Part shown: one piece after another, positions 1 to 64,000 of the stretch | How positions within the stretch are numbered: position 1 is the first letter of the stretch | How the letters are laid out: every line of letters starts with the position of its first letter | Made by a program: the position numbers and the translations under genes | Source of the DNA: an uncultured Planctomycetia bacterium | GTDB lineage: Bacteria; Planctomycetota; UBA8108; UBA1146 | DNA: 64,000 nucleotides | Assembly: GCA_964412635.1 (NCBI GenBank) | Contig: CAYPPQ010000003.1 | Location: 24,491 to 88,490, forward strand | Reading direction: 5' to 3' | The notes under the pieces: model-generated | What the model saw: only the letters and a program-made list of their open reading frames with translations | The model's database searches: none | What the model was told of the DNA's origin: nothing

Positions 1-121
1 CGGATGCGCCGGCGGAAATATCACGAGGCGAGGGATTTTGAGCGGGCGAGTGTGAAGGTCGACCTGGTCAGCGACGAGACCGATGCGGAAAGTTCTCCAG
101 CAACCTGAGACTGTCGCCAAC

Positions 122-1153
122 TCATGGAGATTTCTGTCTCCGGATGGTCCGCTGGCGGATCGCAGGGACGATCTGCTCCCCATCGATCAGATCGGGATGC
201 ACGTCGATACCCAGCTGTGCCGGGGATTTCCCGACCCAGCGGGTGTGTTTCCCCTCCAGTCCCAGCTGTAGAGTCTCCGGGTCGAGTGTCAGTGTCGTGT
301 AGAGGGATTCCTCGTAGGGGCACGTGTGACTGATCCACGGATGTTCCGCATGGATTTTCTCGGGGTAACTGCTGTGCTTGTAGTTTCCCCCGACCCATTG
401 GTAGGACGCAGAGTTGAGATGCAGGTGAGCGATGTCACCGGCACGGACCACCTCATCGATGTGGGTGTGCCCGTTGATCACGATGATGATCCTGGATGCG
501 GCTTCGGCGAGGATCCCCTGGATCTCTTCGGCGTTGTCGATGGCCCACGGGCCCGCCAGTGGCTGGTGGCAGAGCACCAGGAATGGACCCTCGTGACTGG
601 AGAGTTGCTCCTTCAACCACTTCGTCTGGGTCTCTCCTATATGTGACGGGTAGCCGCCGCTGTGCCCTGCTGGTTTGTCGTTGCCATCGAGTACGAGCAG
701 TCGCAGGCCCTCGACATCGTGGGTGTAGTAGCGCCCCTTCATCCCCCACTCCTTCACGACCTGTTCGGAACTCAACCCTCCATCGGTGTCGTGGTTGCCG
801 ATCACATGAAGGGAGACGGGATGTGCTTCGTTGAATTTCTTGACCAGCGGTCGGTTCCCCGCCTTGGCCTGGGCGAAGTCTCCCAGTTGCACGATGGCAT
901 CGGGGGGAGTTGGTTTCATCGCATCCAGAAATGCATCGAGTCTGGCAGGCGCATCATGCATCACGTCGTGATGGAGGTCGGCGATGAGACCGATCCTGAT
1001 CGGCTTCCTGAGCAGCCCGATGGCCGCGTGAGAGAGGGAAGGGAGTGACAGGGAGCAGAGTGCTGAACCGATGATGACTCCTGCCTGCTGCAGAAAGACC
1101 CGTCTGGGAACCGAGGGGAGCGGGTGATCTGTTTTGCCGGGAAACCGGGACAT
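122..1153 (-). CDS. Tat-exported calcineurin-like metallophosphoesterase (periplasmic phosphoesterase)
   Basis: 343-aa ORF. Twin-arginine motif SVPRRVFLQQAGVIIGSAL at the N-terminus. Metallophosphoesterase motifs GDFAQ, GNHD and GHTH. ATG at 1153 is preceded by CAGGAGAGG. Confidence 0.75.
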   Translation of the reverse strand: MSRFPGKTDHPLPSVPRRVFLQQAGVIIGSALCSLSLPSLSHAAIGLLRKPIRIGLIADLHHDVMHDAPARLDAFLDAMKPTPPDAIVQLGDFAQAKAGNRPLVKKFNEAHPVSLHVIGNHDTDGGLSSEQVVKEWGMKGRYYTHDVEGLRLLVLDGNDKPAGHSGGYPSHIGETQTKWLKEQLSSHEGPFLVLCHQPLAGPWAIDNAEEIQGILAEAASRIIIVINGHTHIDEVVRAGDIAHLHLNSASYQWVGGNYKHSSYPEKIHAEHPWISHTCPYEESLYTTLTLDPETLQLGLEGKHTRWVGKSPAQLGIDVHPDLIDGEQIVPAIRQRTIRRQKSP

Positions 1154-1306
1154 GGAGGAGCCTCTCCTGTTGACCAGATGAGTGAGTTGTCAATCTAGCA
1201 GAAGTTCAGCGAGTGAACGAGGAGAGAGTGAGACAGGAATGGTGGGCAGCAGATGTTGACCGAGAATCGATTGCGGACGATGGACTTGACCCGCTCGGCA
1301 GCGGAC

Positions 1307-1326
1307 AATCTGCAAGGAATCTGCAA
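1307..1326 (+). promoter_or_regulatory. Two direct repeats AATCTGCAA spaced 11 bp, 20-40 bp upstream of phnA; candidate response-regulator (Pho-box-like) site
   Basis: The sequence shows AATCTGCAAgg AATCTGCAAtt with 11-bp periodicity, immediately before the RBS GGAAGGGAA and ATG 1347. The link to a regulator is inference only. Confidence 0.3.
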
Positions 1327-1346
1327 TTTCCCTGGAAGGGAACCCG

Positions 1347-2603
1347 ATGGATAGCATCGCTGCCAATCACTTCGCCGTAAATGGCCGCAGTTACCAGCCG
1401 CCTGCGCGCCCCATCGCAGTGCTGTGCCTCGACGGCTGTTCCGATGATTACATCGACACTGCCATCGAGCATGGCCGCATGCCGGTGCTGAAGAAGATGA
1501 TCGAGGGGGGGTTCCGGGCAGTGGCCCGGGGTGCTCTTCCTTCCTTCACCAACGTCAACAACTCCGCCATCGTCACCGGCGTGCCTCCCATCGAGACGGG
1601 GATCTCGGGGAACTTCTTTCTCGATCCTGACAGTCAGCAAGCAGTGATGATGAACTCCTCGAAGTATCTTCGTTGCGGGACGATCCTGGCGTCAGCATCT
1701 GCAGCGGGACGAAAAGTCGCAATGGTCACGGCCAAGGAGAAGTTGAGGGACATCCTTTCCCTTGAACTTCCACTCTCCAGCGGCAAGGCCTTCGCCTTCT
1801 CGACGGAAAAGGCATCGGAGGCGTGTCAGGAGACACATGGACTCGGCGATGTGGAGGAGGTCGTTGGTCGTGCGCAACCGGAGATTTATTCCGGAGATGC
1901 GAGCCTCTACGTTCTCGATGCAGGGGTGGCGCTGATCGAGCGCGGAATGGCGGACTTCTGTTACCTCTCCCTGACCGATTTCATGCAGCATGCACACGAA
2001 CCGAAAGAAGCGGAGATGCTCGAGTTCATGGCGGGTATCGATGACGCCATCGGTAGATTGCTGGCCCTCGATTGCGTGGTGGCCGCCACTGCGGATCACG
2101 GAATGAACTACAAGGTCAACGACGATGGATCGCCAAAGGTGATCTTCCTCGAGCAGGTCCTCACCGAGCAGTTCGGAGAGGGAGTGACGGTGATCTGCCC
2201 CATCACCGACCCCTACGTGGCACACCATGGCGCCCTCGGTTCGGCGGTGACGGTTCACCTGGCGGATTCCCTCGATGCAACTGCGGTGGCGACCTTCATC
2301 AAGGGACTCGATGGAGTTACCGAGGTACTCTCCCGGTCGCAGGCGCAGGAGCAGCTGGAGTTACCGGGTGATCGGATCGGAGATCTGTACATCCTGTCGG
2401 CACAGGATGTGGTTCTCGGTAAGCAGCCAGTGGATCACGACCTCTCTCAACTTCATGGCCGCTTGAGGTCGCACGGTGGCCGCTTCGAGGAGATGGTGCC
2501 GATGATTGTCTCGGAACCACTCACTCGCGTAGATTCAGAACTGCGCAACTTTGACGTCTTCGATCTGGCTTGTAACCATCATCGGATGCAGAAGGAGAGT
2601 TGA
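1347..2603 (+). CDS. phnA: Phosphonoacetate hydrolase PhnA (alkaline-phosphatase superfamily)
   Basis: 418 aa. It matches my recollection of PhnA well: SYQPPARPIAVLCLDGCSDDYID, PSFTNVNNSAIVTG, GNFFLDPDSQ, VAMVTAKEKLRD. RBS GGAAGGGAA before the ATG. Confidence 0.8.
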   Translation: MDSIAANHFAVNGRSYQPPARPIAVLCLDGCSDDYIDTAIEHGRMPVLKKMIEGGFRAVARGALPSFTNVNNSAIVTGVPPIETGISGNFFLDPDSQQAVMMNSSKYLRCGTILASASAAGRKVAMVTAKEKLRDILSLELPLSSGKAFAFSTEKASEACQETHGLGDVEEVVGRAQPEIYSGDASLYVLDAGVALIERGMADFCYLSLTDFMQHAHEPKEAEMLEFMAGIDDAIGRLLALDCVVAATADHGMNYKVNDDGSPKVIFLEQVLTEQFGEGVTVICPITDPYVAHHGALGSAVTVHLADSLDATAVATFIKGLDGVTEVLSRSQAQEQLELPGDRIGDLYILSAQDVVLGKQPVDHDLSQLHGRLRSHGGRFEEMVPMIVSEPLTRVDSELRNFDVFDLACNHHRMQKES

Positions 2604-2605
2604 AG

Positions 2606-4036
2606 ATGACCACATCATCCAGCCCTGTACTTCCCTGTCTCATCGGTGGCGATGAGGTGAGTTCGCAGGACTTGCTCGAAGTTCGCTATCCCTACACCTC
2701 AGAGGTGGTCAGTCGTGTTCCGATGTTGACGCCGGAGGATGGAAACCGGGCCATCGAGGTGGCCCTGCAGGGCGGTCCGATGGAGGACCACCACTCCAGA
2801 TACGAGGTGCTCTCGGCAGTTCGAACCCTGCTCGAAACGCGTCAGGAAGAATTCGCCGGCTACATTCTCAAGGATACAGGTCTTTGCATCCGAGAAGCTC
2901 GTTACGAAGTGGGCCGCTGCCTCGATGTGTTGCTCTTTGCAGCGATGGAATCGATTCGTGATGTCGGTGAAGTGATCTGTGGAGATGTATCACCGCATGG
3001 GAAGAAGCGGCGAATCCTGGCGGTTCGTGAGCCTCTTCCGGTGGCGCTCGCCATCACGCCCTTCAATCATCCTCTCAACCAGGTGGTTCACAAGGTCGCT
3101 CCCGCCATCGCTGCAGGAACCCCGGTGATCCTCAAGCCGAGTGAAAAGACCCCGACTGCGGCGATTCATTTCGTCGAGTTGCTACTGGAAGCGGGATTAC
3201 CCCCCCACATGATCTCGGTGGTGGTGGGTCCGGTCGAGACGACGGTTCGATCGCTCATCGAGGATCCCCGTGTCTCGCTGGTCTCCTTCACTGGCGGCAC
3301 CAAGATCGGCAAGGGCATCGCCCAGCTTGCCGGGTACAAGAAGTTGTGTCTGGAACTGGGGGGAAACAGTCCACTCATCATCCACTCCGATGCAGATCTC
3401 GAACTTGCGGTGACTCTCGCCGCTGAAGGATGTTTCAGAAATAGCGGTCAACGCTGTACCGCGGTGAAACGTTTGCTGGTCGACCGGTCGGTGGTAGAGC
3501 CGTTCACCGCTGCCTTCGTTGAAAAGGCACGGGAGTATCGCTGCGGTGATCCACAGGATGAGGCGACCCGTGTCGGTACGGTGATCGATGAGGATGCCGC
3601 ACTGCTCCTCGAAGGAAGGGTCAACGATGCGGTCGCCGGTGGCGCTCGGGTGCTGCTGGGTGGCACTCGCGAGGGAGCCATGATGGAACCGACCGTCATC
3701 GCCGATGTCACTGCCGATATGGAAATGGTCCGTGAGGAGAGTTTCGGCCCCCTTGCGCCGATCCTGGTCACCGATGGAATCGACGATGCCATCGACATGG
3801 CAAACAACTCCAGCTACGGCCTCTCCACCGGTGTCGTGACGAAGGATATGTCGGCAGCGATGGCGGTGGCTCGGAGGGTAAGAACCGGGACCGTCAATAT
3901 CAACGAGGTTCCCGGCTGGCGAACGGAAACGAGCCCCTTCGGCGGTGTCAAGGACAGTGGACTTGGTATCAAGGAGGGCGTGGTGGAGGCGATGAAGATG
4001 TTATCGACGGTGAAGAGCATCTCGCTACCGTGGTGA
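2606..4036 (+). CDS. phnY: NAD(P)-dependent aldehyde dehydrogenase; phosphonoacetaldehyde dehydrogenase (PhnY) inferred from context
   Basis: ALDH hallmarks ELGGNSP and catalytic Cys in GQRCTA. It starts 2 nt after the phnA stop, with RBS GAAGGAGAG; the ORF track extends it to TTG 2600. The PhnY assignment is inferred from coupling to phnA. Confidence 0.65.
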   Translation: MTTSSSPVLPCLIGGDEVSSQDLLEVRYPYTSEVVSRVPMLTPEDGNRAIEVALQGGPMEDHHSRYEVLSAVRTLLETRQEEFAGYILKDTGLCIREARYEVGRCLDVLLFAAMESIRDVGEVICGDVSPHGKKRRILAVREPLPVALAITPFNHPLNQVVHKVAPAIAAGTPVILKPSEKTPTAAIHFVELLLEAGLPPHMISVVVGPVETTVRSLIEDPRVSLVSFTGGTKIGKGIAQLAGYKKLCLELGGNSPLIIHSDADLELAVTLAAEGCFRNSGQRCTAVKRLLVDRSVVEPFTAAFVEKAREYRCGDPQDEATRVGTVIDEDAALLLEGRVNDAVAGGARVLLGGTREGAMMEPTVIADVTADMEMVREESFGPLAPILVTDGIDDAIDMANNSSYGLSTGVVTKDMSAAMAVARRVRTGTVNINEVPGWRTETSPFGGVKDSGLGIKEGVVEAMKMLSTVKSISLPW

Positions 4037-4077
4037 TGGATCTCGACTCCTTGCGTTGAATAAAGAGGAGCGTGCAG

Positions 4078-4704
4078 ATGCGGAGAAAGATGTTCGACAG
4101 GATGTCGATACTGTCGGCAATACTACTGCTGGTCGTTCCTGGCATCGTCGGGTGTCTTCAGCCGGAAAAACTCATCGATCGGAAGGCACGGGTAGTCATG
4201 GATGCGATGTCCGATGTAAATCAATGTACTCTTGTCGTCCTACGCCACTGTGAAAAGGGATCGGGGTCTGATCCCTCCCTCACCGATGAGGGTTTTGTTC
4301 GATCGGAAGCACTGGCCCAGTTGCTGGGGGACTCCCCCATCACTCGCATTCTATGCACCGAGTACCGACGGACCCATCAGAGTGTCGAAGCGCTATCGCG
4401 GAGTGTCGGTGTTGAAATCGAAACGATCTCGGCGGCAGATTCTCCAGCGTGGCGAGAGGTACTGGCACAGATCAGTGCAGGAGATCGTGTGGTGATCTGT
4501 GGTCACCAGAACACCGTGCCTCTCTTCGTCGAAGCGGTTGGCGGGACCATCGGTGGCACCGAGAAGGTGTCGGGCCAGGCATGGATCCCCGGGTATGCAT
4601 TCGATCGACTGTATCTGATCACCTGGAACGGTTCCGAGGCGATACCTGCCTCTTCTGCCAGCACGGTAGAACTGCGCTACGGCACGGTTTGCGACCCTTC
4701 CTGA
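4078..4704 (+). CDS. Histidine phosphatase superfamily (SixA/PGAM-like) lipoprotein
   Basis: The signal MRRKMFDRMSILSAILLLVVPGIVGC has a lipobox. The RHG-type catalytic motif is present as LVVLRHCEK. AGGAG lies 7 nt before ATG 4078; the ORF track starts at GTG 4072. Confidence 0.6.
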   Translation: MRRKMFDRMSILSAILLLVVPGIVGCLQPEKLIDRKARVVMDAMSDVNQCTLVVLRHCEKGSGSDPSLTDEGFVRSEALAQLLGDSPITRILCTEYRRTHQSVEALSRSVGVEIETISAADSPAWREVLAQISAGDRVVICGHQNTVPLFVEAVGGTIGGTEKVSGQAWIPGYAFDRLYLITWNGSEAIPASSASTVELRYGTVCDPS

Positions 4705-4806
4705 GCCATTCCTCGGCTATCTCCAGCCGCCGTTCCACGCTATGATGGAACCTTATGTTCGCCATCGATTTCGACGCTGTATCGTCGGTCTTGAAATGAG
4801 GAAATC

Positions 4807-5961
4807 ATGAAGCTTCTGACACTGCGCTCTCTCTTGGTACTGATGGTCGTGGGATTACTCGGCAGCCTTCATGCGCATCCAGCCCTCCCCGGATCTCATC
4901 TGTGGGATCTCAACGAGGTGTTTTCCAACTCCGATGGAACGATCCAGTTCGTCGAGATCTACCAGCCGACCAGTGCCTGTTGTGAGAACAACCTCGGTAC
5001 CAAGTGGATCGAGAGCACGGCGACCGGTAGTACCTTTACCTTCCCGACGGGGATCGTCGGCAATACCGCCTTCAAGCACATCCTCATCGGGACTGCAGGA
5101 TTTGCAGCATTACCCGGGGCCCCCACTCCAGACTTTGTCTTGCCTGATAACTTCCTGGGACTCAGCGGCGACACCATCACCTTCTACTTCTATGACGAGT
5201 GGGTGTACGCCACCGGTGAATTGCCACTCGACGGTGTCAATTCTCTTCAGGTAAATCTGGGTAGCGGACTCCTCGAGACGGGACTCAACTCACCGACCAA
5301 CTTCAACGACGACACCGGCAGTGTCGATGCTGGAGGCGGGCCTCCTGCTCCGGTTACAGTTTCATTTGAAATCGCCAGTGATAGTACTCCTGAGAACAGT
5401 GGGATCTATTCTGCAACGGTGGTTCTCAGGGGAGGTCCTCAAGGCGACGACATTCCGGCAGGGCTCTCCCTGTCGGGGACTGCAAATCCTGCAATTGATT
5501 ACTCTGTTTCGGGGATGCTCCTGATCCCGGACGGCTCGACGACCGTGCAGGTCGAGATCACCATCATCGATGACACCGAGATCGAGGTGGATGAAACCGC
5601 GATCCTGACGCTTCAGGTGCCTCCTGGTGTCGAACTGGGTGCACAGTCCACATTCACGCTGACCATCCTCGATAACGATTCACCGCCGGTGACCAGCTTC
5701 GTGCGAGGCGATACCAACGCCGATGGAACCATCGATATCACCGATTCCATCTACGCCCTCGGGTATCTCTTCTCCAGCGGACCTGCCACCTGTTTGAATG
5801 CTCTCGATGCAAACGACGACAATGCCGTGGATATCTCCGATGCGATCAACCTGCTCACCTACCTGTTCAACGGTGGGGCTGCTCCCTCCGCTCCGGTGAC
5901 CTGTGGTCCAGATCCCACCCCGGGTGCTCTCGATTGTGCAGGTTTTGACGCTTGTCCCTGA
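4807..5961 (+). CDS. Secreted protein with Calx-beta-like and C-terminal dockerin-like repeats
   Basis: Signal peptide MKLLTLRSLLVLMVVGLLGSLHA. Calx-beta-like IDDTEIEVDETAILTL...LDND. Tandem dockerin/EF-hand-like DTNADGTIDITD and DANDDNAVDISD. RBS GAGGAAATC. Confidence 0.6.
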   Translation: MKLLTLRSLLVLMVVGLLGSLHAHPALPGSHLWDLNEVFSNSDGTIQFVEIYQPTSACCENNLGTKWIESTATGSTFTFPTGIVGNTAFKHILIGTAGFAALPGAPTPDFVLPDNFLGLSGDTITFYFYDEWVYATGELPLDGVNSLQVNLGSGLLETGLNSPTNFNDDTGSVDAGGGPPAPVTVSFEIASDSTPENSGIYSATVVLRGGPQGDDIPAGLSLSGTANPAIDYSVSGMLLIPDGSTTVQVEITIIDDTEIEVDETAILTLQVPPGVELGAQSTFTLTILDNDSPPVTSFVRGDTNADGTIDITDSIYALGYLFSSGPATCLNALDANDDNAVDISDAINLLTYLFNGGAAPSAPVTCGPDPTPGALDCAGFDACP

Positions 5962-6581
5962 GGTGGATCTCGATCCTGCTGTGCATCGGAGCAGTGCTGA
6001 TGGCTGCGGGTTGCCATCTCGGTGAGTCTCGCAGCGATCCCCGCTGGAATCCTTCCTGTGTCGGTTGTCAGGAAGCGATGCCGGTCAACGGCTGGTGTTC
6101 CCCGTGTGATCACGGACTGGTGGCGGGCCGGATCATCCCTTCAAGACAGTTTCACGAGCTCCTCGATGCTCACGGTCACGAGGTGGAGATCTCCACGCTG
6201 CAGTGCGGAATGTGTCGAGTGGTGGCACCGCATGACGGCTTCTGCTCCCGCTGTCGCAACGGCTTCGTTGCCGGCCAGCTGTACTTTTCCGAGTTGACCT
6301 GGGCCCTGGCCGGTGGCGTTCAGGAGTCGAGAGGGATCGACTGTCGTGGCTGCCAGGAACTGCTCGAGGATTCGGGGCAGTGCTCCCTGTGCTCTGCTCA
6401 CTGGGTGGGTTCGGTTCGTTTTGTCGAGCCGGAGCCGGCGGCGATTGCCGCTCACCAGTTCGAGCGGCTGGAGATCGCCCTGCAGCGGCTGGAGCGGTGC
6501 GAAGAGTGCGCTCTCGCCGGATTTTTTGGTTCTCGCTGCCGTGTTTGTGGCCAGGAGCCGATCCCGGATCCCCTCAAATAG
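5952..6581 (+). CDS. Cys-rich lipoprotein with four tandem CxxC-x8/9-CxxC (zinc-ribbon-like) modules
   Basis: TTG start overlapping the upstream stop. Signal SLRWISILLCIGAVLMAAGC. Four repeats of the form CVGCQ..GWCSPCDHGLVAG. A terminator follows the gene. Confidence 0.5.
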   Translation: MSLRWISILLCIGAVLMAAGCHLGESRSDPRWNPSCVGCQEAMPVNGWCSPCDHGLVAGRIIPSRQFHELLDAHGHEVEISTLQCGMCRVVAPHDGFCSRCRNGFVAGQLYFSELTWALAGGVQESRGIDCRGCQELLEDSGQCSLCSAHWVGSVRFVEPEPAAIAAHQFERLEIALQRLERCEECALAGFFGSRCRVCGQEPIPDPLK

Positions 6582-6747
6582 CCTATCAGAGGCTGAATTC
6601 GACGATTTCCCCGCCTTTTCGAGAATTCCCGGTTTTCTTGGTCCGATCTCGTCCCGGTACCGGATCCAAGGACATGGGAAGGGGGGGCGCCGAAGGCGGG
6701 CTGGCGATCCCCCCGACCCTGGCTTGAAAAATCTGAACACCTCCTCA

Positions 6748-6792
6748 CCGGAGCCTCTGGGCTTGTCGCCCGGAGGCTCCGCGTCTTTTTTA
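6748..6792 (+). terminator. Rho-independent terminator after the Cys-rich lipoprotein gene
   Basis: A 13-bp stem GGAGCCTCTGGGC / GCCCGGAGGCTCC with one G-U pair and loop TTGTC, followed by GCGTCTTTTTTAT. Confidence 0.55.
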
Positions 6793-6827
6793 TGAGGAGG
6801 AGGACACAGGATGGTGTACCGATTCCA

Positions 6828-7436
6828 TCACGTTTCGGGATACCAGCCGGTCGGCAGCACCGAGCGGATCTCACCTCGGGCCACTCCCTCTTCGAAGATT
6901 TCCGGGTACACCTCATCGATCCAGCGAAGCAGATCAACCGGCTGATGCTGCTCGAGCAGTTCGCGAAATCGATAAGGTCCCTCATGTCCCTTTCGACTGT
7001 GGCCGAAGGGAATGAATCGAAGTTGCTTCCAGGCGACCTCCAGGGAGTCTCCGCAGATGGAGTGTCGATAGAGTGCCGATGCGAAGCCGGTCTTGTCCTT
7101 ACCCCTCTTGCAGTACAGGAGTATCGGCCTGGGACCATCCGACATGATCCTCATCAAATTCTGGAGCGGTTCGGGATGGGGTAGGTCGGAAGCTCTCAGG
7201 TGAAGATTGTGGTACTGGATTCCCATCGATTCGAAATCGATCTGCTGGCTTGATTCATCGCTGCGGTTCGATCGGCGAAGATCAATAGCGCAGCGGATTC
7301 CAAGTTCTTCCAGTGACCTGCTGAATCGAGCGGGTGAAGTTGATCTCCTCGCCATGCGCCAGGCACCGGAGTCATCGAGTGGATGGAGGTTCGATCGCAC
7401 AATCTGTCGATAGATCGCTGCCATCACAGAACTCAT
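6828..7436 (-). CDS. PFA-DSP / Siw14-like atypical dual-specificity phosphatase; P-loop CKRGKDKTG has Lys in place of the catalytic Arg
   Basis: The P-loop LLYCKRGKDKTGFASALY resembles HCKRGKHRTG of plant/fungal PFA-DSPs. The ORF track extends to 7634, but that N-terminus is low-complexity and overlaps the divergent gene's leader, so I start at the internal ATG 7436 (MSSVMAAIY). Confidence 0.5.
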   Translation of the reverse strand: MSSVMAAIYRQIVRSNLHPLDDSGAWRMARRSTSPARFSRSLEELGIRCAIDLRRSNRSDESSQQIDFESMGIQYHNLHLRASDLPHPEPLQNLMRIMSDGPRPILLYCKRGKDKTGFASALYRHSICGDSLEVAWKQLRFIPFGHSRKGHEGPYRFRELLEQHQPVDLLRWIDEVYPEIFEEGVARGEIRSVLPTGWYPET

Positions 7437-7534
7437 GGTTCGTCTCCATCTTCCTGGCGGAGAGAGTCCGCCCCTGCGGCCCCATCCTGGGTTACGATTT
7501 TGCCGACAGGCCTGTCTCACCGAAAGGGGATCTG

Positions 7535-8431
7535 ATGAACTCGATGTTTTCGACTCTATTACTCCTGACCTGCTTGCAAGTACCTGCAATCGAGTCGATT
7601 GATTCTCCCGCCGATGATGCGCAGTGGAAAACACCGGATCTGAAGATCACTGCCATCCCCGAGCATCTGTCTGCATTCACCGGTGCTTTTGACAGATATA
7701 CCTCCGTCTTCGGTGTTCATCTGTTTGCCACGAAGAGTTTTTCTGATGCGAAGTTGATTCATGTCGCTGCGGTCCTTGCCGAGTATCTCGACAATGACGA
7801 GGACGGTGTTCCAGACAATCCTCAGGTGGTGGAAGCGATGGCTTCTCGCCAGATGGGTATGGTGCTGTTCGGATCGGAAAGAGAGATGGAGCGACTGGAT
7901 GGATCCACCATCGAGAGCCTGGGTTATCGAAATCTACAGGGGCAGTTCGCAGAGGAGACCAGACCGGAAAGAGGATTCGATGCCACTCTCGAGGAGGTCC
8001 TTCACCTGGTGACCGTTGGTTATTGCGAGGCGTACCCGCGAGTCTTCGGCGCGATGCCAGATACCCAGCTGGGAGACTGCCTCGATCGGGCACGAGGGGG
8101 CAGGTTCGCAAGGGTACCGAGGAGATATCCGGAGGAGTCGTGGTTCCACTACGATGATCGCAGTTGTGATTATTCATGCATGGCGGTGGAGTATCTCTAC
8201 TGGGCACTGACTTCTTTACTCGGTGCTCAGGATGATCCACAACGCTCACGAGAAATTCGCCACGAGTGGGAGTTGACCAGTGAAGAGCTGGTTCGAAAAA
8301 AGGACCCGTGGATCACCTCGTTGCTGGAGGATCCTGGATACCACTGGGCGAGTCGACTTCCCGACGGCAAGTACCGCCAGAAGGAGAAGAAGGAAACGAA
8401 GGTGGGAAAGGTGCAGGAGGGGCTCAGATGA
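7535..8431 (+). CDS. Secreted hypothetical protein
   Basis: ATG 7535 is preceded by AAGGGGA. Signal MNSMFSTLLLLTCLQVPA. I recognise no family. Its stop overlaps the next start (ATGA). Confidence 0.55.
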   Translation: MNSMFSTLLLLTCLQVPAIESIDSPADDAQWKTPDLKITAIPEHLSAFTGAFDRYTSVFGVHLFATKSFSDAKLIHVAAVLAEYLDNDEDGVPDNPQVVEAMASRQMGMVLFGSEREMERLDGSTIESLGYRNLQGQFAEETRPERGFDATLEEVLHLVTVGYCEAYPRVFGAMPDTQLGDCLDRARGGRFARVPRRYPEESWFHYDDRSCDYSCMAVEYLYWALTSLLGAQDDPQRSREIRHEWELTSEELVRKKDPWITSLLEDPGYHWASRLPDGKYRQKEKKETKVGKVQEGLR

Positions 8432-9264
8432 AGAGACCGGTTGCCCTGGTCACCGGCGCCAGTGCTGGTATCGGTCATGCGTTTGCGGTGGAACTGGCTC
8501 ACCGTGGACATGATCTGGTGCTGGTCGCCAGGAGACAGGAGCGTCTCGATCGGATCTGCAAGGATCTCTCCTGCCGCTACGGGATCGAGTGCTACCGGGA
8601 AACGATGGACCTGGCACAGAGGGGCGCGGTGAAGGATCTGCTAGGGCGACTCGATGCCCAGAACCTGACGGTGGAAGTGTTGATCAACAATGCAGGCTAC
8701 GGACTCTCCGGTTCCTTCCTTTCCCGTCGCTGGCAGCAACATGAGGATTTCCTGCAACTGCTTCTGGTGGTGGTCTGCGAGCTGACCCACGGAGTTCTGC
8801 CGGGGATGAAAGAGCGGGGCCACGGTCGTATCATCCAGGTTTCCTCCGTTGCTGGCTTCTTGCCGGGAACCGCCGGACACACCCTTTATGGAGCGGTGAA
8901 ATCGGCACTGAATGTATTCACGGAGTGCCTGTCACTGGAGTGTCGAGGTAGCGGGATTCACGTCACCTCGCTGTGTCCCGGGTTCACGACCACCGAGTTT
9001 CACGATGTGAACGGGACCCGTGAAATGATGTCGAAGATGCCAGGATTCATGTGGCTCGATGCGAACCGGGTTGCCAGGGAGGCCCTCGATGCTTGCGATC
9101 AGGGTGAGGTCTACTGCATCCCGGGGTTGTTTTACAGGATGCTTCTCAGATTCCTGGCACTTCTTCCGGCGCGAATTCGTCGTTCCTTCGTGGGCTCCAG
9201 AGGATCGTCATTTCGGGACTCCTCCGAAAATCAGGTGGCAGATCAGGGCAGTAAGGAGCAATAA
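8428..9264 (+). CDS. Short-chain dehydrogenase/reductase (SDR)
   Basis: The Rossmann motif LVTGASAGIG begins at MKRPVALVTGASAGIGHAFA. Catalytic YGAVKSAL (YxxxK). RBS CAGGAGGGG. Confidence 0.8.
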   Translation: MKRPVALVTGASAGIGHAFAVELAHRGHDLVLVARRQERLDRICKDLSCRYGIECYRETMDLAQRGAVKDLLGRLDAQNLTVEVLINNAGYGLSGSFLSRRWQQHEDFLQLLLVVVCELTHGVLPGMKERGHGRIIQVSSVAGFLPGTAGHTLYGAVKSALNVFTECLSLECRGSGIHVTSLCPGFTTTEFHDVNGTREMMSKMPGFMWLDANRVAREALDACDQGEVYCIPGLFYRMLLRFLALLPARIRRSFVGSRGSSFRDSSENQVADQGSKEQ

Positions 9265-9331
9265 GCAATAGCTGAGTGACGAGCCACTCTCTGGCTGACC
9301 GTTCTCATGTTCGTTATGACAGGAATTAGAA

Positions 9332-11452
9332 GTGCAAGAGCCATCCCAGGAGCATCTCTCTCCCAAGATCAGATCATTACTCGGAAAACCGGTTCCCCTT
9401 CGAGAACCTGCTCTGTACGTCAACCGCGAACTCTCCCTTCTGGAGTTTCATCGGCGGGTCCTCGATCTCTCCCGTGACGAGAAGTTGCCGCTTCTCGAGC
9501 GGTTGAAGTTTCTAACCATCAGTACATCGAATCTGGATGAGTTCTTCGAGATCCGAGTGGCCGGGATCAAGGAGCACCTGGCTTACGATGTGGAACTGAA
9601 AAGTCCTGACGGGATCTCTGCCCAGGCACTCTTTTCCCAGATGGTCGAAAGTGCCCAGCAACTGGTGGAGGATCAGTACGAGGTATTGAACCAGGAGTTA
9701 CTACCCGCACTGGAAAAGGAAGGTGTATTCCTCCTCAGGAGGCAAACATGGACGATCCAGCAGCGAGATTGGGTCCGGGACTACTTCAAGCGTGAAGTTC
9801 TTCCTGTACTGACTCCCATCGGCCTGGATCCTGCTCATCCTTTCCCGCGGATCAGCAACAAGAGCTTGAACTTCATCATCGAGTTGACGGGAAACGATGC
9901 ATTCCAGAGGGCATCCCGGGTGGCGGTGGTTCAAGCTCCTCGAGTACTCCCGAGGATAATTGCCCTGCCCGATTCAAGAGATGATGTACAGGAGTTCACG
10001 CTGCTCTCGTCGGTGATTCACGAGAATGTCGATCTGCTCTTCCCGGGTATGGAGGTGGAGGGCTGTTTTCAGTTCAGGGTGACTCGTAACAGTGATCTCT
10101 GGGTTGAAGAGGAGGAGGTCGATGATCTTCTCAAGTCGATCAAGGGCCAGCTCAATCAGCGAAGGTTCGGAGCTTCTGTTCGTCTCGAAGTGGCGGACAA
10201 CTGCTCCGATGAGATGGTGGATTTCCTGCTCAACCAGTTTGGCATGACCGACAAGGATCTGTACCGCTGCAAGGGACCGGTGAATCTGCATCGACTTGGG
10301 GCATTGTATGACCGAGTCGATCGGGGAGATCTGAAGTACGATTCATTCATCCCTTCACTGCCAGACAGGTTTCAGAAGGGGACTTCGGTATTCGAGTTAC
10401 TGAGAGAAGAAGATGAGCTACTTCATCATCCATTTCAGTCGTTCGCCCCGGTACTGGATCTTGTGAAGGAAGCCTCGCTGGATCCGGACGTTCTCGCCAT
10501 CAAGGTTGCACTCTACCGTACCTCCAGGGATTCAGATCTTGTCGAATCGCTCGTCAACGCGGCTCGATCAGGAAAAGAAGTCACGGTGGTGGTTGAACTG
10601 CGCGCGAGATTTGACGAGAAAGCGAATATCGATCTGGCGACTCGCCTGCAAGAGGTCGGCGCAAATGTCGTCTATGGGATCTTCGGTTACAAGGCCCATG
10701 CCAAGATGCTGATGATCGTTCGCAGGGAAGGGGATCGTCTGAGGCGATACTGTCACCTCGGGACAGGGAACTATCACGAGGGAACTGTTCGCGCCTACAC
10801 CGACTTCGGCTTGCTTACCGATGACGACGAGATCGGCGAAGACGTCAATCAACTGTTCCAGCAGATCACCGGGCTCGGCAAGTTTGGCGACCTCAAGACG
10901 CTGGTGCAGGCACCCTTCAAGCTTCATGACCAGATCCTCGAAATGATCGAGCAGGAACGTCTGAACGCCAGGGAGGGCAAGGAAGCTCGTATCATGGCAA
11001 GAATGAACTCACTGATCGAGCCGCAGGTGATTCGCGCTCTGTACCGCGCTTCCCAGGCGGGAGTGAAAATCGATCTCGTGGTGAGGGGGATGTGTGCCAT
11101 CCGACCGGGGATACCCGGGGTCTCCGAGAATATCCGTGTCACCTCGGTTCTTGGGCGCTTTCTCGAGCATCCGAGGATCTTTGTTTTTCATGGGGATGGT
11201 CAGCTCAAGACTTATCTGTCGAGTGCGGATTGGATGCCCAGGAACTTCTTCAGGAGGGTAGAGCTGGCATTTCCCATCACCTCGAAGCAACACAAGCACC
11301 GGATTCTGGATGAAGGAATTCACAACTATCTGTGCGACAACCTGGGCAGCTGGCAGATGCTGCCGGACGGTTCTTACGAGAAGATCGACGTCGCCGACAC
11401 CTTACCTCACTCCGCTCAGGGGACAGTGCTGGAGCAATACCGTATCGACTAG
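9332..11452 (+). CDS. ppk: Polyphosphate kinase 1
   Basis: 706 aa with hallmark PPK1 N-terminus NRELSLLEFHRRVLDLSRDEKLPLLERLKFLTISTSNLDEFFEIRVAG and two PLD-like C-terminal domains. GTG start after AGGAATTAGAA. Confidence 0.95.
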   Translation: MQEPSQEHLSPKIRSLLGKPVPLREPALYVNRELSLLEFHRRVLDLSRDEKLPLLERLKFLTISTSNLDEFFEIRVAGIKEHLAYDVELKSPDGISAQALFSQMVESAQQLVEDQYEVLNQELLPALEKEGVFLLRRQTWTIQQRDWVRDYFKREVLPVLTPIGLDPAHPFPRISNKSLNFIIELTGNDAFQRASRVAVVQAPRVLPRIIALPDSRDDVQEFTLLSSVIHENVDLLFPGMEVEGCFQFRVTRNSDLWVEEEEVDDLLKSIKGQLNQRRFGASVRLEVADNCSDEMVDFLLNQFGMTDKDLYRCKGPVNLHRLGALYDRVDRGDLKYDSFIPSLPDRFQKGTSVFELLREEDELLHHPFQSFAPVLDLVKEASLDPDVLAIKVALYRTSRDSDLVESLVNAARSGKEVTVVVELRARFDEKANIDLATRLQEVGANVVYGIFGYKAHAKMLMIVRREGDRLRRYCHLGTGNYHEGTVRAYTDFGLLTDDDEIGEDVNQLFQQITGLGKFGDLKTLVQAPFKLHDQILEMIEQERLNAREGKEARIMARMNSLIEPQVIRALYRASQAGVKIDLVVRGMCAIRPGIPGVSENIRVTSVLGRFLEHPRIFVFHGDGQLKTYLSSADWMPRNFFRRVELAFPITSKQHKHRILDEGIHNYLCDNLGSWQMLPDGSYEKIDVADTLPHSAQGTVLEQYRID

Positions 11453-12939
11453 GATTTGCGATCAGCGAAATGTAAGTCGATTTCAATTTGCTGGAGAATG
11501 TCGGACTCTCGATGGAGCATCGCTCGGGTGAGAGGTTTGTCGTCGAGCCAATCGTCACGGAAATAGAGTGCTATCTTCTCCTTCTCACCTTCCACCTCGA
11601 ATCGGATCAATTCCTGCGAGCGAGATCGATGGAGTAGAACGGCCAGACGGAAAATCACCAGCAGTCGAGTCATCTCCTGTGGCTTCGTCCAGGAGATTGC
11701 AGCGAGCCGTTGCTCCGTCAGTTTTCTTCGCTGGTTGCGAACCAAGGAAGCGATCACCTGTTGATCGTTTCTGGAAAGACCGGGGAACTCACCGTTTCGA
11801 ATCAGATATTCACCGTGACGCGGGTGTGCGTCATGGCTGACACTCAAGCCGATCTCGTGAAGAAGGGAAGCCCAGCGAAGCCAGTCGTGGTGATCTGATC
11901 GGGTCAGTTCCCAGGAGTGCTTGATGGCGGACAGGATGGAGAGAGCGGTCTTCTCGACGCTTCGGGCCTGTGGCAAATCTACTGCATGGAAGCCGAGACG
12001 ACTGATGATGGAATCGTGGCGGATGTCGTCTCCCTCTTGCTTACCCACCACCTCGGCGAGGAGCCCCTCGCGCAGACCTCCGGGTATCCCGTTGATCTCC
12101 TTCAGGTCGAGGCTCTCCATCAAGGCGACGAGAAGCACATGACCTCCCAGGAGAACTACCTTTCGATCGGTCGATAACTGCGGAAGGTCGATCTCATCGA
12201 CATTCGAATACTGCAGTATTTTGTCCCGGAGTTTTTTCAAACCAACCCGGGTGATGATCCCGTTCCCATCGAGCTTCTCGAGGATCCTGGCGTGGGCGAG
12301 TATTGAACCGGAGGTGCCAACGACCTGATTCCATCCCCGTCTCCGGAAGTTCTCCACATGAGGTTCTATTTCCAATTTTGCTGACAGTAATGCCTGTGAG
12401 TACCTGTGCCTGGTGATCTTTCCGTCCTGGAAATGATCCTTCATCATCTGTACGCAGCCTCGGTCGAGACTTTCAAGGATCTTCGCCTCTCTCCCCTGTC
12501 CCAGTGCAAGTTCAGTGCTGCCTCCTCCGATGTCGATCAGCAAGGTCGTCGCATCGGGCTGCGGAAAGGAAGAACTTGATCCTCTCCAGATGAGACGTGC
12601 TTCTTCGACCCCGGAGATGACATCGATGGGGTGGCCGAGATGCTGTTCACAGCGAATGCGAATCTGTTGCTCTTCCGGCGCACATCGGAAGGAATGGGTG
12701 CCGACAGCACGGATATTGGTTGGAGGGACAGATTCGAGTCGTTCACGGAAGCGATCGAGGCAACAAAATGCACGATCCAGCACTTCACTGGAAAACCGAG
12801 GATTGGTGCCGAGACCTTCCCCTAGCCGGACCCGTTCACGCAACCGATCGATGATCCTGACCTCATCGGCAGATTTTCTGGCGATGATGAGGTGAAAGGA
12901 GTTGGACCCCAGATCGATGGCAGCGTGGGTCTCTTGCAA
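11449..12939 (-). CDS. ppx: Exopolyphosphatase / guanosine pentaphosphate phosphohydrolase (Ppx/GppA) with C-terminal HD domain
   Basis: AAIDLGSNSFHLIIAR actin-like ATPase fold start and a C-terminal HD region (HDIGLSVSHDAH). TTG start at 12939. Its stop overlaps the ppk stop on the opposite strand in the palindrome CTAG. Confidence 0.9.
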   Translation of the reverse strand: MQETHAAIDLGSNSFHLIIARKSADEVRIIDRLRERVRLGEGLGTNPRFSSEVLDRAFCCLDRFRERLESVPPTNIRAVGTHSFRCAPEEQQIRIRCEQHLGHPIDVISGVEEARLIWRGSSSSFPQPDATTLLIDIGGGSTELALGQGREAKILESLDRGCVQMMKDHFQDGKITRHRYSQALLSAKLEIEPHVENFRRRGWNQVVGTSGSILAHARILEKLDGNGIITRVGLKKLRDKILQYSNVDEIDLPQLSTDRKVVLLGGHVLLVALMESLDLKEINGIPGGLREGLLAEVVGKQEGDDIRHDSIISRLGFHAVDLPQARSVEKTALSILSAIKHSWELTRSDHHDWLRWASLLHEIGLSVSHDAHPRHGEYLIRNGEFPGLSRNDQQVIASLVRNQRRKLTEQRLAAISWTKPQEMTRLLVIFRLAVLLHRSRSQELIRFEVEGEKEKIALYFRDDWLDDKPLTRAMLHRESDILQQIEIDLHFADRKS

Positions 12940-12984
12940 GGACAGGATGATGTCCTTTCTTCATCGACCGGGAAGAAGCGGGTC

Positions 12985-13020
12985 ATCTGCACCGATGCGT
13001 GATACCGCATCGGTGCAGAT
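12985..13020. other. Perfect 15-bp-stem inverted repeat with a 6-nt loop between tpx and ppx
   Basis: ATCTGCACCGATGCG tgatac CGCATCGGTGCAGAT. No U-tract follows on either strand, so this is either a terminator/attenuator or a protein-binding palindrome. Confidence 0.4.
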
Positions 13021-13026
13021 GAACTC

Positions 13027-13545
13027 TCAGCTGGTCGCAGCTTGCATGACGGCTTCGTAGTTTGGTTGGTCAGCCACCTCGTTCACGTACTCGATATGGG
13101 TAAGTACGCCCGCGGGGTTTATCACGAATACAGCCCTGGCCAAGCAACACTCGAGTGGGCCGTTGGCGATGTGGACCCCATAGGCAACTCCGAATGCCGT
13201 GGATCGGTGACAACTCAACGCCGTGACATTCTCGACACCCTCTGCGCCACACCAGCGTTTCTGGGCGAACGGAAGGTCTGCGCTGACGACCAGCACCTCG
13301 ATGGATGAAACGCCCGCAACTGCTTCATTGAATTGCTTCGTTTCTTGCTGGCAAACGGGGGTATCGAGGGAAGGAACGGTGGCGATGATGCGCGTCTTTC
13401 CGCCAAACGTATCCAGCGATACCTCTTCCATGGTGTTACTCAGTAATTTGAAATCGGGTGCGACATCGCCGACGGCCAGGCGTTCTCCTGTGATCTCGAA
13501 GGGGGTTCCTTTGAGGGTGATTCCTGCTGTTCTGCTCTCTGTCAT
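13027..13545 (-). CDS. tpx: Thiol peroxidase (atypical 2-Cys peroxiredoxin)
   Basis: VPSLDTPVCQQE peroxidatic Cys motif and resolving Cys in AEGVENVTALSCHRS. ATG 13545 is preceded by AGGAGAGAC; the ORF track extends to 13578. Confidence 0.85.
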   Translation of the reverse strand: MTESRTAGITLKGTPFEITGERLAVGDVAPDFKLLSNTMEEVSLDTFGGKTRIIATVPSLDTPVCQQETKQFNEAVAGVSSIEVLVVSADLPFAQKRWCGAEGVENVTALSCHRSTAFGVAYGVHIANGPLECCLARAVFVINPAGVLTHIEYVNEVADQPNYEAVMQAATS

Positions 13546-14169
13546 GTCTCTCCTGTTTGTCTTGAGGGGTTGAGTCATCTTCTTCTGCTACTTTCATGGT
13601 TTCTGCAAGTCGAATCAAGGTGATTGCTGAGCGTTTGGTTGGCCCCGTGGGGGGATCACTGCGTTTCATTTCATAATTGCAATATTGAAGGCAACAAGTG
13701 ATCACCTTCTGTCATGAAATAATCAATATCGGAAGAGTTCATCATGAGTCCTGTGAGGTGACAATCATGAACTACCAGCATCTGGTCGAATAGACTTGAG
13801 CGAAGATATGATCGGGTATCGAATCAGAGTTGTCAGTGCGGTACTACTAATTCGGTGTACGGGTCAGTTGAATTGCTTGGCCAACAGTATTGGGAAGTAG
13901 AAGTTCGTCAGGGAGATCCAATAAACACTACATAATAGATGTCATTATAGATCGACCAACCTCCAGGTGGTGCTGCTGGAAAACTCCGTCGTCTGAATTC
14001 GATCCGGAAGAACTCGAGTTATTGATGAATTCTCGAACTGGTACGGTGAGTAAGTTTGACCTTCATGTCGATGGGGATTGCCGCAGACGTTCAGTGCTCA
14101 GATGGTCTGAGTACTTGTTTTAGTCCGCTGATAAACCGGGCCACTGGCCTTGGTTTTCGCAGTGAGGAT

Positions 14170-14217
14170 TGAAACAACCAATTCGGGGCCCCTTGATCGT
14201 GATCGGGGGGCCCCACT
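14170..14217 (-). terminator. GC-rich hairpin (GGGGCCCC...GGGGGGCCCC) immediately after the stop of the DUF1080 gene
   Basis: The self-complementary GGGGCCCC arms flank a 12-nt loop, and a weak U-rich tract follows on the minus strand. Confidence 0.4.
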
Positions 14218-15723
14218 TTAATTGCTAACCAGGGGTCGAAGTCTCAGTTTCCTGAAGGCCACGGCATCTCCATGGCCGAGGAACCCGATGTGGCCGGTAG
14301 TTCTCTTGAGGCCGGGATGGTCTTGCCCATCGAGAGTGCCACCTGCGCTTGCGAGATCGAGATCTGCGTCGAGAATCACATGACCGTTGAGGGAGATCTT
14401 GACCCTTCGACCATCACAGCGCACCTCCTGTTGATTCCACTCTCCTACCGGATTCTGGAAACCACGTACCGCCGGAATCACCCCGTAGATGCTGCCATGA
14501 AATTGATAGGGCTGGAGATTGGCCCACTTCTCGGCGGAGTTGTCGATGATCTGAGCTTCCATGCCGACAAATGCAGCGTCACCTTCGGAAGGGGCTCTCA
14601 GGCCAAGTCCATTGTTTGAACCGGGCCATAGCTTGAACTCGAATCGCAGGATGAAATCGGAGTACTGCTGGTCGGTATAGATGTTTCCGCCGGTTCCCTG
14701 GATGCATTTGATTTCACCCTTCTCGAACTGGTACCCCTTGGTGTTGCCGATCCAGCCGCTGGAACTCGTTCCATCGAAGAGGGATTGCCACGATCCGTAC
14801 TTGTGACGCAATCTTTCGGCGATCTTCCTCTGATTTTCGGGAACACCTCTCGTCAAGAGCAAGGCATCGAGGAGATTTCGAGCGTAGATTTCATGGTGAT
14901 TGCCGTCGAGGCGTTCCGCCAGTTCCAGCACCCTCAGCACATCAGAACTTCTCTCTTCGTCAGGAGATTTGAGCAGTCGATCGATGGCGGGCTTCATCGC
15001 GTGTTCCGATCCAAGTGCGACCAAGGCGTCGAGTGATGCGAGCTGTACTTCTGCATCTTCATGAGAGAGTGATGTTTTCAGTACTCCGCTCACCTCCGCT
15101 GTTGGCTGTCGAGTTGCCAGGGCACTGGCGATGGTTGCTCGCCACCGCGTTGGAGCCTCAAGCATCAAGGTAACGAGGGAGGCCGTTACCGATTCACCGG
15201 GAATCGAGGCGAGAGACCGAACCGTTTCGTCAGACCAGTTCTCATCGTTACGAATGCCCTTGACCAGTTCCTCGATGGCGACTGGATTGCCCAGTTCACC
15301 AAGCATTCGTACCAGGAACCGTTCGACTCCCTCGTCATGCTCTTTGGCGAGGTGGATGGCGAGAATACGGCCGAGTTTCTGGCTACTGGTTTCTCGCCCC
15401 GGGGCAGCGGCGAGCATCACCAGGCCATACATCGCCTGACGAGCCTTCACATCGATGTTCAATCGTGCTTGCCACTCTTGTTGCGGTTCGATCGCCTTTG
15501 ATCTGTCGACGACCTGAGAGAGCACTGCATCGATCTGCTGACCCGAATCGGCGAGGAGTTCATCGAGGATTGCTTCTTTTCCCGAGGCGTCGGTTCCTTC
15601 CAGTCTACCGAGAAGAGTGCTGGCCGGATTCCCATCGATGGGAGGATCCTGCACCGCTGCAGCGGTCGGGACTGCCATCTCGAGGGAGAGTATCAGCACG
15701 GCGATGATTGGAAGATGTTGCAT
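14218..15723 (-). CDS. Secreted HEAT-repeat protein with C-terminal DUF1080 (3-keto-disaccharide hydrolase-like jelly-roll) domain
   Basis: Signal MQHLPIIAVLILSLEMAVPTAAA, N-terminal HEAT-like repeats, and a C-terminal ~200 aa region typical of DUF1080 (GWIGNTKGYQFEKGEI...GHIGFLGHGDAVAFRKLRLRPL). ATG 15723 has an AGGA upstream; the ORF track gives TTG 15747. Confidence 0.7.
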   Translation of the reverse strand: MQHLPIIAVLILSLEMAVPTAAAVQDPPIDGNPASTLLGRLEGTDASGKEAILDELLADSGQQIDAVLSQVVDRSKAIEPQQEWQARLNIDVKARQAMYGLVMLAAAPGRETSSQKLGRILAIHLAKEHDEGVERFLVRMLGELGNPVAIEELVKGIRNDENWSDETVRSLASIPGESVTASLVTLMLEAPTRWRATIASALATRQPTAEVSGVLKTSLSHEDAEVQLASLDALVALGSEHAMKPAIDRLLKSPDEERSSDVLRVLELAERLDGNHHEIYARNLLDALLLTRGVPENQRKIAERLRHKYGSWQSLFDGTSSSGWIGNTKGYQFEKGEIKCIQGTGGNIYTDQQYSDFILRFEFKLWPGSNNGLGLRAPSEGDAAFVGMEAQIIDNSAEKWANLQPYQFHGSIYGVIPAVRGFQNPVGEWNQQEVRCDGRRVKISLNGHVILDADLDLASAGGTLDGQDHPGLKRTTGHIGFLGHGDAVAFRKLRLRPLVSN

Positions 15724-15749
15724 GGTAGATCCTGTCTTGAGATTCAAAT

Positions 15750-18392
15750 TTATTGCGGAAGACTCTCCAGCGTGTGGGTTCCGGTGTCGGTCACCACTCC
15801 AGGAGCAGTATTTCTGACATCGATGGTGAGGTTTGATTGATTGGATCGATTGGCGTGCAACGTCCAGTCTCCGCCTTCGATATCGGTGATGGTGAAGTAA
15901 CCATCGGAGTCAGTTCGTATCGAATGGTGGTCATTCACAACCAGGGTAAATCCCCCATCTGGTGTCATGACCAGGTTGACACTGTTCGTCGTTGGTGGCT
16001 CCACGCCGGGTCTGGTCCATCGGATCCCGGCCCCTTCGATGGGATCGCCCACCGAGTCGATAAGGCGGCCGGTGATGATTGCAGAATGTTGCAGTGCGCT
16101 GGTGACAACCGATGTTTCTCCAAGGTTGACGCCAACCTCTTCATTCACGCTGACATAGCCCTGTGCCTGAACTCTGAGATAGTAGGTGATGCCCTTGAGG
16201 CCCTCGAGTTCAAACATTCCGTCGGGATCGTTGTAACTGACGCCACCGTCAGGATTGTTCTGGAGTGCGTCGAGGGACTTCGACTGCTGGATGGAAAAGG
16301 ATGGGATGGGGACTCCGGTGATGGCATCGATCACTTGCCCCTCGACCCTGCCCGCTGCAAGTGCAGTCACCACGACATCTCGATCTTCCGATTCAACGGC
16401 GAGCGTCTCGGTGCCGACCCAGCGCTGACCGGCAGCGACCTGGAGGAGGTAGTTGCCCTGTTCCGGTACCAGAGCCGAGAAGAAGCCATCATGCTCGCTG
16501 GTACAATGAGTGTCATCGTAGCCGGAAGTGGTCAATCCCAGGAAGGTCGAAGATTCTTCGTGCTTCTTGCTCAGAGCAAGCCTCACCCCGGCAATCGCAA
16601 CTCCCTGGATGTCGACGACGATCCCTTCAATCCTCTGCTGGGGAAGAAGTTGCAGGATGATGCCTTCGATCGAGGAGTGGATCGAGAGTTCCAGTGATTC
16701 GGAGTTTCGAAAGCCTGTGGATTCGGCGTGCATGGTGTAGTCGCCACCCTCTGGAAGGTTCAAGACGAACTCACCATCGATATCGGTGATCGTCGAAAAC
16801 TGATCGTGTTGAGCCTGGTCCGCCATCACCAACTTGTGATTCTGGAATGAGATGGAGATGTTGAACCCTTCCATCGTCTCTGCCGTTTCGGCCATCTGGT
16901 TCAGCCGTACCAGCGCCTTGCTGGCGGGAGATCCATCAGGTGACAGAACGACACCTCGCAGCTGGATCCCCGCCGACAGGATCTGATCGCCGAGGTCGTT
17001 TTCCCGTGGAGGGTAGGTGTTGGTATCGATCTTGTGAGTCAGGTACTCCTTGTGTTCAATCTGGATGGAAACAGATTTGCTGGTAGCGACCGGGGAAAGT
17101 AAGAAGGTTCCATCGGAGAGGGATCTCGTCCGGCGTACTTCTTCGATGCTATTTTTCAGGATGGTGTCTTGTCTGCGGTCATCGATGTCGAAGGTGTCGA
17201 AGAAATGATCTTGCTGGTTGAGGATCGAAATTACCGCTCCTTCGATCGGTCGCAGTTCCGTATCGACGACCCTGCCGACGATGCTTGCAGCAGGTTGCAG
17301 GATGATCTCGACCCGTTCATTGAGTCCTGGAGTGACCTCGATCTTGCGGGAGTAAGGTTCGTATCGATGGTCATCGATGGCGACGATCATCAGAGAACCG
17401 ACTTCGGAAGGAGAGAGGACTTGCTCACTGTGAGCGGGATCTGATCCGGTAGAGGTACACGCCGTAGGTGTTCCGATTACTCCATCCGATGGGATTGTGT
17501 AGAGGCAGATACTTCCCTCGTAAGAGAGTACAGGCTGTCGATTGGAATCGATGACAAGAACCGGCAGCTCCGTTTTCTCCCCGATGGTCAGGGTGATTTC
17601 TTCGGTTCCAGGCGGAAGTTGCAAGATGTTTGAATGGCGGATTCCTTCATGTTTATCTCCAGCACTCGCCGAGATGCTGCAAGTTCGTGGTGGGATGCCA
17701 CCGAGGATGAACCTCCCGGAAGAATCGGTGGTGGTGGAGGGCCACATCAGGTCGGCACCGTTGTCGATTCCACTCGACCCGAAGAAGACGGGTACCTGCT
17801 GGGAAGATGCTCGGGGGCCGGTGGTCACCAGAGCGTTGACGACCGGGTTCCGCTGCAGATCGATGACGATGCCGGAGACGGTCCTACCCCGTTGAAGGTG
17901 CACCGCCAGGGTCGGTTCCGATCCGGGCTCCGCTCGAACGACCTCGATGCGTTGTCCGACCCATTGCTGGTCGGGGTTTGACTTGTCGCTGGCGCCGGTC
18001 ACCAGCAAGCTTCCGACATATCCCTGCTCGACCTCGATGACGAAAGTCGCTGGATCTTCATCTCGATCATGATTGATGGGTCCTCGGTTGTGTTCCGGAT
18101 CGGGATCCAGGTTTGCGCTACCGGCAGTCACCGGGAGCCCGTCGGGACCGTAGATTCTCCCGGCGATGGACCATTCGACGATGCGAGTGTCCAGCGGATC
18201 GGTTGAGTTCTCATCGCTGAGGTCTGTGACCTCTTCGATGCTCTCGGGAAGATCCGCTACCGGGGCAAGAGTCGGCCCAGGCGATTTCGATGAGAGATCT
18301 GCGGGGGTTTGAAGTGAAGGAGTGCTCAGTTGAGAGGAGAGGAACCAGACCAGGAGCAAGACGATGGGGATGGCGGCAAAAAACGGTCTCAA
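15750..18392 (-). CDS. Large secreted protein with multiple carboxypeptidase-regulatory-like / Ig-like beta-sandwich repeats
   Basis: 880 aa. TTG start with GGGAG upstream. Signal RPFFAAIPIVLLLVWFLSS. Recurrent G-x-V-x-D...G-x-P-I-x-G-A modules. A 2-nt gap separates it from the DUF1080 gene, so the two are probably co-transcribed. Confidence 0.6.
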   Translation of the reverse strand: MRPFFAAIPIVLLLVWFLSSQLSTPSLQTPADLSSKSPGPTLAPVADLPESIEEVTDLSDENSTDPLDTRIVEWSIAGRIYGPDGLPVTAGSANLDPDPEHNRGPINHDRDEDPATFVIEVEQGYVGSLLVTGASDKSNPDQQWVGQRIEVVRAEPGSEPTLAVHLQRGRTVSGIVIDLQRNPVVNALVTTGPRASSQQVPVFFGSSGIDNGADLMWPSTTTDSSGRFILGGIPPRTCSISASAGDKHEGIRHSNILQLPPGTEEITLTIGEKTELPVLVIDSNRQPVLSYEGSICLYTIPSDGVIGTPTACTSTGSDPAHSEQVLSPSEVGSLMIVAIDDHRYEPYSRKIEVTPGLNERVEIILQPAASIVGRVVDTELRPIEGAVISILNQQDHFFDTFDIDDRRQDTILKNSIEEVRRTRSLSDGTFLLSPVATSKSVSIQIEHKEYLTHKIDTNTYPPRENDLGDQILSAGIQLRGVVLSPDGSPASKALVRLNQMAETAETMEGFNISISFQNHKLVMADQAQHDQFSTITDIDGEFVLNLPEGGDYTMHAESTGFRNSESLELSIHSSIEGIILQLLPQQRIEGIVVDIQGVAIAGVRLALSKKHEESSTFLGLTTSGYDDTHCTSEHDGFFSALVPEQGNYLLQVAAGQRWVGTETLAVESEDRDVVVTALAAGRVEGQVIDAITGVPIPSFSIQQSKSLDALQNNPDGGVSYNDPDGMFELEGLKGITYYLRVQAQGYVSVNEEVGVNLGETSVVTSALQHSAIITGRLIDSVGDPIEGAGIRWTRPGVEPPTTNSVNLVMTPDGGFTLVVNDHHSIRTDSDGYFTITDIEGGDWTLHANRSNQSNLTIDVRNTAPGVVTDTGTHTLESLPQ

Positions 18393-18534
18393 GTTTCAAA
18401 CTCCCATCCATGCCATCGAGAAGGAATCTCGGAACGAATTGCACCGCTATCAGAATAATCCACTCCGGATGCCAATACTCATCGAATTTGTCTCCAGATT
18501 GGAAGCGAAGTTGGAGTCCCGGTAGGTGTTGTTT

Positions 18535-19509
18535 TCAACTCTTCTTCGTGGTGGATCGATTGCGTCGAAGAACCTCATCCGCGATCACGGCCACCAAGAT
18601 GATGGCACCGATCACTGCGAACTCGATGGAGTCGGGGATGTCATCGATCAGGACGATGGCATTGCGCAGGACCTGTACGAGAGTGGCCCCGATCAGCACG
18701 CCGATGACGGTTCCTTCTCCACCGCGCAGGGAGCAACCACCCAGCACCGCTGCTGCGATGGCGTACAGTTCGTAGAAGTTGCCGAAGTTGGATGGCTGGG
18801 CAGAACCTGTATCGAGGACGAAGAGAAGTCCGCCAACACCGCTCAGCAATCCACACAGGGCGTAGGCCCCGACCTTGACCCGGTCGACGGCGATTCCGCA
18901 GTGGCGTGCCGCGGTCTCGTTGCTGCCGATGGCGAGCAGGTGGCGTCCCCAGACGGTGCGATTGAGCAGGAGTGCAGCAACGGTCGCAACCGCAATGAGG
19001 ATCAGCAGGGGAGCGGGCAGTGCGAACTGTTCGGTGATGGGAATTTGGCCGTTACCGAGAGAACGAAGTGCGCTATCGGCGGTGCCGAAACCGACGGTGT
19101 TGTCGGCCAGGATGCCACGGGTGATTCCTCGATAGATGAAGAGTCCGCACAGCGTGACCAGGAACGGCTGTAACTTGAGCTTCGTGATGAGAATGCCGTG
19201 CATGAAACCCAGGCCGCTGGCGAGCAACATCAATCCTGGAACGACGATCCATGGAGAGACATCCATGCCATGGATGAGCCACGGGGTGAGACATCCGATC
19301 AAGCAGATCAGGGAGCCGATGGAGAGATCGATCCCTCCGGTGATGATCACCAGGGATGCGCCGATGCCGATGATGGCGAAGAGAGAACTGCGACGAAGAA
19401 GATTTTCGATGTTGGTGGAACTGGCAAAAGAAGGACTGATCAACGCCGTGAGGATGGCGACCGTGGCCAGCACGCCGAGGATCCCCAGTAACTTCCCATC
19501 TCGTTTCAT
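18535..19509 (-). CDS. Sugar ABC transporter permease (RbsC/AraH-type, 2 family)
   Basis: 324 aa, ~10 TM, with the typical branched-chain/ribose permease profile. Its start overlaps the ATPase stop (ATGA). Confidence 0.85.
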   Translation of the reverse strand: MKRDGKLLGILGVLATVAILTALISPSFASSTNIENLLRRSSLFAIIGIGASLVIITGGIDLSIGSLICLIGCLTPWLIHGMDVSPWIVVPGLMLLASGLGFMHGILITKLKLQPFLVTLCGLFIYRGITRGILADNTVGFGTADSALRSLGNGQIPITEQFALPAPLLILIAVATVAALLLNRTVWGRHLLAIGSNETAARHCGIAVDRVKVGAYALCGLLSGVGGLLFVLDTGSAQPSNFGNFYELYAIAAAVLGGCSLRGGEGTVIGVLIGATLVQVLRNAIVLIDDIPDSIEFAVIGAIILVAVIADEVLRRNRSTTKKS

Positions 19510-21005
19510 CGAAGATCCCCTCCTGTGGCCAGAGCCAGGATCTGCTCTTCACTGCTTTCGCTACTGGTCAGGCTACCCGTGATGCGGCCCTCGTGCATCA
19601 CGACGATTCGGTGAGATAGGGACAGCACCTCCTCCATCTCGCTGGAGGCGAACAGGATGGCAACCCCCTGGCGGGACAGTTCGCAGAGACGCTGGTGTAA
19701 TTCCTCGCGGGCGCCGACATCGACCCCTCTGGTCGGTTCATCGAGGAGCAAGACACGAGGTTTGAGAGCGAGCCACTTGCCGATGACGACCTTCTGTTGA
19801 TTGCCACCGGAAAGATCTCCGGCGGGCACATCGATGTTCGGTGGACGTACATCGAGTTGTTTGACCAGCTGCTCGGCGACCCGAGTTTCTGCAGTTCGAG
19901 ACAGCCAGCCCAGAGGACCCGCGTTGCGGTGGAGTCCGGGGAGTCCTGCGTTTCGAGCCACCGACATCTGTAGAGCGAGTCCCTGGGAGGCGCGCTCCTC
20001 GGGGACCAGGGCAATTCCGGCTTCGACTGCGGCGGAAGGATCGGCGGCGGGCAATCGCACGCCGTCGATGGAGACCTCGCCGTTTCGATCGCGAAGCCCG
20101 AAGAGGGCCTCGAGCAGTTCACTTCTTCCCGCTCCGACGAGGCCAGCCAGTGCCACACGTTCTCCTGCTCGCACCTGAAGGTCGAGGGCTTCGGGGTGAT
20201 GGGGACTGGTCAGTTGATCGATGTGGAGAGCCACATCGCCGGTACACTCCGCTTCTTGGGGCAACGATTTCAGATCTCTGCCGACCATCAGGCGGACCAT
20301 CTCGTTGCGCTGGATCTCATCACCTTCAAGGCTGGCGACATGGATGCCGTCGCGAAGTATCTCTACCCGGTCAGCGACCTCTTGCACCTCTGCAAGACGG
20401 TGGGTGATCAGCACGATGGCGGTGCCTGATTCCTTCATCGCCGTGATTCGATCGAGCAGGATCTTCGTCTCCGCCGGGGAAAGGGTCGCGGTTGGTTCGT
20501 CGAGCAGCAGAACACGGGCCTTCCCATCGAGGGCACGGGCGATGGCGATCAGCTGTCTCTGGCCGTGACCGAGGTTCTTGACCTCGACATCGATGGGCAC
20601 ATCGAGGGCAACCTGCTCGAGGGATTTCAAGGCCTGTTGCTGGCACTCTTTTCGATCGAGGAGTCCCAACGAGTCGCTCGGCTCCCTACCGAGTAGCAGG
20701 TTCTCTGCCACCGTCAGTGAATCACACAGTTCCAGTTCCTGAGGGATCCGGATGATCCCGCGGCGGATGGCGTCAGAGGTGTTCTGCAACTGAACCGGTC
20801 GGGTGTCGATCCGAACCACTCCCTCATCTGCACGGTGTACGCCGCACAGGATCTTGATGAGAGTGCTCTTTCCGGCACCGTTCTCGCCGATGATGGCGGT
20901 GATCTCTCCGGCACGGATCGACAGGGAGACATCATCGAGTGCCTTGACCCCACCGAACTGCTTCGTCAACGATCGTGCTTCGATGATGGGATCGTTGGAG
21001 GTCAC
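19506..21005 (-). CDS. Sugar ABC transporter ATP-binding protein with duplicated ATPase domains (RbsA/MglA-type)
   Basis: 499 aa. Walker A GENGAGKST, a second P-loop region, and LSGGNQQK signatures. Overlaps neighbours on both sides. Confidence 0.9.
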   Translation of the reverse strand: MTSNDPIIEARSLTKQFGGVKALDDVSLSIRAGEITAIIGENGAGKSTLIKILCGVHRADEGVVRIDTRPVQLQNTSDAIRRGIIRIPQELELCDSLTVAENLLLGREPSDSLGLLDRKECQQQALKSLEQVALDVPIDVEVKNLGHGQRQLIAIARALDGKARVLLLDEPTATLSPAETKILLDRITAMKESGTAIVLITHRLAEVQEVADRVEILRDGIHVASLEGDEIQRNEMVRLMVGRDLKSLPQEAECTGDVALHIDQLTSPHHPEALDLQVRAGERVALAGLVGAGRSELLEALFGLRDRNGEVSIDGVRLPAADPSAAVEAGIALVPEERASQGLALQMSVARNAGLPGLHRNAGPLGWLSRTAETRVAEQLVKQLDVRPPNIDVPAGDLSGGNQQKVVIGKWLALKPRVLLLDEPTRGVDVGAREELHQRLCELSRQGVAILFASSEMEEVLSLSHRIVVMHEGRITGSLTSSESSEEQILALATGGDLR

Positions 21006-22018
21006 TTGCCCAGTTTCTTGCGCATATCCTCACGGAAAGAGACCACTTCGTCCTTGCGGATGATCCTTGCGGGTACCTTGAGGATTCCATCTGCAGGAAT
21101 CGCCGTGCGATCACCGCGAGATAGCGACTCCAGCAACCTCATCGATGTGGCCCCGTACTCGTAAGGATTCTGAACGATGGTGCCGTGCACGGTGCCATCG
21201 ATGATGCCCTGCAAGGTGCGCTCGTCTTCGTCGAAACTGATCACCTTGACCTTACCGATTCGTCTCGATTGCTCGAGTGCCTCGAGGATCAGCGGGGTGT
21301 TGTAGGCAAACAGGCCGATGCAACCGGCGATGTCATCATGACGTGACAGGATGTCCTCGACATTGGCCTTTCCCTTGGCCATGTCGAACTGGTCGGTGAG
21401 GGTGGCGACTACCTCGAAGCCGTTGCCGATGATCTTTTCACCGGGCTTGTCGTAGCGGCTCGAATCCCACTCCCGGCCGAGGATCTGGTCGATGACACCC
21501 TGGCGACGCAGTCGTGCGTTGTCCTGTTCCAGTCGGCCGACGAAGATGGCCACCTTGCCACCCTCGGGGAGAGCTTCCTGGACCAGCTCACCGCACATCC
21601 TTCCCGCCTCGTAATTGTCGACACCGACGAAGCAGATCCGTTTCGAATCGGGAGCATCGGAATCATGGGTGATCAGCAGCGTTTGCTCGGCGATGCGATC
21701 GAGAAATGGAGTCTGGTTGGCGGGATCGATGGGGCTGACGGCGATGCCGTCGACACCCTTGACCATCAGGTCTTCGATGATGCGCTTCTGATCCGCCAGT
21801 CCATCGGGGGGCATGTGAAAGGAAGCCTCGACACCGATCTCGGAGGCGGCATCCTCGACCCCCTTGCCGGCCAGGACCCAGAAATCAGCGACTCCGTTGG
21901 TGACGAATGCGAGGTTGGGCCCGGCATTGGCGTAGGGGGGTTGTACTGACCCCTTGAAGGAAAACGCCAGGAAACCGATCAGGGCCAGGGCAAAGATGAG
22001 TGTGAAAATATTTCTCAT
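21002..22018 (-). CDS. Periplasmic sugar-binding protein (RbsB-like, PBP type I)
   Basis: Signal MRNIFTLIFALALIGFLAF. Periplasmic_binding_protein/LacI-like fold motifs. RBS GAGGAGGATCC. Confidence 0.85.
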   Translation of the reverse strand: MRNIFTLIFALALIGFLAFSFKGSVQPPYANAGPNLAFVTNGVADFWVLAGKGVEDAASEIGVEASFHMPPDGLADQKRIIEDLMVKGVDGIAVSPIDPANQTPFLDRIAEQTLLITHDSDAPDSKRICFVGVDNYEAGRMCGELVQEALPEGGKVAIFVGRLEQDNARLRRQGVIDQILGREWDSSRYDKPGEKIIGNGFEVVATLTDQFDMAKGKANVEDILSRHDDIAGCIGLFAYNTPLILEALEQSRRIGKVKVISFDEDERTLQGIIDGTVHGTIVQNPYEYGATSMRLLESLSRGDRTAIPADGILKVPARIIRKDEVVSFREDMRKKLGK

Positions 22019-22039
22019 GGGATCCTCCTCTACTTGAGA

Positions 22040-22801
22040 TCAGGGCAGGCAGACACCGCCGTTGACGTGGATGTTCTGTCCAGTGATGAAACTCGCTGAT
22101 TCACTGGCCAGGAATACCGCCGCTCCACCGACATCCGAGGGAACACCCCAGCGTTGCATCGGAATCACATCGAGGTAGCCCTGCTTGTCCTCTTCGGGAT
22201 CGTTCTCATGGCGCTCGACGGGGATCCAGCCAGGCGAGATTGCGTTGACGGTGATTCCATCCGGCGCAAGTTCGTTGGCCATACTACGGGTCCAGCCCAG
22301 CTGTCCTCCCTTGGCGGCAACATAGGCGCTGAAGGGAGAGAGTCCTCGGGTGTATACCTCACTGGCGATGTTGATGATTCGTCCCCACTTCTGGTTCCTC
22401 ATGTGGGGGAGCATCGCCCGGGTCAGCAGGAATGGACTCTTGATGAAGAAGTCGATCATCGACTGGTAGAAATCCCAGTCGTACTCCTCGATGGGCATCT
22501 GAGGTTGGGCCGGAGTGGCGTTGATGATGACGATGTCGACGGGACCGAGAGTTTCGGTGACTTCCGCAGTCAGTTGCTGGACTCCCACTTCGTCGGTGAC
22601 ATCTCCGCGAAAGAGGGCACCCTCGTATCCGGCATCCTTGAAGTCCGTGAGGGTCTGCTCCGCTCGTTCGACATTGTTCTGGTAGTTGATGGCAACTCGT
22701 GCGCCAGCAGCGCCACAGGAGTGAGCCATCGCTTTGCCGAGACCGGTGCTGGAGCCGGTGATGAGAACGGTGCGACCGGAAAGTGAGAAGGGATCAGACA
22801 T
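22040..22801 (-). CDS. SDR family oxidoreductase (glucose/3-oxoacyl reductase-like)
   Basis: TGSSTGLGKAMA Rossmann motif, catalytic YVAAKGG, and NAISPG. Confidence 0.85.
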   Translation of the reverse strand: MSDPFSLSGRTVLITGSSTGLGKAMAHSCGAAGARVAINYQNNVERAEQTLTDFKDAGYEGALFRGDVTDEVGVQQLTAEVTETLGPVDIVIINATPAQPQMPIEEYDWDFYQSMIDFFIKSPFLLTRAMLPHMRNQKWGRIINIASEVYTRGLSPFSAYVAAKGGQLGWTRSMANELAPDGITVNAISPGWIPVERHENDPEEDKQGYLDVIPMQRWGVPSDVGGAAVFLASESASFITGQNIHVNGGVCLP

Positions 22802-23156
22802 CGATAGGCTCCATGAGATTTCATGACAGGATTCAGGAATCGATCAGTGAAGTCATCAGAGTAGAGGGTCGCGGAACCGGGTCAACGGCCAAGCGAGACC
22901 CCAATCCGCTCGGTCACGAGCAGTCCGGGGGAGTTCTTGCCGTAGAAGGCCAAATTGCGACCATCAACGAATCCTTCATCTCTTCCCGAACCGATCTTGC
23001 GGGGTAGGAGTGTCCCCTGATTTTCCCCGATTTCTGGACACCGCCTGCTCACTGGTAGTGGAGTTGTTTTCTACCGGCCGGCGATGTCGGATCGATGATC
23101 TGAAAAATCAGCGGTGATTCGGATGCGAAGTCTCTGGAATCGACTAAAATAGAGCC

Positions 23157-23807
23157 ATGGTTCAACTGAAGAGATTCACACTATTCGCCCTGCTTCTGCT
23201 CGTCGGCTGCGCCGGGACCGGTGAGTTTGCACAACGGGGTCCAGCCATTCCGATGTGAGCGGGCTGACCGGGAGAAGGTGCCTCGGTCTGGGGCGCAGGC
23301 GAACTTCAGCATGGCGGTTGGAATGTCACCATGCGCTCCATCCTGGAGGAGGAGACCAACCGCGAACCCCTCGAGTTCAGCATCCTTCACAGGGTTCAGG
23401 ACAACCTCCATGTCGGTATTGAAGTCGGTGTCGATTCGGAGGAGCTCTATCCGGTTGCGAATTATCGGATCCTCGATGCAACCGAGGAACACCCGGCACT
23501 TGTCATCGGAACCAGCTCTGCCTGGCCCTCTTCAGAAGTCGATGGTAATGCGCTGACGTTGACCGCAGCTCAGATGCTCGGTTCCCAGTTTAGTGGTTCT
23601 ATAGGGCTCGCATATATTCTCGATAACTCCGACTGGAAAGTCCCCGGGTCGCTCCGATATGGCCTCGGGGGAGGTTACGAGGCGACGATGATCTACGATG
23701 GAGACGCTGTCCATCCGCTGATCACATGGCGGAATGATGCCTTCAGTTTCTCCTTCATCATGCTCGGTGCCGAGGATCCCACCATCTCGGTTACGGTCGG
23801 ATTCTGA
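23157..23807 (+). pseudogene. Outer-membrane beta-barrel lipoprotein gene interrupted by two in-frame TGA codons (23256 and 23265), or a 33-aa lipopeptide ORF plus a separate downstream ORF
   Basis: ATG 23157 encodes MVQLKRFTLFALLLLVGC with a perfect lipobox. Then TGA-GCGGGC-TGA occur in the same frame, which continues for ~180 aa and ends ...ISVTVGF, a typical OMP C-terminal Phe. Confidence 0.4.
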
Positions 23808-23978
23808 TCCTCCAGGGCGATCCTGATCGACACCCCCCCCTGTTTCGAAGCCGATGGCTCCAACGGAGCTGTAATTTGCCCAGATTCGGTGAATTCTCGA
23901 TATGTTTCGGTCCATCTCGCACCTGATTCCGGATCTGCCAGTAGAGAAACCGGATCATCCCGAGAGGAAATTCTGCTC

Positions 23979-25070
23979 ATGAAGGTCGTCATCATCGGAG
24001 GAAGCACCGCAGGGATTGCCGCCGGGCTCAGATTGAGCCAGGCGGGTCATGATGTATCCATCTATGAGAGACGATCTGGTGCCGGTAGCGGCGGTCTTGG
24101 CCTGTTGCTCACCCCTTCCGTTCAGCAGGGAATGAACAGGCTGGGTGTCGATATCGAAGGTATCGGACGGCACATCGATCAGTTCGATATTCGCGATGAG
24201 GATGACCTACCCATCGTATCCAGGACTCTCCAGCAGACGCTGGGAGTTGACCGCAAATCGTTCCTGGAACGACTCAGATCGAATCTGGATCCACGGATTG
24301 TTCATGAAGATATGAACTTCATCGGTTTCGAATCCGATGGAAAAGACAGCGTCAAAGCTGCTCTATTTGAGGATGGAACCCGGGTCGAGGGAGATCTATT
24401 CATCGGCGCCGATGGCGTTCGCTCGACGGTACGACAGGAGTGGAACGGTGGACCGCAACTGAGACCGACGGATAGTGTGGAGCTGGTCGGTACCTATCAA
24501 GGTGAACTTCCAGAGAGGTTGAACAGCGGCGCATTGAAGTTCATCTCCCAGGGTAATGGTCTTGCCATGGGAGTGGTTCCCACCTCTGACCGATCGGCAG
24601 TCTGGTACATGCAATGCGACCCCCGTCGCTGGCCCCAGAGTTTCTCGGGTGTCGAGGAACGAGCCCGGTGGATCCGCCAGATCGGCGAGCGGTTTCCGGA
24701 CCCGGTTTCGTCGATCCTCGCCGGATCAGACCTGCGAAAAGTTCATCTGTGGCGTACGACTGACCGGGATCTGCCGGAAAATTTCCATCGAGGGAACGTT
24801 CTCCTGATCGGTGATGCTGCTCACCCATTACTGACCTTCACCAGTCAGGGAACGGGGTCAGCCATCGAGGATGCCCTCGCCATCGGAGCACTTCTCGACC
24901 ACAATGTTGGCAACGGATGCGATCTGGATCGCCTGGGTGGAATCCTCGGGGAGTTTTCCAGGATACGGAAACCGGTCCTGAAGGCGCGACTGGTCATGGG
25001 GCGGAGTATGCAGGCTCAGTTCCTGCGAGAGACTTCCGAACAGGACCAGATCGTCCCTATCTGTGCCTGA
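23979..25070 (+). CDS. FAD-dependent aromatic-ring monooxygenase (salicylate/UbiH-like)
   Basis: MKVVIIGGSTAGIAAGL dinucleotide-binding motif, and GDAAHPLLTFTSQGTGSAIEDA FAD-binding motif. RBS GAGAGGA. The ORF track extends to 23889. Confidence 0.8.
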   Translation: MKVVIIGGSTAGIAAGLRLSQAGHDVSIYERRSGAGSGGLGLLLTPSVQQGMNRLGVDIEGIGRHIDQFDIRDEDDLPIVSRTLQQTLGVDRKSFLERLRSNLDPRIVHEDMNFIGFESDGKDSVKAALFEDGTRVEGDLFIGADGVRSTVRQEWNGGPQLRPTDSVELVGTYQGELPERLNSGALKFISQGNGLAMGVVPTSDRSAVWYMQCDPRRWPQSFSGVEERARWIRQIGERFPDPVSSILAGSDLRKVHLWRTTDRDLPENFHRGNVLLIGDAAHPLLTFTSQGTGSAIEDALAIGALLDHNVGNGCDLDRLGGILGEFSRIRKPVLKARLVMGRSMQAQFLRETSEQDQIVPICA

Positions 25071-26289
25071 CTGCAAGCATCTGCCGGGAGGACCATCTTT
25101 GAATTCCAAGTTCTCACCGGACTTTTTTTCATCTGAAGAAGTGAATTTACCACTACTTCGACAGCGAGCTTTCAATCTTCGCTGGGCTGAGGTCGATTCA
25201 GATGTCATTCCCTTGACGGCGGCAGACCCGGATTTTCCGGTCGCCCCACCGATCATCGAGGCGATCACCGCTCACGTTTCTGACGGAGTACTTGGATACG
25301 GACCCACGAGAGGGTTGGCGGATTTCCGCGAGGAGATCTCCGCTTCTCTTGAAGGTAGAGGGATTCCTTCCCATCCAGATCAGGTTCTTGCCACCGATGG
25401 GGCTGCCTCTGCACTGTGGGCAAGTTGTCGTGCCATGCTGGCAGCGGGCGATGAGGCGATCACCTTTGATCCTGTCGACTTTCTGTTGCCACACTGCAGC
25501 GAGGTTGCGGGGGCGTCGGTGGTGCGCTGTCCGCTGGAGCCGATGTCAGGTGCGATTCCCGAGGGATCTCTGGAGAAACTGGTTGGACCTCGTACCCGGG
25601 CGATCTTGCTCTGTAATCCCCACAACCCCACCGGGCGGGTTCTGCGCAGGGAGGAACTACAAAGGGTCGCGACACTTGCCGTGAAACATGACCTGGTGAT
25701 CATCAGCGATGAAGTGTGGGGAGACATCATCCTGGGTGACGTGCCGATGATCAGCATCGCTTCTCTCGGAGAAGAAGTGGCTCGAAGAACCATCATCGTC
25801 TCCGGGTTCAGCAAGACCTACGGTCTGGCGGGATTGCGAATCGGCTTCATTCATTGCGGAAGCAGGGTCCTCGCAGATCAGGTACTGGAAGCCTCAGGTG
25901 CTCCTCGTACTACCTTCGGTGCGTCGGTGGTTTCGCAGGTTGCGGCAGTAGCTGCAATGCGAGATTGTCAGCAGTGGCGAGGGGAATTTCTCCAGCACCT
26001 TCGACGGCTGCGAACGATCGGTACGGCAAGGCTCGATGCCCTCGATGGATTCCACTGCAACGAGCCGGAGGGAACCTACCTGTTATTCCCTGACATCCGG
26101 GAGACGGGTCTGGATGCATCCGACCTTTCCGCTGAACTGGAGGCGAAGGCACGAGTTGCTGTAGTGCCTGGAGAGGAGCGCTGGTTCGGTTCCGGAGCGG
26201 TGGGCCACATTCGCCTCTCTTTTGCCACCAGCGACGAGATTCTCGATGAAGCCTTATCGAGAATTGAAAGATGGAGTGAGGGCCGTTGA
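25063..26289 (+). CDS. PLP-dependent aminotransferase class I/II (MalY/PatB-like C-S lyase or aminotransferase)
   Basis: 408 aa. FSKTYGLAGLRIGF contains the PLP-Lys region, and LCNPHNPTG is present. Confidence 0.85.
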   Translation: MPDCKHLPGGPSLNSKFSPDFFSSEEVNLPLLRQRAFNLRWAEVDSDVIPLTAADPDFPVAPPIIEAITAHVSDGVLGYGPTRGLADFREEISASLEGRGIPSHPDQVLATDGAASALWASCRAMLAAGDEAITFDPVDFLLPHCSEVAGASVVRCPLEPMSGAIPEGSLEKLVGPRTRAILLCNPHNPTGRVLRREELQRVATLAVKHDLVIISDEVWGDIILGDVPMISIASLGEEVARRTIIVSGFSKTYGLAGLRIGFIHCGSRVLADQVLEASGAPRTTFGASVVSQVAAVAAMRDCQQWRGEFLQHLRRLRTIGTARLDALDGFHCNEPEGTYLLFPDIRETGLDASDLSAELEAKARVAVVPGEERWFGSGAVGHIRLSFATSDEILDEALSRIERWSEGR

Positions 26290-26292
26290 GGC

Positions 26293-28323
26293 TCACTTCT
26301 TTTGATGCAGTTGTAAGTGGTCGATGGAGACGGCATTGAGCGGGTCATTGCGCAATCCCACATGGTAGTCGTGACAGGTGGAGCAACTGGAGTCGATCTC
26401 TTGACCATGACAGTCGGTGCAACGGTCTCGAGTGATCGCCTTCCAGTCATTGCTGTGCTGCGGATCGTTGGCGAATTGATGACAGTCGAGGCAGTTCATG
26501 CTCGATCCTTGAAGTACGTGAGGACGGTGGGAAAAGCGGGTCGATTGCGGGGACGATACGGATCGCATCGACTCTGGTGACCAGTGAACCCGAGGGTTGC
26601 CATACTTCACCCCGAGGTGGCAGGAAGCGCAGTTGCCTGCGGCCAGCGGGCCAAAGACCTGCTCGAATACCGACTCGGAATCCGGGTCTGAACCACCGTA
26701 TCTGGCTTCGATGGTGGCCCATGCTTCGATGAACGGATCAGCATGCTGAACCGGCCTGTAACGAATCGATGGCTCCTCGAAATACCATCCTCCAGCAGTG
26801 GCCCATTTCTCCACATCCACGTTCTTCATCGAGGTATCCGGTTCGTCAGTGGACAGATCTTCATCTTCGGAATCATCGAGTAGAAGATCGTCCTCTTCAT
26901 CCCCGGAATCATCGAGTAGAAGATCGTCCTCTTCATCCTCGGAATCATCGAGTAGAAGATCGTCCTCTTCATCCTCGGAATCATCGAGCAGGAGATCATC
27001 CTCTCCAGCCTCTTCTTGCGTCGATTCCTGGTCTTCAGCGCTGTCCGACCGATCATCCTGCTCCTGTGGAGCAAACCAATCGGAGCTGGCCTTCATCAGT
27101 ACCGATCTGGGCAGCTGTCCTGACAGCTGGGCAATCTGTGAACGATCGAGCCCATCCCGGACGGAAGGGGCGACGAGAGAGCGAGTGAAGAGTTCGAGAT
27201 CGGAACTCAGTGCGTCGGCAACTCCCTCCTTGAAGTGACGGGCCAGTTGTTGCGCTGCCGACAGAACTTCATCGCTTTGATCTTCCAGTGAGTAAAGTTC
27301 CACCGCTGACAGTTGTTCCAGCTTCGAGTTGTCGATCCCTGAACTTCGAATCCAGCGCAGGCTCCATGCGGTGGGAAACTCTGAACCGCCATAGGGCCAG
27401 CTTCCGATGTCCTTTTCCGCCTCAAGAAGTGAACCGGTGTCGAGTGCGGGGATGGAAAGGACCTCGATCCCTTTCTGCTTCCCGGTGGCCTCGTGTCCAC
27501 TGATGGAATCGGCATGGCAGGGCGCGCAGGAAACCTCGAAGGGTTTCACGATCATTCGTTGCTGATCTGGTCCGAGATCATGGCAACCATTACATGAAGC
27601 GGGAGCCAGGTCCGGAAATTCATCGAAGTGCTTTTTGGCGTGGTCGGCATGGTCGAAAATGATTGCTCGCTCCGGTTGACCAAAACTACTGCTGAACTCC
27701 GGGTGACCATCGGACAGCGAAGCGAATCGCTGCTGGTGACACGATTGACAGCTCGAGTCGGAGACCTGCGTCACAGGATCGCTGGGATGGTGTTCCCCAT
27801 GACAGCGAGCGCAGGCAACATCTTGAACCGGAGTTGCCGTTGCGGGGGAACCGTTGAATAGCGACTTCAGATGGTCAGGAGATACTGAATGAGGATCTCC
27901 CCCGAATTCTCCGAGGTCGTGGCATTCGAGGCACTTCATCGAGGCATGGGGATCTCCCTGCCCCATCACTCCTCGGCGAACAAACTCCATCGATGCCATT
28001 TCCACCGGCTGATGGCAATCGGCACAACTGAGATGTGCATGAAAGGAACTCAGCGAGCCAGGGTCGACTAACGATTCATCGTTTCCGGAGATGGCCATCA
28101 TGACGAGACCGCAGGTCAGCAAGACTGCTCTTCGAAAGTACTTTTGCCGTGTCTTTCCCTCGCTGGGCACGGGGATACATGGAGATTCGGCATCGGGGCA
28201 GCGACCGCTCGGTGACGGACCGGCGCAACACTGACCATCCCTGTTGCCGCACTGATAGGGTTGATCAGGGCGGAGGTAGTTGACGAATCGAGCATCGAAA
28301 GGGCTGCGCTTCTCCCGCATCAT
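26293..28323 (-). CDS. Decaheme c-type cytochrome with an internal acidic (DDLLLDDSEDEE)x4 repeat
   Basis: Ten CxxCH motifs: CADCH, CLECH, CARCH, CQSCH, CNGCH, CAPCH, CASCH, CLDCH, CTDCH, CSTCH. N-terminal hydrophobic anchor YFRRAVLLTCGLVMMAI. Last gene of the operon; its start overlaps the upstream stop (ATGA). Confidence 0.8.
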   Translation of the reverse strand: MMREKRSPFDARFVNYLRPDQPYQCGNRDGQCCAGPSPSGRCPDAESPCIPVPSEGKTRQKYFRRAVLLTCGLVMMAISGNDESLVDPGSLSSFHAHLSCADCHQPVEMASMEFVRRGVMGQGDPHASMKCLECHDLGEFGGDPHSVSPDHLKSLFNGSPATATPVQDVACARCHGEHHPSDPVTQVSDSSCQSCHQQRFASLSDGHPEFSSSFGQPERAIIFDHADHAKKHFDEFPDLAPASCNGCHDLGPDQQRMIVKPFEVSCAPCHADSISGHEATGKQKGIEVLSIPALDTGSLLEAEKDIGSWPYGGSEFPTAWSLRWIRSSGIDNSKLEQLSAVELYSLEDQSDEVLSAAQQLARHFKEGVADALSSDLELFTRSLVAPSVRDGLDRSQIAQLSGQLPRSVLMKASSDWFAPQEQDDRSDSAEDQESTQEEAGEDDLLLDDSEDEEDDLLLDDSEDEEDDLLLDDSGDEEDDLLLDDSEDEDLSTDEPDTSMKNVDVEKWATAGGWYFEEPSIRYRPVQHADPFIEAWATIEARYGGSDPDSESVFEQVFGPLAAGNCASCHLGVKYGNPRVHWSPESMRSVSSPQSTRFSHRPHVLQGSSMNCLDCHQFANDPQHSNDWKAITRDRCTDCHGQEIDSSCSTCHDYHVGLRNDPLNAVSIDHLQLHQKK
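26869..27012. repeat. 4 x 36-bp tandem repeat inside the decaheme cytochrome gene, encoding (DDLLLDDSEDEE)n
   Basis: The unit ggaatcatcgagtagaagatcgtcctcttcatcctc is repeated head to tail with 1-2 substitutions. Confidence 0.85.
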
Positions 28324-29147
28324 ACCCCCGTTCCTGCAGCATATGCGTGAACCAGGATCACGTGTAGCAACACCAGGATTACCAAGGCACCTGTGCCCGG
28401 GAGATGGATCAGCAGCCAGCCTCTCATCCAGAAATGGAGTCGAAGTTGACGATCGAGTGCCGACTTTCTCAGCACGATGTGATGAATCTGTTCCTCGATA
28501 CTGTTGGATTCTTGTTTCGAGAAGTTGCTGTGCCGCGAATAGGAATCTGCCACCGCATCTGGTAGGTACTGGTTTTCCTTGCTCCCCGAGGAGTGGGAGT
28601 TTGCCTTGCTGAACAGGAATGGGCGAAGAATTGACAGATAGACCTTCTCGTATTCGCTGTGAGGTGCTGACTTCCGGAGTTCGATGATCAACGAATCGGC
28701 TTCTTTGACAAGGGAGGCGATCTCATGATCGATCCTTGCAGGAAGAAGATGAATCGACTCCCGCAACGGTTGAGGAATCGTTCTCATCAATATCCAACCG
28801 GTGAAACCGCTCATCAGGATGACGGAGTATCCGATCCAGAGCAGCGATTCAAAGGTGCCTGTCGGCAAACGAAAATCGGTGTGTTCAAGGAAGAAGTAGC
28901 CACTGAGAACTCCCGTAGTCAGGTGCAGCATCAACCAGGTTGAGGTTTTGCCGAGCGGAAGGAAGGGCAACTTCTTACGGATCCCATAGACGCATAGCAA
29001 CACGAAGCTGCCGAGAAGAAACCAGCCACTGGCCCTGGCAGGATCACCGAGGGATCGGTCTGCCTCGAGAATGCAGAAGCGAAAGGCGATGAACGCAACC
29101 ACCAGAAAGATGATCAAGGAAGTGGAAGGAGTCCTCAGGTTGATCAT
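28320..29147 (-). CDS. Integral membrane protein, ~5 TM with conserved His in the helices; candidate di-heme cytochrome b / quinol-interacting anchor
   Basis: ATG 29147 (MINLRTPSTSLIIFLVVAF) overlaps the upstream stop in TGATG, with GGAGG 8 nt upstream. His residues lie in predicted TMs (LMLHLTTG, LLIHLPG, LLHVILVHAY). The function is inference. Confidence 0.55.
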   Translation of the reverse strand: MINLRTPSTSLIIFLVVAFIAFRFCILEADRSLGDPARASGWFLLGSFVLLCVYGIRKKLPFLPLGKTSTWLMLHLTTGVLSGYFFLEHTDFRLPTGTFESLLWIGYSVILMSGFTGWILMRTIPQPLRESIHLLPARIDHEIASLVKEADSLIIELRKSAPHSEYEKVYLSILRPFLFSKANSHSSGSKENQYLPDAVADSYSRHSNFSKQESNSIEEQIHHIVLRKSALDRQLRLHFWMRGWLLIHLPGTGALVILVLLHVILVHAYAAGTGV

Positions 29148-30862
29148 CAGGATCTCCTCCACAAGCGATCGGAAAAATCGCGCTCGCCGAAGTTGACCCT
29201 GTGAAGTGCATCATGAGGACAGGCATTGACACATGCTGGCCCCGAGGGCTGGTCGATGCACAGATCACATTTCGTTGCCCGCAGGATGGGACTTCCAGAT
29301 TTCGAGTCTATGACGGGTCTTCCCCTGGAGTCTTTGATCTCGACCGTGCGGATGTTGTCGTAGGGGCAGGCGTCAACGCATGTCGCGCAACCGATACAGG
29401 TGGAATCCTGGATGACGACGTTACCGCTGGAGTTTTCACGATGAATGGCTCCAGTCGGGCAACCCACGAGACAGACTGGATCGCAACAGTGCATGCATGC
29501 GGAAGCGACCATCAACTGGGCATGTCTTTGCCCCTCCCTGATGAAACGTGGATTCCCATCATGGGTGATGGCGCAGGCTTTGACGCAATCGTCGCAATCG
29601 GTACATCGATCCATGTCGATGACCATCGTCTGATTCCCATTGATGGTTCTGTGATTGACGATGAAATCGAGGAACTCCCGGGAGACATTGAGTTTGTCTC
29701 CGCGCATGCCGAACTCTTCAAGGAGGAGGCTTTCGGAAATGTGGGGAAGGATCAACTCCTTGACCGCTGGAGTGGAGATCATCAAGAGATCAGTAGCGCC
29801 GATGCAGTGCAGGCTGCTGGAAGCGATTGGCGTTTCCCCTGAGTTCTTGGCTTCGATCAGTTCCTTTAGTCCGAAGAGATCTCCGGGTCTCAGGTAGTCG
29901 ACGGTGTCGGTGACCCCTCGACTGTTTCTGGATAATCGTGCAAAGCCGTTGAGTAGCACGTAGATGCCGTCGAGCCTCCAGCCTTTCTTGATGACGAGAG
30001 TCTCCTGATCGAGAATTTTATCTCGGTTTTCCTCTGTTGTTCGAATCCCGTGATTCCAGTTCTCGTTGCCGTGTCGTTCAAAGATGAAAACATCCATCAG
30101 CTTTGATCTGTCGACAGGAGGGATCATTTCAAAGAGCGGGAGGTCAGAAAAGAGGTTGCCCAGAGATCTGGATCTGACTTCTTCTTCGAGGTATTCCCTG
30201 AACATCGGCGATTTCCTGCAGATGTCACGGACCCCTTGCCACCGTAGTTCCAGAACTTCCGTTTTTTCGGCGGTGAAGACGGTGGCTGTTCTCGATGATC
30301 TTCTGAGGGCGGCGATTTCTCCGATCGACCTTCCGATTGGAATCTCTACAGATTTGAACTCCTCGATGAACTGATCGAGGTCGTAGGGAACCAGCCGCGA
30401 TTGTTTGATCACCTCCTTTTCATCGATGGTGGAGGTACTGACGCGATCGACATTTCTCGATTCGGTATGGCTGGAGTTGTTCCACAACTGCGAGAGAGCC
30501 TGCCACCAGGTTCGCTTTGGTGGCGCGCTTCTGGTTTGAAGCTTTTCTTCGCCTGCGGGATCGATGAGGACATGGGTGGAACCAGCCAGGACGAAAAATA
30601 CCGATCCGCCATAGTCACCCTTACGGATGATGATCTCGCCAGGTTGATAGCTGACCAATCGGGCGTCGTTTTTGAGGATGTCGACGATGGTCGCACCACT
30701 GGCTTGAAAGTCAGTGCATGCGAAGGAAAGGGCCGTCCCTGTCAGGGCCCAATCAACCGTCTGGTCCGGGAGTAGTTCATCGCCGAAGGGCTGGTCCCAG
30801 CGTCTCGGGCGATCTACTTTGACTTCCTGTTCATCCATGGCGGGTATTTGTTCCAGGTTCAC
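29147..30862 (-). CDS. Fusion protein: tandem cyclic-nucleotide-binding (cNMP) domains + NrfC/DmsB-like ferredoxin with four [4Fe-4S] Cys motifs
   Basis: Phosphate-binding cassette GEIAALRRSSRTATVFTAE, and a second degenerate cNMP domain. C-terminal CTDCDDCVKAC, CMHCCDPVCLVGCP, CIGCATCVDACP, CDLCIDQPSGPACVNACP. GTG start with an AGGAG upstream, overlapping the upstream stop by 1 nt. Confidence 0.75.
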   Translation of the reverse strand: MNLEQIPAMDEQEVKVDRPRRWDQPFGDELLPDQTVDWALTGTALSFACTDFQASGATIVDILKNDARLVSYQPGEIIIRKGDYGGSVFFVLAGSTHVLIDPAGEEKLQTRSAPPKRTWWQALSQLWNNSSHTESRNVDRVSTSTIDEKEVIKQSRLVPYDLDQFIEEFKSVEIPIGRSIGEIAALRRSSRTATVFTAEKTEVLELRWQGVRDICRKSPMFREYLEEEVRSRSLGNLFSDLPLFEMIPPVDRSKLMDVFIFERHGNENWNHGIRTTEENRDKILDQETLVIKKGWRLDGIYVLLNGFARLSRNSRGVTDTVDYLRPGDLFGLKELIEAKNSGETPIASSSLHCIGATDLLMISTPAVKELILPHISESLLLEEFGMRGDKLNVSREFLDFIVNHRTINGNQTMVIDMDRCTDCDDCVKACAITHDGNPRFIREGQRHAQLMVASACMHCCDPVCLVGCPTGAIHRENSSGNVVIQDSTCIGCATCVDACPYDNIRTVEIKDSRGRPVIDSKSGSPILRATKCDLCIDQPSGPACVNACPHDALHRVNFGERDFSDRLWRRS

Positions 30863-31896
30863 TACTCCTGTTTTACAGATCCCATCTTGTAGTCCTCTTC
30901 CTTTGCAATCAGTGCGTCTATTGCAGAGAGGGTACTGCCATCATTCAGTTTTGCGAAAGCATTCAGCGAAGCCGTGATCTGTTCCGAAGCAGCAGCAATT
31001 GCATCTTGATTCTTCAGACTCATCTTCAGATCGACGATGGCGGTCATCGCCTCCTTGATCTGGGGGTTATCGAGGACTTCATTCACGGCCTTGAGTCTCT
31101 TTCTCAGGAGGCTGAACCGCTTGGCGTTCTTGATCGCGTAAGTCCCCTTCGCCGTTGCGGTGGCCACTGCTTTGAGAACGATTTCCATCTCTGCCATGAT
31201 GCCGATGATGTGGAACAACCTCTGCTTCTCGATGGTTGCGAGTTTGTTTTCTTTGCCCTTGGAGTAGAAGTTGTTGTGGCGAACGATCCCCTGGCTCCAC
31301 GAAACCAGTTCGAACTCACTTCCAGAGGAGTGTTTTCCAGTGTTGACAAGGTCCTCGTGGGGCACGACGTGGCAACTGACGCAGTTCCTGGCGATGCTCA
31401 GTACCATCGATGGTCGTAGCATTCCCGCCGCTTCGGAATCGCTCCAGCGAGTTGCGATCTCTTCATCTGTCTCCTCGCCCTCTTCCTTGTCACTGAACTC
31501 GCCGTGCCGCTTCATCCAGTCCGCAGCAGCCCCGTGACACGATTCACAGGAGATACCGTTGGAGATCAGATGGGTCTTCTCCTCCGACTGTTGAGCGGTG
31601 GCATGACAGTTGATACAGAGGCTTTCTCTGGTGATTCGAGCGATGCCCATCTTCTTGGCGATGGCTTGGCCTTCCTTGCTGCGGTGCACTCCTGTGATGG
31701 ACTCGTGATGTGGAGTCTTTTCCCAGATGCCTCCGGAGTGCTTGTGACATTCGATGCACTCGGCAGGCCCCATCACCTTCGAGGAATCAAAACCGGGGCC
31801 GGTGGGGAGATCTTCCCGCGCCCTCTCGGCTGCACCGAAAGAGATTGCGGTGAGGACAATGGTGATCGCAATAGTAGTGGAGGGTTTTTTCTTCAT
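30862..31896 (-). CDS. Tetraheme c-type cytochrome, secreted or membrane-anchored
   Basis: CIECH, CINCH, CESCH, CVSCH. Signal MKKKPSTTIAITIVLTAISFGAA from ATG 31896; the alternative ATG is 31935. Long alpha-helical C-terminal half. Confidence 0.75.
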   Translation of the reverse strand: MKKKPSTTIAITIVLTAISFGAAERAREDLPTGPGFDSSKVMGPAECIECHKHSGGIWEKTPHHESITGVHRSKEGQAIAKKMGIARITRESLCINCHATAQQSEEKTHLISNGISCESCHGAAADWMKRHGEFSDKEEGEETDEEIATRWSDSEAAGMLRPSMVLSIARNCVSCHVVPHEDLVNTGKHSSGSEFELVSWSQGIVRHNNFYSKGKENKLATIEKQRLFHIIGIMAEMEIVLKAVATATAKGTYAIKNAKRFSLLRKRLKAVNEVLDNPQIKEAMTAIVDLKMSLKNQDAIAAASEQITASLNAFAKLNDGSTLSAIDALIAKEEDYKMGSVKQE

Positions 31897-31941
31897 CCGT
31901 TGTGTTCTCCCTTGATTCGGTCTAACAACATCCATGATGTT

Positions 31942-33225
31942 TCAAACATCCAGAATCACATCAGAGGTTGGTCTCGCCACGCATGTAAGGCAATGTCCTC
32001 GTGAGATGTCTACCTCGGGTTCTTCGTCATACTTTACCTTGCCCTCCTGGAGAGGGACTTCACAGGTTCCACAGTTTCCTGACCGGCAGCTGCTATCGAT
32101 GTGAATTCCGGCTTCTTCCGCCAGCTCCAGTATCGAACTGGTGCCATCCCACAGGAGAGATTGATTGCTGCTGTTGAATCGTATTGTCAACTTCTCGGCG
32201 GATGTAGAGGGCTCCGTCGCTGCCGTCGATTCAGGGGAAGGCTTTTTTCGAGTGGATGCGGGACCAAAAGCCTCCATCAAGATACTGTCGGATGAGACTC
32301 CCGATTTTTCCAGCGCAGGGACAATTGCAGACATCATCGGCGGTGGGCCACAGATGTAATACTGGAGGTCTCCTCCGCCGGTGATCTGGACGAGGCGCTC
32401 GACATCGAGGAATCCGCTGTGGTAGGCAGGATCGTCTGAGGTGAGGTCCTTGCCCTCCTTCTGATGACTGTAGAAGACATGGAGATCCAGATTGCTTCTG
32501 TCGGAGATGAGCTGCTGGATGTGGTCGCGGAATGGATGTTCCTCGCGATTCCTGACAGCATGGATGAAGAAGCACTTTCGATCGATCTTCTCGTTGCAGA
32601 TGGTCTCGAGCATGCTCAACAGAGGAGTGACGCCGATGCCCCCTGCCACGAAGACTGCTGGACGGGGATCGTTGCGGTCAAGGATGAATCGACCTGCAGG
32701 ACTGCTCACCTCGAGTAGATCACCGACGGCGATGCTGTGGTGCAAGTAGGAGGAGCCCTGCCCTGGAGGCGCATCCGGCTGGTCGGGAGGTGGCGGAATT
32801 TTCTTCACGGTGATCTTGTAGAGATTCGCATCCCCGGGGGCACTGGAGAGAGAATAGTTGCGGATGGTGGGTTTGGTTTGCCCGGGGATTCGAAACTGAA
32901 ATCCGAGGTGCTGTCCCGGTTCAAAACTGGGTAACGCTTCGCCATCGATGGGTCGAATCAAGAAGGAACAGATGTCATCTGCCTCTGGCAACTTTTCCTC
33001 GAGAATGAAACGGCGATAGCCGCGCCATGCTCTACTCGACTTTGGTGTGCCGGAAGAAACAGGAACTTGTTCGAGTTCCTCCTGCAATTTCACTGCAGAG
33101 AGTTCCATCAACTGGTTGGTTTTCTTGAACGCGATGATGGAAGAGAACATCGAGAACAAGGCCTCCAGCAGGACCAGGAGTACGATTCCTGATCCGATCC
33201 AGAAAATGATTTCGGCGGCATTCAA
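31942..33225 (-). CDS. Membrane-anchored ferredoxin-NAD(P)+ reductase-like oxidoreductase with C-terminal plant-type 2Fe-2S domain (PDR/VanB-like architecture)
   Basis: N-terminal TM IIFWIGSGIVLLVLLEALF. FAD motif RNYSLSS. NAD(P) motif AVFVAGGIGVTPLLSML. C-terminal CRSGNCGTCE...C. TTG start. Confidence 0.8.
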   Translation of the reverse strand: MNAAEIIFWIGSGIVLLVLLEALFSMFSSIIAFKKTNQLMELSAVKLQEELEQVPVSSGTPKSSRAWRGYRRFILEEKLPEADDICSFLIRPIDGEALPSFEPGQHLGFQFRIPGQTKPTIRNYSLSSAPGDANLYKITVKKIPPPPDQPDAPPGQGSSYLHHSIAVGDLLEVSSPAGRFILDRNDPRPAVFVAGGIGVTPLLSMLETICNEKIDRKCFFIHAVRNREEHPFRDHIQQLISDRSNLDLHVFYSHQKEGKDLTSDDPAYHSGFLDVERLVQITGGGDLQYYICGPPPMMSAIVPALEKSGVSSDSILMEAFGPASTRKKPSPESTAATEPSTSAEKLTIRFNSSNQSLLWDGTSSILELAEEAGIHIDSSCRSGNCGTCEVPLQEGKVKYDEEPEVDISRGHCLTCVARPTSDVILDV

Positions 33226-33228
33226 TCG

Positions 33229-34671
33229 TCAGAACCTCACCAGAAACTCGGTTCGAATCCCATTGTTGGTGGCACCGCCCTCGTCCATCTTCGTGTAGCC
33301 ATCGCATTGCAGCATCACTCTATTCGAGAGTTTTTCCTGGAATCGGATTCCCACCGCTCCCGAAGCGGGGTCACTTCCCTCCGTCGGTGTTCTTCCACCC
33401 AGTTCGACGATGAAGTTACGTTCTCCTCCGGAAAGGACCCACTGGTAGCCGACTGCGCCGCCGAAGGAGCGATCTGCTCGATTGCCCAGTGCTGGCTTGA
33501 AACTGCCCAGTCCTGCCGCAGCGAAGAGGATGCCGGCCTTGCCCAGGGGACCACCCTTGGCCGGTGATCTTCCCGCTGAGGAGAACTCATCGATGCCGAG
33601 GAAGAGAGTGCCGTAGGCGTTGTCATCGGTCCCAAAAGGAGTGGTCGATGCTTCGGCGAAGAACAGCATCCCGTCACTGACCTGAGCGTTGTCCGCTTCC
33701 GATGCGGATGAAGCACACCAGCGAATTGTAGTGTTGAAGGTGCGCCCCCATTTCTTGATCCGTTGCGATGATCCGAGTCCAGCGAAGATCCCATCACCTC
33801 CCTGGTCGATCGGCGCAGTGACGGCGACGAGATCGGCATCGATGGTACTGGCGTAGGTGTCGGTCTCGGTGGAAATCCCGAACAACCTCGACTGTGTGGC
33901 AAGCTTGTTGTCATCGCGGTGCAGCTGTCCCCAGCCATAGATCATGGTGAGGCGCATATTGGACGCACCAGTGAAGGGGATGAAACGAGTGACTCCGAAA
34001 GCGTCCATGTTGTCGTTGACCAGGATGCCATCTTGCAGATCAACACCCCATCTGCCGAAACTGAAACCGTAATCGAGTTTCTTGTTTCCGGCCGGATCAA
34101 TTCGAGGGAACAACTCGCTGAGTTCTCCTTCGAAGAAGAAGGTGGTCAACTCGAGGCTGGTGTTGTCGTTCCAACCTTCGTTGGCTTCCGGTTCGATGGT
34201 GTAGCCGGTGAACTGGCCCTGGTCCTGAAGCGGTTGAAGTCCAACAAGAATTCTCTCGGTACCGGTGAATTGCAGGTTCGCAAAGAGATCGATGCGATTG
34301 GCCCATTCGATCTTCCGGTTGTCGTTCCCGGAGGGGTCGATGACGTTGATGCCGGTTCGTAGATTTCCGTAGACCCACAACGACGGTCGCCAGACAGCAC
34401 CGGTGGGAATGTCAAAGCCTCGCTCCAGTCGACCGGTGTCGAGAAAACCTGGACCCAGTTCCAGTAACGGTGGAGTCGGCTCGATCTGATCCTCGGGGAT
34501 CAGCGGGATGGGGTGATCTGGAAGTCTGCTGGGACTCTCTTCTTGCTGCGATAAGCCTTGCTGGCTGAAGAGGAGGAGTACCCCGCACAGGATCGTCACC
34601 TGCAGGCGCTGGAAGGGGGAAGAACTGCTCCACCCAGGAGATCTGGCGGGTTGGATCTGCACTGGATTCAA
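33229..34671 (-). CDS. Putative outer-membrane beta-barrel protein (porin-like) co-transcribed with multiheme cytochromes
   Basis: 480 aa. N-terminal signal-like LQVTILCGVLLLFSQQGLSQQ. Alternating amphipathic beta-strand pattern throughout. The C-terminus ...EFLVRF ends in Phe. A 4-nt overlap with the pentaheme gene. Confidence 0.5.
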   Translation of the reverse strand: MNPVQIQPARSPGWSSSSPFQRLQVTILCGVLLLFSQQGLSQQEESPSRLPDHPIPLIPEDQIEPTPPLLELGPGFLDTGRLERGFDIPTGAVWRPSLWVYGNLRTGINVIDPSGNDNRKIEWANRIDLFANLQFTGTERILVGLQPLQDQGQFTGYTIEPEANEGWNDNTSLELTTFFFEGELSELFPRIDPAGNKKLDYGFSFGRWGVDLQDGILVNDNMDAFGVTRFIPFTGASNMRLTMIYGWGQLHRDDNKLATQSRLFGISTETDTYASTIDADLVAVTAPIDQGGDGIFAGLGSSQRIKKWGRTFNTTIRWCASSASEADNAQVSDGMLFFAEASTTPFGTDDNAYGTLFLGIDEFSSAGRSPAKGGPLGKAGILFAAAGLGSFKPALGNRADRSFGGAVGYQWVLSGGERNFIVELGGRTPTEGSDPASGAVGIRFQEKLSNRVMLQCDGYTKMDEGGATNNGIRTEFLVRF

Positions 34672-36560
34672 GATCCTTCTCCTTTCGGCGTGGGGATCTC
34701 CACGACAGTGGACTTTTCGGCGACCACCACGGCTCCTTCCACCAGGCGTTCGCCCAGTTCGCGGGGGGACATTCCGTAGTCAAAGCCAACGTGCATCGTC
34801 TGGTGGATCAGATTGACAGGAACTGCCTGGGAGACGAAGCGCGCCTCGACACTGTAGGGGCCGTTCCCTGTCAGCAAATCTGCATCGACATGGTAGCGTG
34901 CGGTTCGGTACCCGAGAGGCTCGATGCCGCGACGGTGTTTTCTCATCCCTTTCGGATGACCGTAGATATTGTTGGGCCTCGATGCCGGTCGGATGAAGGG
35001 AAGAGCCGTCACAGAACTGTTGATGGTGAGGACCTGCTCGCGGTCTCCGCCTCTGATGTTTCTCGACATGAACTTGGACTGCAGGTTGAACAGTTGCTCA
35101 TCTAACTCGATTTCGCCACTGCGGACATAGAGTGAGAAGCTATCCCTGACATCTCCATTTGGATCTCGATCTCCAGAGACGAAGACCACTTCTCCGCCGG
35201 AATCCTTGACCTCGATCTGAACCACGAATAATCGTTCCGCATCGAATCCTGTCGGGAGGTTGTGACCGGTGGTGAGGTTCTTGACATCGATTTCGAGATC
35301 GATCCCGTCTTCGCTGGCATCGGTCACGCGGATGTCGGAGAGGCCGAATCCTCGCTTCAGCACGGCGATTCGTTGCTGCTTGGCCCACTCGAGCAATTCG
35401 AGTTGCTCATCGATGATCGCCCTGGCTGCTTCTCTATCGTCGATTGAGAACCACTCATCGGGGAACTCGAAATCAGCGGGACAGTTCTCCTCGAACTCCT
35501 CGGTTCCCCAACCAGCCTCGACATCGAAGAGGAGCCAACCTGCCAGTGACTTCAACTCGTTCGCCTTCCGGTTGACGGGGAAGATGCCCGGGTGGATCAG
35601 GGAGTAATCAGGGCCGGCGAAGAAATGATTGGTGAGTTTTCGATCGGCGGTTGGATTTCCGTCAACCTCTGCTGCTGGGCCGAAGTTATAACCGCTGGGA
35701 ATGCCCTGCTCCTTTCCCATGTGGCAGTCGTTGCACGTGATCCCTTCCGCTGCGGCAGGGGAGTTTCTGTACTCGCTGATCAGTTCGTGCACCTTGAGAC
35801 CGTTCGGAGCAAAAACCTCGTGACAGCTGCCACAGAAGGCCGAATCTGAGATCTCCGGGAATTTCTCGATCTCGCCATGGATGGCGCGGCCCACATCTTC
35901 ACGATCGGTGTTGACCTTGAAGGTCTTCGGATCGTTGAGGATCCGGGCCAGTTCATCGTTGCCGTTGGGACCCTTGACTGAATCGTAGACATCTCCCTGA
36001 TCGATTCCGAGTCGCCCCGACACCTTTCGGTACGGCGCACTCATCCGATGGCAGGTGACACAGGTGATCCCCTCCCTCGATGCGGGGTGGCGATCCAGGT
36101 TGGAGATGCTGAAGGCTTCTCCCATGTCGGAGCCCACAGGAGCATGACAGCGGAGACAGAAGTCACCATTGGTGCTGCTGGTCCCGGCATTCATGGCGTT
36201 CTGCATCGACATCATCAAGGGACTCAGTTGCGAGTATGCATGTTGTGACACTGACCATTCCCTGTACTGGGTCGGATGACACAGGGCACATTCGTCAGCC
36301 GAGGGGAAGTTGCTCTTGGCAAATATCTTGGCGTGCGCATCGTCCTGGGTTGGTTTCACTTCCGGTGTTTCGGACGCCTCATCGAGAAGGTCGTCATCGA
36401 GGAGGTCATCATCGAGAAGATCGTCATCGAGGAGGTCGTCTTCGACAGGTTGTGGATCGGGGGGCGGATCCTGGGCGGATAATGAATTCAGTGGAAACAA
36501 CATGATGAAGACACTGAAGACGAAACCGCAGAAGAAGAGCCTCTGTAATGGAATGCCCAT
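34668..36560 (-). CDS. Pentaheme c-type cytochrome with N-terminal (DDDLL)n acidic repeat; first gene of the 7-gene redox operon
   Basis: Signal MGIPLQRLFFCGFVFSVFIMLFPLNSLSA, then DDLLDDDLLDDDLLDDDLLDE. CALCH, CLRCH, CVTCH, CGSCH, CNDCH. ATG 36560 with AGAGGTG upstream. Confidence 0.8.
   Translation of the reverse strand: MGIPLQRLFFCGFVFSVFIMLFPLNSLSAQDPPPDPQPVEDDLLDDDLLDDDLLDDDLLDEASETPEVKPTQDDAHAKIFAKSNFPSADECALCHPTQYREWSVSQHAYSQLSPLMMSMQNAMNAGTSSTNGDFCLRCHAPVGSDMGEAFSISNLDRHPASREGITCVTCHRMSAPYRKVSGRLGIDQGDVYDSVKGPNGNDELARILNDPKTFKVNTDREDVGRAIHGEIEKFPEISDSAFCGSCHEVFAPNGLKVHELISEYRNSPAAAEGITCNDCHMGKEQGIPSGYNFGPAAEVDGNPTADRKLTNHFFAGPDYSLIHPGIFPVNRKANELKSLAGWLLFDVEAGWGTEEFEENCPADFEFPDEWFSIDDREAARAIIDEQLELLEWAKQQRIAVLKRGFGLSDIRVTDASEDGIDLEIDVKNLTTGHNLPTGFDAERLFVVQIEVKDSGGEVVFVSGDRDPNGDVRDSFSLYVRSGEIELDEQLFNLQSKFMSRNIRGGDREQVLTINSSVTALPFIRPASRPNNIYGHPKGMRKHRRGIEPLGYRTARYHVDADLLTGNGPYSVEARFVSQAVPVNLIHQTMHVGFDYGMSPRELGERLVEGAVVVAEKSTVVEIPTPKGEGS
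36371..36430. repeat. 4 x 15-bp tandem repeat encoding (DDDLL)n within the pentaheme cytochrome gene
   Basis: The units are catcgagaaggtcgt / catcgaggaggtcat / catcgagaagatcgt / catcgaggaggtcgt. Confidence 0.85.
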
Positions 36561-36770
36561 GGTCACCTCTTTCCGATCAGGGGAAGAGTATTGAACCGAT
36601 GTCTTTCAAGAGGTATGTCGAAGTGATCACTCAAGAGATTCGATTCGATGTTCAACTCGGCTGCATACTACCAAGGCTGCCACGTCATGAGATGTTCCTT
36701 CTTCAGAATCAACCGTCCATCGCAGGTGGGTCGTAACTGGCAGCAGTGGCTCCTGCATCACAGTGCTGCT

Positions 36771-36794
36771 AGACTCTGCTGCAGACTCTGCTGC
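36771..36794 (+). promoter_or_regulatory. Tandem 12-bp direct repeat AGACTCTGCTGC x2 immediately upstream of the transporter RBS
   Basis: The sequence gctgctAGACTCTGCTGCAGACTCTGCTGCgaggag precedes ATG 36806. Confidence 0.3.
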
Positions 36795-36805
36795 GAGGAG
36801 TAGTG

Positions 36806-38122
36806 ATGATTCCCCGGTTTCCCCGGTTACAGGAAGCCCTTGCTGGTGGTCCACTCTGGCAATTGAGACTATTTGCCATGGTGACGGCGTTCTGCGTCTA
36901 TTTCTCGATGTACGCCTTTCGGAAGCCATTTGCAGCGGGAACCTATTCGGGAGCGGAGTGGGCGACTACCGGTCTGGGACTGAAGACGGTACTGGTGATC
37001 GGTCAGATCTTTGGTTACACCCTCGCGAAGTTTCTCGGCTCTCGAATCTGTTCCCAGGCGACCCGAGAACATCGGAGTCGCTGGTTGTTCGGACTGATCG
37101 TTGCAGCGGAATCCTGTCTGTTGTTGTTCGGAATGTTGCCCGATTTCTTGAAACCTGTGGCGATGTTTCTCAACGGTTTATCCCTCGGGATGATCTGGGG
37201 TCTGGTCGTGCGTTACCTGGAGGGTCGAAGGGCCAGCGAGGTGTTACTGGCCGGCTTGAGCTGTTCCTTCATCATCGCCAGCGGAGTGGTCAAGGATGTC
37301 GGGCGCTGGTTGATGTCCGATCATGGAATTCCCGAGATGTGGATGCCCGCCGCGACCGGATTGATCTTCTTGCTGCCCTTCTGGATCGCCTTGACCCTGC
37401 TCGATCATCTTCCCGAGCCGGACGCGCAGGATCAGCAGGAGAGATCGAAACGCCCCGAGATGGACTCCCACGATCGACGGGTTTTTCTTCGCACCTTTCC
37501 CCTCGGTTTTGCCCTGCTGCTGGTGGTGTACACACTGGTCACGGCATTTCGCGACTATCGAGATAACTTCGGAGACGAGATCCTCACCGAACTGGGATAC
37601 GGCGAGGCGAAGGGGATCTTTTCCAGCATCGAAGTCCCGGTGGCGTTCGTGGTGATCAGCGCACTGGCCCTCTTCAGCCTTGTACCTGGGGGAAGAAGGG
37701 GGTTGCTGGCTCTTTTCGCCATGCTGGGCGCAGGAGCAGTGACGATGTTGGTGTCGACGGAGTTGTTCTCGCAGGGCTCCCTCACCGGCAAGGAATGGAT
37801 GCTTGCCATCGGGATCGGATCCTATCTGGTCTATGTACCCTTCGGCTCGGTCCTCTTTGAACGCATCGCCGCCACCTTGAGGTTCAAGGGAAATGCGGTC
37901 TTTGCCATCATGGTGGCAGATGGCGTCGGCTATCTTGGATCGACGATCCTGCTGATCTATCAGGATCTCGGGTATTCGAGCGATGAGACCTCTGTCAATT
38001 TCATGACGGTCCTGACCCGGGTCACTGCGGTGGTGTGTGTGGTTGGATTTGCTGCTGCGGCGATCTACTTCGATCGACATTACATCCGAGGTCGAGAATC
38101 GACACCCGATGATCAGAAGTGA
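36806..38122 (+). CDS. Polytopic membrane protein, MFS-like transporter fold, family not recognised
   Basis: ~12 predicted TM in two 6-TM halves separated by a charged loop (DAQDQQERSKRPEMDSHDRR). GAGGAG lies 5 nt before ATG 36806. Divergent from the redox operon. Confidence 0.6.
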   Translation: MIPRFPRLQEALAGGPLWQLRLFAMVTAFCVYFSMYAFRKPFAAGTYSGAEWATTGLGLKTVLVIGQIFGYTLAKFLGSRICSQATREHRSRWLFGLIVAAESCLLLFGMLPDFLKPVAMFLNGLSLGMIWGLVVRYLEGRRASEVLLAGLSCSFIIASGVVKDVGRWLMSDHGIPEMWMPAATGLIFLLPFWIALTLLDHLPEPDAQDQQERSKRPEMDSHDRRVFLRTFPLGFALLLVVYTLVTAFRDYRDNFGDEILTELGYGEAKGIFSSIEVPVAFVVISALALFSLVPGGRRGLLALFAMLGAGAVTMLVSTELFSQGSLTGKEWMLAIGIGSYLVYVPFGSVLFERIAATLRFKGNAVFAIMVADGVGYLGSTILLIYQDLGYSSDETSVNFMTVLTRVTAVVCVVGFAAAAIYFDRHYIRGRESTPDDQK

Positions 38123-38131
38123 ATCCTACGA

Positions 38132-40081
38132 TTACCGTGGTGGAATGCTGACCACCGTTGATTTCTCGGCGATCACGATGGCACCATCGACCAGCTTCTT
38201 GGCCAGTGCTCGAGGTGAGAGTCGATAATCGAATCCGACATGCATCGTGTGAACGATCAGGTTCACCGGCACCGATTGAGAGATGAACTGCGTCTTGATC
38301 GAATACGGCCCCGTCCCGGTGAGCGATTCTCCAGCGACACGATATGCGGCAGTTCGATGACCCAGTGGCTCGATGGAACGGTGGTGTTTTCTTACCCCTC
38401 TGGGATGGCCATAAACGTTGTTGGGCCTGGAGGCGGGACGGATGAAGGGGAGGGCCGAGATCGAGTTGTTGGTGGTGAGTACCTGTTCTCGCTCTCCTCC
38501 ACGCACGTTTCTCGTCAGTACTCTGGATTGCAGATTGAACAGCTGTTCATCCAGTGGAATCTCACCGTTACGGACATAGAGGGACAAGCCATCCCTGACA
38601 TCTCCATTCGGGTCACGGTCCCCTGAGATGAAAACGAGGTCTCCTCGTGAATCGGTGACTTCGACCTGAAGAACAAATATCCGCCCGATCTTGTCGGCGG
38701 GGAGATTGTGTCCACTGGAGAGGTTCTTCACGTCGATCTCGAATTCGATCCCCTCCTCACCCGCCGAAGTGATACGGATCTCGGAAAGGCCGAAGCCTCG
38801 CTGCATCATCTCGATCCGCTGTTGCTTGGCCCACTCGAGTAAATCGAGCTGCTCATCGATGATCTCACGTGCGCTGTATCGATCATCGATGGAGTTCCAT
38901 GCTTCGGGAAATTCGAACTCTTCCGGGCAATCGTCTTCGAATTCGTCGGTACCCCAGCCGCTTTCCACATCGAAGAGGCACCATTCGGGAATCGATTTGA
39001 GATCCTGGGCCCGCTTGTTGATGGGGAATACACCAGGGTGGAGGAGGGAGTAGTCCGGGCCTGCGAAGAAATGATTCGTCAACTTCCTGGTGGAAGTCTC
39101 TTCTGCAGCCACCACCGCACCGGGGCCTTGCTGGTAACCGGAGGGGATTCCCTCTGTCTTACCCATGTGGCAATCGTTGCAGGAGATTCCCTGGGCCGCT
39201 GCGGGTGAGTTTCGATACTCGCTGAGAACATCATGAACACGGAATCCGTTCGGCGTCTGGACCTCGTGGCAGCTTCCGCAAAAAGCGGGATCTTCAAGTT
39301 CGGGAAACTTCTCTACCTCAGCGTGAATGTCGCGACCGACATCGTCGCGATCAGTATTTACCTGGAATGATTCTGGATCGCCGAGGACGCGCATCATTTC
39401 GGCATTACCCTGGACACCCTTCACCGGATCGAAGAGATCTCCCCTGTCGATTGCCAGCCTTCCCATGACTTTTCGGTAGGGAGCACTCATGCGATGGCAG
39501 ACGACACACGTAACTCCCTCTCTGGAGATGGGATGTCGTTCGATGTTCGAGAGACTGGAGGGCTCACCGATGTCGGATCCGACGGGCGTATGGCAGCGAA
39601 CACAAAAATCACCGGTTGTGGAACTGGTTCCCTTGTTCAGGGCGATTTGCATCGACAACATCAGCGGACTCAACTGAGAGTATGCGTGCTGAGAAACGGA
39701 CCACTCTCGATATTGCTTGGGGTGGCAACTTGCACATCGGTGTGCCGGGGGGAATTCGTTCTCTGCAAGGAGAAGCGCATGAGCCTCGAGAGAATTGTCG
39801 TCGGATCCCTGGTGGGCAGGTGTATTCTCTGAAGGGTTCTCGGGTGAAGGTTTTTCATCAGCGAGTAAGTCATCATCGAGTAAGTCATCATCGAGCAGGT
39901 CATCATCGAGCAGATCATCTTCCAGCAGATCATCCTCCTCGACAACCGGTGCTGGAGGAGGATCCTGAGAATGGGCCTGCTGTTGTGATCCAAGTTGGTT
40001 CTCTGATGGTCCCGCAAGGATGAAGAGACCGAGCAGGGTCCAGATGAGTGCAGTGTTGTTTGGCGGCTTGCTGGCGGGCAT
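38132..40081 (-). CDS. Pentaheme c-type cytochrome, paralog of 34668..36560, with N-terminal (DDLL)n repeat
   Basis: Co-linear ~70% identity with the first paralog. CASCH, CVRCH, CVVCH, CGSCH, CNDCH. Signal MPASKPPNNTALIWTLLGLFILAG from ATG 40081, with an AAGGA upstream. Confidence 0.8.
   Translation of the reverse strand: MPASKPPNNTALIWTLLGLFILAGPSENQLGSQQQAHSQDPPPAPVVEEDDLLEDDLLDDDLLDDDLLDDDLLADEKPSPENPSENTPAHQGSDDNSLEAHALLLAENEFPPAHRCASCHPKQYREWSVSQHAYSQLSPLMLSMQIALNKGTSSTTGDFCVRCHTPVGSDIGEPSSLSNIERHPISREGVTCVVCHRMSAPYRKVMGRLAIDRGDLFDPVKGVQGNAEMMRVLGDPESFQVNTDRDDVGRDIHAEVEKFPELEDPAFCGSCHEVQTPNGFRVHDVLSEYRNSPAAAQGISCNDCHMGKTEGIPSGYQQGPGAVVAAEETSTRKLTNHFFAGPDYSLLHPGVFPINKRAQDLKSIPEWCLFDVESGWGTDEFEDDCPEEFEFPEAWNSIDDRYSAREIIDEQLDLLEWAKQQRIEMMQRGFGLSEIRITSAGEEGIEFEIDVKNLSSGHNLPADKIGRIFVLQVEVTDSRGDLVFISGDRDPNGDVRDGLSLYVRNGEIPLDEQLFNLQSRVLTRNVRGGEREQVLTTNNSISALPFIRPASRPNNVYGHPRGVRKHHRSIEPLGHRTAAYRVAGESLTGTGPYSIKTQFISQSVPVNLIVHTMHVGFDYRLSPRALAKKLVDGAIVIAEKSTVVSIPPR
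39856..39945. repeat. 6 x 15-bp tandem repeat (tcatcatcgagNaNg) encoding (DDLLx)n in the paralogous cytochrome
   Basis: The sequence shows tcatcagcgagtaag, tcatcatcgagtaag, tcatcatcgagcagg, tcatcatcgagcaga, tcatcttccagcaga, tcatcctcctcgaca. Confidence 0.8.
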
Positions 40082-40228
40082 TACCGATCCTTCGATTTCG
40101 TCTCGCATTCGATGTGGGTCAATTTTGTTATGGAAAATCAGCATAGGTCAAAACGACTGGAAACCGAATGAAATCCATCACGGATACAGATCTCAAGGTA
40201 CAAAAACAGTAGTTCGAGGGCGGAGGAA

Positions 40229-41860
40229 TTGATGAATCATCTGTTGTCCTTTTGCTTGTTGAGTTTTCTTCCACTGCTCGAGTCTCCTGATAGCCAGCCG
40301 CCCCGCCCCGACATCATCGTCATCATGGCCGATGACATGGGCTGGTCCGATATCGGTTGTTTTGGTGGTGAGATCGAGACTCCAAATCTCGATGAACTTG
40401 CCGCCGGCGGTGTTCGTCTGAGCCAGTTCTACAATACCGCTCGCTGCTGTCCGACGCGTGCATCACTTCTGACCGGACTCTATGCCCATCAGGCGGGTGT
40501 CGGCCACATGGTGTACGACGGTGGATCGCCCGGCTATCGAGGGGAACTTTCGCCGACGACGGCGACCATCGCTGAACACCTGACCGCTGCAGGTTACCGC
40601 ACCTACATGTCGGGCAAGTGGCATGTCACTCACAACCTGGGCAAGGCAAAGCAGCGGATCGAGCCGAAGAAGAGGACCAACTGGCCCATCGATCGCGGCT
40701 TTCAGCACTTCTTTGGAACCATACACGGCGGTGGATCCTACTACGATCCGGTTTCCTTGACCCGAGGCGAACAGTATCTGCCGGCTCCGGAAGGGGACTA
40801 CCACTACACCGATGCTATCAGTGAAGAAGCCGCGAAATTCATCGAGCAGAATGCCTCCCATAGCAAGGCGGCTCCGATGTTCATGTATGTCTCGTATACC
40901 GCTCCCCACTGGCCTCTCCACGCTCGCCCCGCTGACATCGAACGGGTCAAGGGGCGTTATCGAGACGGTTGGGATGCGATGCGAGAAGCGCGACTGAAAC
41001 GTCAGCGCGACATGGGGTTGATCGATGAGGCGTGGCATCTCTCGCCTCGTGATTCTCGAATCAAGAGCTGGCAGGAGACGCCAGATCATCCGTGGCAAGA
41101 GCGGCGCATGGAGGTCTACGCCGCCCAGGTCGAACAACTCGATCGCGGAATCGGCCGCATCGTGGAAGCACTCGAGGCGCAGGGTCGACTTGAGAACACC
41201 TTGCTGCTGTTTCTGGCTGACAATGGTGGTTGTGCCGAGGAGATCACATCGGGCTGGAAGAGTTTGACCATCCCGGAAAAAACCCGTGACGGTCGCGAGG
41301 TGAAAAATGGCAACAACCCGAAGATGCTACCGGGTCCGGAGGTGACCTATCAGAGTTACGGATTGCCGTGGGCAAACGCCTCCAACACTCCTTTTCTGCT
41401 CTACAAGCACCATGTCCACGAGGGTGGGATCTCGTCACCGTTGATCGCGCACTGGCCGGCAGGATTACAGGGCAGGGGGGTGATCCACGATGGACCCGGT
41501 CATGTCATCGATCTGGTCTCGACCTGTCTCGATGCCGCACAGGCGACGGCGATCACGACACTGGATGGCGTCGCCATGCAGCCCATCGAGGGAGTGAGTT
41601 TGCTGCCGATTCTCTCGGGGCAGCCCGCCACCGAGCGTCCCATCTTCTGGGAGCACGAGGGTAATCGGGCAGTGAGACTGGGGCGCTGGAAGCTGGTCGC
41701 CGGTCACAACCGACCGTGGCAGTTGTTCGACATGGTGGCAGATAGAACCGAGTTGACCGATCTCTCCGGCCAGCGAGAGCAACTGGTGGAATCGATGAAA
41801 TCGATGTACGAGCAGTGGAGGCTCCGTGCAGGGGTGAAACCGTGGCCACTAAACCGTTGA
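40229..41860 (+). CDS. Formylglycine-dependent sulfatase (arylsulfatase family)
   Basis: CCPTRASLLTG (C-x-P-x-R) plus metal ligands DDMGWSD. Signal peptide MMNHLLSFCLLSFLPLL. GGAGG RBS. Confidence 0.85.
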   Translation: MMNHLLSFCLLSFLPLLESPDSQPPRPDIIVIMADDMGWSDIGCFGGEIETPNLDELAAGGVRLSQFYNTARCCPTRASLLTGLYAHQAGVGHMVYDGGSPGYRGELSPTTATIAEHLTAAGYRTYMSGKWHVTHNLGKAKQRIEPKKRTNWPIDRGFQHFFGTIHGGGSYYDPVSLTRGEQYLPAPEGDYHYTDAISEEAAKFIEQNASHSKAAPMFMYVSYTAPHWPLHARPADIERVKGRYRDGWDAMREARLKRQRDMGLIDEAWHLSPRDSRIKSWQETPDHPWQERRMEVYAAQVEQLDRGIGRIVEALEAQGRLENTLLLFLADNGGCAEEITSGWKSLTIPEKTRDGREVKNGNNPKMLPGPEVTYQSYGLPWANASNTPFLLYKHHVHEGGISSPLIAHWPAGLQGRGVIHDGPGHVIDLVSTCLDAAQATAITTLDGVAMQPIEGVSLLPILSGQPATERPIFWEHEGNRAVRLGRWKLVAGHNRPWQLFDMVADRTELTDLSGQREQLVESMKSMYEQWRLRAGVKPWPLNR

Positions 41861-43771
41861 GAGATCCTCGGAGTTCGTGGTGTGGTCGTCTTCTTGCTGG
41901 AGCTTGGGATCGGAGCGGTCAGTCTCCGGGGTGCCGATCATGTGATTCAACGTTGCGATCAATTCACCCGGTGAGAAGGGATCTGAAAGTTCGTGAGTGG
42001 ATTGGTTTGCCAGCAACTGATCGTCTGCGGATCGCTGCGCTCCCAGTCGCAGTATCTGTCCCTGCGGATTGAGTTCGAGGTATCGACAATCGAACTCGAC
42101 CGACTCATCTGATCGAAAGCTACCAACATGGATGACCAGTTTGACCGACTGTAACTCCAGCTTCAGGATCGTTTTCGCCTGATCTATCGAGTCGTATATC
42201 TTTGAAGAGTATCCGGCAGTTCGGATCTTGCGATCAAGATGAGCTGGGGTGGATGAGTTGTGGTCGATGATGAGAACCGTGGGTGCCTTTTCCACCTCGA
42301 GGAGGGGAATCCGGATGATGACCGAGGTTTCGAGGCGAGGAGTACTCTTCAACTGAAGGGTGCCTCCAGATTCCCTGGCGAATCGGGTCGCGCTGCTGAG
42401 TCCCAACCCCGTTCCATCGGCTCCCTTGGTACTGAATCCAAGATCTGTAGCTGAATCAAGGACCTTGGTCGACATGCCTATGCCGTTGTCGGTCACGCGG
42501 ATCTCCAGAAGAGAACTGGAATGATCGGTGCGGTTTGATGGATCGGTTGCCCGGGAGGTAATCCGGGTGGAAATGTCGATGGATTTCTTTTCCATCGTTG
42601 TTATCGACGCCAGTGTTTCGATGGCGTCCCTGCTGTTGATCACCAGATTCACCATGACCATCTCGAAGTCACTCTTGCATGCATGGATGTGGCTGCCTGG
42701 GGAGTTGGAGTTGATCTTCAGCTCGATGTCTGAGGATAGTGCAGCTTCGATCAGACCCTGGATGTTATCGAGAGCTTCATCGACGGCCAGCACCTGCTGG
42801 GAATCGTCTTGATCCGCTGGTGGCTTTGATAGCTGAAGCATCTGTCGAGTGAGGGAGGATCCCTTCTGCGCAGCGTCTGAGATCTGTTTCAGAATTTGAC
42901 TCGAGCTGGAACCGGGCTCCTGTTGGAGCTGCACACGTTCGGAACTCAGAGTGATCATCGTGAGGAGATTGTTGAAATCGTGTGAGAGACTCGAGGTCAT
43001 CCGACCGATCTCCTCCACTCTCTGTGTCCTCTGAACGATCTGGTCCAGTTTCTTGCTTCGGTCATTTTCTTTCAAGATCAACGCCTGCAGTATGGAGAAC
43101 CCGAGGCATGCGGCGACGACGAACTGGCTCAACTGGATCCAGAACCCCGCAGAGTATTCCCCGAGGTAGAAGGAGAAGACAGCATGAGTGCTAGCGTAAG
43201 CCATCAGGCAGGCACTGATGGGCCAGAAGGAGCCGGGCATCTTTCGGTTGACGATGGGATTGATGACGATGGAAAGAGACCCGTATAGAAGAGCTGCAAC
43301 GATCGTCCTGGGAAGTAGCTTCCACACGAGTTTATCTTCATCAGCAGCGAAGTTTTCGATGGCCACCAGGGCGAGCAAGGAAAAGACTGCGATGTAGACG
43401 GTGCTTTTGATCTGCACCGACCTGGAAATACGTTTGAGGTCTGCCAGTTCCACCACGCAGTAAGTCAAGAACAGGGCTGATCCCCAGCCAGAGATCTGAG
43501 CCATCCAGGAGAAGAAGTGTCGAGTGAGGCTCGAAGAAAAAGATGGGGACATGACAAGCACAAGAGCCACTGCGGCAGCGAGGTGAAGAATGGCTTTGAA
43601 GCTGAAGGAGATGAAGAAAAGGTCATGTGAGGAGCGGGGGAATTGCTTTGGGATCTCTCTCGAGGCGAAGGCCATGAAGGTGAAAACCAGGGCCTGCATC
43701 GCATAGAGCACGAGAAAAATCGTGACCCATTCGTTTCCGTTCAGACTGTCAAGTTCAAAATCCAACACCAT
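41849..43771 (-). CDS. Hybrid sensor histidine kinase (7TM-type membrane sensor domain + HisKA + HATPase + receiver)
   Basis: N-terminal ~7 TM. H-box IGRMTSSLSHDFNNLL. G-boxes DNGIGM and GTGLGL. C-terminal REC-like VLIIDHNSS. Confidence 0.8.
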   Translation of the reverse strand: MVLDFELDSLNGNEWVTIFLVLYAMQALVFTFMAFASREIPKQFPRSSHDLFFISFSFKAILHLAAAVALVLVMSPSFSSSLTRHFFSWMAQISGWGSALFLTYCVVELADLKRISRSVQIKSTVYIAVFSLLALVAIENFAADEDKLVWKLLPRTIVAALLYGSLSIVINPIVNRKMPGSFWPISACLMAYASTHAVFSFYLGEYSAGFWIQLSQFVVAACLGFSILQALILKENDRSKKLDQIVQRTQRVEEIGRMTSSLSHDFNNLLTMITLSSERVQLQQEPGSSSSQILKQISDAAQKGSSLTRQMLQLSKPPADQDDSQQVLAVDEALDNIQGLIEAALSSDIELKINSNSPGSHIHACKSDFEMVMVNLVINSRDAIETLASITTMEKKSIDISTRITSRATDPSNRTDHSSSLLEIRVTDNGIGMSTKVLDSATDLGFSTKGADGTGLGLSSATRFARESGGTLQLKSTPRLETSVIIRIPLLEVEKAPTVLIIDHNSSTPAHLDRKIRTAGYSSKIYDSIDQAKTILKLELQSVKLVIHVGSFRSDESVEFDCRYLELNPQGQILRLGAQRSADDQLLANQSTHELSDPFSPGELIATLNHMIGTPETDRSDPKLQQEDDHTTNSEDLSTV

Positions 43772-43886
43772 CCGAGATCCCTAGCATTCCGATCACCACC
43801 GATAGAGGCCTGAGGGGCCGTGGAAACTTCTACCGAGGGGGAACGCTGCTGTTGCGGTCGCTGTTCCGCAATCTCCCGTCAATTTC

Positions 43887-45230
43887 TCAGATTCTCCACG
43901 GGGCTCGCATCGGTTGACGGATCAGGCGATTGGCCTCTTCATCGCCGGGGAAGGTCTGTCCCACCGGGTCATACTGTAATTTGCGTCCGGTTCGAATCGC
44001 GATGTTGGCGAGGTTGACCAGGCTGCACGAGCGGTGCCCGTTCGATTCGTTGAGTGCGAAGCGCTGGCGGGTTCGTACCGATTCATCGAAGTTGGTGGGC
44101 CCCACCTGGGGCGGATCGGGAAGGTCGTCGATGCCATCGAGGAGATCGGCGGGTTCGGTGCGCATGCCACGGAACAGTTTGCCGTTGGGTCCCTCGAGGT
44201 ACGGTAGTCCTGCAGGATCCTTCGGCCCCCACTCCCTCGATTCGAGGATCAACTCGGTCCCATCCTGGTACTTCATCGTCACCTTGCCCCACGGTCCGCA
44301 GGAGTCGGGGTGCTGTGGCCACGGTGCGATGGCACTGATCTCGGTGGGAGATGTATGGTCCTTGTCGAGGATCCACTGCACCGGATCGAGATAGTGCTGA
44401 CCCATGTCGGCGAGTCCCCCACCGTCGTAATCCCAGTAGCCGCGGAAGGAGCCGTGAGTTCGGTGAGCGGTGTACGGCTTGTAGGGTGCTGGACCCAACC
44501 AGGCATCGTAGTCGAAGTGATCTGGCACCGGCTGAGGGGCGAGATGTGGCTTTCCGGTCCAGTACATCTTCCAGGCGAATCCGGTATCGGGGCTGACTCG
44601 TACCTTGAGCGGTCCTCCCAGTCGTCCCGAGCGGACCAGTTTCTTGATGCGGCTGGCGGGGCTGCCCAGTCCATACAATCCGCCCTCGAAGCGGAACCAG
44701 GTATTGAGCCGGAACACCGCATCGGTTCTTTCGATCTCCTCGACCACCTTCATCCCCTCATCGATGGTGCGACTCATCGGCTTCTCACACCACACATCGA
44801 ATCCGGCCCGTGCCGCCGCCACGCTCATCAGGGCGTGCCAGTGAGGGGGGGTGCAGATGTGCATCACATCGATGTCGGCTCGGTCGAGCATCTGTCGCCA
44901 GTCGCTGTATCCTGTGCAACTTCCTCCGGCGTGCTTGAGACCATCCGCGAGGCGTTGAGCATCGACATCGCACAGTGCAAGAGTTGTGGGAGTGGCACCT
45001 TCCTTGTTGGGGCGGATATGAGCTCCACTGCGGCTGATACCGCCGCAACCGATGATGCCGTGGGTGATGGTGTCGCTGGGAGCGATGCGCCCTGGTCCTC
45101 CGAGAACATGAGCGGGGACGATGTGGAAGAGACCGAGGGCGGCGCCACTGGCGACCCCCCTGCGCAGGATCTCCCGCCGCGAGATGGGTTTCCGTGGATC
45201 CGATGCCTCGAGATGGTCATCGACGGTCAT
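43887..45230 (-). CDS. Tat-exported Gfo/Idh/MocA family oxidoreductase (candidate periplasmic glycoside 3-dehydrogenase)
   Basis: Tat motif SRREILRRGVASGAALGL. N-terminal Rossmann fold GIIGCGGIS and a C-terminal GFO_IDH_MocA_C-like domain. Confidence 0.85.
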   Translation of the reverse strand: MTVDDHLEASDPRKPISRREILRRGVASGAALGLFHIVPAHVLGGPGRIAPSDTITHGIIGCGGISRSGAHIRPNKEGATPTTLALCDVDAQRLADGLKHAGGSCTGYSDWRQMLDRADIDVMHICTPPHWHALMSVAAARAGFDVWCEKPMSRTIDEGMKVVEEIERTDAVFRLNTWFRFEGGLYGLGSPASRIKKLVRSGRLGGPLKVRVSPDTGFAWKMYWTGKPHLAPQPVPDHFDYDAWLGPAPYKPYTAHRTHGSFRGYWDYDGGGLADMGQHYLDPVQWILDKDHTSPTEISAIAPWPQHPDSCGPWGKVTMKYQDGTELILESREWGPKDPAGLPYLEGPNGKLFRGMRTEPADLLDGIDDLPDPPQVGPTNFDESVRTRQRFALNESNGHRSCSLVNLANIAIRTGRKLQYDPVGQTFPGDEEANRLIRQPMRAPWRI

Positions 45231-45694
45231 GCGAACTCCTCCTCATCTTCCTCGTATTCCTCATCTTCGTCGTAGTCCTCATCCAGCTCTTCCGCCTGGC
45301 GTTCCATCCGCTGGGCATGGACTCCGAGCAGGAGGGCGGTGGCCCCCTCGACGGAGGCACAGAGCAGGGTGTAGCGAGAGAAACTGCCGGAATCGAGAAT
45401 CAGGCTCGAAGCACGGGCCAGTGAGGTTCCCAGGTAGCACCACGCCAGCGGCTGGAGCCAGGAGGCGTAGCGCGGATTCCACAGTGCCCGCAGCGTCACC
45501 ACTCCCAGCATCGTGATCAGCCCACCCAGCCAGGCTCGCATCTCGCCAAGGGTGGCGGGGGTCATCTCGCCCTGATAGGGACCACTCCCCTGCCACTCGA
45601 GCATCTGATCGATGACCATACGAGGTTCGATCATCACCCAGACACCGAAACCGATGTTGAAGAGGGCGACCAGCAGTAGCAGATGTCTGACCAC
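45227..45694 (-). CDS. Small membrane protein with a poly-acidic C-terminal tail
   Basis: GTG start. 3-4 predicted TM. The tail is EELDEDYDEDEEYEEDEEEFA. A 4-nt overlap with the Gfo/Idh/MocA gene. Confidence 0.5.
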   Translation of the reverse strand: MVRHLLLLVALFNIGFGVWVMIEPRMVIDQMLEWQGSGPYQGEMTPATLGEMRAWLGGLITMLGVVTLRALWNPRYASWLQPLAWCYLGTSLARASSLILDSGSFSRYTLLCASVEGATALLLGVHAQRMERQAEELDEDYDEDEEYEEDEEEFA

Positions 45695-45697
45695 CGA

Positions 45698-46897
45698 TCA
45701 GGCTCCCCCGTCGAACTGGAAGCGGTGTTCCATCGAGTGGAGGTAGGTCTCTCCCGGCTTCAGGATGACGGAGGGCCAGTTGGGCTCACCTTCCTTGTGG
45801 ATGGCGTCGGGCCAGATCTGGCTCTCGAGGCAGAAGCCACCATGCTTCGGGTAACTCGCCCCTGCCTTGCCCGCCACCTGATCGAGGAAGTTACCGCTGT
45901 AGAACTGGATCCCCGGCTGGTCGGTCCACACCTCCATCGAGATGCCATGGTTCGGCTCCACGACTCGAGCGGCGAATCGCATCGCCCCGGCATCGCCATC
46001 GACGATGAAGTTGTGATCGTAGCCACCAGGATCTCCGTCGCCGTCGCCGGGAAGAGCGCTGATCTCGGCGCCCATCGCCTTGCCTGCGGTGAAGTCGAGG
46101 GGAGTCCCCTTCACCGTGGCGATCTCGCCGGTGGGAATCAGGTTCGCTGCGGGCGTGTAGCGCGAGCAGTTCAGGGTCAGGATCTGATCGAGAACGGTCC
46201 CCGAGGAGTGTCCTGCCAGGTTCCAGTAGGAGTGGTGAGCCAGGTTGACCGGGGTGTTCCTGTCCGTCTCTGCAGCCATCTCGACGCGCAGAACATCCTC
46301 ATCGGTGAGGATGTAGCGCACCGCTGCGTGAACCCTGCCCGGGTATCCCTCATCACCGTCGTCGCTGGTGATGGTCAGTTCGACTCCGATGCCTGCTTCG
46401 TTTTCGATCGGCCTGGCGCTCCAGATGTGCTTGTCGAATCCCTTGTCGCCACCGTGCAGGTGATGTTCGCCATTGTTGGTGGCCAGGGAGTGTTCGGTTC
46501 CATCGAGTGTGAAACGACCCCCGTCGATGCGGTTGGCGCAACGGCCGACGATGCAACCGAAGTAGGGACTGCGTTCGGTGTACCCCTGAATATCATCGAA
46601 CCCGAGAACCACATCGATGAGGTCGCCATCAGGACCTGGGACCAGACACTCGGTAACGGTCGCTCCGTAATCGATGATGCGCACGCGCATGCGACCATTG
46701 TCCAGTGTGTAACGCTGGACATCTTTGCCATCGATTTCGCCCCACGGCTCCACCACGATTCCATCGGTCACGGCTGGTCCCCTCCCGTCTCCTGAGTCGG
46801 TGATCCATGTTCCTGGGCCCTGGCATCCGATGAGGATGGTGGTCGTCAGCAGCAGCAGGGTATGGAAGCGAGTTGGTTTGCTCGTTGCCAGTTTCAT
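45698..46897 (-). CDS. galM: Aldose 1-epimerase (galactose mutarotase) lipoprotein
   Basis: Signal MKLATSKPTRFHTLLLLTTTILIGC. Mutarotase motifs NRIDGGRFTLDG, HHSYWNL, HGGDKGFDKHIW. ATG 46897 with GAGAGGAG RBS; the ORF track extends to 46993. Confidence 0.85.
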   Translation of the reverse strand: MKLATSKPTRFHTLLLLTTTILIGCQGPGTWITDSGDGRGPAVTDGIVVEPWGEIDGKDVQRYTLDNGRMRVRIIDYGATVTECLVPGPDGDLIDVVLGFDDIQGYTERSPYFGCIVGRCANRIDGGRFTLDGTEHSLATNNGEHHLHGGDKGFDKHIWSARPIENEAGIGVELTITSDDGDEGYPGRVHAAVRYILTDEDVLRVEMAAETDRNTPVNLAHHSYWNLAGHSSGTVLDQILTLNCSRYTPAANLIPTGEIATVKGTPLDFTAGKAMGAEISALPGDGDGDPGGYDHNFIVDGDAGAMRFAARVVEPNHGISMEVWTDQPGIQFYSGNFLDQVAGKAGASYPKHGGFCLESQIWPDAIHKEGEPNWPSVILKPGETYLHSMEHRFQFDGGA

Positions 46898-47263
46898 GTC
46901 GGTTCTCCTCTCTGGCAGGTCTGCATGATGTCCCATGCCGGGCACGGGTCCAGCAGGTCCCCAACAGGACACCTCCTGCCGTCGCAAATCCACGGATTAG
47001 TTCCGTTTATGAGGTTTATTTACGATTCTCCTCCAGCGCTTCCTGACCCGCTCCTGACAGCAGCCGGGGGGTATAGCAGCCCCTGAAGAGGTTTCGTGGC
47101 GGAGGGTTCCCACCTCCGGTTCGGTTGACCCCTCGTGAGCCGATCGGTACTCTCCTTGCTTGACCTCGTGGCTTTCGATCCCGCTGGAGCGTTCGGAAGT
47201 GAGCGATTCGTAACTGCCAGGGAAGATGAACATCTCCCCGGCCAATGGAACAGGACCGCGAAG

Positions 47264-47539
47264 ATGGCGCGTCGATGCCAGATCACTGGAGCCGGAACTC
47301 GATCCGGAAACCGGAAGACCACCCGTGGTAAGGCCAAGTACCTCGGTGGTGTGGGTACCAAGATCACCGGACTCACCAAGCGTCGTTTCAAGGTGAATCT
47401 GCAGAACAAGCGCATCTGGGTTCCCGAGCTGAATCAGTTCGTACGCGTTCGCCTCAGTGCCAGGGCACTGAAGACCATCTCGAAGAAGGGTGCATACCGT
47501 ACCCTCATCGATGCGGGTCTGCTGCAGCCACCCAAGTAA
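47264..47539 (+). CDS. rpmB: 50S ribosomal protein L28 with an ~18-aa internal insertion
   Basis: MARRCQITG...TKRRFKVNLQNKRIWVPELNQFVRVRLSARALKTISKKG aligns to E. coli L28 (MSRVCQVTGK...[39 protein letters not shown]). Confidence 0.75.
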   Translation: MARRCQITGAGTRSGNRKTTRGKAKYLGGVGTKITGLTKRRFKVNLQNKRIWVPELNQFVRVRLSARALKTISKKGAYRTLIDAGLLQPPK

Positions 47540-47572
47540 CTGCACATCCCAACCTGACATCACGACAAGTTG

Positions 47573-49123
47573 TCACTCCTTCGCCGTCAGGCGATCGGGG
47601 TACGGGATCGCCTTCCCATCGCGGGTCGGCATCCCGGCACTGACCTGTCGGAGGTGCTCTCCCAGCAGTCTCGACAGTTGCTCGAGGATCTTCGGTTGTT
47701 GCAGGGCCACATCCTTCTTCTCTGACAGATCGTCTTCGAGGTGATAGAGGACCCGCTTCGGTGTCGGATGATGGTAGTAGATCATCTTCCAGGCTCCGAC
47801 CCGGACCGAACTGAAGGGCTGGATGCCCGGTCCCTTCGGACCCCAGAAGTGTGGCATGTGCCAGTAGAGGGGTCGCTTTCCATCGATGGCATCCTCATCT
47901 CCCTCGAGCAGGGGGACCAGGCTGATGCCATCGAGGGTGGCCCGATGGGGAGCGGGGCACTCGACTCCGGCCATCTGCAGGATCGTTGGGAAGTGGTCGT
48001 GGCTGATCACCGGGGTAGTACTGCTTCGCCCGCGAGCGACCGTTCCTGGCCAGCGGATCACCAGCGGAACCCTCGTTCCCCCTTCCAGTGCCGATCCCTT
48101 GCCGCTTGCCAGCGGGTGGTTGTGGGTGTGCGCCTTGCCGTTGCGGGCGTGGGCGGAGAGTCCGCCGTTGTCGCTGGTGAAGATGATGATGGTGTCGTCG
48201 AGGATCCCCAGCTGTTCCAGCGACTTGCGCAGCGTTGCGAGGGCACGGTCGACCGTCTCGATCATCGTCGCATAGGCCGCTTCCTTGGGGGGCAGTTTCT
48301 GGTAGCGAGGCAACCAGCGGGAGTTGGCGATGATGGGAGCATGAACCGCATAGGGTGAGAAGTGCAGGAAGAATGGCTTCCCCTTCGAATGAGCGGTACG
48401 GATCGCTGCCACCGACTCCAGTGCAAGTGCCTCGGTCAGGTAGATCTCCTTGCCGTGATACTTCTCCAGGCCGGGGATGTCCCATACCGACTTTCCCGGT
48501 TGCTGTGGATCCTTGGCAAAGTTGCGCTGGCCCCGGTAATCGGCGGGGCCGCCGGCACCGTGCCCTGCGATGTTGACATCGAAGCCGAGGTTCTGTGGGA
48601 ACTCTCCCTTGCTGCCCTTGGCTCCCAGGTGCGCCTTGCCGGCGTGGATGGTGTGGTAGCCCTTCTGCTGCAGCAGCCCGGGTAGTGTCACATCGCCGGG
48701 CTGCAGTCCGTTGACATTCCAGCTCGGCGGCGTCGTCCCTTCCCGGGCACGACCGGTGTCCTTGTCCTGGTGCAGGATCCAGTAGGTGATCTGGTTCCGT
48801 TGCGGCGAGCGACCGGTCATGACGCTGGTGCGAGTCGGAGTACACACCGGCGATGAGGCGTAGGCATCGGTGAAGGTGATCCCCTCGGCGGCGAGTCGTT
48901 GCAGCTGTGGAGTGCGGTAGGCGTCGCGGTGAGGAGGACCTTGCCGGTGGAGGCGCAGGGAGGTGTCCTGCCAGCCGAGGTCGTCGACGATGAAGAAGAG
49001 GATGTTGGGAGGCTTCTGATCGGTCGCATCGGCCGCGTCACACCAGCAGGTGCCACACCAACAAACGCAGGTGAAACAGATCCACAGCACGAACAGTCTC
49101 GATGTCAGGAGGCTCGACTTCAT
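47573..49123 (-). CDS. Formylglycine-dependent sulfatase (arylsulfatase family)
   Basis: SPVCTPTRTSVMTGR C-x-P-x-R motif. Signal MKSSLLTSRLFVLWICFTCVCWC from ATG 49123. The ORF track extends to 49384 through a GC-rich leader. Confidence 0.85.
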   Translation of the reverse strand: MKSSLLTSRLFVLWICFTCVCWCGTCWCDAADATDQKPPNILFFIVDDLGWQDTSLRLHRQGPPHRDAYRTPQLQRLAAEGITFTDAYASSPVCTPTRTSVMTGRSPQRNQITYWILHQDKDTGRAREGTTPPSWNVNGLQPGDVTLPGLLQQKGYHTIHAGKAHLGAKGSKGEFPQNLGFDVNIAGHGAGGPADYRGQRNFAKDPQQPGKSVWDIPGLEKYHGKEIYLTEALALESVAAIRTAHSKGKPFFLHFSPYAVHAPIIANSRWLPRYQKLPPKEAAYATMIETVDRALATLRKSLEQLGILDDTIIIFTSDNGGLSAHARNGKAHTHNHPLASGKGSALEGGTRVPLVIRWPGTVARGRSSTTPVISHDHFPTILQMAGVECPAPHRATLDGISLVPLLEGDEDAIDGKRPLYWHMPHFWGPKGPGIQPFSSVRVGAWKMIYYHHPTPKRVLYHLEDDLSEKKDVALQQPKILEQLSRLLGEHLRQVSAGMPTRDGKAIPYPDRLTAKE

Positions 49124-49380
49124 GTACGGCAGTCTACCGCTTCTCGACGCCCGAGGCAGTGGCAGTGGATTCGCCATCAACGAGGTCTCTCGACCAGTGC
49201 CCGCACCGCCAGTAACGCTCCCAGGGCCAGGTACGGCCACGGCGAGCTGGAGTCGAGACTGCTGGCGTTGCCCCTCTCCAACCTCAGCAGACCGAGGGTC
49301 AGCAGTGCGAGGGAGAGGATGGCGCAGATGGGGCGCATCGGATCGCGCAGGAACGGTTGAGATCGGAAAGGAGGCAACGG

Positions 49381-49755
49381 TCACTCCTTGCTGTCGGCTT
49401 CTTCGTGCTCCTCGGTGATGTCATCGATGGGGACATGGAACGGTCGCAACAGAACTCCGAGGCCGACCAGCAGCGCCAGGCTCATCGGTTGCCACCAGAG
49501 CAGTTTCGACTCGATGGCGGAGAACAGGATCAAGGAAGTGAACAGGAGCACCGTTCCCGGAAAGAAATCGAGAGGCTCTACATCGGTGTCGGTGGACAGC
49601 AAGGTCTGCCACAGCAGGTGCAAGATGGCAGTGATCAGGAGAATGGTGCACAGGAAAATTGGCGCGAGTTCCAGATCAAATGGGGCCAGAAGCAAGAGGG
49701 ATAGGAGGGTCGCCAGGACGACGATGACGGCGCCTACAATCAGAGATCTACTCAT
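49381..49755 (-). CDS. Small integral membrane protein (3-4 TM), hypothetical
   Basis: ATG 49755 is preceded by AAGGAGAAG and overlaps the upstream stop (ATGA). Hydrophobic LIVGAVIVVLATLLSLLLLAP, FLCTILLITAILHLL, LLFTSLILFSAI. Confidence 0.55.
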   Translation of the reverse strand: MSRSLIVGAVIVVLATLLSLLLLAPFDLELAPIFLCTILLITAILHLLWQTLLSTDTDVEPLDFFPGTVLLFTSLILFSAIESKLLWWQPMSLALLVGLGVLLRPFHVPIDDITEEHEEADSKE

Positions 49756-50648
49756 CGCTGCTTCTCCTTGGTTCGAGGTTCTTCGATCACCTGAGGGTTC
49801 TTGTGGCGCTGGAGCCACTCACTCCAGCGCGGGTCATTTCGCAGTACCTTGAGGTCGCCATCGACCTCCACCATTGCGATATTGATCGTCGATGCGAGCA
49901 GGCTCTGCTCGACCGCATCGAATGCCAGTTCCACCTGCCCGGAGAGGGCCAGGCAACACGCCAGATTGTAGTGGATCGACCGCATCTCGTCATTGAGAGC
50001 GGTTCGGAGGTGAGGGGAAAGTCGCGGGATCAGGTCCTTCAGAAGGGCGATGCGGCGCCTGTGGGTGGCGGTGGCCCCGGCCAGGTCATCGCTGCGAAAT
50101 TGCAGATCCCCGATGCGGCGCAGATCTTCGAGGATCTCCGCCAGCGTCACCGTGGTCGGCACCCGATCGGTACTACGACGCAACTTCTGGATCCATCCAT
50201 CGAGGGTCTTGCGTTCGCCGAGGCGAGCCATCAGCAGCACCACCTCCGTCTCGATCCACGGCTCCAGCAGCAGGTCCTGGAGAGTCTTGCCAAGAGGTGG
50301 AAGTAGTTCCGGGGTGGCGACATCTTGCAGGGCATTGGCAGCTCTACGTCGCATCGGGATCGGTTGGTCCTCGTCGGTCAGCAACTCCAGCAAGATCTGT
50401 GCGGCGGGGTGGCCCAGCGGTTTCAGGGAGGAGTACTGCCCACGGTATCGAACCTGATCCTCGCTGCTGGCGATCCGTTGCAACTCTGCGAGAACCTGAT
50501 CCCGCACATCGTTTCCTGCTTCCTGAGATGTACTGGCTTCCTGACCTGCACTGACCGGTGGATGCAGGGGGAGAAGCAGCAGCAGGGCCGTGGTGAGCAG
50601 CCAGTTGCGAATCTGTGGTCGTGCAGTGATTCTCGGTGACTTCGGCAA
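49752..50648 (-). CDS. Secreted HEAT/ARM-like repeat protein, hypothetical
   Basis: TTG start with AGGAGGAG 6 nt upstream. Signal PKSPRITARPQIRNWLLTTALLLLLPLHPPVSA. Leucine-rich helical repeats. Confidence 0.5.
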   Translation of the reverse strand: MPKSPRITARPQIRNWLLTTALLLLLPLHPPVSAGQEASTSQEAGNDVRDQVLAELQRIASSEDQVRYRGQYSSLKPLGHPAAQILLELLTDEDQPIPMRRRAANALQDVATPELLPPLGKTLQDLLLEPWIETEVVLLMARLGERKTLDGWIQKLRRSTDRVPTTVTLAEILEDLRRIGDLQFRSDDLAGATATHRRRIALLKDLIPRLSPHLRTALNDEMRSIHYNLACCLALSGQVELAFDAVEQSLLASTINIAMVEVDGDLKVLRNDPRWSEWLQRHKNPQVIEEPRTKEKQR

Positions 50649-50809
50649 TTGTCTCCTCCTGCGCGCATCACAGGAACAAGTGGGGAGCGGGTCAAGTACG
50701 AAGTGCGCTTCTGCCGGCGGAATTGACCCGTTGTCCCCGACAAGACAAGACCCGGAGAACCTATTCAGGCGCTCCGGGTCGGATGGGTTGTCGAAATTTT
50801 GATGGGCGA

Positions 50810-51556
50810 TTACTGGGAGATCACGAAGTTCCCCTGGTGCTCACTGGCGAGGTCCTGGAAGAAATCGATGCCTCCTTCGATTCCGCCGCTGAAGACGGTG
50901 TCGATGGGAATCCTGTCCCAGTTCGACATCTGGATCTCCTCCATCGTTTGCTGTTCCTGAGCGTCTCCACCGAATGGACAATCGGGTTCCCCATCTCCCA
51001 CCACGATCAGTCTACGGTTGCCATTCTTGCTCTTGCGTAGCGTCTCCAGACCCTTGACGACGGCAACCGACATGCAGGTGCCTCCGTCGGGGACCAGGGC
51101 CATGATCCAGGAACTGGCGGCTGCCTTGCGGCTGATGCTGGCCTCTGCACAGCGACCGTCGAGCTCGTTCAAGTTGCTGCTGAAGGCGAGGGCGCCGAAG
51201 TCACTGTCACGGCTGAGGGATTGGACGGCACCGATGAACTCTTCTCTCATGTTGTCGATCCGTCCCTCGTAAGACATGCTTCCCGAGACATCGAGAACCC
51301 AGAAGAAGGCGTCCCCCTCGAAGTCCTGGCCGTAGAACTGGATGTTGTCAGGGATCTCTTCATCGGCGTCCGCCTCGTCGGCGCCACCACCGGCGGGCAG
51401 ATCGAGGGGGCGGCGATTTCCATCGGTCTCCGCCTCGGAGATCATCGGGAAGGAGGCGATGAGAGCCATCATCAGGATGGCGAGGCCGTAGGATCTGGTG
51501 CCGTACTGAATCGCTTCGTGCGAGTTGGTGTTGGTGATGGTTTCGGTCATGGTCAT
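50810..51556 (-). CDS. von Willebrand factor type A (VWA) domain protein, secreted
   Basis: MIDAS motif VLDVSGSMS. ATG 51556 is preceded by GAAGGAGGAG. Signal-like GLAILMMALIASFPMISEA. Confidence 0.7.
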   Translation of the reverse strand: MTMTETITNTNSHEAIQYGTRSYGLAILMMALIASFPMISEAETDGNRRPLDLPAGGGADEADADEEIPDNIQFYGQDFEGDAFFWVLDVSGSMSYEGRIDNMREEFIGAVQSLSRDSDFGALAFSSNLNELDGRCAEASISRKAAASSWIMALVPDGGTCMSVAVVKGLETLRKSKNGNRRLIVVGDGEPDCPFGGDAQEQQTMEEIQMSNWDRIPIDTVFSGGIEGGIDFFQDLASEHQGNFVISQ

Positions 51557-51727
51557 GATCTCCTCCTTCTCTTTCGTTTCCGTGGCGGATCGTTCCGGTG
51601 CGGGAAACAACTGCTCCTACAGGGATGATCCGGTTCGAGGGAGGAGTTGGACCAGATCTGTCAGATGCGAATAATTTTCGGTGAAATTGCCCAGGAGAGG
51701 TCGAATTTACAGCTTCCTGGCGGTGGG

Positions 51728-53248
51728 TTAGCGGTCGACCCGCTGCAGCAGAGCGGCGTATCCACCATCCCCTGAGAGGTCTCCGGGCAGGATCTCGACC
51801 TCCTCGATGAGGCGTAGTTCGGTGTTCTGCTCGAGGATCCTGCGGATCACATCCTGGTTCTCCTGCGGTTCGACGGAGCAGGTGCTGTACAGCAGATGTC
51901 CACCCATCGACAGGTGACGGATCGCTGCCTTCAACAGCGCCAGCTGCTGCTGCTCCAGGTCCGAGATCACCTCGGGTGAGAAGCGCCAGCGCGCTTCATG
52001 GCGGCGATTGAGAACGCCGCTGTTGGAGCAGGGAGCATCGACGAGGACCTGGTCGAAACTCTCATCGATGCGCAGTCTCGAAGGATCGCGGTCCACTTCC
52101 ATCAGATGGATGGGACAACATTGATGCAGGTTGAGTCGCTGCAGGTTGTCGGCAATCCGCTGCAACTTTGCCGAGGAGACATCGCAGGCGAGGACCCGGC
52201 TCACTCCTCCCCGATCGAGCAAGGTGGCGAGCTTTCCCCCTGGTGCTGCACACAGATCGAGGAGTCGCGCATCGTCGCGCCGGGGCATCCGCAGCGCCAG
52301 GCGGCGAGCGGTCACATCTTGCACCCAGAAGTCGCCGCTGGCGAAGCCCGGGATCTTCTCGACCCGAGAGCCTCGCTTCACCTCGATGGTTCGAGGGGCA
52401 CCCTGAGCCGCTCGACCATGGATCCCCGCCTTGTCGAGGATGCGCAGGTGGTGATCGATCTCACGATCTTGACGGAGCACGATGAAGAGGGGTGGGGTTT
52501 CGTTGTTGCGGTAGAGCATCTGCTGGACCCGCTCCTGTGGGTAGCGATCGAGCCAGCGTCGAATCAGCTCGGGTGGATGGCTGCTCTGGACGCTCCACCG
52601 TTGCACCTTGCCCGCATCACCTCCTTGCAGGCGCATGCCGCGGATTCGTGTCCAGCCGTCGGGCACACGAACCGCATCGAGGGGGGCGTCGAGGGGTTCC
52701 GCAACCTCCTCCAGTGATTCGCAGAATGCTCGCAGGACCGCATTGATGTAGCCGGAGTCGCGGGCAGCAATCTGTCGATCCTCGGTCAACTGTCGCCAGC
52801 CATTGATCGTCTCCGCCACTGCGGCATGGGCAGGGGTCCGCAACCACAGTCGCTGGTAGATGCCGATGGCGATGGCGGATCGAACCGTGCGGCTCGCCTC
52901 CTGGAAGGGGCGATCCATGAACAGGTTGGCGAGGTATCGGATGGTGCTGCGGATCCGGACGCTGCCGTAACAAAGTTCCGCCACGAGTCCCCGGTCGGAT
53001 TGTCCCAGCTGGCAATGATCGAGGTACTCGCCGAGAAATTGTTCCATCGGGGTGTGGGCCGCTTGCTCCCACAGGGTCAGCAGATGGATCGCCGCAGCGC
53101 GGGTGGTCAGCTGCTTGCCGTCCGCTCCCTTGCGCAGTAGTGACCCCGGGTAAGGTGGTTCCAGCTCGGGCGCATCGATCTCTTCGTCCTCGGGCAGCCG
53201 GGAATCTCCCGTGTCATCGGTAGGTCGAGGTGGGCGATCGATGTTCAT
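51728..53248 (-). CDS. rsmB: 16S rRNA (cytosine967-C5)-methyltransferase RsmB/Sun
   Basis: NusB-like N-terminus. SAM-binding DLCAAPGGK. Catalytic VLVDAPCSNSGV...PLD. Downstream of fmt, a conserved pairing. Confidence 0.85.
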   Translation of the reverse strand: MNIDRPPRPTDDTGDSRLPEDEEIDAPELEPPYPGSLLRKGADGKQLTTRAAAIHLLTLWEQAAHTPMEQFLGEYLDHCQLGQSDRGLVAELCYGSVRIRSTIRYLANLFMDRPFQEASRTVRSAIAIGIYQRLWLRTPAHAAVAETINGWRQLTEDRQIAARDSGYINAVLRAFCESLEEVAEPLDAPLDAVRVPDGWTRIRGMRLQGGDAGKVQRWSVQSSHPPELIRRWLDRYPQERVQQMLYRNNETPPLFIVLRQDREIDHHLRILDKAGIHGRAAQGAPRTIEVKRGSRVEKIPGFASGDFWVQDVTARRLALRMPRRDDARLLDLCAAPGGKLATLLDRGGVSRVLACDVSSAKLQRIADNLQRLNLHQCCPIHLMEVDRDPSRLRIDESFDQVLVDAPCSNSGVLNRRHEARWRFSPEVISDLEQQQLALLKAAIRHLSMGGHLLYSTCSVEPQENQDVIRRILEQNTELRLIEEVEILPGDLSGDGGYAALLQRVDR

Positions 53249-54207
53249 GGTCTCGCTTCTCCCTGAAATTGATCACCGACCTGGAACGGCATCCCGCGGA
53301 GGATCTCCTGCACCGACATCGGTTTCTTGCCGATGCGCTGCAACCGTTCGATGGCGATGGCGCCCTGTCCACAGGCGACGACGATGTGCTGGTCGTTCAC
53401 CTCCAGAACGGTACCGGGTTGTGCCTCAGGCATCCCGTGGATCTGGCTCACCTGGTCGAGAATCACCTCATCGATCCGTTCCGGGGTGGACTGTCGAATC
53501 AGGCGAGAACGGGTTCTGGGCCACGGTTTGAGGGCTCTGACCTGTCTCTGGAGAAATGCCGCATCCCCCTCCCAGTGAACCCACGCCTCCGATTTTTCCA
53601 CCTTTGGAGCGAGAGTGACCGACTCTTCCGACTGCTCGGTGGTGACGACATCGCCACTCTCCAGCGCATCGAGATGTTGTTCGAGCAGGTCTGCGGCGAG
53701 GTGCGACAGTTTGTCTTCGGCATCTTCGGCAGTCACCGTCTGGTCCGGGGTCCATCGCTGGCAGCCCACCACCGGCCCTGCATCGAGGGCGGAGACCATG
53801 CGGTAGAGGGTCACACCCAGCTGCTCGTCTCCCGCCAGCAACCCCCGCACCACCGGAGCGGCACCGCGCCAGCGTGGCAGGATTGAACCGTGCAGGTTGT
53901 AACAACCTCGTGGTGCACCGGCGAGAAAGCGAGGTCCAAGGATCAACCGGATGTCCGCAGTGATGACCAGGTCTGCAGCGGATTCTTCGAGCACCCGCTG
54001 CCCTTCGGCTCCCCGTAACTTCTCACTCTCGAAGACGGGCAAACCGAGTGACTGTGCTTGCGACTTGATGACGCTCGGTTGCATCGTTCTCTTGCGGCCG
54101 TGGGGAGCATCGGGAACGGTGGCGACCGCCACGTCATCTCGCAGCGAGTGAAGGCGCTGCAAGGTGGGGATCCCGAAGGGACCCGATCCGAGGAACAGGA
54201 TCTTCAT
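53245..54207 (-). CDS. fmt: Methionyl-tRNA formyltransferase
   Basis: MKILFLGSGPFGIPTLQRL, the HxSLLPRWRG motif (HGSILPRWRGAAP), and the C-terminal Fmt domain. Confidence 0.9.
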   Translation of the reverse strand: MKILFLGSGPFGIPTLQRLHSLRDDVAVATVPDAPHGRKRTMQPSVIKSQAQSLGLPVFESEKLRGAEGQRVLEESAADLVITADIRLILGPRFLAGAPRGCYNLHGSILPRWRGAAPVVRGLLAGDEQLGVTLYRMVSALDAGPVVGCQRWTPDQTVTAEDAEDKLSHLAADLLEQHLDALESGDVVTTEQSEESVTLAPKVEKSEAWVHWEGDAAFLQRQVRALKPWPRTRSRLIRQSTPERIDEVILDQVSQIHGMPEAQPGTVLEVNDQHIVVACGQGAIAIERLQRIGKKPMSVQEILRGMPFQVGDQFQGEARP

Positions 54208-54210
54208 CGG

Positions 54211-55098
54211 TCACTTCACCTCACGAAGATGAACCTGCAGAGGATCGTCACGATTCTCCTGTTTCAGGCGGATCTGGTGCATCCGGCTCAATTCCAGGAT
54301 GGCCAGGAAGGTGCTGACGATGCCGGAGATTCCCCGCTTCTCCACGAGCAGATCCTCCAGCAGCAGCACTCCCGAGTGTTGCTTGCGCAGCTGGTCGAGG
54401 ACCTCCGTCATCGCCTGTTCGATGGGAACCTCGTCCGCCTCGATGGTGGTGAAGGAAGATCTCTCCACCAGCAGGTCGAGGACCCTCTGGAAGGCGGATG
54501 CGAGGTCGAGGGATGAAGTTTCGGAGAGGTCGAGTGTGCCGGGCGGTGGCGGTGGCATCTCGTCCTGAAGTCGTTCGTATCCCAGCGATCGGAGCCGGTG
54601 TGCTTCCTCCAGTAACTGGGCTCTCTCCTTGAAGTCCCGGTACTCGAGGAGCTGTTCGACGAGGCTCTGGCGCGGATCTTCCAGTTCTTCTTCGAGCAGA
54701 TCGTCGTCCACCTCGATGAGGTCGGGGGAGAGCATGCGGCACTTGATCTCGACCAGTCGTGCTCCCATCACCAGGTAGTCCCCCGCCTGTCTCAGGTCGA
54801 GAGTTCCCTGCTGCTGGGCGCTGGTCACGTGCTGAAGAAACTGTTCCAGTACCCTGGCGACGGGGAGATCCAGGATGTCGATCTCGTTCCTGTGGATCAG
54901 GTACAGCAGCAGTTCGAGGGGACCGGAATACTCCTCCAGGTGGGTGCTGAAGCCGTCCTCCCAGGGATTGAGAGGAGCGCCATCGGCAGAGGTTTGCGGT
55001 GTTTCCACCTCGCCTGCTTCCCCGGCTGGGGATCGTTCATCGCTCGTCGGTGCCACGGCTTGCTGTCTCCCTCGACGGTGTCCGGTGGATTTGACCAC
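54211..55098 (-). CDS. scpA: Segregation and condensation protein A (ScpA kleisin)
   Basis: LELLLYLIHRNEIDILDLPVARVLEQFLQHV is typical of the ScpA N-terminus. The N-terminal ~45 aa are low-complexity, so the true start may lie further downstream. Confidence 0.75.
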   Translation of the reverse strand: MVKSTGHRRGRQQAVAPTSDERSPAGEAGEVETPQTSADGAPLNPWEDGFSTHLEEYSGPLELLLYLIHRNEIDILDLPVARVLEQFLQHVTSAQQQGTLDLRQAGDYLVMGARLVEIKCRMLSPDLIEVDDDLLEEELEDPRQSLVEQLLEYRDFKERAQLLEEAHRLRSLGYERLQDEMPPPPPGTLDLSETSSLDLASAFQRVLDLLVERSSFTTIEADEVPIEQAMTEVLDQLRKQHSGVLLLEDLLVEKRGISGIVSTFLAILELSRMHQIRLKQENRDDPLQVHLREVK

Positions 55099-55228
55099 TC
55101 TCGGGTACTTCCTTCGATCCTGCCCCCGCTGGGAGGATCGCTACAGGATAGCAGAAGGGGCCGTGCTTCGCGCTGGAAGGTGGGAAATACCCTTGCAACG
55201 GCACAGGGGGCCGGGAGACTGAAGAGCG

Positions 55229-55774
55229 ATGAATGAGCAATCAGAATCCCCCCTGGCAGGACAGCAACCGCGGTTGCTGGTCCTCGATGTCGATGGCGTC
55301 CTCACCGACAACACCCTCTGGATTTCCGAGGAGGGTCGCGAGATGAAGGCGTTTCATGTCCCCGATGGAGCAGGCCTGCGCTGGCTCCTGGAGGAGGGTG
55401 TCGAGGTGGCATGGATCTCCGGTCGCGCCTCGGAGGTGACTCGTAAGCGAGCCGCCGAACTGGGGATCGATGAGGTTCACACCGGCATCCGCGACAAGGC
55501 CACTTGCCTGCAGGAACTGCTCGAACGACTTTCGATCTCCGCTGCGGACACCGTCTACATCGGCGACGATCTCATCGACCTGCCACCGATGGCGCTGGTG
55601 GGAACGGCGGTGGCGGTGGCGGATGCGCAGCCGGTCGTGCTCGAGATGGCGGCCCACGTGACCCGCAACCGAGGGGGCCACGGGGCGGTTCGTGAGGTGT
55701 GCGAGTGGATCCTGAAATCGCTGGGAGCGTGGTCTGATCGGATCCACCGCGAGATGTCAGGGGACTCCCCTTGA
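55229..55774 (+). CDS. kdsC: 3-deoxy-D-manno-octulosonate 8-phosphate phosphatase (HAD family, KdsC)
   Basis: HAD motif I LLVLDVDGVLTDN, motif II ISGR, motif IV GDDLIDLP. Size and motifs match KdsC. Confidence 0.8.
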   Translation: MNEQSESPLAGQQPRLLVLDVDGVLTDNTLWISEEGREMKAFHVPDGAGLRWLLEEGVEVAWISGRASEVTRKRAAELGIDEVHTGIRDKATCLQELLERLSISAADTVYIGDDLIDLPPMALVGTAVAVADAQPVVLEMAAHVTRNRGGHGAVREVCEWILKSLGAWSDRIHREMSGDSP

Positions 55775-58700
55775 GCCGGATCACCTTCTTCCTGGGGGTT
55801 TTTTCCATCGGCCTGGTGGCGTTCCTGTTCTTCACGGGACAGTTCCAGGGGACTCCTGAGGAGCCTCTGGAGGGGTTCGATCTGGAACCGCTGCTCCCCT
55901 CCGACCAGAACCGTGTGGTCCATCATTCCCACGATTACTCGCTGGGTCGCTGGCGCTATACCCTGCGGGGACGCATCGATCTCAGCTCGGGGGTAGTGCT
56001 TTCCCCCGACACGCTCATCCGTCAGAAGGACCTGCTCGATGTCACCATCGAGATGCCGGTCTACGGAGTCGACCCGGGGGAACCCATCGACTTCATCAAT
56101 TTCGAGGCGGATCGCTTCGTCGGAGATCCGGGGGGGGATGAAGCGCAGGTTGTCGGCAACCTGCGCGCCGTCAGTTCCAGTGGCAAGGAAGAACTGCGCA
56201 CCCAGGATCTTCGTATCCGCTTCATCGACGGCGAGGATGTTCGCATCGATGGTTCCTCACCGGTGCAGGTGAACTGGCCCGAACTGCAACTGTACGGTGC
56301 CTCCGGATTGACCGGCTCTCTCGGATCCGGTTCGGGGCTCAGCAGTTTGCAGTTTTTACCGCCGCTGATCATCCTCAAGAAGGGGACCGCGGACGGCGCG
56401 GCGGGAGCGGCTGCCCAGGTCGGAATCGACGGCACACCGGGACGGCAGATTCGCATCCAGTGCGACGGTCCGATGACGCTGAGTGGTTCACAGGAGGGAG
56501 CGAGATTCGAGGGCGGAGTCTATATCTACGAGTCCGATCCAGAGGATTCCATCGACCCCACCTCGTCCCCTCCAGGGCGTCATATCTACTCTGATTACCT
56601 GGACTTACAGCTCGAATCAGAATCGCGCAGCCTGGTCAAAATCGAATCCAGGGCGGAGAAAAACCCCATCACCATCCACCTCGGTGGAGGGATCCGTGTC
56701 GAGGGGCAACAGCTGCAGTGGGAGAAGCATCAGCAGAATGTCAGGCTCTCCGGCGGCGTGGTGATCCACAGTAATCTGGGCAACTTCGAGGCGGACGAGG
56801 CACTGGTACTGACGACCCAATCGAAGTGCACCATCCGTGGCGATGTGAAGGGTGGAATCCGCGCACCATCGATCTCTCCCGGGAAGGTGTCTGACTCCGA
56901 TGAAGAAGATGTGAACTGGTCGGTGATCGCAGACATCGCCGAACTGGAGTTCCAGTCGGGACAACTCAAGGACCTGGTGGCTCGCGGCAAGCCGGGGCAG
57001 TCGGTACAGATTCGTGAACTGTCCGAGGGTGGTGCGATCATCGATGGAGATCGGATGCACTGGCGGCCGGCGGAGGAGCAGCTGGAGGTCCTCTCCGAGG
57101 AGGGACGTCGAGCCATCTTCACCGCCGGTGAGAACCGCATCGAGGCCAACTCTGCGGCCCTCTCTGTGGGATCGCCGCGTCTGCAGTTTCGGGGCGGAAT
57201 CCGGGCGACCCTGGCTGAACTGCCCGGTGGGTCCCAATCGACCCTTCCTGGGTGGCTTGGCGAGGATTCGACCAGTTCCATCGAGGCGGAGGGATTGGTC
57301 CTGACCTGGGATGCCCAGCAGCGTCTCAAGAAGCTGGAAGCAGAGGCGGGGGAAGAGCCGTTGCGGCTGGTGGTCGACGGGGACGAGCCGATGGAACTGC
57401 TCGGCTCGCGGCTCGAGTGGCGCGGTCTCGACGGCATGGTGAATATCGATGGATCGGGTCGTCAGAGATTGAAGCTGGGAAGCCGCGCCGATCTGCAGGC
57501 GGACCGCTTGCACCTGTCTCTCGTCGAGAGTCAGGCGGTGGGTACCGGTTCGGTGCAGGGAACACTGCGCCGCAGCGCCGCCGATGATGAGGATCCGGGG
57601 GTTGCGGTACGCTGTCACCAGCTGGTGATCTCCCTCGCCGGAGATGAGACTGGCGCGGGCGAGTCGGCAGCGGCTGGAAACTCTGCCGCCGCTGCCCAGG
57701 TGAAACCAGGAGGAGTGGTTGCGGTACGGGCACTGAGTCTCGAGGGGCAGCAGGTGGAGATTGACGACGGCACCATCCTGGCCCGCAGCGAGGAGTTGCT
57801 ATGGGACGCCCTGAATCAACGTTACCGCTTTCAGGGTAAGGGTTTACAGCAGGTCGAGGTGGGTCGTGGAGGGTCCGCTCCGGACCTGATCGAGGCGGAG
57901 ATGATCACCCTCGATCGTATCGAAGAGGTCACGCAACTGGTGGGTAGTGCGCGCATTCGCATGTACCTCGGCAATGCCGGAGCCGCGCCATCGGCGGCAC
58001 CACAGCAGGCCACCGTCGGCGACAAGATGGCGTGGAACCTGACCGCGGAACGCATCGATGCGCGCCTCGATCTATCGCAGGAAAACGACACCTCCTTGTA
58101 TCCGACGAAGTTGATCGACGTGGTCGCTCGCGATGGCGTGCGACTGGTGCAGAAAGAGGGTGGGCTCGAGTTTCGCGGACAGGATTGTCGGTGGGACCAG
58201 GTCCACCAGCGCCTGGTTCTCTCCTCCGAAGATGGTCAGGGTCTGCAGACCTTCGTTCGTGGCGCGGATCCGCGACAGGACGAGGTGGTGGCTCGTGAGG
58301 TGGTAGTGGTTCGATCGACGCCAGCGGAAGAGGGAGCTGGCGAGCGACTCGAGGTGTTGCTGTCGTCGGTTCTGAGTGCCACCGTTCACCTGGAGCCCAC
58401 CGCCGAGGACGAGGTGGGCAAGTTCGACATGAGAGCGGAAGAGTTGCTGCTGGTGCTGAGAGAGCCGCTGGCCGGGGGAACCCTCAGCCCCCACGAGGTG
58501 CTGGCATGGGGGGCGACCGACCTTCGAGGAGGCCCCTACCGGATCCTTGCCGAGCGAGCCCGGGTGCTGGTTCGCAATCGCAGCGTCGAACTGGAGGGTG
58601 GCGAACAGCAACCGGTGCAGGTGCTGCGAGACGGCACCTCCGATCTACCGCCGTCGAGATCGGTGAAGATGACCTGGGGACCGCGCGGATACCGGGTACA

Positions 58701-58794
58701 GAACCTGCCTCGTGGCGGTGGCTGGTCACTGGGAGAGGTCGATTCGGTCCTCGAGCGAATGGACCGCAAGAGTCATCGACCGCGCCAGCGCTGA
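55771..58794 (+). CDS. Giant (1007 aa) membrane-anchored periplasmic protein with repeated OstA/LptA-like beta-jellyroll modules; candidate fused/expanded LptC-LptA
   Basis: TTG start overlapping the kdsC stop (TTGA). N-terminal TM FFLGVFSIGLVAFLFF. Repeated OstA-like modules, each seen as a [DE]G..(L/M).W..........L.G.V signature (e.g. EGQQLQWEKHQQNVRLSGGVVI, DGDRMHWRPAEEQLEVLSEEGRRAIFTAGENRIEAN). Position mirrors E. coli kdsC-lptC-lptA. Confidence 0.45.
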   Translation: MSRITFFLGVFSIGLVAFLFFTGQFQGTPEEPLEGFDLEPLLPSDQNRVVHHSHDYSLGRWRYTLRGRIDLSSGVVLSPDTLIRQKDLLDVTIEMPVYGVDPGEPIDFINFEADRFVGDPGGDEAQVVGNLRAVSSSGKEELRTQDLRIRFIDGEDVRIDGSSPVQVNWPELQLYGASGLTGSLGSGSGLSSLQFLPPLIILKKGTADGAAGAAAQVGIDGTPGRQIRIQCDGPMTLSGSQEGARFEGGVYIYESDPEDSIDPTSSPPGRHIYSDYLDLQLESESRSLVKIESRAEKNPITIHLGGGIRVEGQQLQWEKHQQNVRLSGGVVIHSNLGNFEADEALVLTTQSKCTIRGDVKGGIRAPSISPGKVSDSDEEDVNWSVIADIAELEFQSGQLKDLVARGKPGQSVQIRELSEGGAIIDGDRMHWRPAEEQLEVLSEEGRRAIFTAGENRIEANSAALSVGSPRLQFRGGIRATLAELPGGSQSTLPGWLGEDSTSSIEAEGLVLTWDAQQRLKKLEAEAGEEPLRLVVDGDEPMELLGSRLEWRGLDGMVNIDGSGRQRLKLGSRADLQADRLHLSLVESQAVGTGSVQGTLRRSAADDEDPGVAVRCHQLVISLAGDETGAGESAAAGNSAAAAQVKPGGVVAVRALSLEGQQVEIDDGTILARSEELLWDALNQRYRFQGKGLQQVEVGRGGSAPDLIEAEMITLDRIEEVTQLVGSARIRMYLGNAGAAPSAAPQQATVGDKMAWNLTAERIDARLDLSQENDTSLYPTKLIDVVARDGVRLVQKEGGLEFRGQDCRWDQVHQRLVLSSEDGQGLQTFVRGADPRQDEVVAREVVVVRSTPAEEGAGERLEVLLSSVLSATVHLEPTAEDEVGKFDMRAEELLLVLREPLAGGTLSPHEVLAWGATDLRGGPYRILAERARVLVRNRSVELEGGEQQPVQVLRDGTSDLPPSRSVKMTWGPRGYRVQNLPRGGGWSLGEVDSVLERMDRKSHRPRQR

Positions 58795-58899
58795 CCCCCC
58801 CCTGTCTGCTCCGCGATTCGTCAGCGCATCCGGTGGCAACATCGGGCAGGGGTCGTATCATGTCCCATCGAGATCCTCGACCCTCATGAAAGGGAGCCG

Positions 58900-59526
58900 A
58901 TGAAGAGATGGAAACCACTTCCGCTGCTGCTGCTGATCCTCGGTACCGTTGGTACGGCGGGCTGCTCCAAGGTGGAGAAGAGGATCGATCCCGAGGTCGA
59001 TATCGGTGCGGCCCAGGTGCTGGTGGTGCCGTTCCAGCAGAAGACTCGATCTCCGTCGGTGCTGCGCTGGCACTACGAATCGGAGCTGGGAAACACCATG
59101 GCCAGGGCGATTCGAATGCAGTTGCCCGCCTCCTGTGAAGATGTCCAGCTGGTCTCCGACGAGCGTGTGAGGGATCTGGTGTTCCACACCGATACCGACA
59201 CGGTTCCATGGAGTGAAGTGGGAGCGAAGGTGGGTGCCAGCCATGTCCTGACCGGTCGGGTGGATCTTCTCAGCTTCCGTGATCGGCGCAGCGTGGGGAT
59301 GCTCCAGGGGCACATGCAGGGCTACTGGGAACTGATTCGAGTGTCCGACAACCGATCGATCTGCCGCCGGGAATTCGATATCAGGGTGCCAGAGAACCCG
59401 GAAACCGGGCGTATCTACGTTTCCTTCGAGACCTCCGAGAACGAGGTCCAGGGGGCTCTTGTGGCTCGTTTGGCCCGCCAGGTGTCGACGGTGCTGTGTG
59501 GGGATACCGTCAATCGGATCGATTGA
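58900..59526 (+). CDS. Lipoprotein, hypothetical
   Basis: MKRWKPLPLLLLILGTVGTAGCS lipobox. GGGAG RBS. I recognise no family. Confidence 0.6.
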   Translation: MKRWKPLPLLLLILGTVGTAGCSKVEKRIDPEVDIGAAQVLVVPFQQKTRSPSVLRWHYESELGNTMARAIRMQLPASCEDVQLVSDERVRDLVFHTDTDTVPWSEVGAKVGASHVLTGRVDLLSFRDRRSVGMLQGHMQGYWELIRVSDNRSICRREFDIRVPENPETGRIYVSFETSENEVQGALVARLARQVSTVLCGDTVNRID

Positions 59527-59666
59527 CGCAACTGTTGTCCACCCGGTCGTCTTGCTCCGGGGGTGGTGAAGTGACTACAATCAGGTGAGCCGAGGGAACA
59601 TCCGAGGGGATCGCGATCGACAGCGGAGTCTCGGTCGCAAACTCACGGCTTCGATGGAGGAACACG

Positions 59667-59936
59667 ATGACCTTGAACATGGTTGGATTGAGCCTGGCGA
59701 TCATGCCTGGCCCCTTCGAGATGGGTGTGATCTTGTTGCTGGGGCTGTTGCTCTTCGGCAGTCGATTGCCGGCGGTGATGAGAAACCTGGGCCGGGGAGT
59801 TACCGAGTTCAAGAAGGGGATTCGCAACACCGAGGATGAAGTTCGCAACTCCATCGATCCCCCTGCGCAACCTCCCACCGAACACACCGAGAAACCCCTC
59901 ACCGATTCCGAGGGGAAGCCGCGAGACCCGCAGTGA
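59667..59936 (+). CDS. tatA: Twin-arginine translocase subunit TatA/E
   Basis: TM MGVILLLGLLLFG followed by the amphipathic SRLPAVMRNLGRGVTEFKKGI, characteristic of TatA. GGAGGAA lies 5 nt before ATG 59667; the true start may be an internal Met. Confidence 0.75.
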   Translation: MTLNMVGLSLAIMPGPFEMGVILLLGLLLFGSRLPAVMRNLGRGVTEFKKGIRNTEDEVRNSIDPPAQPPTEHTEKPLTDSEGKPRDPQ

Positions 59937-60022
59937 CCGGGAGAGATCTCTGGGCCGTGTCCGCTACCTACTAAATCCCTTGAAACAGCTCTGAGGGCCA
60001 CTCTACCGCCGTTTTGTGGCGA

Positions 60023-60745
60023 CTATCGGCCTTCTTCGAGGCGCTCCGCCAGGAACTCGGGGAGTCCCGAATTGCGGATTTTTTCCTGCACCTTTTCGAT
60101 GTCATATTCGACCCTGAATCGCTCCACCCGTCCCTCTTCGGGCTGGTAGATGACGAAGCTGGCGGCGGGGTTGCCGTCGCGGGGCTGGCCGACACTTCCG
60201 ACGTTGACGATCCCCTGCAGCCCCTCGTGAAGTTGCACCACCGCATCGGTGTTGTAGCGAATCACATCGCTGAGGAGAAAGGTGACCGGTACGTGGGAGT
60301 GTCCGATGAAGCAGACTGGAGTCTGGAGTTGCTGGAAGGAGAGGTGAGCGTCCCAGGTGGTCTGGATGTAATCGAATAGATCCGGTTGATCGAGGCTGCC
60401 ATGGACCAGGGAGAAGTGCTCCTCCTGGTGTACCAGGGGCCAGTTGCGAAGGATCTCCAGCTGGTCCTCGTCGAGCTGGGAGCGGGTCCACAGCGTTGCC
60501 TGGCGAGCGATGGGATTGAAGTAGTCGAGATCGAGGAGGTCGAGGACTGCGTGTTCATGATTGCCGGCGACGATCACCTCGCAGCGTTCCACCACCATTT
60601 GAAGACAGGCGGCGGGATCGGGACCGTATCCGACCACATCCCCCAGACACAGGATGCGATCGACATCCTGTGCCTCGACCTGCTCGAAGACCGCATCGAG
60701 GGCTTCTTGGTTGCCGTGAATGTCGGAGATGATGGCGATTTTCAC
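60023..60745 (-). CDS. Metallophosphoesterase (YfcE/MJ0936-like)
   Basis: GTG 60745 gives (M)KIAIISDIHGN, followed by LCLGDVVGYGP and VAGNHE. The ORF track's upstream extension to 60913 runs through the repeat region. Confidence 0.7.
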   Translation of the reverse strand: MKIAIISDIHGNQEALDAVFEQVEAQDVDRILCLGDVVGYGPDPAACLQMVVERCEVIVAGNHEHAVLDLLDLDYFNPIARQATLWTRSQLDEDQLEILRNWPLVHQEEHFSLVHGSLDQPDLFDYIQTTWDAHLSFQQLQTPVCFIGHSHVPVTFLLSDVIRYNTDAVVQLHEGLQGIVNVGSVGQPRDGNPAASFVIYQPEEGRVERFRVEYDIEKVQEKIRNSGLPEFLAERLEEGR

Positions 60746-60860
60746 GCTTTTCCCTGTCTCGCAATGGCACGTTGGTTGGTGTCGCTCTCTCGCCATTCTA
60801 GTGACTTCAGGTACCCGGGAACAAGTGGAGAAGCGGTTTCCTGGGCATATTCCGCTTATC

Positions 60861-60995
60861 GGCCCAAATTGTTCCCCGGGGAACATCCGGGGGGGGCGTC
60901 CCCCTGATTCCAATTGTTCCCTGTGGAACCATCGGGAAAGAGGGCGCTACCGGACAACTTGTTTCCCGGGGACCAGGCGGATACTCTCCGGTTTC
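60861..60995. repeat. Three tandem 45-bp repeats each carrying a parS-like palindrome (core TGTTCCCCGGGGAACA), 40-175 bp upstream of parA
   Basis: The three copies share the core caa(T/C)TTGTTCCCnGgGGAaC: copy 1 60861-60905 (core at 60870-60885, a perfect 16-bp palindrome), copy 2 60906-60950 (TTGTTCCCTGTGGAACC) and copy 3 60951-60995 (TTGTTTCCCGGGGACC). Confidence 0.55.
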
Positions 60996-61035
60996 CAGGA
61001 GCCCACGGGCATTTGCAGGGGGAAGGGAAGCGACG

Positions 61036-61821
61036 ATGGCGAGGATCATGGCGGTTGCCAGCCAGAAGGGAGGGGTGGGGAAGACCACCACTGCCGTCAA
61101 TCTGGCCAGTTACTTCGCTCAGGCAGGCCTTTCCAGCCTCCTTGTCGACCTCGATCCCCAGGCCAACGCCACCTCGGGGATCGGTGTGGAGTCCCCCCCC
61201 CACTCGCTGCTCCCGGGTCTGCTGGAGGGTACCCTCCAGTGGCAAGGGGTGGTCAAAGAGACCTGTGTACCGCGGCTGAAGTGTATCCCCAGTACCCTCA
61301 ACCTGGAGGTGCCGGTGGCTTCAGAGCTGGCCCGGGGGGAAGGTGCCAGGAGACTGCGAGAGGCGTGGAAGCAAGCGGAGCCGGGGGAGCTGGACGTGGT
61401 CCTGCTCGACTGTCCCCCATCGCTGGGCCCCCTCACCGACCTGGCACTGCACATCGCCGATTCGGTGCTGGTGCCGGTCCAGTGCGAGTACTTCGCCATG
61501 GAGGGTCTGGCCCAGGTGCTGGAACTGGTGCGCCGGGCGGAGCACTCCATCGACAGGAAGATCCCCCTGGAGGGGTTGGTCCTGACCCTCTTCAGCTCCG
61601 ATGTGGATCTGTGTCATGAGGTGGCAGAAGAGGTGCGTCGCTACTTCCCTGACGAGACGATGGAGACGCCGATTCTGCGTGATCCAACCCTTGCGGAGGC
61701 GGCCAGTCATGGTCAGCCCATCTGTATCTACGACCCACGCTCCTCGGGAGCGTGGTCCTACATGAACCTCGCGAAGGAGGTCCTCGAGCATGAGTGGACG
61801 GAAACTGGGACGTGGGCTTGA
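61036..61821 (+). CDS. parA: Chromosome partitioning ATPase ParA/Soj
   Basis: Deviant Walker A SQKGGVGKTTTAVNLA, then LLVDLDPQANAT. 261 aa. Confidence 0.9.
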   Translation: MARIMAVASQKGGVGKTTTAVNLASYFAQAGLSSLLVDLDPQANATSGIGVESPPHSLLPGLLEGTLQWQGVVKETCVPRLKCIPSTLNLEVPVASELARGEGARRLREAWKQAEPGELDVVLLDCPPSLGPLTDLALHIADSVLVPVQCEYFAMEGLAQVLELVRRAEHSIDRKIPLEGLVLTLFSSDVDLCHEVAEEVRRYFPDETMETPILRDPTLAEAASHGQPICIYDPRSSGAWSYMNLAKEVLEHEWTETGTWA

Positions 61822-62713
61822 TGCCCTGATCCGGCGTACGGAAGAGATTCCAGCCGAGGTCGAGTCCCCCACCGAAGGCGACGAACAGACCGTTGCGGAT
61901 GGCAGTGTGGTGGTGCAACTGGACCCCACCGTGATCCAGGCCAACGGGCAGCAACCGCGGACCCATTTCGACGATGATGCCATCGACGAGCTGTCCCGAT
62001 CCATCGCAACCGACGGCATCATCCAGCCGCTGGTGGTGAGGGCCACCAAGGACGGCAGTTATGAACTGGTGGCGGGAGAGCGGCGGTTGAGGGCGGCATT
62101 GAAGCTGGGTCTGGGCGAGGTGCCCGTCATCCTGCGTACCATCGATGACCGGCAGATGCTGCCGCTGGCGCTGGCCGAGAATATTCAGAGAGAGGATCTC
62201 AACCCCATCGAACTGGCCAGGGCGTACCGAGCCCTGCAACAGTCCTACGCACTGACCCAGGAGCAGCTGGCGAAGCAGGTCGGAAAGAAGCGCTCGAGCA
62301 TCGCCAACACCCTGCGCTTCCTGGAGCTGGAAGATTCGATCCAGGAGAGTCTGATGGATCGTGTCATCAGCGCAGGTCACGCCAAGTTGTTGCTGTCGGT
62401 GAGCGATGCCAAGGAGCGGAGCCGCTGGCACAACAAGGTGGTGTCTAACAATTGGACGGTCCGTGATCTGGACGAGGCGTTGCGCGGCGGAGAGAGCGGA
62501 ACTCCAGCTTCTGCAAAGCCGAATCGTGGTGGCAAGAAGCCGTCGGGAGCTCACGTCGAGGCGGAGGAGACCCGTCTCGGACTGGCGCTGGGAACCAGGG
62601 TTCAGGTGGTGGAAAGCGGTTCCGGAGGGCGCGGACGCATCGTCGTTGAATTCTACTCCAACGAGGACTACGAGCGGATTTCTCGCATCATCGTCGATGG
62701 ATCGGGCAACTGA
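61790..62713 (+). CDS. parB: Chromosome partitioning protein ParB/Spo0J
   Basis: MSGRKLGRGLDALI. ParB box IQPLVVR and GERRLRAA. HTH region. Overlaps parA by 32 nt. GAAGGAGG RBS. Confidence 0.9.
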   Translation: MSGRKLGRGLDALIRRTEEIPAEVESPTEGDEQTVADGSVVVQLDPTVIQANGQQPRTHFDDDAIDELSRSIATDGIIQPLVVRATKDGSYELVAGERRLRAALKLGLGEVPVILRTIDDRQMLPLALAENIQREDLNPIELARAYRALQQSYALTQEQLAKQVGKKRSSIANTLRFLELEDSIQESLMDRVISAGHAKLLLSVSDAKERSRWHNKVVSNNWTVRDLDEALRGGESGTPASAKPNRGGKKPSGAHVEAEETRLGLALGTRVQVVESGSGGRGRIVVEFYSNEDYERISRIIVDGSGN

Positions 62714-62797
62714 GGCGCAATTCGTGTGGCGCGATGGTGCGCAGGGATGGAATGCTTGGGAAGCCCCTCTCAGCACCCATTCTCGTGGAGGCCTACG

Positions 62798-63574
62798 ATG
62801 ATACTCACCGCCGTTTTGCTCGCCTTGTTGATCCTGATGCTCTGGGGTGTCGGACGATTGAGGGGGGACCTGCTGACCCGCGGTCCCGTCAAGCTGGCAC
62901 TCTTTCCCGGACTCATCTTCGATGCGATGGCCCGGACCCTCTCCTGTCTCGCCACCGCCACGCCGGTGATGGGGATCTCGCCGTGGAAAGATGAAACTCC
63001 GTTCCTGGTCGAGAGCGAATGCTCACTGAAGAGGATCGGGGTTCCCTTGACGACGGTGCTGCGTGTCGGCGTCCTGTTCGTCGCCTTCTCTTCCACCGTC
63101 TTCTATCTGCCAGAGGTGATGTCGGTGGTTCCGGCACCGGGGTCGTTGCAGCAATCCCTCGAATTCAGTTTCAGTGCCTTTGGCGGCAAGTTGTTATCGG
63201 CCCCCGTCGATCTTCTTTCTTCGGGAATTGCGACGTGGGGGATCCTCGCCTGGCTGGGCGCGATGGTCCTGGCAGCAGGGTTGTCAGGGCGTGAGAGCCT
63301 GGCTGCACTGGGACTGGTGGCACTGCTTGCAGGGGCGCTGGAGGGTGCTCACTGGCTCGGTCTTCGTTTCGGGACATTCACCAATGGGTGGTTCCTGAGG
63401 CGCTTCTACGAGGATGAGGCGGGTCGTTCCCTGGTCCTGCTGGTGCTGGTAACGAGCGCGGTCCTGGCGCTGCTGGCGACGATGCATCTGGTGCCGATGC
63501 TGGTCGACAAGATCCGTCCTCGACCGACCCAGGATTACGATGCGGAAGCGGATCAACTGGTCTCGCCATTCTGA
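62798..63574 (+). CDS. Integral membrane protein, hypothetical (~6 TM)
   Basis: ATG 62798 is preceded by GGAG. The hydrophobic profile shows ~6 TM. No family recognised. Confidence 0.5.
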   Translation: MILTAVLLALLILMLWGVGRLRGDLLTRGPVKLALFPGLIFDAMARTLSCLATATPVMGISPWKDETPFLVESECSLKRIGVPLTTVLRVGVLFVAFSSTVFYLPEVMSVVPAPGSLQQSLEFSFSAFGGKLLSAPVDLLSSGIATWGILAWLGAMVLAAGLSGRESLAALGLVALLAGALEGAHWLGLRFGTFTNGWFLRRFYEDEAGRSLVLLVLVTSAVLALLATMHLVPMLVDKIRPRPTQDYDAEADQLVSPF

Positions 63575-63696
63575 TCGGTTGTTGCTGGACCCCTTGCTGA
63601 ATCGCTCCCCTGGCCTATCATTCCTGCTGGCCCCTGCTGTCTCTTCCCGTTGGGGAGAGTCGGGGTCGCTGTGGGAACTGCCTCCAGGAGTCCGCC

Positions 63697-64000
63697 ATGA
63701 TTCGAGTGGTACCGCTGTTTCTGTTGCTCCTCCTCGCCGCTGCTGACCTGCGGGCGCAGTCGGATGGGGATTCGTTGCCCGTCTTCGCCGGCACTGAATC
63801 GATGGAGTTGAGTCTCGACGAGGCGATCCGCCAGGCCCTCGAGCACAACCTCGATCTGAAGGTACAACGCCTCAGCGAAGCGCAAGCCCAGCGAGATCCG
63901 CTCATCGCCGAGGCGGCGTTCGACCCGCTCTTCAGGACCGGATTCACCGTCAGCAAGTCGAGTACCACCTCGACCAGCATCATCGAGGGTGGCGAGGTGG
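63697..64000 (+). CDS. TolC-like outer-membrane efflux protein (OEP family), 5' partial, continues beyond the window
   Basis: Signal MIRVVPLFLLLLLAAADLRA. ELSLDEAIRQALEHNLDLKVQRL is typical of the OEP N-terminus. RBS CCAGGAG. Confidence 0.6.
   Translation, partial: MIRVVPLFLLLLLAAADLRAQSDGDSLPVFAGTESMELSLDEAIRQALEHNLDLKVQRLSEAQAQRDPLIAEAAFDPLFRTGFTVSKSSTTSTSIIEGGEV

What the first reader, a model, noticed from the sequence alone, without database searches (positions are those of the whole stretch)
26293..36560. Seven-gene operon that looks like an undescribed porin-cytochrome / quinone-coupled electron conduit
On the minus strand, seven ORFs are packed with 1-4 nt overlaps or gaps of 7 nt or less, which argues for one transcript. 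In order they are: pentaheme cytochrome c (34668-36560); a 480-aa beta-barrel ending in Phe (33229-34671); a TM-anchored FNR-like FAD/NAD(P) reductase with a C-terminal 2Fe-2S domain (31942-33225); a tetraheme cytochrome c (30862-31896); a cNMP-binding protein fused to four [4Fe-4S] motifs (29147-30862); a 5-TM His-rich membrane protein, possibly cytochrome b-like (28320-29147); and a decaheme cytochrome c (26293-28323). A multiheme cytochrome beside a beta-barrel recalls MtrAB, PioAB and Geobacter porin-cytochrome complexes. The NrfC-like FeS protein plus membrane anchor recalls the quinol-oxidising modules of complex iron-sulfur molybdoenzymes, yet there is no catalytic molybdopterin subunit here. 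The dedicated NAD(P)H-type reductase and the cyclic-nucleotide sensor domains are not part of any characterised extracellular electron transfer system that I know. Together they suggest a regulated route from NAD(P)H or quinol to a periplasmic or extracellular acceptor.
Basis: partly seen in the sequence, partly recalled or inferred. Interest (0 to 1): 0.85.

Follow-up and report, generated by a model that had tools for sequence, protein, structure and literature searches.

The report
Known ptdABCDEFG multiheme cytochrome operon
The seven genes are a real, tightly packed operon, but it was already named ptdABCDEFG in 2023; its function is still untested, and the parts suggest a switchable wire carrying electrons from NAD(P)H inside the cell out to the outer membrane.

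Summary
Seven minus-strand genes (26293-36560) encode a pentaheme cytochrome, a beta-barrel, a membrane-anchored FAD/NAD(P)H/[2Fe-2S] reductase, a tetraheme cytochrome, a cNMP-binding protein with 16 invariant Cys (four [4Fe-4S]), a 5-TM protein and a decaheme cytochrome.

It is not undescribed. Elbon et al. (bioRxiv 10.1101/2023.11.21.568154) named this cluster ptdABCDEFG, called it a putative porin-cytochrome complex of unknown function, and reported it in Planctomycetes. Three loci in their Table S7 are among the syntenic relatives I retrieved.

What I add:
- PtdE relatives occur in at least 595 species genomes, including soil lineages.
- E-F-G is an invariant core, and A-B moves as a unit.
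- PtdF has four invariant His (two H-x13-H pairs), as in di-haem b cytochromes.
- Natural PtdE-PtdF fusions exist.
- PtdE has no Tat signal, so it is probably cytoplasmic.
- PtdG carries a conserved cytoplasmic Cys-rich N-terminus.
- PtdB models as a barrel of about 18 strands, like OprD/AlgE and unlike MtrB.
- An FHA-adenylate/guanylate cyclase gene sits beside ptdC in 17 planctomycete loci.

Best model: cNMP-gated export of electrons from NAD(P)H. The acceptor is unknown. The quinol-module analogy is not supported.

The parts
34668..36560 (-). [quoted passage not shown] An alternative GTG start lies at 36566.
   Evidence: It has 5 CxxCH motifs, and 43 of 44 retrieved homologs also have five. 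The N-terminus has a Sec-type signal sequence. [quoted passage not shown] There is a weak NCBIfam hit to ExtKL at 1e-8, far below that model's cutoff. Six conserved non-motif His are enough for bis-His ligation of all five haems.
33229..34671 (-). ptdB: outer-membrane beta-barrel of about 18 strands, ending in Phe.
31942..33225 (-). ptdC: reductase with an N-terminal TM helix, FAD and NAD(P)H domains, and a C-terminal plant-type [2Fe-2S] domain.
   Evidence: Pfam finds FAD_binding_6, NAD_binding_1 and Fer2. The RxYS, GGIGVTP and Cx4Cx2C...C motifs are intact, and the TM helix spans residues 4-32 with KK on its C-terminal side. The best PDB matches are the flavohemoglobin reductase module (3e-47), NqrF, and phthalate dioxygenase reductase over the full length.
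30862..31896 (-). ptdD: periplasmic tetraheme cytochrome c, c554-like, with a helical C-terminal half.
   Evidence: It has 4 CxxCH motifs, as do 71 of 78 homologs. It has a signal peptide, MKKKPSTTIAITIVLTAISFGAAE. Pfam finds Cytochrome_C554 at 2.7e-12, and the PDB match is 1BVB at 1.5e-5. Four conserved distal His are present.
29147..30862 (-). ptdE: probably cytoplasmic protein with two or three cNMP-binding stretches and a C-terminal four-[4Fe-4S] ferredoxin domain.
   Evidence: Pfam finds cNMP_binding and Fer4_11. Sixteen Cys are invariant, in four CxxCxxCxxxC(P)-type groups. There is no Tat motif and no hydrophobic leader. The best PDB matches are the cytoplasmic four-cluster proteins HycB3 (3.5e-18) and HycB.
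30272..30334 (-). Phosphate-binding cassette of the first cNMP-binding domain of PtdE (GRSIGEIAALRRSSRTATVFT).
   Evidence: G181, E182, A184, R191 and A193 are invariant in 22 homologs. The family consensus GEIAALxRTPRTATVFA matches the canonical cassette of PKA/CAP-type domains; that comparison rests on my own knowledge. The coordinates were verified.
29189..29635 (-). Four-cluster [4Fe-4S] domain of PtdE (residues 410-558).
   Evidence: The invariant Cys are C420/423/426/430, C456/459/464/468, C489/492/495/499 and C532/535/544/548. The coordinates were verified.
28320..29147 (-). ptdF: 5-TM inner-membrane protein, proposed di-haem b cytochrome, with a helical insert between TM4 and TM5 that I infer to be cytoplasmic.
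26293..28323 (-). ptdG: decaheme cytochrome c with a Cys-rich N-terminus inferred to be cytoplasmic, one TM anchor, and an acidic repeat linker.
   Evidence: It has 10 CxxCH motifs, as do 72 of 77 homologs. Ten conserved non-motif His allow bis-His ligation of all ten haems. It follows ptdF directly in 68 of 68 loci.
28165..28278 (-). Cys-rich N-terminal module of PtdG (YLRPDQPYQCGNRDGQCCAGPSPSGRCPDAESPCIPVP), placed before the TM anchor at 28084-28137.
   Evidence: The motif C-x(1-3)-GP-x(2-5)-G-x-C occurs before the first haem motif in 64 of 73 decaheme homologs. Fifty-three have two copies; the window protein is among the eleven with one. The basic residues just before the TM helix (KTRQKYFRR) indicate that the N-terminus is inside the cell (positive-inside rule).
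38132..40144 (-). Second ptdA paralog (5 CxxCH, 670 aa) upstream of the operon.
   Evidence: It is 69% identical to PtdA over 550 residues and has the same Pfam profile. The nearest relative, L010, has the two paralogs in tandem.

Best explanation
This is a planctomycete copy of the ptdABCDEFG operon, a named cluster whose function has never been tested.

Most likely it builds a chain that exports electrons from cytoplasmic NAD(P)H across both membranes. The proposed steps are:
1. PtdC, anchored in the membrane with its FAD and [2Fe-2S] domains in the cytoplasm, oxidises NAD(P)H.
2. PtdE, a cytoplasmic wire of four [4Fe-4S] clusters, passes the electrons on. Its cNMP-binding domains act as an on/off gate.
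3. PtdF carries them across the inner membrane on two b-haems held by two H-x13-H pairs.
4. PtdG (ten haems, tethered by one TM helix and a cytoplasmic Cys-rich head), PtdD (four haems) and PtdA (five haems) relay them through the periplasm.
5. PtdA works together with the PtdB barrel at the outer membrane.

Shown here: the identity of the operon, cofactor motifs that are intact and conserved, the conserved gene linkage, the barrel fold, and the E-F fusions.

Inferred: the direction of electron flow, the b-haems, gating by cNMP, and every protein-protein contact. The final acceptor is unknown. Candidates are Fe(III)/Mn oxides or chelates, O2 giving superoxide, or a soluble substrate admitted through PtdB.
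For: Identity:
- The preprint describes the same seven proteins in the same order.
- Its Table S7 lists NHDG01000056, FWZX01000031 and QPMH01000006. These are my loci L013, L030 and L015, each syntenic A to G with the window.

Unity of the module:
- F follows E in 77 of 78 loci, G follows F in 68 of 68, and A-B are adjacent in 43 of 43.
- Overlaps or small gaps are found at every junction in the window.
- Five PtdE-PtdF fusion proteins exist.

Cytoplasmic input:
- PtdC has intact FAD, NAD(P)H and 2Fe-2S motifs, with a helix oriented N-terminus out, C-terminus in.
- PtdE lacks a signal sequence, has 16 invariant Cys, and resembles the cytoplasmic HycB-type wires.

Membrane crossing:
- PtdF has four invariant His in two TM helices.
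- It weakly matches DUF4405 and Ni_hydr_CYTB.
- Its best fold matches include di-haem b proteins.

Periplasmic relay:
- The haem counts of 10, 4 and 5 are conserved.
- There are enough conserved His for all-bis-His ligation, which suggests electron carriers rather than catalytic haems.

Outer membrane:
- PtdB is a confident beta-barrel.

Regulation:
- The first cNMP domain has a canonical phosphate-binding cassette.
- An FHA plus class III cyclase gene lies divergently next to ptdC in 17 Planctomycetota loci.

Direction (inference from bioenergetics):
- Moving electrons outward is assisted by the inside-negative membrane potential.
- Moving them inward to NAD(P)+ at -320 mV would be opposed both by that potential and by the redox gap.
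Against: - There is no experimental datum for any Ptd protein. The preprint itself says the function is 'completely unknown'.
- An 18-strand barrel is much narrower than the 26-strand MtrB. PtdA therefore may not span the outer membrane, and the last step could stay in the periplasm.
- In 13 of 36 loci with full flanks, no A-B pair lies within 10 kb of CDEFG. The outer-membrane pair may not be obligatory.
- A quinone site in PtdF cannot be excluded. Its fold relatives CybB, FdnI and HyaC all react with quinones.
- The second cNMP domain is degenerate in this clade (Arg replaced by His).
- The window contains no cyclase gene.
Confidence: 0.55

Rival explanations
1. Same inner chain, but the end point is periplasmic. 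PtdB would be a substrate-specific channel like OprD or AlgE. It would admit a soluble substrate (a metal chelate, or an N, S or Se oxyanion) that PtdA reduces in the periplasm. On this reading there is no electron transfer through the outer membrane.
For: - PtdA has a plain Sec signal and no lipobox.
- Its only solved relative, T. tepidum c552, has no assigned function.
- PtdA gives weak hits to ExtKL, a protein of Geobacter's selenite/tellurite-linked ext cluster, and to NrfA-type families.
Against: - PtdA has enough conserved His for six-coordinate ligation of all five haems, and no CxxCK motif. There is thus no obvious open catalytic haem.
- A strictly adjacent cytochrome-barrel gene pair with overlapping stop and start is the signature of porin-cytochrome complexes.
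- Small barrels can hold a haem domain, as in the Cyc2-type fused cytochrome-porins (my own knowledge).
Confidence: 0.25
2. A quinone-coupled respiratory module. PtdF plus PtdG would act like a split version of Geobacter CbcL: a di-haem b quinol oxidase feeding a periplasmic multihaem chain. PtdC and PtdE would merely connect NAD(P)H to the same haems or to the quinone pool.
For: - PtdF's fold relatives are quinone-reactive b cytochromes: CybB, FdnI (20% identity over 124 residues) and HyaC. Some members weakly match Ni_hydr_CYTB.
- The PtdE FeS domain belongs to the same superfamily as the FdnH, NrfC and PsrB beta subunits.
Against: - No NrfD/PsrC-type anchor is present, and PtdE has no Tat signal. 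The FeS protein is therefore on the cytoplasmic side, opposite to NrfC and FdnH.
- PtdC and PtdE are retained with F and G in essentially every locus, and E is sometimes fused to F. This argues that the cytoplasmic input is integral to the system, not accessory.
- No quinone-site motif could be tested with these tools.
Confidence: 0.12
3. Inward electron uptake. An extracellular or periplasmic donor such as Fe(II), reduced sulfur or a cathode would be oxidised by PtdA, D and G. The electrons would then be delivered through PtdF, E and C to make NAD(P)H.
For: - Porin-cytochrome systems run inward in iron oxidisers such as those with PioAB or MtoAB (established knowledge).
- The cluster occurs in chemolithoautotrophs: Nitrospinota (L084), Acidiferrobacter (L028) and Nitrospira (P0260).
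Against: - Inward electron movement works against the inside-negative membrane potential.
- NAD(P)+ at -320 mV lies far below Fe(II) or nitrite couples, and nothing in the operon could couple the step to an energy source. This point is inference.
- Most carriers are aerobic heterotrophs: Pirellulales, Chthoniobacterales and Rhodospirillales.
Confidence: 0.05

Closest known systems
ptdABCDEFG operon (Elbon, Stewart and Glass; bioRxiv 10.1101/2023.11.21.568154)
   Same: - The seven proteins, the penta/tetra/deca haem counts and the gene order are the same.
- The operon was already reported in Planctomycetes.
- Three Table S7 loci (TMED53 NHDG01000056, Tistlia FWZX01000031, Ferruginivarius QPMH01000006) are among my syntenic relatives.
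   Different: Nothing differs in kind. My details differ from the preprint as follows:
- PtdE has four clusters, not two.
- The cluster is not confined to saline habitats. It occurs in soil Chthoniobacterales and other soil MAGs.
- This clade has a second PtdA paralog and acidic DDLL repeats.
MtrCAB, PioAB and MtoAB porin-cytochrome complexes
   Same: - A multihaem cytochrome gene lies directly beside an outer-membrane barrel gene.
- A chain of c-haems long enough to cross the periplasm is present.
   Different: - The partner cytochrome is a pentaheme of the c552/ExtKL type, not a decaheme of the MtrA type.
- There is no CymA/NapC quinol dehydrogenase.
- The input appears to be NAD(P)H, passed through FeS clusters and b-haems.
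NADPH oxidase / ferric reductase family (NOX, FRE, STEAP) and the split bacterial Fre-MsrQ-MsrP system
   Same: - The logic is the same: NAD(P)H to flavin to two stacked b-haems across a membrane.
- Two His pairs, each with 13 residues between the two His, sit on TM3 and TM5.
- STEAP4, NOX5-TM and SpNOX appear among the fold matches.
   Different: - PtdF has 5 TM helices, not 6, and does not reach the Ferric_reduct Pfam threshold (1 of 20 members, at E = 0.17).
- The flavin domain is a separate polypeptide with its own 2Fe-2S cluster.
- A four-cluster FeS protein is inserted between the flavin and the haems.
- The output is 19 c-haems rather than O2 or Fe(III) directly.
Formate dehydrogenase-N FdnH/FdnI and Geobacter CbcL
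   Same: - A four-[4Fe-4S] subunit is paired with a di-haem b membrane subunit.
- As in CbcL, a di-haem b domain is coupled to a multihaem c domain.
   Different: - The FeS protein is on the cytoplasmic side and carries cNMP domains.
- There is no molybdopterin catalytic subunit.
- The role of quinone is unknown.
Thermochromatium tepidum pentaheme cytochrome c552 (PDB 5ZE8) and the ExtKL/PHC family
   Same: PtdA aligns with 5ZE8 over three haem motifs and part of the beta-sandwich, at E = 9.7e-12. It also gives a weak ExtKL hit.
   Different: - PtdA is longer (about 630 aa against 435 aa).
- The ExtKL score is 34 bits against a cutoff of 250.
- The function of 5ZE8 is itself unknown.

Membership tests
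ptdABCDEFG operon | Penta-, tetra- and deca-haem c-type cytochromes, as counted by CxxCH motifs | tested here: met
   The counts are 5, 4 and 10. They are conserved in 43 of 44, 71 of 78 and 72 of 77 homologs.
ptdABCDEFG operon | The interspersed proteins: porin (B), FAD/NAD(P) oxidoreductase (C), cNMP-binding 4Fe-4S protein (E) and TM protein (F), in the order A to G | tested here: met
   The barrel model is.
ptdABCDEFG operon | Orthology to the loci the authors list as ptd | tested here: met
   Table S7 lists NHDG01000056, FWZX01000031 and QPMH01000006. These are L013, L030 and L015. All seven window proteins hit each of them by tblastn, in the same order.
MtrAB/PioAB/MtoAB porin-cytochrome | A 26-28-strand barrel of the MtrB_PioB family | tested here: not met
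   [not shown]
MtrAB/PioAB/MtoAB porin-cytochrome | A decaheme MtrA/PioA-type cytochrome encoded next to the barrel | tested here: not met
   The neighbour is the pentaheme PtdA. Hits to the DmsE/MtrA family model TIGR03508 score 30 bits or less, against a cutoff of 192.
NrfCD/PsrBC-type quinol module of complex iron-sulfur molybdoenzymes | A Tat-exported four-cluster FeS subunit on the periplasmic side | tested here: not met
   Four clusters are present. However, the N-terminus has no twin-arginine motif followed by a hydrophobic region, and it carries cNMP domains.
NrfCD/PsrBC-type quinol module of complex iron-sulfur molybdoenzymes | An NrfD/PsrC-type haem-free anchor of 8 to 10 TM helices | tested here: not met
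   PtdF has 275 aa, 5 TM helices and four invariant His. It gives no NrfD hit.
Ferric reductase domain (NOX/FRE/MsrQ) family | Two bis-His haem sites formed by His pairs on two TM helices | tested here: met
   H75/H89 and H248/H262 are invariant, each pair as H-x13-H.
Ferric reductase domain (NOX/FRE/MsrQ) family | Sequence membership in PF01794 and a six-TM topology | tested here: inconclusive
   [not shown]
Ferric reductase domain (NOX/FRE/MsrQ) family | Actual binding of haem b | not testable with these tools
   This needs spectroscopy of the purified protein.
cNMP-regulated proteins (CAP/PKA-type CNB domain) | A phosphate-binding cassette with conserved Gly-Glu ... Arg-(Thr/Ser)-Ala | tested here: met
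   The first domain reads GEIAALRRSSRTATV. G181, E182, A184, R191 and A193 are invariant. The Pfam cNMP_binding hit is at 5.5e-21. Ligand binding itself was not tested.

The most novel reading that the evidence does not exclude
Ptd is a cyclic-nucleotide-gated, split NOX-like oxidoreductase that spans the cell envelope. It would export NAD(P)H electrons without using quinones, spending membrane potential to do so. Its purpose would be to reduce extracellular Fe(III)/Mn or O2. That would give a molecular basis for reductive iron acquisition, or for the widespread extracellular superoxide production seen in aerobic marine and soil bacteria. It would also be the first Fe-S electron wire found to be switched allosterically by cAMP or cGMP.
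Probability: 0.15. Interest if true: 0.85.

Novelty: already known. Interest (0 to 1): 0.45.

Why it matters
The cluster is widespread. PtdE relatives occur in at least 595 species-level genomes, spanning Planctomycetota, Verrucomicrobiota, Alpha- and Gammaproteobacteria, Acidobacteriota, Nitrospinota and Nitrospira. The PtdF family has about 3,600 cluster representatives. The preprint reports that ptdAB are highly transcribed in an oxygen-deficient zone.

No protein of the system has been studied. If the model is right, many mostly aerobic bacteria can send cytoplasmic reducing power to the cell surface without using the quinone pool, under second-messenger control. That bears on marine iron and manganese cycling, on extracellular reactive oxygen production, and on how electron export is regulated.

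Several cultured carriers make the model testable: Tistlia consotensis, Ferruginivarius sediminum, Hwanghaeella grinnelliae, Sneathiella sp. P13V-1 and Candidatus Uabimicrobium amorphum.

As a scan finding, however, it is not a discovery. The operon, its name and the porin-cytochrome idea are already in the literature.

Tried and rejected
- Promoter and terminator scan over 24-40 kb: no more sites than in shuffled sequence, and none informative for a planctomycete.
- Rfam search of 25.5-41 kb at E <= 0.1: no hit, so there is no known riboswitch or leader in the 242-nt region upstream of ptdA.
- Search for a catalytic, open-coordination haem: A, D and G each have at least as many conserved non-motif His as haems, and there is no CxxCK motif. 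This gives no support for an enzyme active site.
- Search for conserved neighbour genes across 82 loci: only the FHA-cyclase gene recurs, in 17 Planctomycetota loci plus three looser cases. TonB/ExbBD next to the Sneathiella locus and ResB/CcsA next to the Chthoniobacterales loci are lineage-specific.
- The acidic DDLL repeats as a system-wide feature: rejected, because they are restricted to this marine planctomycete clade.
- MtrB-type barrel, NrfD-type anchor and Tat export of PtdE: each tested and not met.
- Literature searches for another name or a functional study of this cluster: only the one preprint was found.
- PDB sequence search with PtdG: no match.

Full report
**Observation.** The minus strand between 26293 and 36560 carries seven long ORFs. 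Translation confirms the motif counts: 5 CxxCH in A, 4 in D and 10 in G, plus two CxxCxxC motifs in E. Pfam and NCBIfam confirm the domains:
- A, D and G hit multihaem cytochrome families.
- C has FAD_binding_6, NAD_binding_1 and Fer2.
- E has cNMP_binding (5.5e-21) and Fer4_11/Fer4_7.
- B and F hit nothing.

The junctions, with negative values meaning overlap, are A-B -4, B-C +3, C-D +45, D-E -1, E-F -1 and F-G -4 nt. A 242-nt region separates ptdA from a divergent gene. The stop of ptdG abuts a convergent aminotransferase gene.

**It is a known, named operon.** A full-text search returned Elbon et al. (bioRxiv 10.1101/2023.11.21.568154). [quoted passage not shown] - PtdB is a porin.
- PtdD is a periplasmic tetraheme protein.
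- PtdE is a cyclic nucleotide-binding protein with 4Fe-4S clusters.
- PtdF is a ferric reductase-like transmembrane protein.
- PtdG is a periplasmic decaheme protein.

They report it in Alpha- and Gammaproteobacteria, Nitrospirales and Planctomycetes. They compare it to porin-cytochrome complexes and state that its function "remains completely unknown". Their Table S7 lists Planctomycetia TMED53 (NHDG01000056), Tistlia consotensis (FWZX01000031) and Ferruginivarius sediminum (QPMH01000006). I had retrieved these independently as L013, L030 and L015. Each carries homologs of all seven window proteins in the order A to G. As the preprint says, PtdA's only solved relative is the T. tepidum pentaheme c552, 5ZE8 (E = 9.7e-12). 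No other paper in the library uses the name or describes the cluster. The claim "undescribed" is therefore wrong. The window holds one more member of a described but uncharacterised system.

**Distribution and modularity.** PtdE has more than 2,000 full-length relatives at about 40% identity. Carriers include Pirellulales, Chthoniobacterales, Opitutales, Rhodospirillales, Oceanococcus, Acidiferrobacter, Burkholderiales, Holophagae, Nitrospinota and Candidatus Uabimicrobium. Several are from soil, so the cluster is not limited to saline habitats.

In 82 distinct loci, F follows E in 77 of 78, G follows F in 68 of 68, and A-B are adjacent with A first in 43 of 43. Among the 36 loci with at least 8.5 kb on both sides of E, the arrangements are as follows (lower case marks the opposite strand):

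| Arrangement | Loci |
|---|---|
| CDEFG | 13 |
| ABCDEFG | 9 |
| CEFGABD | 4 |
| cbaDEFG | 3 |
| CDEFGba | 3 |
| baCDEFG | 2 |
| CEFG | 1 |
| DEFGABC | 1 |

The system therefore has an invariant E-F-G core with C and D attached. It also has a mobile A-B pair, which in many Pirellulaceae is not within 10 kb.

**PtdC.** It has an N-terminal hydrophobic helix. The N-terminal side of that helix is acidic or neutral, and KK follows it. It also has the RxYS, GGIGVTP and Cx4Cx2C...C motifs. Its best solved relatives are the NADH-dependent reductase module of flavohemoglobin (3e-47), NqrF, and phthalate dioxygenase reductase over the full length. The catalytic domains must face the cytoplasm to meet NAD(P)H.

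**PtdE.** Sixteen Cys are invariant in four groups. The domain most resembles the cytoplasmic four-cluster wires HycB3 and HycB. The N-terminus (family consensus RPQRWDxPF) has no twin-arginine motif followed by a hydrophobic region. The first cNMP domain has a canonical phosphate-binding cassette, GEIAALRRSSRTATV, with invariant G, E, A, R and A. The second domain is degenerate in this clade.

A profile search finds 3,597 cluster representatives of very uniform length. One of the hits is P0070, a PtdE homolog of 843 aa. Five such PtdE-PtdF fusion proteins exist. This shows that E and F act together, and that the N-terminus of PtdF is on the same (cytoplasmic) side as PtdE. With the basic RKK loop between TM2 and TM3, H75/H248 fall near the cytoplasmic face and H89/H262 near the periplasmic face. 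That is the geometry of a two-haem transmembrane wire.

**PtdG.** It has ten conserved haem motifs and ten conserved non-motif His. It is also not simply periplasmic. About 60 residues precede a single TM helix, and they contain a conserved Cys-rich motif, C-G-x(n)-C-x2-GP-x3-G-x-C-x(n)-C-x-P. The motif is present before the first haem site in 64 of 73 decaheme homologs, usually twice and once in the window protein. Basic residues before the helix place this module in the cytoplasm. Whether it binds Zn or Fe-S is unknown.

**PtdD and PtdA.** PtdD resembles cytochrome c554. Both PtdD and PtdA have enough conserved His for bis-His ligation of every haem. This favours electron carriers over catalytic sites.

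**Regulation.** In 17 Planctomycetota loci, a gene encoding an FHA domain plus a class III adenylate/guanylate cyclase domain lies divergently next to ptdC. Three further loci have a cyclase within 10 kb; the window has none. Some PtdE homologs themselves carry an FHA domain. Together with the intact cassette, this supports genuine cyclic-nucleotide control.

**Mechanism.** The most economical reading is an outward chain: NAD(P)H, then PtdC (FAD, 2Fe-2S), PtdE (four 4Fe-4S clusters, gated by cNMP), PtdF (two b-haems), PtdG, PtdD, and finally PtdA with PtdB. The direction is inferred. Outward electron movement is helped by the inside-negative membrane potential. Inward delivery to NAD(P)+ would be opposed by that potential as well as by the redox gap. 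Such a path spends NAD(P)H and membrane potential, which would explain an allosteric gate.

The acceptor is open. The narrow barrel, and the absence of A-B near many CDEFG sets, keep alive the rival in which the terminal reaction is periplasmic. A quinone site in PtdF cannot be excluded.

**Verdict.** The novelty class is "already known": a named operon, never characterised. The system stays moderately interesting because it is widespread, architecturally unusual and experimentally accessible. The details added here turn the published "porin-cytochrome of unknown function" into a specific, testable model. Those details are the four clusters, the di-haem signature, the E-F fusions, the cytoplasmic Cys module on PtdG, the 18-strand barrel and the cyclase neighbour.

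Noticed in passing
window 38132-40144 (-): There is a second pentaheme PtdA paralog (670 aa, 69% identical to PtdA over 550 residues), flanked by plus-strand genes and so apparently monocistronic. The nearest relative, L010 (Planctomycetota ANT-12), has the two paralogs in tandem at 1944-3887 and 4352-6217.
   Followed up: partly
window 36803-38122 (+): A DUF5690 polytopic membrane protein (Pfam E = 9.7e-122) lies between the two ptdA paralogs and is transcribed divergently from ptdA. It is absent from the corresponding position in L010 and from every other retrieved locus. Its function is unknown.
   Followed up: partly
window 36366-36464 (PtdA), 26839-27051 (PtdG) and about residues 70-95 of the PtdA paralog: These stretches hold acidic repeats of the form (D/E)2-6 followed by LL(L), for example EDDLLDDDLLDDDLLDDDLL. 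They occur only in this marine planctomycete clade: 3 of 45 PtdA and 1 of 78 PtdG by a strict pattern that misses the window's own PtdG repeat. They could be a linker or could bind cations.
   Followed up: partly
L020, L022, L023, L025, L032, L035, L039, L040, L042, L044, L046, L049, L054, L057, L064, L069, L074 (about 0.1-1.2 kb upstream of ptdC, opposite strand): A gene encoding FHA and class III adenylate/guanylate cyclase domains is conserved next to ptdC in 17 Planctomycetota loci. L052, L085 and L089 have a cyclase domain gene within 10 kb. The window has none.
   Followed up: yes
P0033, P0057, P0070, P0083, P0103 (proteins): These are natural PtdE-PtdF fusion proteins of 833-854 aa. Because ptdE and ptdF usually overlap by 1-4 nt, some could be frameshift artefacts. 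However, five separate clusters show the fusion, one of them with 11 member sequences.
   Followed up: partly
L002/L003 14991-19096; L001 16644-21122: The neighbours are lineage-specific. ResB/CcsA cytochrome c biogenesis genes follow ptdG in Chthoniobacterales. A TonB-dependent receptor with ExbB/ExbD/TonB lies about 1.8 kb downstream of ptdG in Sneathiella, after two intervening genes. Neither is conserved across loci.
   Followed up: partly
window about 44000: G+C content steps from about 0.53-0.57 (10-44 kb) to 0.60-0.63 (44-64 kb). This could be a genomic island boundary or an assembly join.
   Followed up: no
window 19506-22801 and 40229-41860: The wider context is that of an ordinary heterotroph: a sugar-type ABC transporter with a periplasmic binding protein, a short-chain dehydrogenase, a sulfatase, a histidine kinase and a GFO/IDH/MocA oxidoreductase. 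No molybdopterin enzyme, cytochrome c maturation gene or iron-uptake gene was found among the ten flanking ORFs scanned (19.5-26.3 kb and 36.8-45.2 kb).
   Followed up: partly

What the first reader, a model, noticed from the sequence alone, without database searches (positions are those of the whole stretch)
26869..39945. Acidic DDLL-type tandem repeats shared by three multiheme cytochromes
Three separate cytochrome genes carry in-frame, DNA-level tandem repeats encoding alternating Asp/Glu-Leu blocks. The decaheme gene has (DDLLLDDSEDEE)x4 as 4 x 36 bp at 26869-27012. The pentaheme gene has (DDDLL)x4 as 4 x 15 bp at 36371-36430. The paralog has (D/E)DLL x6 as 6 x 15 bp at 39856-39945. Repeat number differs between the paralogs, which hints at slipped-strand expansion and contraction. 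A strongly anionic, Leu-spaced segment next to heme domains could bind cations or mineral surfaces, or tether the protein in the cell envelope. I know of no such motif in Mtr/Omc cytochromes.
Basis: seen in the sequence. Interest (0 to 1): 0.6.

Follow-up and report, generated by a model that had tools for sequence, protein, structure and literature searches.

The report
Conserved acidic di-leucine arrays in cytochromes
Three multiheme cytochrome genes carry in-frame tandem repeats encoding strings of an Asp-Asp-Leu-Leu peptide motif; the motif is conserved across many bacterial phyla in two cytochromes of one uncharacterised seven-gene electron-transfer operon, its copy number varies between near-identical strains, and it most likely acts as a multi-copy docking or tethering element in the periplasm.

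Summary
Three minus-strand genes carry in-frame DNA tandem repeats encoding DDLL-type blocks: a decaheme (A, 26293-28323), a pentaheme (B, 34668-36566) and its paralog (C, 38132-40144). The repeats are not a local oddity. B and A are the first and last genes of a 7-gene operon, in the order B, 18-strand outer-membrane barrel, FAD/NAD/2Fe-2S reductase, tetraheme, cNMP-binding/4Fe-4S protein, putative di-heme-b membrane protein, A. The operon is conserved in Planctomycetota, Alpha- and Gammaproteobacteria, Verrucomicrobia, SAR324 and other phyla. In most of these operons B carries [D/G]DDLL motifs directly after its signal peptide, and A carries D[D/G]D[I/L]L motifs between hemes 6 and 7. Spacing and copy number vary. 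The Leu pair is about 97-100% conserved, even where DNA periodicity has decayed. Copy number is polymorphic within clusters of at least 90% identity: A has 2, 3 or 4 units with otherwise identical sequence, and B has 3-8. The best reading is slippage-prone arrays of a selected short linear motif in disordered, strongly acidic periplasmic segments, acting as multivalent docking or tether elements. The partner is unidentified. Cation or mineral binding and a pure spacer role remain rivals. I found no description in the literature.

The parts
34668..36566 (-). Gene B: a pentaheme c-type cytochrome (632 aa). It has a Sec signal peptide, an acidic DDLL tail, a 5-heme domain and a C-terminal Ig-like domain. 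It is the first gene of the operon.
   Evidence: It has 5 CxxCH motifs and matches Pfam Cytochrome_C554. phmmer matches T. tepidum pentaheme c552 5ZE8 at E 9.7e-12. 5ze8 is also the best Foldseek hit. More than 3378 homologs were found.
36384..36443 (-). B array: EDDLL(DDDLL)x3, 4 x 15 bp, at aa 42-61. It begins about 10 residues after the predicted signal-peptidase site (SLSA|QDPPP).
   Evidence: TRF reports 36379-36445, period 15, 4.5 copies. Regex confirms the peptide. The AF2 model has pLDDT about 35 and no secondary structure for residues 21-69. The same 90% cluster holds variants with 4, 6 and 7 copies.
33229..34671 (-). Outer-membrane beta-barrel (480 aa). It matches no Pfam or NCBIfam family and ends in Phe. 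Its start overlaps the stop of B by 4 bp, and it is always adjacent to B.
   Evidence: The AF2 model has pLDDT 84 with 18-19 strands. Foldseek matches MOMP, OprD/Occ and AlgE 18-strand barrels at E 3e-12 to 1e-8. It lies next to B in all 83 loci.
31942..33225 (-). Membrane-anchored FAD/NAD(P)H/2Fe-2S reductase (427 aa).
   Evidence: Pfam matches FAD_binding_6, NAD_binding_1 and Fer2. There is an N-terminal hydrophobic segment. The gene is conserved in the operon.
30862..31935 (-). Tetraheme cytochrome (357 aa) with a basic C-terminal helical domain (aa 201-357, pI 9.4). This domain is a candidate reader of the acidic motifs.
   Evidence: It has 4 CxxCH motifs and matches Cytochrome_C554. It is the only basic periplasmic module in the operon. 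Its mean net charge is +4.9 across 52 operons.
29147..30862 (-). Cytoplasmic protein with cNMP-binding-like domains fused to a multi-[4Fe-4S] ferredoxin domain (571 aa).
   Evidence: Pfam matches cNMP_binding and Fer4 families. NCBIfam shows HydN/DmsB-like similarity.
28320..29162 (-). Membrane protein (280 aa) with four conserved His (H80/H94 and H253/H267). It is a putative di-heme-b transmembrane electron carrier.
   Evidence: Conserved columns were taken from an alignment of 51 homologs. It matches no Pfam or NCBIfam family.
26293..28323 (-). Gene A: a decaheme cytochrome (676 aa). It has a conserved Cys-rich cytoplasmic N-terminus, one weak TM segment, 6 hemes, a helical region, the acidic array and then 4 hemes. 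It is the last gene of the operon.
   Evidence: It has 10 CxxCH motifs. It is syntenic in Halofilum, Oceanospirillum and most of the 80 genome loci. The array always follows heme 6 and precedes the conserved W..GGWY motif.
26860..27003 (-). A array: (EDDLLLDDS[E/G]DE)x4, 4 x 36 bp, at aa 441-488. It sits inside a 91-residue segment with 47 Asp/Glu and 2 Lys/Arg.
   Evidence: TRF reports 26858-27012, period 36, 4.3 copies, 93% matches. Otherwise identical proteins carry 4, 3 or 2 units.
38132..40144 (-). Gene C: a paralog of B (66% identity) that lies outside the operon and has no barrel of its own. Database versions start at Met22 (nt 40081).
39863..39937 (-). C array: (E/D)DDLL x5, 5 x 15 bp, at aa 70-94.
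   Evidence: TRF reports 39855-39934, period 15, 5.3 copies. Regex confirms the peptide. A related 90% cluster of C-type paralogs holds 4, 6, 7 and 8 copies (cluster 5).

Best explanation
The three repeats are slippage-prone, in-frame DNA arrays. Each encodes multiple copies of one short linear peptide motif: two acidic residues, then Leu-Leu (or Ile-Leu), then a small or acidic residue. The motifs are embedded in strongly acidic, disordered periplasmic segments.

The motif array is a conserved and selected feature of two cytochromes of one seven-gene operon. In the pentaheme B and its paralog C it forms a free N-terminal tail that starts right after signal-peptide cleavage. In the membrane-anchored decaheme A it forms the linker between the 6-heme and 4-heme modules.

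The inferred mechanism is as follows. The acidic residues keep the chain extended and the Leu pairs exposed. Each unit can then make a weak electrostatic-plus-hydrophobic contact with a common partner surface, so several units together give multivalent, dynamic docking. This would hold B and the distal module of A together at the outer end of an NAD(P)H-to-periplasm electron chain. In A the array would also act as a flexible tether.

Copy number changes by replication slippage or unequal recombination, which tunes reach and avidity.

Shown: the motif, its conservation, its positions, its polymorphism and the operon. Inferred: that it docks to something, and the identity of the partner. Candidates are the basic C-terminal domain of the co-encoded tetraheme cytochrome, the barrel, or cation-bridged self-association.
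For: 1. The repeats are real and in frame.
2. The B family has more than 3378 homologs. Nearly all of the 120 best homologs carry 2 to more than 10 xDLL motifs between the signal peptide and heme 1.
3. The operon B-barrel-reductase-tetraheme-FeS-membrane-A is conserved in Halofilum, Oceanospirillum and most of 80 genome loci from about 10 phyla.
4. A homologs carry D[D/S/G][I/L]L[G/A/S] arrays at the same place, after heme 6 and before W..GGWY.
5. In the motif logo for B, positions -2 and -1 are D at 75% and 82%, and the Leu pair is 97% and 100% L. Spacing varies from 5 to about 20 residues and spacer composition is free.
6. In 28 of 48 B arrays with 3 or more motifs, no DNA tandem repeat covers at least half the array. 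The peptide motif, not the DNA repeat, is therefore what is conserved.
7. Arrays in B and A co-occur: both present in 33 loci, B only in 5, A only in 1, neither in 3 (Fisher p = 0.018). In addition, a variant operon with a short A has none in either protein.
8. In one lineage (L008) both proteins switched to DDML. B uses ATG-TTG and A uses ATG-CTY, so this is a parallel change at protein level and not gene conversion.
9. Among 3552 ORFs of 83 loci, arrays occur only in B/C (36) and A (26), apart from one marginal hit.
10. B homologs have AXA cleavage sites directly followed by the first motif. The tail is predicted disordered. The segments carry 22-47 Asp/Glu against 2-3 Lys/Arg.
11. Copy number is polymorphic: 2, 3 or 4 in A with zero other differences, and 3-8 in B clusters.
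Against: No partner was identified. No alignment column of the barrel, tetraheme, FeS or membrane protein tracks the presence of arrays. The tetraheme basic domain is equally basic in operons without arrays. The inferred barrel lumen has about as many conserved acidic as basic residues. Some operons work without arrays, including those of Nitrospina, Geminicoccales, Rhodothermales and Acidobacteriota. The co-occurrence statistics are confounded by phylogeny. B uses LL and proteobacterial A uses IL, so the two arrays may not share exactly one binding site. No binding was tested, and no complex model could be run.
Confidence: 0.5

Rival explanations
1. The segment is a polyanionic cation- or mineral-binding element. 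The Asp/Glu-rich arrays would chelate Ca2+, Mg2+, Fe3+ or Mn, or adhere to metal-oxide surfaces. This could concentrate substrate for the cytochromes or rigidify the segment.
For: The net negative charge is extreme. The carriers are overwhelmingly marine or saline, where Ca2+ and Mg2+ are high (titles). The operon looks like an electron-export chain that could serve metal reduction. G-D-D-L-L-G-G superficially resembles the GxDxLxG core of RTX Ca2+-binding repeats (from memory).
Against: The most conserved positions are the two Leu (97-100%), which chelation does not require. The spacing is irregular, from 5 to 20 residues, unlike any known Ca2+-binding repeat. No Ca2+-binding Pfam family matched. 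B has only a Sec signal and A is anchored in the inner membrane, so both arrays are periplasmic and have no evident access to minerals.
Confidence: 0.15
2. The segment is a pure flexible tether or entropic spacer, as with the (PT)x linkers of Geobacter PgcA. The arrays would only set distance and flexibility between modules, or keep the proteins soluble. Copy-number change would tune length.
For: The array in A lies exactly between two heme modules. Length is hypervariable between strains. PgcA shows that repeat linkers enable 'tethered diffusion' electron transfer (PMC11520253).
Against: In B and C the array is a free N-terminal tail starting at the signal-peptidase site. It links nothing. 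A spacer would not need an invariant Leu pair flanked by Asp, nor a parallel L-to-M change in both proteins.
Confidence: 0.15
3. The segment is an export, maturation or pro-region signal. The acidic-LL units would be recognised transiently by a periplasmic chaperone, the heme-attachment machinery, the adjacent barrel or a protease. The tail might then be removed, as reported for the N-terminal extension of PioA (from memory).
For: The motif starts at the mature N-terminus of B. B is translationally coupled to a dedicated 18-strand barrel. In Halofilum the ccm operon is adjacent.
Against: The array in A is internal and cannot be a removable pro-peptide. The tetraheme protein of the same operon has no array. 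There is no consistent linkage to ccm genes in the window. An 18-strand barrel cannot pass a folded holo-cytochrome.
Confidence: 0.1
4. The repeats are neutral low-complexity DNA expansions or assembly artefacts with no function.
For: The DNA units are highly similar (84-93%) and copy number is unstable. Short-read assemblies can mis-size repeats.
Against: The motif is conserved across phyla at fixed positions in two families, including in arrays without DNA periodicity. Many independent assemblies and isolate genomes carry it. The arrays of 60-155 bp are no longer than, or about the length of, typical reads (typical read length is my own figure, not measured here).
Confidence: 0.05

Closest known systems
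Pentaheme cytochrome (PHC) family: Thermochromatium tepidum cytochrome c552 (PDB 5ZE8), Geobacter ExtKL and GSU2801
   Same: B and C have five CxxCH motifs, sequence similarity to 5ZE8 (E 9.7e-12), 5ze8 as the best fold hit and a C-terminal Ig-like beta domain. ExtK is encoded with a porin (ExtI), as B is with its barrel (PMC11976967).
   Different: B scores far below the NCBIfam ExtKL cut-off (34 versus 250 bits). It is about 200 aa longer than c552. B has an AXA-type signal-peptidase site rather than an obvious lipobox. B carries the acidic DDLL tail, which I did not check for in c552 or ExtK. It sits in a different operon, with an NAD(P)H reductase, an FeS protein and a b-type membrane protein.
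Geobacter PgcA (PT)x repeat linkers ('tethered diffusion')
   Same: Both are tandem low-complexity repeats within a multiheme cytochrome that separate heme modules and are flexible. This matches the array in A between hemes 6 and 7.
   Different: The PgcA linkers are neutral, proline-rich and extracellular, with no embedded hydrophobic motif. Here the segments are polyanionic with a conserved Leu pair, are periplasmic, and in B/C form a free tail rather than a linker.
Acidic N-terminal domain of Paracoccus denitrificans cytochrome c1 and the acidic 'hinge' subunit (Qcr6/UQCRH) of mitochondrial bc1 (from memory; not retrievable in the paper library)
   Same: Both are highly acidic, probably disordered segments placed N-terminal to a c-type heme domain. 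They have been proposed to assist docking of a basic redox partner or to assist supercomplex formation.
   Different: The c1 and hinge segments have an Ala/Glu/Pro-rich composition without a DDLL-type motif or known copy-number polymorphism. They belong to a single respiratory complex rather than to two proteins of a trans-envelope operon. No sequence relationship was tested.
RTX / beta-roll Ca2+-binding nonapeptide repeats (GGxGxDxUx)
   Same: Both have Gly/Asp-rich units containing one large aliphatic residue, in tandem arrays in exported proteins.
   Different: RTX repeats have a strict 9-residue period and a GGxG turn. Here the periods are 5 and 12 residues in the window and 5-20 elsewhere. 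There are two adjacent aliphatic residues, and no HemolysinCabind match.
Porin-cytochrome conduits (MtrAB, PioAB/MtoAB, Pcc; Cyc2 fused porin-cytochrome)
   Same: Both combine a multiheme cytochrome gene coupled to an outer-membrane barrel gene with further periplasmic and membrane cytochromes. The likely role is electron transfer across the envelope.
   Different: This barrel has about 18 strands, like OprD, AlgE and MOMP. That is too narrow to sheathe a multiheme protein as the MtrB barrel does (from memory, 26 strands). The cytochromes are unrelated to MtrA/MtrC beyond generic heme-motif hits. The electron input appears to be a cytoplasmic NAD(P)H/FeS module.

Membership tests
PHC family (T. 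tepidum c552 / ExtKL / GSU2801) | Five CxxCH heme-binding motifs in one domain | tested here: met
   B and C each have 5 CxxCH motifs.
PHC family (T. tepidum c552 / ExtKL / GSU2801) | Detectable sequence and fold similarity to the solved member 5ZE8, including the C-terminal Ig-like domain | tested here: met
   phmmer gives E 9.7e-12 over the heme domain plus a weaker match in the beta domain. Foldseek ranks 5ze8 top at E 1.7e-8. The heme part of the model has low confidence.
PHC family (T. tepidum c552 / ExtKL / GSU2801) | Passing the curated NCBIfam ExtKL equivalog model (NF040886) | tested here: not met
   B scores 34.2 bits against a cut-off of 250. B is a distant relative and not an ExtKL ortholog.
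RTX beta-roll Ca2+-binding repeats | Nonapeptide GGxGxDxUx with a strict 9-residue period | tested here: not met
   Periods are 5 aa (B, C) and 12 aa (A) in the window. Family-wide spacing is 5-20 aa. There is no Pfam hit.
PgcA-type tethered-domain cytochromes | A repeat linker lies between two heme-binding modules | tested here: inconclusive
   This is met for A, where the array lies between hemes 6 and 7. It is not met for B and C, where a free N-terminal tail follows the signal peptidase site.
PgcA-type tethered-domain cytochromes | (Pro-Thr)n composition | tested here: not met
   The arrays are Asp/Glu/Leu.
Mtr/Pcc-type porin-cytochrome complex | A barrel wide enough (20 or more strands) to enclose a periplasmic multiheme cytochrome | tested here: not met
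   The AF2 model has about 18-19 strands. The best matches are 18-strand MOMP, OprD and AlgE.
Mtr/Pcc-type porin-cytochrome complex | Cytochrome and barrel genes are adjacent and co-conserved | tested here: met
   B and the barrel are adjacent in all 83 loci. In the window they overlap by 4 bp.
Simple-sequence contingency (phase-variable) loci | Repeat-number changes switch the gene on or off through a unit length that is not a multiple of 3 | tested here: not met
   The units are 15 and 36 bp. All observed variants stay in frame.
Simple-sequence contingency (phase-variable) loci | Copy-number polymorphism among near-identical strains | tested here: met
   A has 4, 3 or 2 units with 0 other substitutions. 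B clusters have 3-8 units.
Short linear motif (SLiM) arrays in disordered regions | A few strongly conserved positions, variable flanks and spacing, and a location in a predicted disordered segment | tested here: met
   The tail has pLDDT about 35 and no secondary structure. The motif is retained without DNA periodicity in 28 of 48 arrays.
Short linear motif (SLiM) arrays in disordered regions | A defined binding partner or reader domain | not testable with these tools
   No complex prediction or binding assay was available. Covariation scans were negative.

The most novel reading that the evidence does not exclude
The DDLL/DDIL arrays are the assembly code of a previously undescribed trans-envelope electron-export machine that is widespread in marine, apparently largely aerobic bacteria. 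The proposed chain runs from cytoplasmic NAD(P)H through the FAD/2Fe-2S reductase and the [4Fe-4S] protein to a di-heme-b membrane protein, then to decaheme A, the tetraheme and pentaheme B at an 18-strand barrel. In this reading the multivalent acidic-dileucine tails of B and A bind one reader surface. That surface could be the basic domain of the tetraheme, or the tails could thread into the barrel. The binding would build a dynamic periplasm-spanning wire. Strain-level changes in repeat number would tune its reach.
Probability: 0.15. Interest if true: 0.8.

Novelty: new variant of a known kind. Interest (0 to 1): 0.55.

Why it matters
Repeat linkers and acidic domains are known in a few cytochromes. 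A conserved, multi-copy peptide motif shared by two different multiheme cytochromes of one operon appears not to have been described. It is conserved across about ten phyla and is hypervariable in copy number between near-identical strains.

The finding gives a concrete, testable handle on how an uncharacterised and widespread seven-gene electron-transfer system is physically assembled in the periplasm. The handles are synthetic peptides, LL-to-AA mutants and array deletions in cultured carriers. The system was found in at least 569 genome stretches (one genome per species is searched).

It would also add a bacterial periplasmic example of multivalent 'acidic plus hydrophobic' fuzzy docking, a principle known mainly from eukaryotic disordered regions. 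If the arrays turn out to bind cations instead, that would still explain a conspicuous feature of abundant marine Planctomycetota cytochromes.

Tried and rejected
1. I ran phmmer with the 40-aa C array against 1.84 billion cluster representatives and got 0 hits at E <= 0.001. A 65-aa synthetic array run through the word-indexed search found 375 candidates, none scoring E <= 10. Both results are uninformative because of low complexity and short length. The question of whether (DDLL)n occurs in unrelated families could therefore not be answered globally.

2. I scanned metagenome contigs with a degenerate DNA pattern for three DDLL units. The real in-frame cases were one B-family member (L199) and two unrelated proteins with DDLL-Pro arrays (L155, L134).

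3. I looked for a co-evolving reader by searching for alignment columns conserved only in array-bearing operons. There were none in the barrel or the membrane protein, and only a handful of weak ones in the tetraheme and FeS proteins.

4. I tested whether the barrel lumen is Arg-lined and so selective for polyanions, as in AlgE. It has 11 conserved Arg but about 10 conserved Asp/Glu as well, so this is not supported.

5. I tested whether the basic tetraheme C-terminal domain correlates with arrays. It is equally basic in array-less operons.

6. I tested gene conversion between the A and B arrays as the cause of the shared DDML variant. This is rejected because the codons differ.

7. I tested an amphipathic-helix or coiled-coil reading. 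This is rejected because the 5-residue period and the Gly/Pro-rich spacers give no consistent hydrophobic face (reasoning).

9. Literature searches for DDLL, for acidic repeats in cytochromes and for the operon found no description.

Full report
**Observation**

The window (57.9% GC) has three minus-strand ORFs with c-type heme motifs and in-frame tandem repeats.
- A (26293-28323, 676 aa, 10 CxxCH) carries (EDDLLLDDS[E/G]DE)x4 at aa 441-488. TRF reports 26858-27012, period 36, 4.3 copies, 93% matches, score 261.
- B (34668-36566, 632 aa, 5 CxxCH) carries EDDLL(DDDLL)x3 at aa 42-61. TRF reports 36379-36445, period 15, 4.5 copies.
- C (38132-40144, 670 aa, 5 CxxCH, 66% identical to B) carries five (E/D)DDLL units at aa 70-94. 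TRF reports 39855-39934, 5.3 copies.

**What the genes are**

B and C match Pfam Cytochrome_C554. By sequence they match the solved pentaheme cytochrome c552 of Thermochromatium tepidum (5ZE8, E 9.7e-12). That entry is also the top Foldseek hit of the B model. This places them in the 'PHC' family that a recent paper groups with Geobacter ExtKL and GSU2801 (PMC11976967). They are distant members: the NCBIfam ExtKL model scores 34 bits against a cut-off of 250.

The gene after B overlaps its stop by 4 bp. It has no Pfam or NCBIfam family. It is confidently predicted as a beta-barrel (pLDDT 84, 18-19 strands) and resembles the 18-strand barrels MOMP, OprD/Occ and AlgE.

**The operon**

Between this barrel and A lie four more genes:
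- a membrane-anchored FAD/NAD/2Fe-2S reductase;
- a tetraheme cytochrome;
- a cNMP-binding/[4Fe-4S] protein;
- a 280-aa membrane protein with four conserved His in two i,i+14 pairs, which suggests a di-heme-b carrier.

The same seven genes occur in the same order in Halofilum ochraceum and Oceanospirillum beijerinckii. They also occur in most of 80 loci retrieved from one-genome-per-species contigs. These come from Planctomycetota, Alpha- and Gammaproteobacteria, Verrucomicrobia, SAR324, Nitrospina, Acidobacteriota, Rhodothermia, Gemmatimonadota and Omnitrophota. At least 569 stretches encode a B relative. I found no paper describing this operon.

By inference, the operon moves electrons from cytoplasmic NAD(P)H across the inner membrane into periplasmic multiheme cytochromes next to an outer-membrane barrel.

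**The repeats are a conserved motif, not a local accident**

Nearly all of the 120 best B homologs carry 2 to more than 10 copies of xDLL between the signal peptide and the first heme. These homologs are 50-89% identical to B in the folded part. Their spacers differ widely, for example DDLLLQGAPPA, GDDLLSG and DELLTDE.

A homologs in other phyla carry D[D/S/G][I/L]L[G/A/S] arrays at one fixed place, after heme 6 and just before a conserved W..GGWY motif.

Motif logos show D at -2 (75%) and -1 (82%) and L at both core positions (97% and 100%) in B. In A the first core position is I (49%) or L (43%). Spacing ranges from 5 to about 20 residues.

In 28 of 48 B arrays with 3 or more motifs, no DNA tandem repeat covers half of the array. 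Selection therefore acts on the peptide.

Arrays in B and A co-occur: both present in 33 loci, B only in 5, A only in 1, neither in 3. A variant operon has an octaheme in place of the tetraheme, a short A and no reductase. It is found in Rhodothermales, Acidobacteriota and Gemmatimonadota, and it lacks arrays in both proteins.

In one planctomycete lineage both proteins use DDML instead of DDLL. The codons differ between the two genes (ATG-TTG versus ATG-CTY). This is a parallel protein-level change rather than gene conversion, and it points to a shared constraint.

Among 3552 ORFs in 83 loci, arrays of 3 or more motifs occur only in B/C (36) and A (26), plus one marginal hit.

**Instability**

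Within the 90%-identity cluster of A, three proteins are identical except for 4, 3 or 2 copies of the 12-aa unit. B-type clusters hold 4, 6 and 7 copies (the window's own cluster), and 3-8 copies in others. All differences are in 5-aa steps. All variants stay in frame, so length is modulated and expression is not switched.

**Where the arrays sit**

B homologs have standard signal peptides whose AXA sites are followed within 0-4 residues by the first motif. The array is therefore a free N-terminal periplasmic tail. AF2 gives it pLDDT of about 35 and no secondary structure.

A has a conserved Cys-rich N-terminus (C25, C32, C42, C49) and one weak TM segment. Its array is therefore a periplasmic inter-module linker. 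The array-bearing segments contain 22-47 Asp/Glu and only 2-3 Lys/Arg.

**Mechanism**

An invariant aliphatic pair flanked by acidic residues, free spacing, disorder and multiple copies are the signature of a short-linear-motif array. I infer multivalent, dynamic docking to a common surface. In A the array would additionally act as a flexible tether, analogous to the (PT)x linkers of PgcA (PMC11520253).

The partner is unknown.
- The only basic periplasmic module in the operon is the C-terminal helical domain of the tetraheme (pI 9.4; mean net charge +4.9 over 52 operons). It is equally basic where arrays are absent.
- The barrel lumen, inferred from strand alternation, has 11 conserved Arg but about 10 conserved acidic residues.
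- No column in any operon protein tracks array presence.

Cation binding, a pure spacer role and a transient export or maturation signal remain possible. Each of them fails to explain either the Leu conservation or the free-tail position in B.

**Limits**

Global searches for (DDLL)n in unrelated proteins failed for technical reasons. Specificity is therefore shown only within the window and the 83 loci. The co-occurrence statistics are not corrected for phylogeny. No binding or complex prediction was possible.

**Verdict**

The feature is real and conserved, and no description of it was found in the literature searched. I classify it as a new variant of the known theme of low-complexity segments in cytochromes. 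It is embedded in an uncharacterised, widespread operon. Interest is moderate to high.

Noticed in passing
window 26293-36566 (minus strand); L001 10001-21100; L002 8516-19688: A seven-gene operon is conserved across about 10 phyla and at least 569 genome stretches (one genome per species is searched). Its order is pentaheme, 18-strand barrel, FAD/NAD/2Fe-2S reductase, tetraheme, cNMP-binding/[4Fe-4S] protein, membrane protein, decaheme. No curated family matched four of its proteins (the pentaheme B, the barrel, the membrane protein and the decaheme A), and I found no paper on it. It looks like an NAD(P)H-to-periplasm electron-export chain (a split NOX-like logic).
   Followed up: partly
window 28320-29162 (-): This 280-aa membrane protein matches no Pfam or NCBIfam family. 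It has four conserved histidines in two i,i+14 pairs (H80/H94 and H253/H267) across 51 homologs. That pattern is typical of di-heme-b transmembrane electron carriers. In Oceanospirillum it is fused to the FeS protein (890 aa).
   Followed up: partly
window 28131-28323 (-), aa 1-64 of the decaheme: A has a conserved Cys-rich, basic N-terminal segment (Y16, R18, P19, C25, C32, C42, C49) before its single weak TM segment. The segment is conserved from Planctomycetota to Proteobacteria. It may be a cytoplasmic metal or FeS site contacting the FeS protein. JGI gene calls truncate it.
   Followed up: no
L058, L059, L062, L065, L070, L074, L081 (Rhodothermales, Acidobacteriota, Gemmatimonadota, 'Deltaproteobacteria'): A variant operon has a ~700-aa 7-8-heme (mostly octaheme) protein in place of the tetraheme and no reductase gene. 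Where A lies within the locus it is short (about 520-550 aa). B (and A where present) lacks acidic-LL arrays.
   Followed up: partly
L008 9845-11872 and 18076-20319: A planctomycete lineage uses DDML instead of DDLL in both the pentaheme (6 copies) and the decaheme (10 copies). The two genes use different Leu and Asp codons for the motif.
   Followed up: yes
L155 around 11207; L134 around 4727 (metagenome contigs): Two unrelated proteins carry long arrays of a different DDLL-Pro motif. One has SD[D/E]DLLPGM x13 in an apparently cytoplasmic protein with AT-hook-like GRGRPRK and a P-loop-like segment. The other has GYDDLLPP in about 20 copies. Neither contains hemes. Acidic-dileucine arrays therefore exist in other contexts.
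   Followed up: no
window 45227-45694 (-), repeat at 45240-45283: A small hydrophobic protein ends in an acidic Tyr/Glu/Asp tail (EELDEDYDEDEEYEEDEEEFA). The tail is encoded by an 18-bp repeat in 2.4 copies. It is a different kind of acidic low-complexity tail from the DDLL arrays.
   Followed up: no
window 36803-38122 (+): A DUF5690 membrane protein (E 1e-121) lies between B and its paralog C on the opposite strand. In relatives L004, L006 and L015 the C and B genes are also neighbours.
   Followed up: no
window 9332-12939: A polyphosphate kinase (PPK1) gene and a Ppx/GppA phosphatase gene lie adjacent on opposite strands (convergent). The rest of the window holds sulfatases, a GFO/IDH/MocA oxidoreductase and a 3-keto-disaccharide hydrolase domain protein. 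This fits a marine Planctomycetota genome.
   Followed up: no

Follow-up and report, generated by a model that had tools for sequence, protein, structure and literature searches.

ptdE is a subunit gene of the seven-gene Ptd system (ptdABCDEFG), and its product joins in one polypeptide tandem CNB domains and a ferredoxin domain of the four-cluster kind. We give an even chance to the reading that PtdE is the NAD(P)H-fed wire at the cytoplasmic face of a trans-envelope conduit, and that it would be switched by a cyclic nucleotide at its first CNB domain, CNB-A. All seven ptd genes lie on the minus strand of the 64-kb window (the whole stretch of DNA that was analysed), from 36566 down to 26293:

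34668 to 36566, minus strand: ptdA, a pentaheme cytochrome
33229 to 34671, minus strand: ptdB, a 480-aa putative outer-membrane porin with a signal-like N-terminus and a C-terminal Phe
31942 to 33225, minus strand: ptdC, which opens with a TM helix, goes on with FNR-like domains that bind FAD and NAD(P) and ends in a [2Fe-2S] domain of plant type
30862 to 31935, minus strand: ptdD, a tetraheme cytochrome, c554-like
29147 to 30862, minus strand: ptdE, 571 aa, two CNB domains in tandem followed by a ferredoxin domain of the four-cluster type
28320 to 29162, minus strand: ptdF, a membrane protein for which five TM helices are predicted and in which H80/H94 and H253/H267 are invariant
26293 to 28323, minus strand: ptdG, a c-type cytochrome with ten hemes; it has a single TM helix, an acidic repeat and, at the N-terminus, a Cys-rich tail on the cytoplasmic side

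The setting of ptdE within a redox gene cluster, as originally predicted, is thus borne out, and CXXCH counts of five, four and ten are found for PtdA, PtdD and PtdG respectively, while PtdB has no Pfam match. The ptdE frame opens with a GTG preceded immediately 5' by AGGAG, stop and start codons overlap along ptdD-E-F-G and ptdE is translationally coupled to ptdD, ptdF and ptdG; the true start of ptdF is likely the ATG at 29147, which overlaps the ptdE stop as TGATG and gives a protein of 275 aa. Across 83 loci of several phyla PtdF follows PtdE in 82, while PtdG and PtdD are each present in 77 and PtdC in 73, and the gene order is common to the window, Sneathiella and 80 further loci. In some genomes the order is C-E-F-G, with ptdC immediately 5' of ptdE.

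The original prediction knew of no described family of this kind, which needs correcting: PtdE of ptdABCDEFG has already been named, by annotation only, in the 2023/24 preprint of Elbon et al., where the function is called "completely unknown" (bioRxiv 10.1101/2023.11.21.568154). There the genes run as pentaheme, porin, FNR-like reductase, tetraheme, CNB/Fe-S protein, ferric-reductase-like membrane protein and decaheme, Planctomycetes are already among the listed hosts, and ptdAB are reported as highly transcribed in ocean oxygen-deficient zones (bioRxiv 10.1101/2023.11.21.568154). The protein of the window is alike in domain architecture and seven-gene synteny to that of the preprint, to which the present work adds the analysis of the phosphate-binding cassette (PBC), the topology, the PtdE-PtdF fusions, the FHA variants, the cyclase neighbours, the four clusters and the PtdF histidines. 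Full-text literature searching found this preprint alone, with no other name for ptd and no follow-up, and a search for CNB-thioredoxin-reductase fusions as a precedent gave nothing useful.

That the fusion of cNMP domains to a ferredoxin is real, as had been proposed, is supported by the Pfam domain scan, which places cNMP_binding (E 5.5e-21, three stretches) and, at residues 410-560, Fer4_11, Fer4_7 and related families in the same protein, and by more than 2000 collinear homologs. The frameshift or assembly artefact joining two ORFs, named at the outset as what would overturn the proposal, is excluded: the 571-aa ORF is uninterrupted, its product recurs identically on 23 contigs assembled independently, the collinear homologs exceed 2000 and the AF2 model of the whole protein is a confident single body (pLDDT 87.6, pTM 0.86). 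Among the best 120 homologs some 110 share the length and architecture and a few are longer fusion variants, and identity to proteins in ptd synteny is 38-73% over more than 93% of the length. Relatives of PtdE occur in no fewer than 514 species genomes, the hosts being Planctomycetota, Verrucomicrobiota, Alpha- and Gammaproteobacteria, Acidobacteriota, Nitrospinota and SAR324. No HTH family is found in PtdE by Pfam at E<=0.01, the C-terminal part being the ferredoxin domain, in keeping with the original prediction, and a Crp/Fnr regulator is thereby ruled out. Within the protein the following features could be placed:

30785 to 30811, minus strand: near-invariant N-terminal motif R-P-(Q/R)-R-W-D-x-P-F, residues 18-26
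30128 to 30700, minus strand: CNB-A, about residues 55-245, from Pfam, AF2/Foldseek and alignment
30272 to 30325, minus strand: PBC of CNB-A, residues 180-197, IGEIAALRRSSRTATVFT
29747 to 30127, minus strand: CNB-B, about residues 246-372, non-canonical, with a lengthened PBC loop
29183 to 29641, minus strand: residues 408-560, the HycB/HydN/DmsB-type ferredoxin domain and its 16 cluster Cys

The ferredoxin domain carries all four of the Cys motifs first reported for it, namely C420-x2-C-x2-C-x3-C430, C456-x2-C-x4-C-x3-C468-P, C489-x2-C-x2-C-x3-C499-P and C532-x2-C-x8-C-x3-C548-P, although in the last the spacing is x8 and not x7 as was stated. All 16 Cys are conserved at close to 100% among 150 divergent representatives, and as ligands they are predicted to suffice for four [4Fe-4S] clusters, in contrast to the two given for PtdE in the preprint (bioRxiv 10.1101/2023.11.21.568154). 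The best solved relative is the polyferredoxin HycB3 of HDCR (PDB 7qv7_A; residues 410-558, E 3.5e-18), and the domain also aligns with the HydN, AegA N-terminus, DmsB and DsrO profiles. However PtdE stays below all the NCBIfam equivalog cut-offs (AegA 73 of 1003 bits, HydN 64.7 of 260, DmsB 60 of 214), and the domain is fold-related to, but a member of none among, the named equivalogs (HydN, DmsB, NrfC, HybA, DsrO and others). With subunits of the HycB/HydN/DmsB/NrfC type PtdE shares the pattern of four Cys groups, and differs from them in having no Tat signal, in bearing about 400 aa of CNB domains, and in being partnered by a small membrane protein rich in His and not by an NrfD/DmsC-type or catalytic subunit.

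The AF2 model of the N-terminal half matches the tandem CNB-A/B of PKA regulatory subunits and PKG (Foldseek E ~1e-16), these being the best structural matches (E 4e-16 to 1e-11), and CNB-A, once its loop insertion is set aside, aligns over most of its length with the domains of PKG, MlotiK1, HCN, SthK and PKA-R, so that the eight-stranded beta-barrel with its alpha-helical subdomain is found by the AF2 model, by Foldseek and by the MlotiK1/HCN/PKG alignment. The quoted cassette GEIAALRRSSRTATVFTAE is present at residues 181-199 and is canonical, as had been claimed; it holds G181, E182, R191, T192 and A193, and so has both the conserved Glu and the conserved Arg whose absence would have told against the prediction. 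Its motif, G-E-x-A-x-L-x4-R-T-A-T-V, is that of PKG-type sites, and the family consensus is F-G-E-[IL]-A-A-L-x-R-[TS]-P-R-T-A-T-V. The Gly, Glu and Arg (G181, E182, R191) are invariant in 106 of 106 close relatives at 38-73% identity, as is the Arg-Thr-Ala, and among divergent representatives the Gly is kept in 134 of 135, the Glu in 114 of 135 and the Arg in 112 of 137 (about 82-99%). The Glu or the Arg is thus missing in some 15-18% of divergent family members, and therefore sensing is not essential to the core function. CNB-B is degenerate, as predicted, and lacks the PBC features: its loop is lengthened such that the Gly-to-Arg spacing is 21 as against the usual 10, and in the PtdE of the window His352 stands at the position of the family Arg. 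In contrast to PKA-R and PKG, a conserved helical insertion of about 70 aa lies in the beta4-beta5 loop of CNB-A (about residues 100-170; QLW at 125-127, E134, R136), the CNB-B cassette is lengthened and without its Arg, and what the tandem regulates would be an Fe-S wire joined to it covalently and not a kinase. PtdE also has a conserved segment before CNB-A, which may be compared to the inhibitor segment of PKA-R. The nucleoside-binding PKA-R of trypanosomes is among the structural matches of this half. A CNB domain whose fold looks intact may nonetheless take a different ligand.

PtdF, the membrane partner, has four His (H80/H94 and H253/H267) that are invariant in 21 sequences of 24-81% identity, lie 14 residues apart within each pair and fall in predicted helices 73-94 and 222-278. 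With this spacing, suited to two transmembrane hemes b, PtdF is probably a di-heme b cytochrome. The original prediction had a tetraheme cytochrome upstream of ptdE and a membrane anchor downstream; the first stands (four CXXCH), and the second is indeed a membrane protein, though with its invariant His something more than an anchor. The PtdF of the window has no Pfam match, some relatives match DUF4405, Ni_hydr_CYTB or Ferric_reduct weakly, a profile search of the PDB gave nothing significant, and the fold search turned up helix bundles of a generic kind.

PtdE has no signal peptide, and in some species proteins of 833-856 aa are PtdE fused to the N-terminus of PtdF. In these natural fusions PtdE comes ahead of TM1 of PtdF, and the positively charged loops lie on that side too, from which PtdE is predicted to be on the cytoplasmic face. 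The RPRRW of the N-terminal motif was considered as a Tat signal and rejected, since no hydrophobic region follows it and most relatives have RPQRW; a periplasmic, Tat-exported subunit like NrfC or DmsB is rejected on the missing signal together with the topology of the fusions. With PtdE cytoplasmic and PtdD periplasmic, PtdE therefore does not sit physically between PtdD and PtdF, contrary to the place between tetraheme cytochrome and anchor first envisaged for it. Most likely PtdE feeds PtdF from the FNR-like PtdC.

From these parts a route can be proposed in which PtdE, at the cytoplasmic face of the inner membrane, would be the wire through which electrons enter a conduit spanning the envelope. 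NAD(P)H would give them up to the FAD and [2Fe-2S] of membrane-anchored PtdC, from which they would pass to the four [4Fe-4S] clusters of PtdE and from there to the two hemes b of PtdF, and then move to periplasmic PtdD (four hemes) and PtdG (ten hemes), and via PtdA (five hemes) with the porin PtdB to an external acceptor. A cyclic nucleotide bound at CNB-A may, via the rigidly packed CNB tandem, switch either electron throughput or assembly of the complex, and with such a switch the cell could hold back a pathway that costs it NAD(P)H and membrane potential.

The cyclic-nucleotide gating of electron flux through PtdE that was first put forward is a plausible hypothesis. Indirect support for nucleotide control comes from the conservation of the PBC, from the cyclases adjacent to ptd in several lineages and from the FHA signalling domains that several PtdE relatives bear in addition. 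Class III cyclase genes (PF00211) directly adjoin ptd in 23 of 89 loci, their products having GAF, HAMP or 7TMR-DISM sensor domains, and their positions relative to ptd differ among Pirellulales, Fuerstiella, Tepidisphaeraceae, SAR324 and others. One order, the Pirellulales, dominates this signal, which is weak when counted by lineage (6/7, p ~0.04). No adenylate or guanylate cyclase was found in the window (27 ORFs, Pfam or tblastn), nor one next to ptd in the closest relatives (loci L004-L007). We infer that cGMP is at least as likely a ligand as cAMP in planctomycetes.

Quite what the CNB tandem does is the point on which the readings divide. PtdE could be a constitutive relay whose CNB domains are a scaffold or dock (the [2Fe-2S] domain of PtdC and the cytoplasmic helices of PtdF are candidate sites) or bind a non-cyclic ligand such as a nucleoside or metabolite, and a second messenger would then gate nothing. 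This we regard as possible if somewhat doubtful. The clearly non-canonical CNB-B without its Arg, the 70-aa insertion with QLW, E134 and R136 and the N-terminal motif, which resemble interaction surfaces, the nucleoside-binding PKA-R homologs among the structural matches, the divergent relatives that have lost the PBC Glu or Arg and the absence of a cyclase near the ptd locus of the window all fit with it. However a pure scaffold is hard to reconcile with a Gly, Glu and Arg-Thr-Ala that are invariant through the 106 relatives, and cyclase genes recurrently adjoin ptd.

That PtdE is mainly a sensor, its clusters reporting redox state or O2 to regulate PtdF or PtdG while electrons enter PtdF elsewhere, for example from quinol, seems very improbable. 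Signalling modules (CNB, FHA) are indeed concentrated on PtdE, and the pairing of Fe-S and CNB recalls the logic of FNR-type sensors, but four clusters in a HycB/DmsB-type arrangement typify electron wires and not sensors, PtdE has no output domain by Pfam, and the FNR-like NAD(P)H reductase PtdC with its [2Fe-2S] is conserved beside PtdE, at times directly 5' of it, and so is the obvious donor. An inward flow, from an external or periplasmic donor through PtdE and PtdC to the reduction of NAD(P)+, we hold to be very improbable. Complexes of the Tmc/Hmc type do pass periplasmic electrons to cytoplasmic Fe-S proteins. Genes of the ptd system are reported in nitrite oxidisers (bioRxiv 10.1101/2023.11.21.568154), and Nitrospinota and Acidiferrobacter are among the loci surveyed here. 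On thermodynamic grounds, however, transfer to NAD(P)+ would be uphill in redox potential and would oppose the membrane potential; a coupling module such as a proton pump is absent from the ptd cluster, and many hosts are aerobic heterotrophs (Sneathiella, Tistlia, Pirellulales).

Taking PtdE again as a nucleotide-switched, NAD(P)H-fed wire, the Ptd architecture recalls an NADPH oxidase or ferric reductase of several subunits to which a porin-cytochrome has been joined. In contrast to NOX5/DUOX, STEAP and MsrQ with Fre, the Ptd components are separate subunits, with a four-cluster ferredoxin between flavoprotein and hemes; PtdF has some five helices, a large helical insert on the cytoplasmic side and no significant sequence match to Ferric_reduct, and Ptd adds 19 c-type hemes and a porin downstream. 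Like the porin-cytochrome conduits (MtrCAB, Geobacter Pcc), Ptd co-encodes multiheme cytochromes and a putative outer-membrane porin, although Pfam and NCBIfam profile scans gave no homology to MtrA/B/C above threshold. In the Tmc and Hmc complexes an Fe-S protein of the cytoplasm, a cytochrome b in the membrane and multiheme cytochromes of the periplasm make up one module, as they would in Ptd. Compared to all of MtrCAB, Pcc, Tmc and Hmc, the input of Ptd is apparently NAD(P)H by way of a dedicated reductase and not the quinol pool, and the signalling domains are unique to Ptd. A more specific proposal, which we offer tentatively, is that Ptd would be a multi-subunit, NOX-like exporter that moves NAD(P)H electrons over both membranes, its throughput turned on or off as the cGMP or cAMP of a dedicated sensor-cyclase binds directly to PtdE.

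Cultured ptd hosts include Lacipirellula limnantheis, Tistlia consotensis, Sneathiella, Hwanghaeella, Ferruginivarius and Ca. Uabimicrobium, and so cyclic-nucleotide control of PtdE is testable now. Direct control of an Fe-S relay by a cyclic nucleotide, if true, would amount to a new principle in the regulation of respiratory-type complexes. The gated NOX-like reading, were it to hold, would make PtdE the first iron-sulfur electron wire known to be gated allosterically by a second messenger, and Ptd a candidate for the source of the extracellular Fe(III) reduction or superoxide production that is unexplained in aerobic bacteria of sea and soil. Should the proposed chain hold, many aerobic and microaerobic bacteria would own a regulated, NAD(P)H-fed electron route to the cell surface, and this would bear on how iron is acquired, on redox chemistry outside the cell and on the reactive oxygen species of oceans and soils.

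Clearly the gene at hand is ptdE, a fresh member of a named, uncharacterised family. A preprint reports a cluster of seven genes from Alpha- and Gammaproteobacteria, Nitrospirales and Planctomycetes under the name ptdABCDEFG, the products being a pentaheme cytochrome (PtdA), a porin (PtdB), an FAD/NAD(P) oxidoreductase (PtdC), a tetraheme cytochrome (PtdD), PtdE, a ferric-reductase-like membrane protein (PtdF) and a decaheme cytochrome (PtdG), with a function described as "completely unknown" (bioRxiv 10.1101/2023.11.21.568154). The window carries exactly this cluster, with 5, 4 and 10 CXXCH motifs in PtdA, PtdD and PtdG, and so the view that PtdE belongs to no described family is outdated. 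A full-text literature search found no paper on the cluster besides the preprint.

36566 to 26293, minus strand: ptdABCDEFG, an exact match to the published cluster
29147..30862, minus strand: ptdE, an ORF encoding 571 aa

The original prediction of cNMP-binding domains fused to a ferredoxin, with no HTH, was an accurate observation. Pfam finds cNMP_binding (E 5.5e-21) in three stretches of PtdE and 4Fe-4S dicluster families at residues 410-560, and no HTH family. A frameshift joining two ORFs is ruled out as the origin of the fusion, because an identical 571-aa copy occurs on 23 independently assembled contigs and there are more than 2000 homologs, with length and architecture kept in about 110 of the best 120.

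AF2 models PtdE with confidence (pLDDT 87.6, pTM 0.86), and in a Foldseek search the N-terminal half of the model matches the CNB-A/B tandem of PKG and of PKA regulatory subunits (E 4e-16 to 1e-11). The beta4-beta5 loop of CNB-A holds a conserved insertion, helical and about 70 aa long; once this is taken out, most of the domain aligns with those of PKG, MlotiK1, HCN, SthK and PKA-RI (E 1e-16 to 1e-6). The phosphate-binding cassette (PBC) of CNB-A, GEIAALRRSSRTATVFTAE at residues 181-199, is canonical as proposed, with G181, E182 and R191 invariant in 106 relatives (38-73% identity) and a family consensus of F-G-E-[IL]-A-A-L-x-R-[TS]-P-R-T-A-T-V; across 150 divergent representatives the Gly is found in 134/135, the Glu in 114/135 and the Arg in 112/137. 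Its Arg-Thr is of the PKG/CNG type. CNB-B is indeed degenerate, with a Gly-to-Arg spacing of 21 and a His in the window's protein where 93 of the 106 relatives have Arg.

In the ferredoxin half, 16 of the 20 Cys of PtdE form four groups, all of which had been anticipated, the last with a spacing (x7) one short of the actual x8.

Residues 420-430: group 1, CxxCxxCxxxC
Residues 456-468: group 2, CxxCx4CxxxCP
Residues 489-499: group 3, CxxCxxCxxxCP
Residues 532-548: group 4, CxxCx8CxxxCP

The C-terminal 150 residues are related to the NCBIfam families HydN, AegA N-terminus, DmsB, DsrO, HybA and NrfC, with PtdE far under the curated cut-off of every one. The closest solved relative is HycB3 (7qv7_A, E 3.5e-18), a subunit of the hydrogen-dependent CO2 reductase filament that shares the four motifs, all spanned by the alignment. 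Since the 16 Cys are kept in essentially all of the 150 divergent representatives and HycB3 aligns throughout, the sequence supports four [4Fe-4S] clusters and a role for PtdE as an electron wire. The preprint (bioRxiv 10.1101/2023.11.21.568154) gives PtdE two 4Fe-4S clusters, whereas the sequence (window 29183-29641) and the HycB3 alignment give four complete Cys groups, all conserved.

PtdE lacks a signal peptide. Its N-terminal RPRRW was considered as a Tat motif and rejected, as no hydrophobic region follows and most relatives have RPQRW. Natural PtdE-PtdF fusions of 833-856 aa exist (P0033, P0057, P0070, P0083 and P0103, of 833-854 aa, among them), two being located in ptd clusters (loci L088 and L089), and point to physical association of the two proteins. 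PtdE precedes TM1 of PtdF in the fusions, which fixes its predicted orientation, and with the positive-inside rule for the RKKLPFLPLG loop of PtdF would therefore place it in the cytoplasm on the same side as that loop. PtdF has invariant His pairs, H80/H94 in one helix and H253/H267 in the last, 14 residues apart in each pair and within long helices of its AF2 model (pLDDT 77), a pattern like that of ferric-reductase-domain and b561-type proteins with two stacked bis-His hemes b. PtdC starts with a TM helix, continues with an FNR-like FAD/NAD module that resembles flavohemoprotein reductases (E 3e-71) and ends in a plant-type [2Fe-2S] domain.

PtdG begins with a Cys-rich cytoplasmic tail (window 28150-28323), which is followed by the protein's only TM helix. 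In most of loci L001-L050 this tail has about 80 aa and, after Y-E-R-P-N-Q-x-W, repeats of the unit C-x2-G-P-x3-G-x-C that hold 10-12 Cys; the window has a short form with 5 Cys. The RPxQxW start is similar to the invariant R-P-Q-R-W-D-x-P-F at the N-terminus of PtdE; possible roles are a docking motif common to both proteins or an additional metal site.

Relatives of PtdE occur in at least 514 species-representative genomes, and form 393 clusters (50% identity) at E<=1e-30. PtdF directly follows PtdE in 82 of 83 loci, the sole exception stopping at a contig edge, and PtdG (77/83), PtdD (77/83) and PtdC (73/83) are nearly as constant, against 47/83 for PtdA and 45/83 for PtdB, so the conserved core is ptdC-D-E-F-G, with the order C-E-F-G in some genomes. 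In the window, neighbouring genes from ptdD to ptdG overlap (TAGTG at D/E, TGATG at E/F, ATGA at F/G), and the start codons of ptdE and ptdF are preceded by Shine-Dalgarno-like sequences, which indicates translational coupling of ptdD-E-F-G.

Just upstream of the cluster lies a second PtdA-like cytochrome. In-frame tandem DNA repeats in ptdG (26858-27012, 36 bp x4.3), ptdA (36379-36445, 15 bp x4.5) and the ptdA paralog (39855-39934, 15 bp x5.3) encode acidic DDLL(L)DDSEDEE or DDLLDD in these periplasmic cytochromes, and locus L048 has a similar KDDLLVEE repeat; such repeats might bind cations or minerals. The window's GC content steps from ~0.55 to ~0.62 near 44 kb, and on the higher-GC right side Pfam gives no match at E<=1e-5 for a 1007-aa ORF. 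The PPK1 and Ppx/GppA pair, convergent with a 4-nt overlap, is ordinary and unrelated to PtdE.

38132-40144, minus strand: PtdA-like pentaheme cytochrome, 670 aa, 69% identical to PtdA
36803-38122, plus strand: DUF5690 gene between the cluster and the PtdA paralog, on the opposite strand
55771-58794, plus strand: the 1007-aa ORF
9332-11452, plus strand: PPK1 (polyphosphate kinase)
11449-12939, minus strand: Ppx/GppA exopolyphosphatase

Hints of signalling come from added domains and from neighbouring genes. One or two FHA (phosphothreonine-binding) domains are N-terminal or between the CNB domains in several relatives (P0079, P0096, P0151, P0155, P0164, P0226, P0252), and the 300-350 aa N-terminal extensions of others (P0182, P0217) have no Pfam match. 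Class III cyclase genes (PF00211 above threshold) are immediate ptd neighbours in 23 of 89 loci, with GAF, HAMP or 7TMR-DISM sensors (L074:4675-6588(-), L064:5826-7313(-), L077:1305-3449(+), L089:660-2774(+) and 20 further loci). In 16 Pirellulales loci, the cultured Lacipirellula limnantheis among them, the cyclase gene and ptdC diverge; elsewhere the cyclase gene lies between ptdA and ptdC in Fuerstiella, after ptdG in a Tepidisphaeraceae locus, and upstream of ptdA both in SAR324 (7TMR-DISM) and in a genome with fused PtdE-F (HAMP), where a Crp-type regulator follows the cluster. Among flank cyclase genes 23/24 are no more than 2.1 kb from a ptd gene, where position alone would give 46% (binomial p = 2e-7 on raw loci, ~0.04 counted as ~7 lineages), a suggestive, if inconclusive, link; no cyclase is near ptd in the window or at its closest relatives' loci. 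Adenylate cyclases have Lys, which specifies adenine, plus Asp or Thr at two substrate-specificity positions. In the Pirellulales and HAMP cyclases the Lys is replaced by Asp or Glu and the second position is Gly, which hints against plain ATP specificity, is compatible with GTP and would suggest a product other than cAMP. Because of these positions and the PKG/CNG-type Arg-Thr of the cassette, the ligand of PtdE may be cGMP, a lead based on general specificity rules.

With the parts list, the conservation of cofactor ligands, a cytoplasmic PtdE beside PtdF and the conserved synteny established, a route can be proposed in which NAD(P)H would reduce PtdC (FAD, [2Fe-2S]), and electrons would pass through PtdE (4x[4Fe-4S]) and PtdF (2 hemes b) to PtdD and PtdG, then to PtdA with PtdB and an external acceptor. 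The electrons are more likely to flow outward, since this direction is downhill in potential and the membrane potential assists it; inward flow would have to run against both, and the cluster has no coupling module. Such a pathway would use up reducing power and depolarise the membrane, hence a rationale for a switch, much as for the Ca2+-gated NOX5 and DUOX. The obvious candidate would be the CNB tandem, which the model packs into one body with the ferredoxin domain, and the second-messenger hypothesis first offered for PtdE is reasonable and somewhat better supported now. Direct action of a second messenger on an Fe-S wire would, if true, be a new principle, in a system that is widespread and open to experiment.
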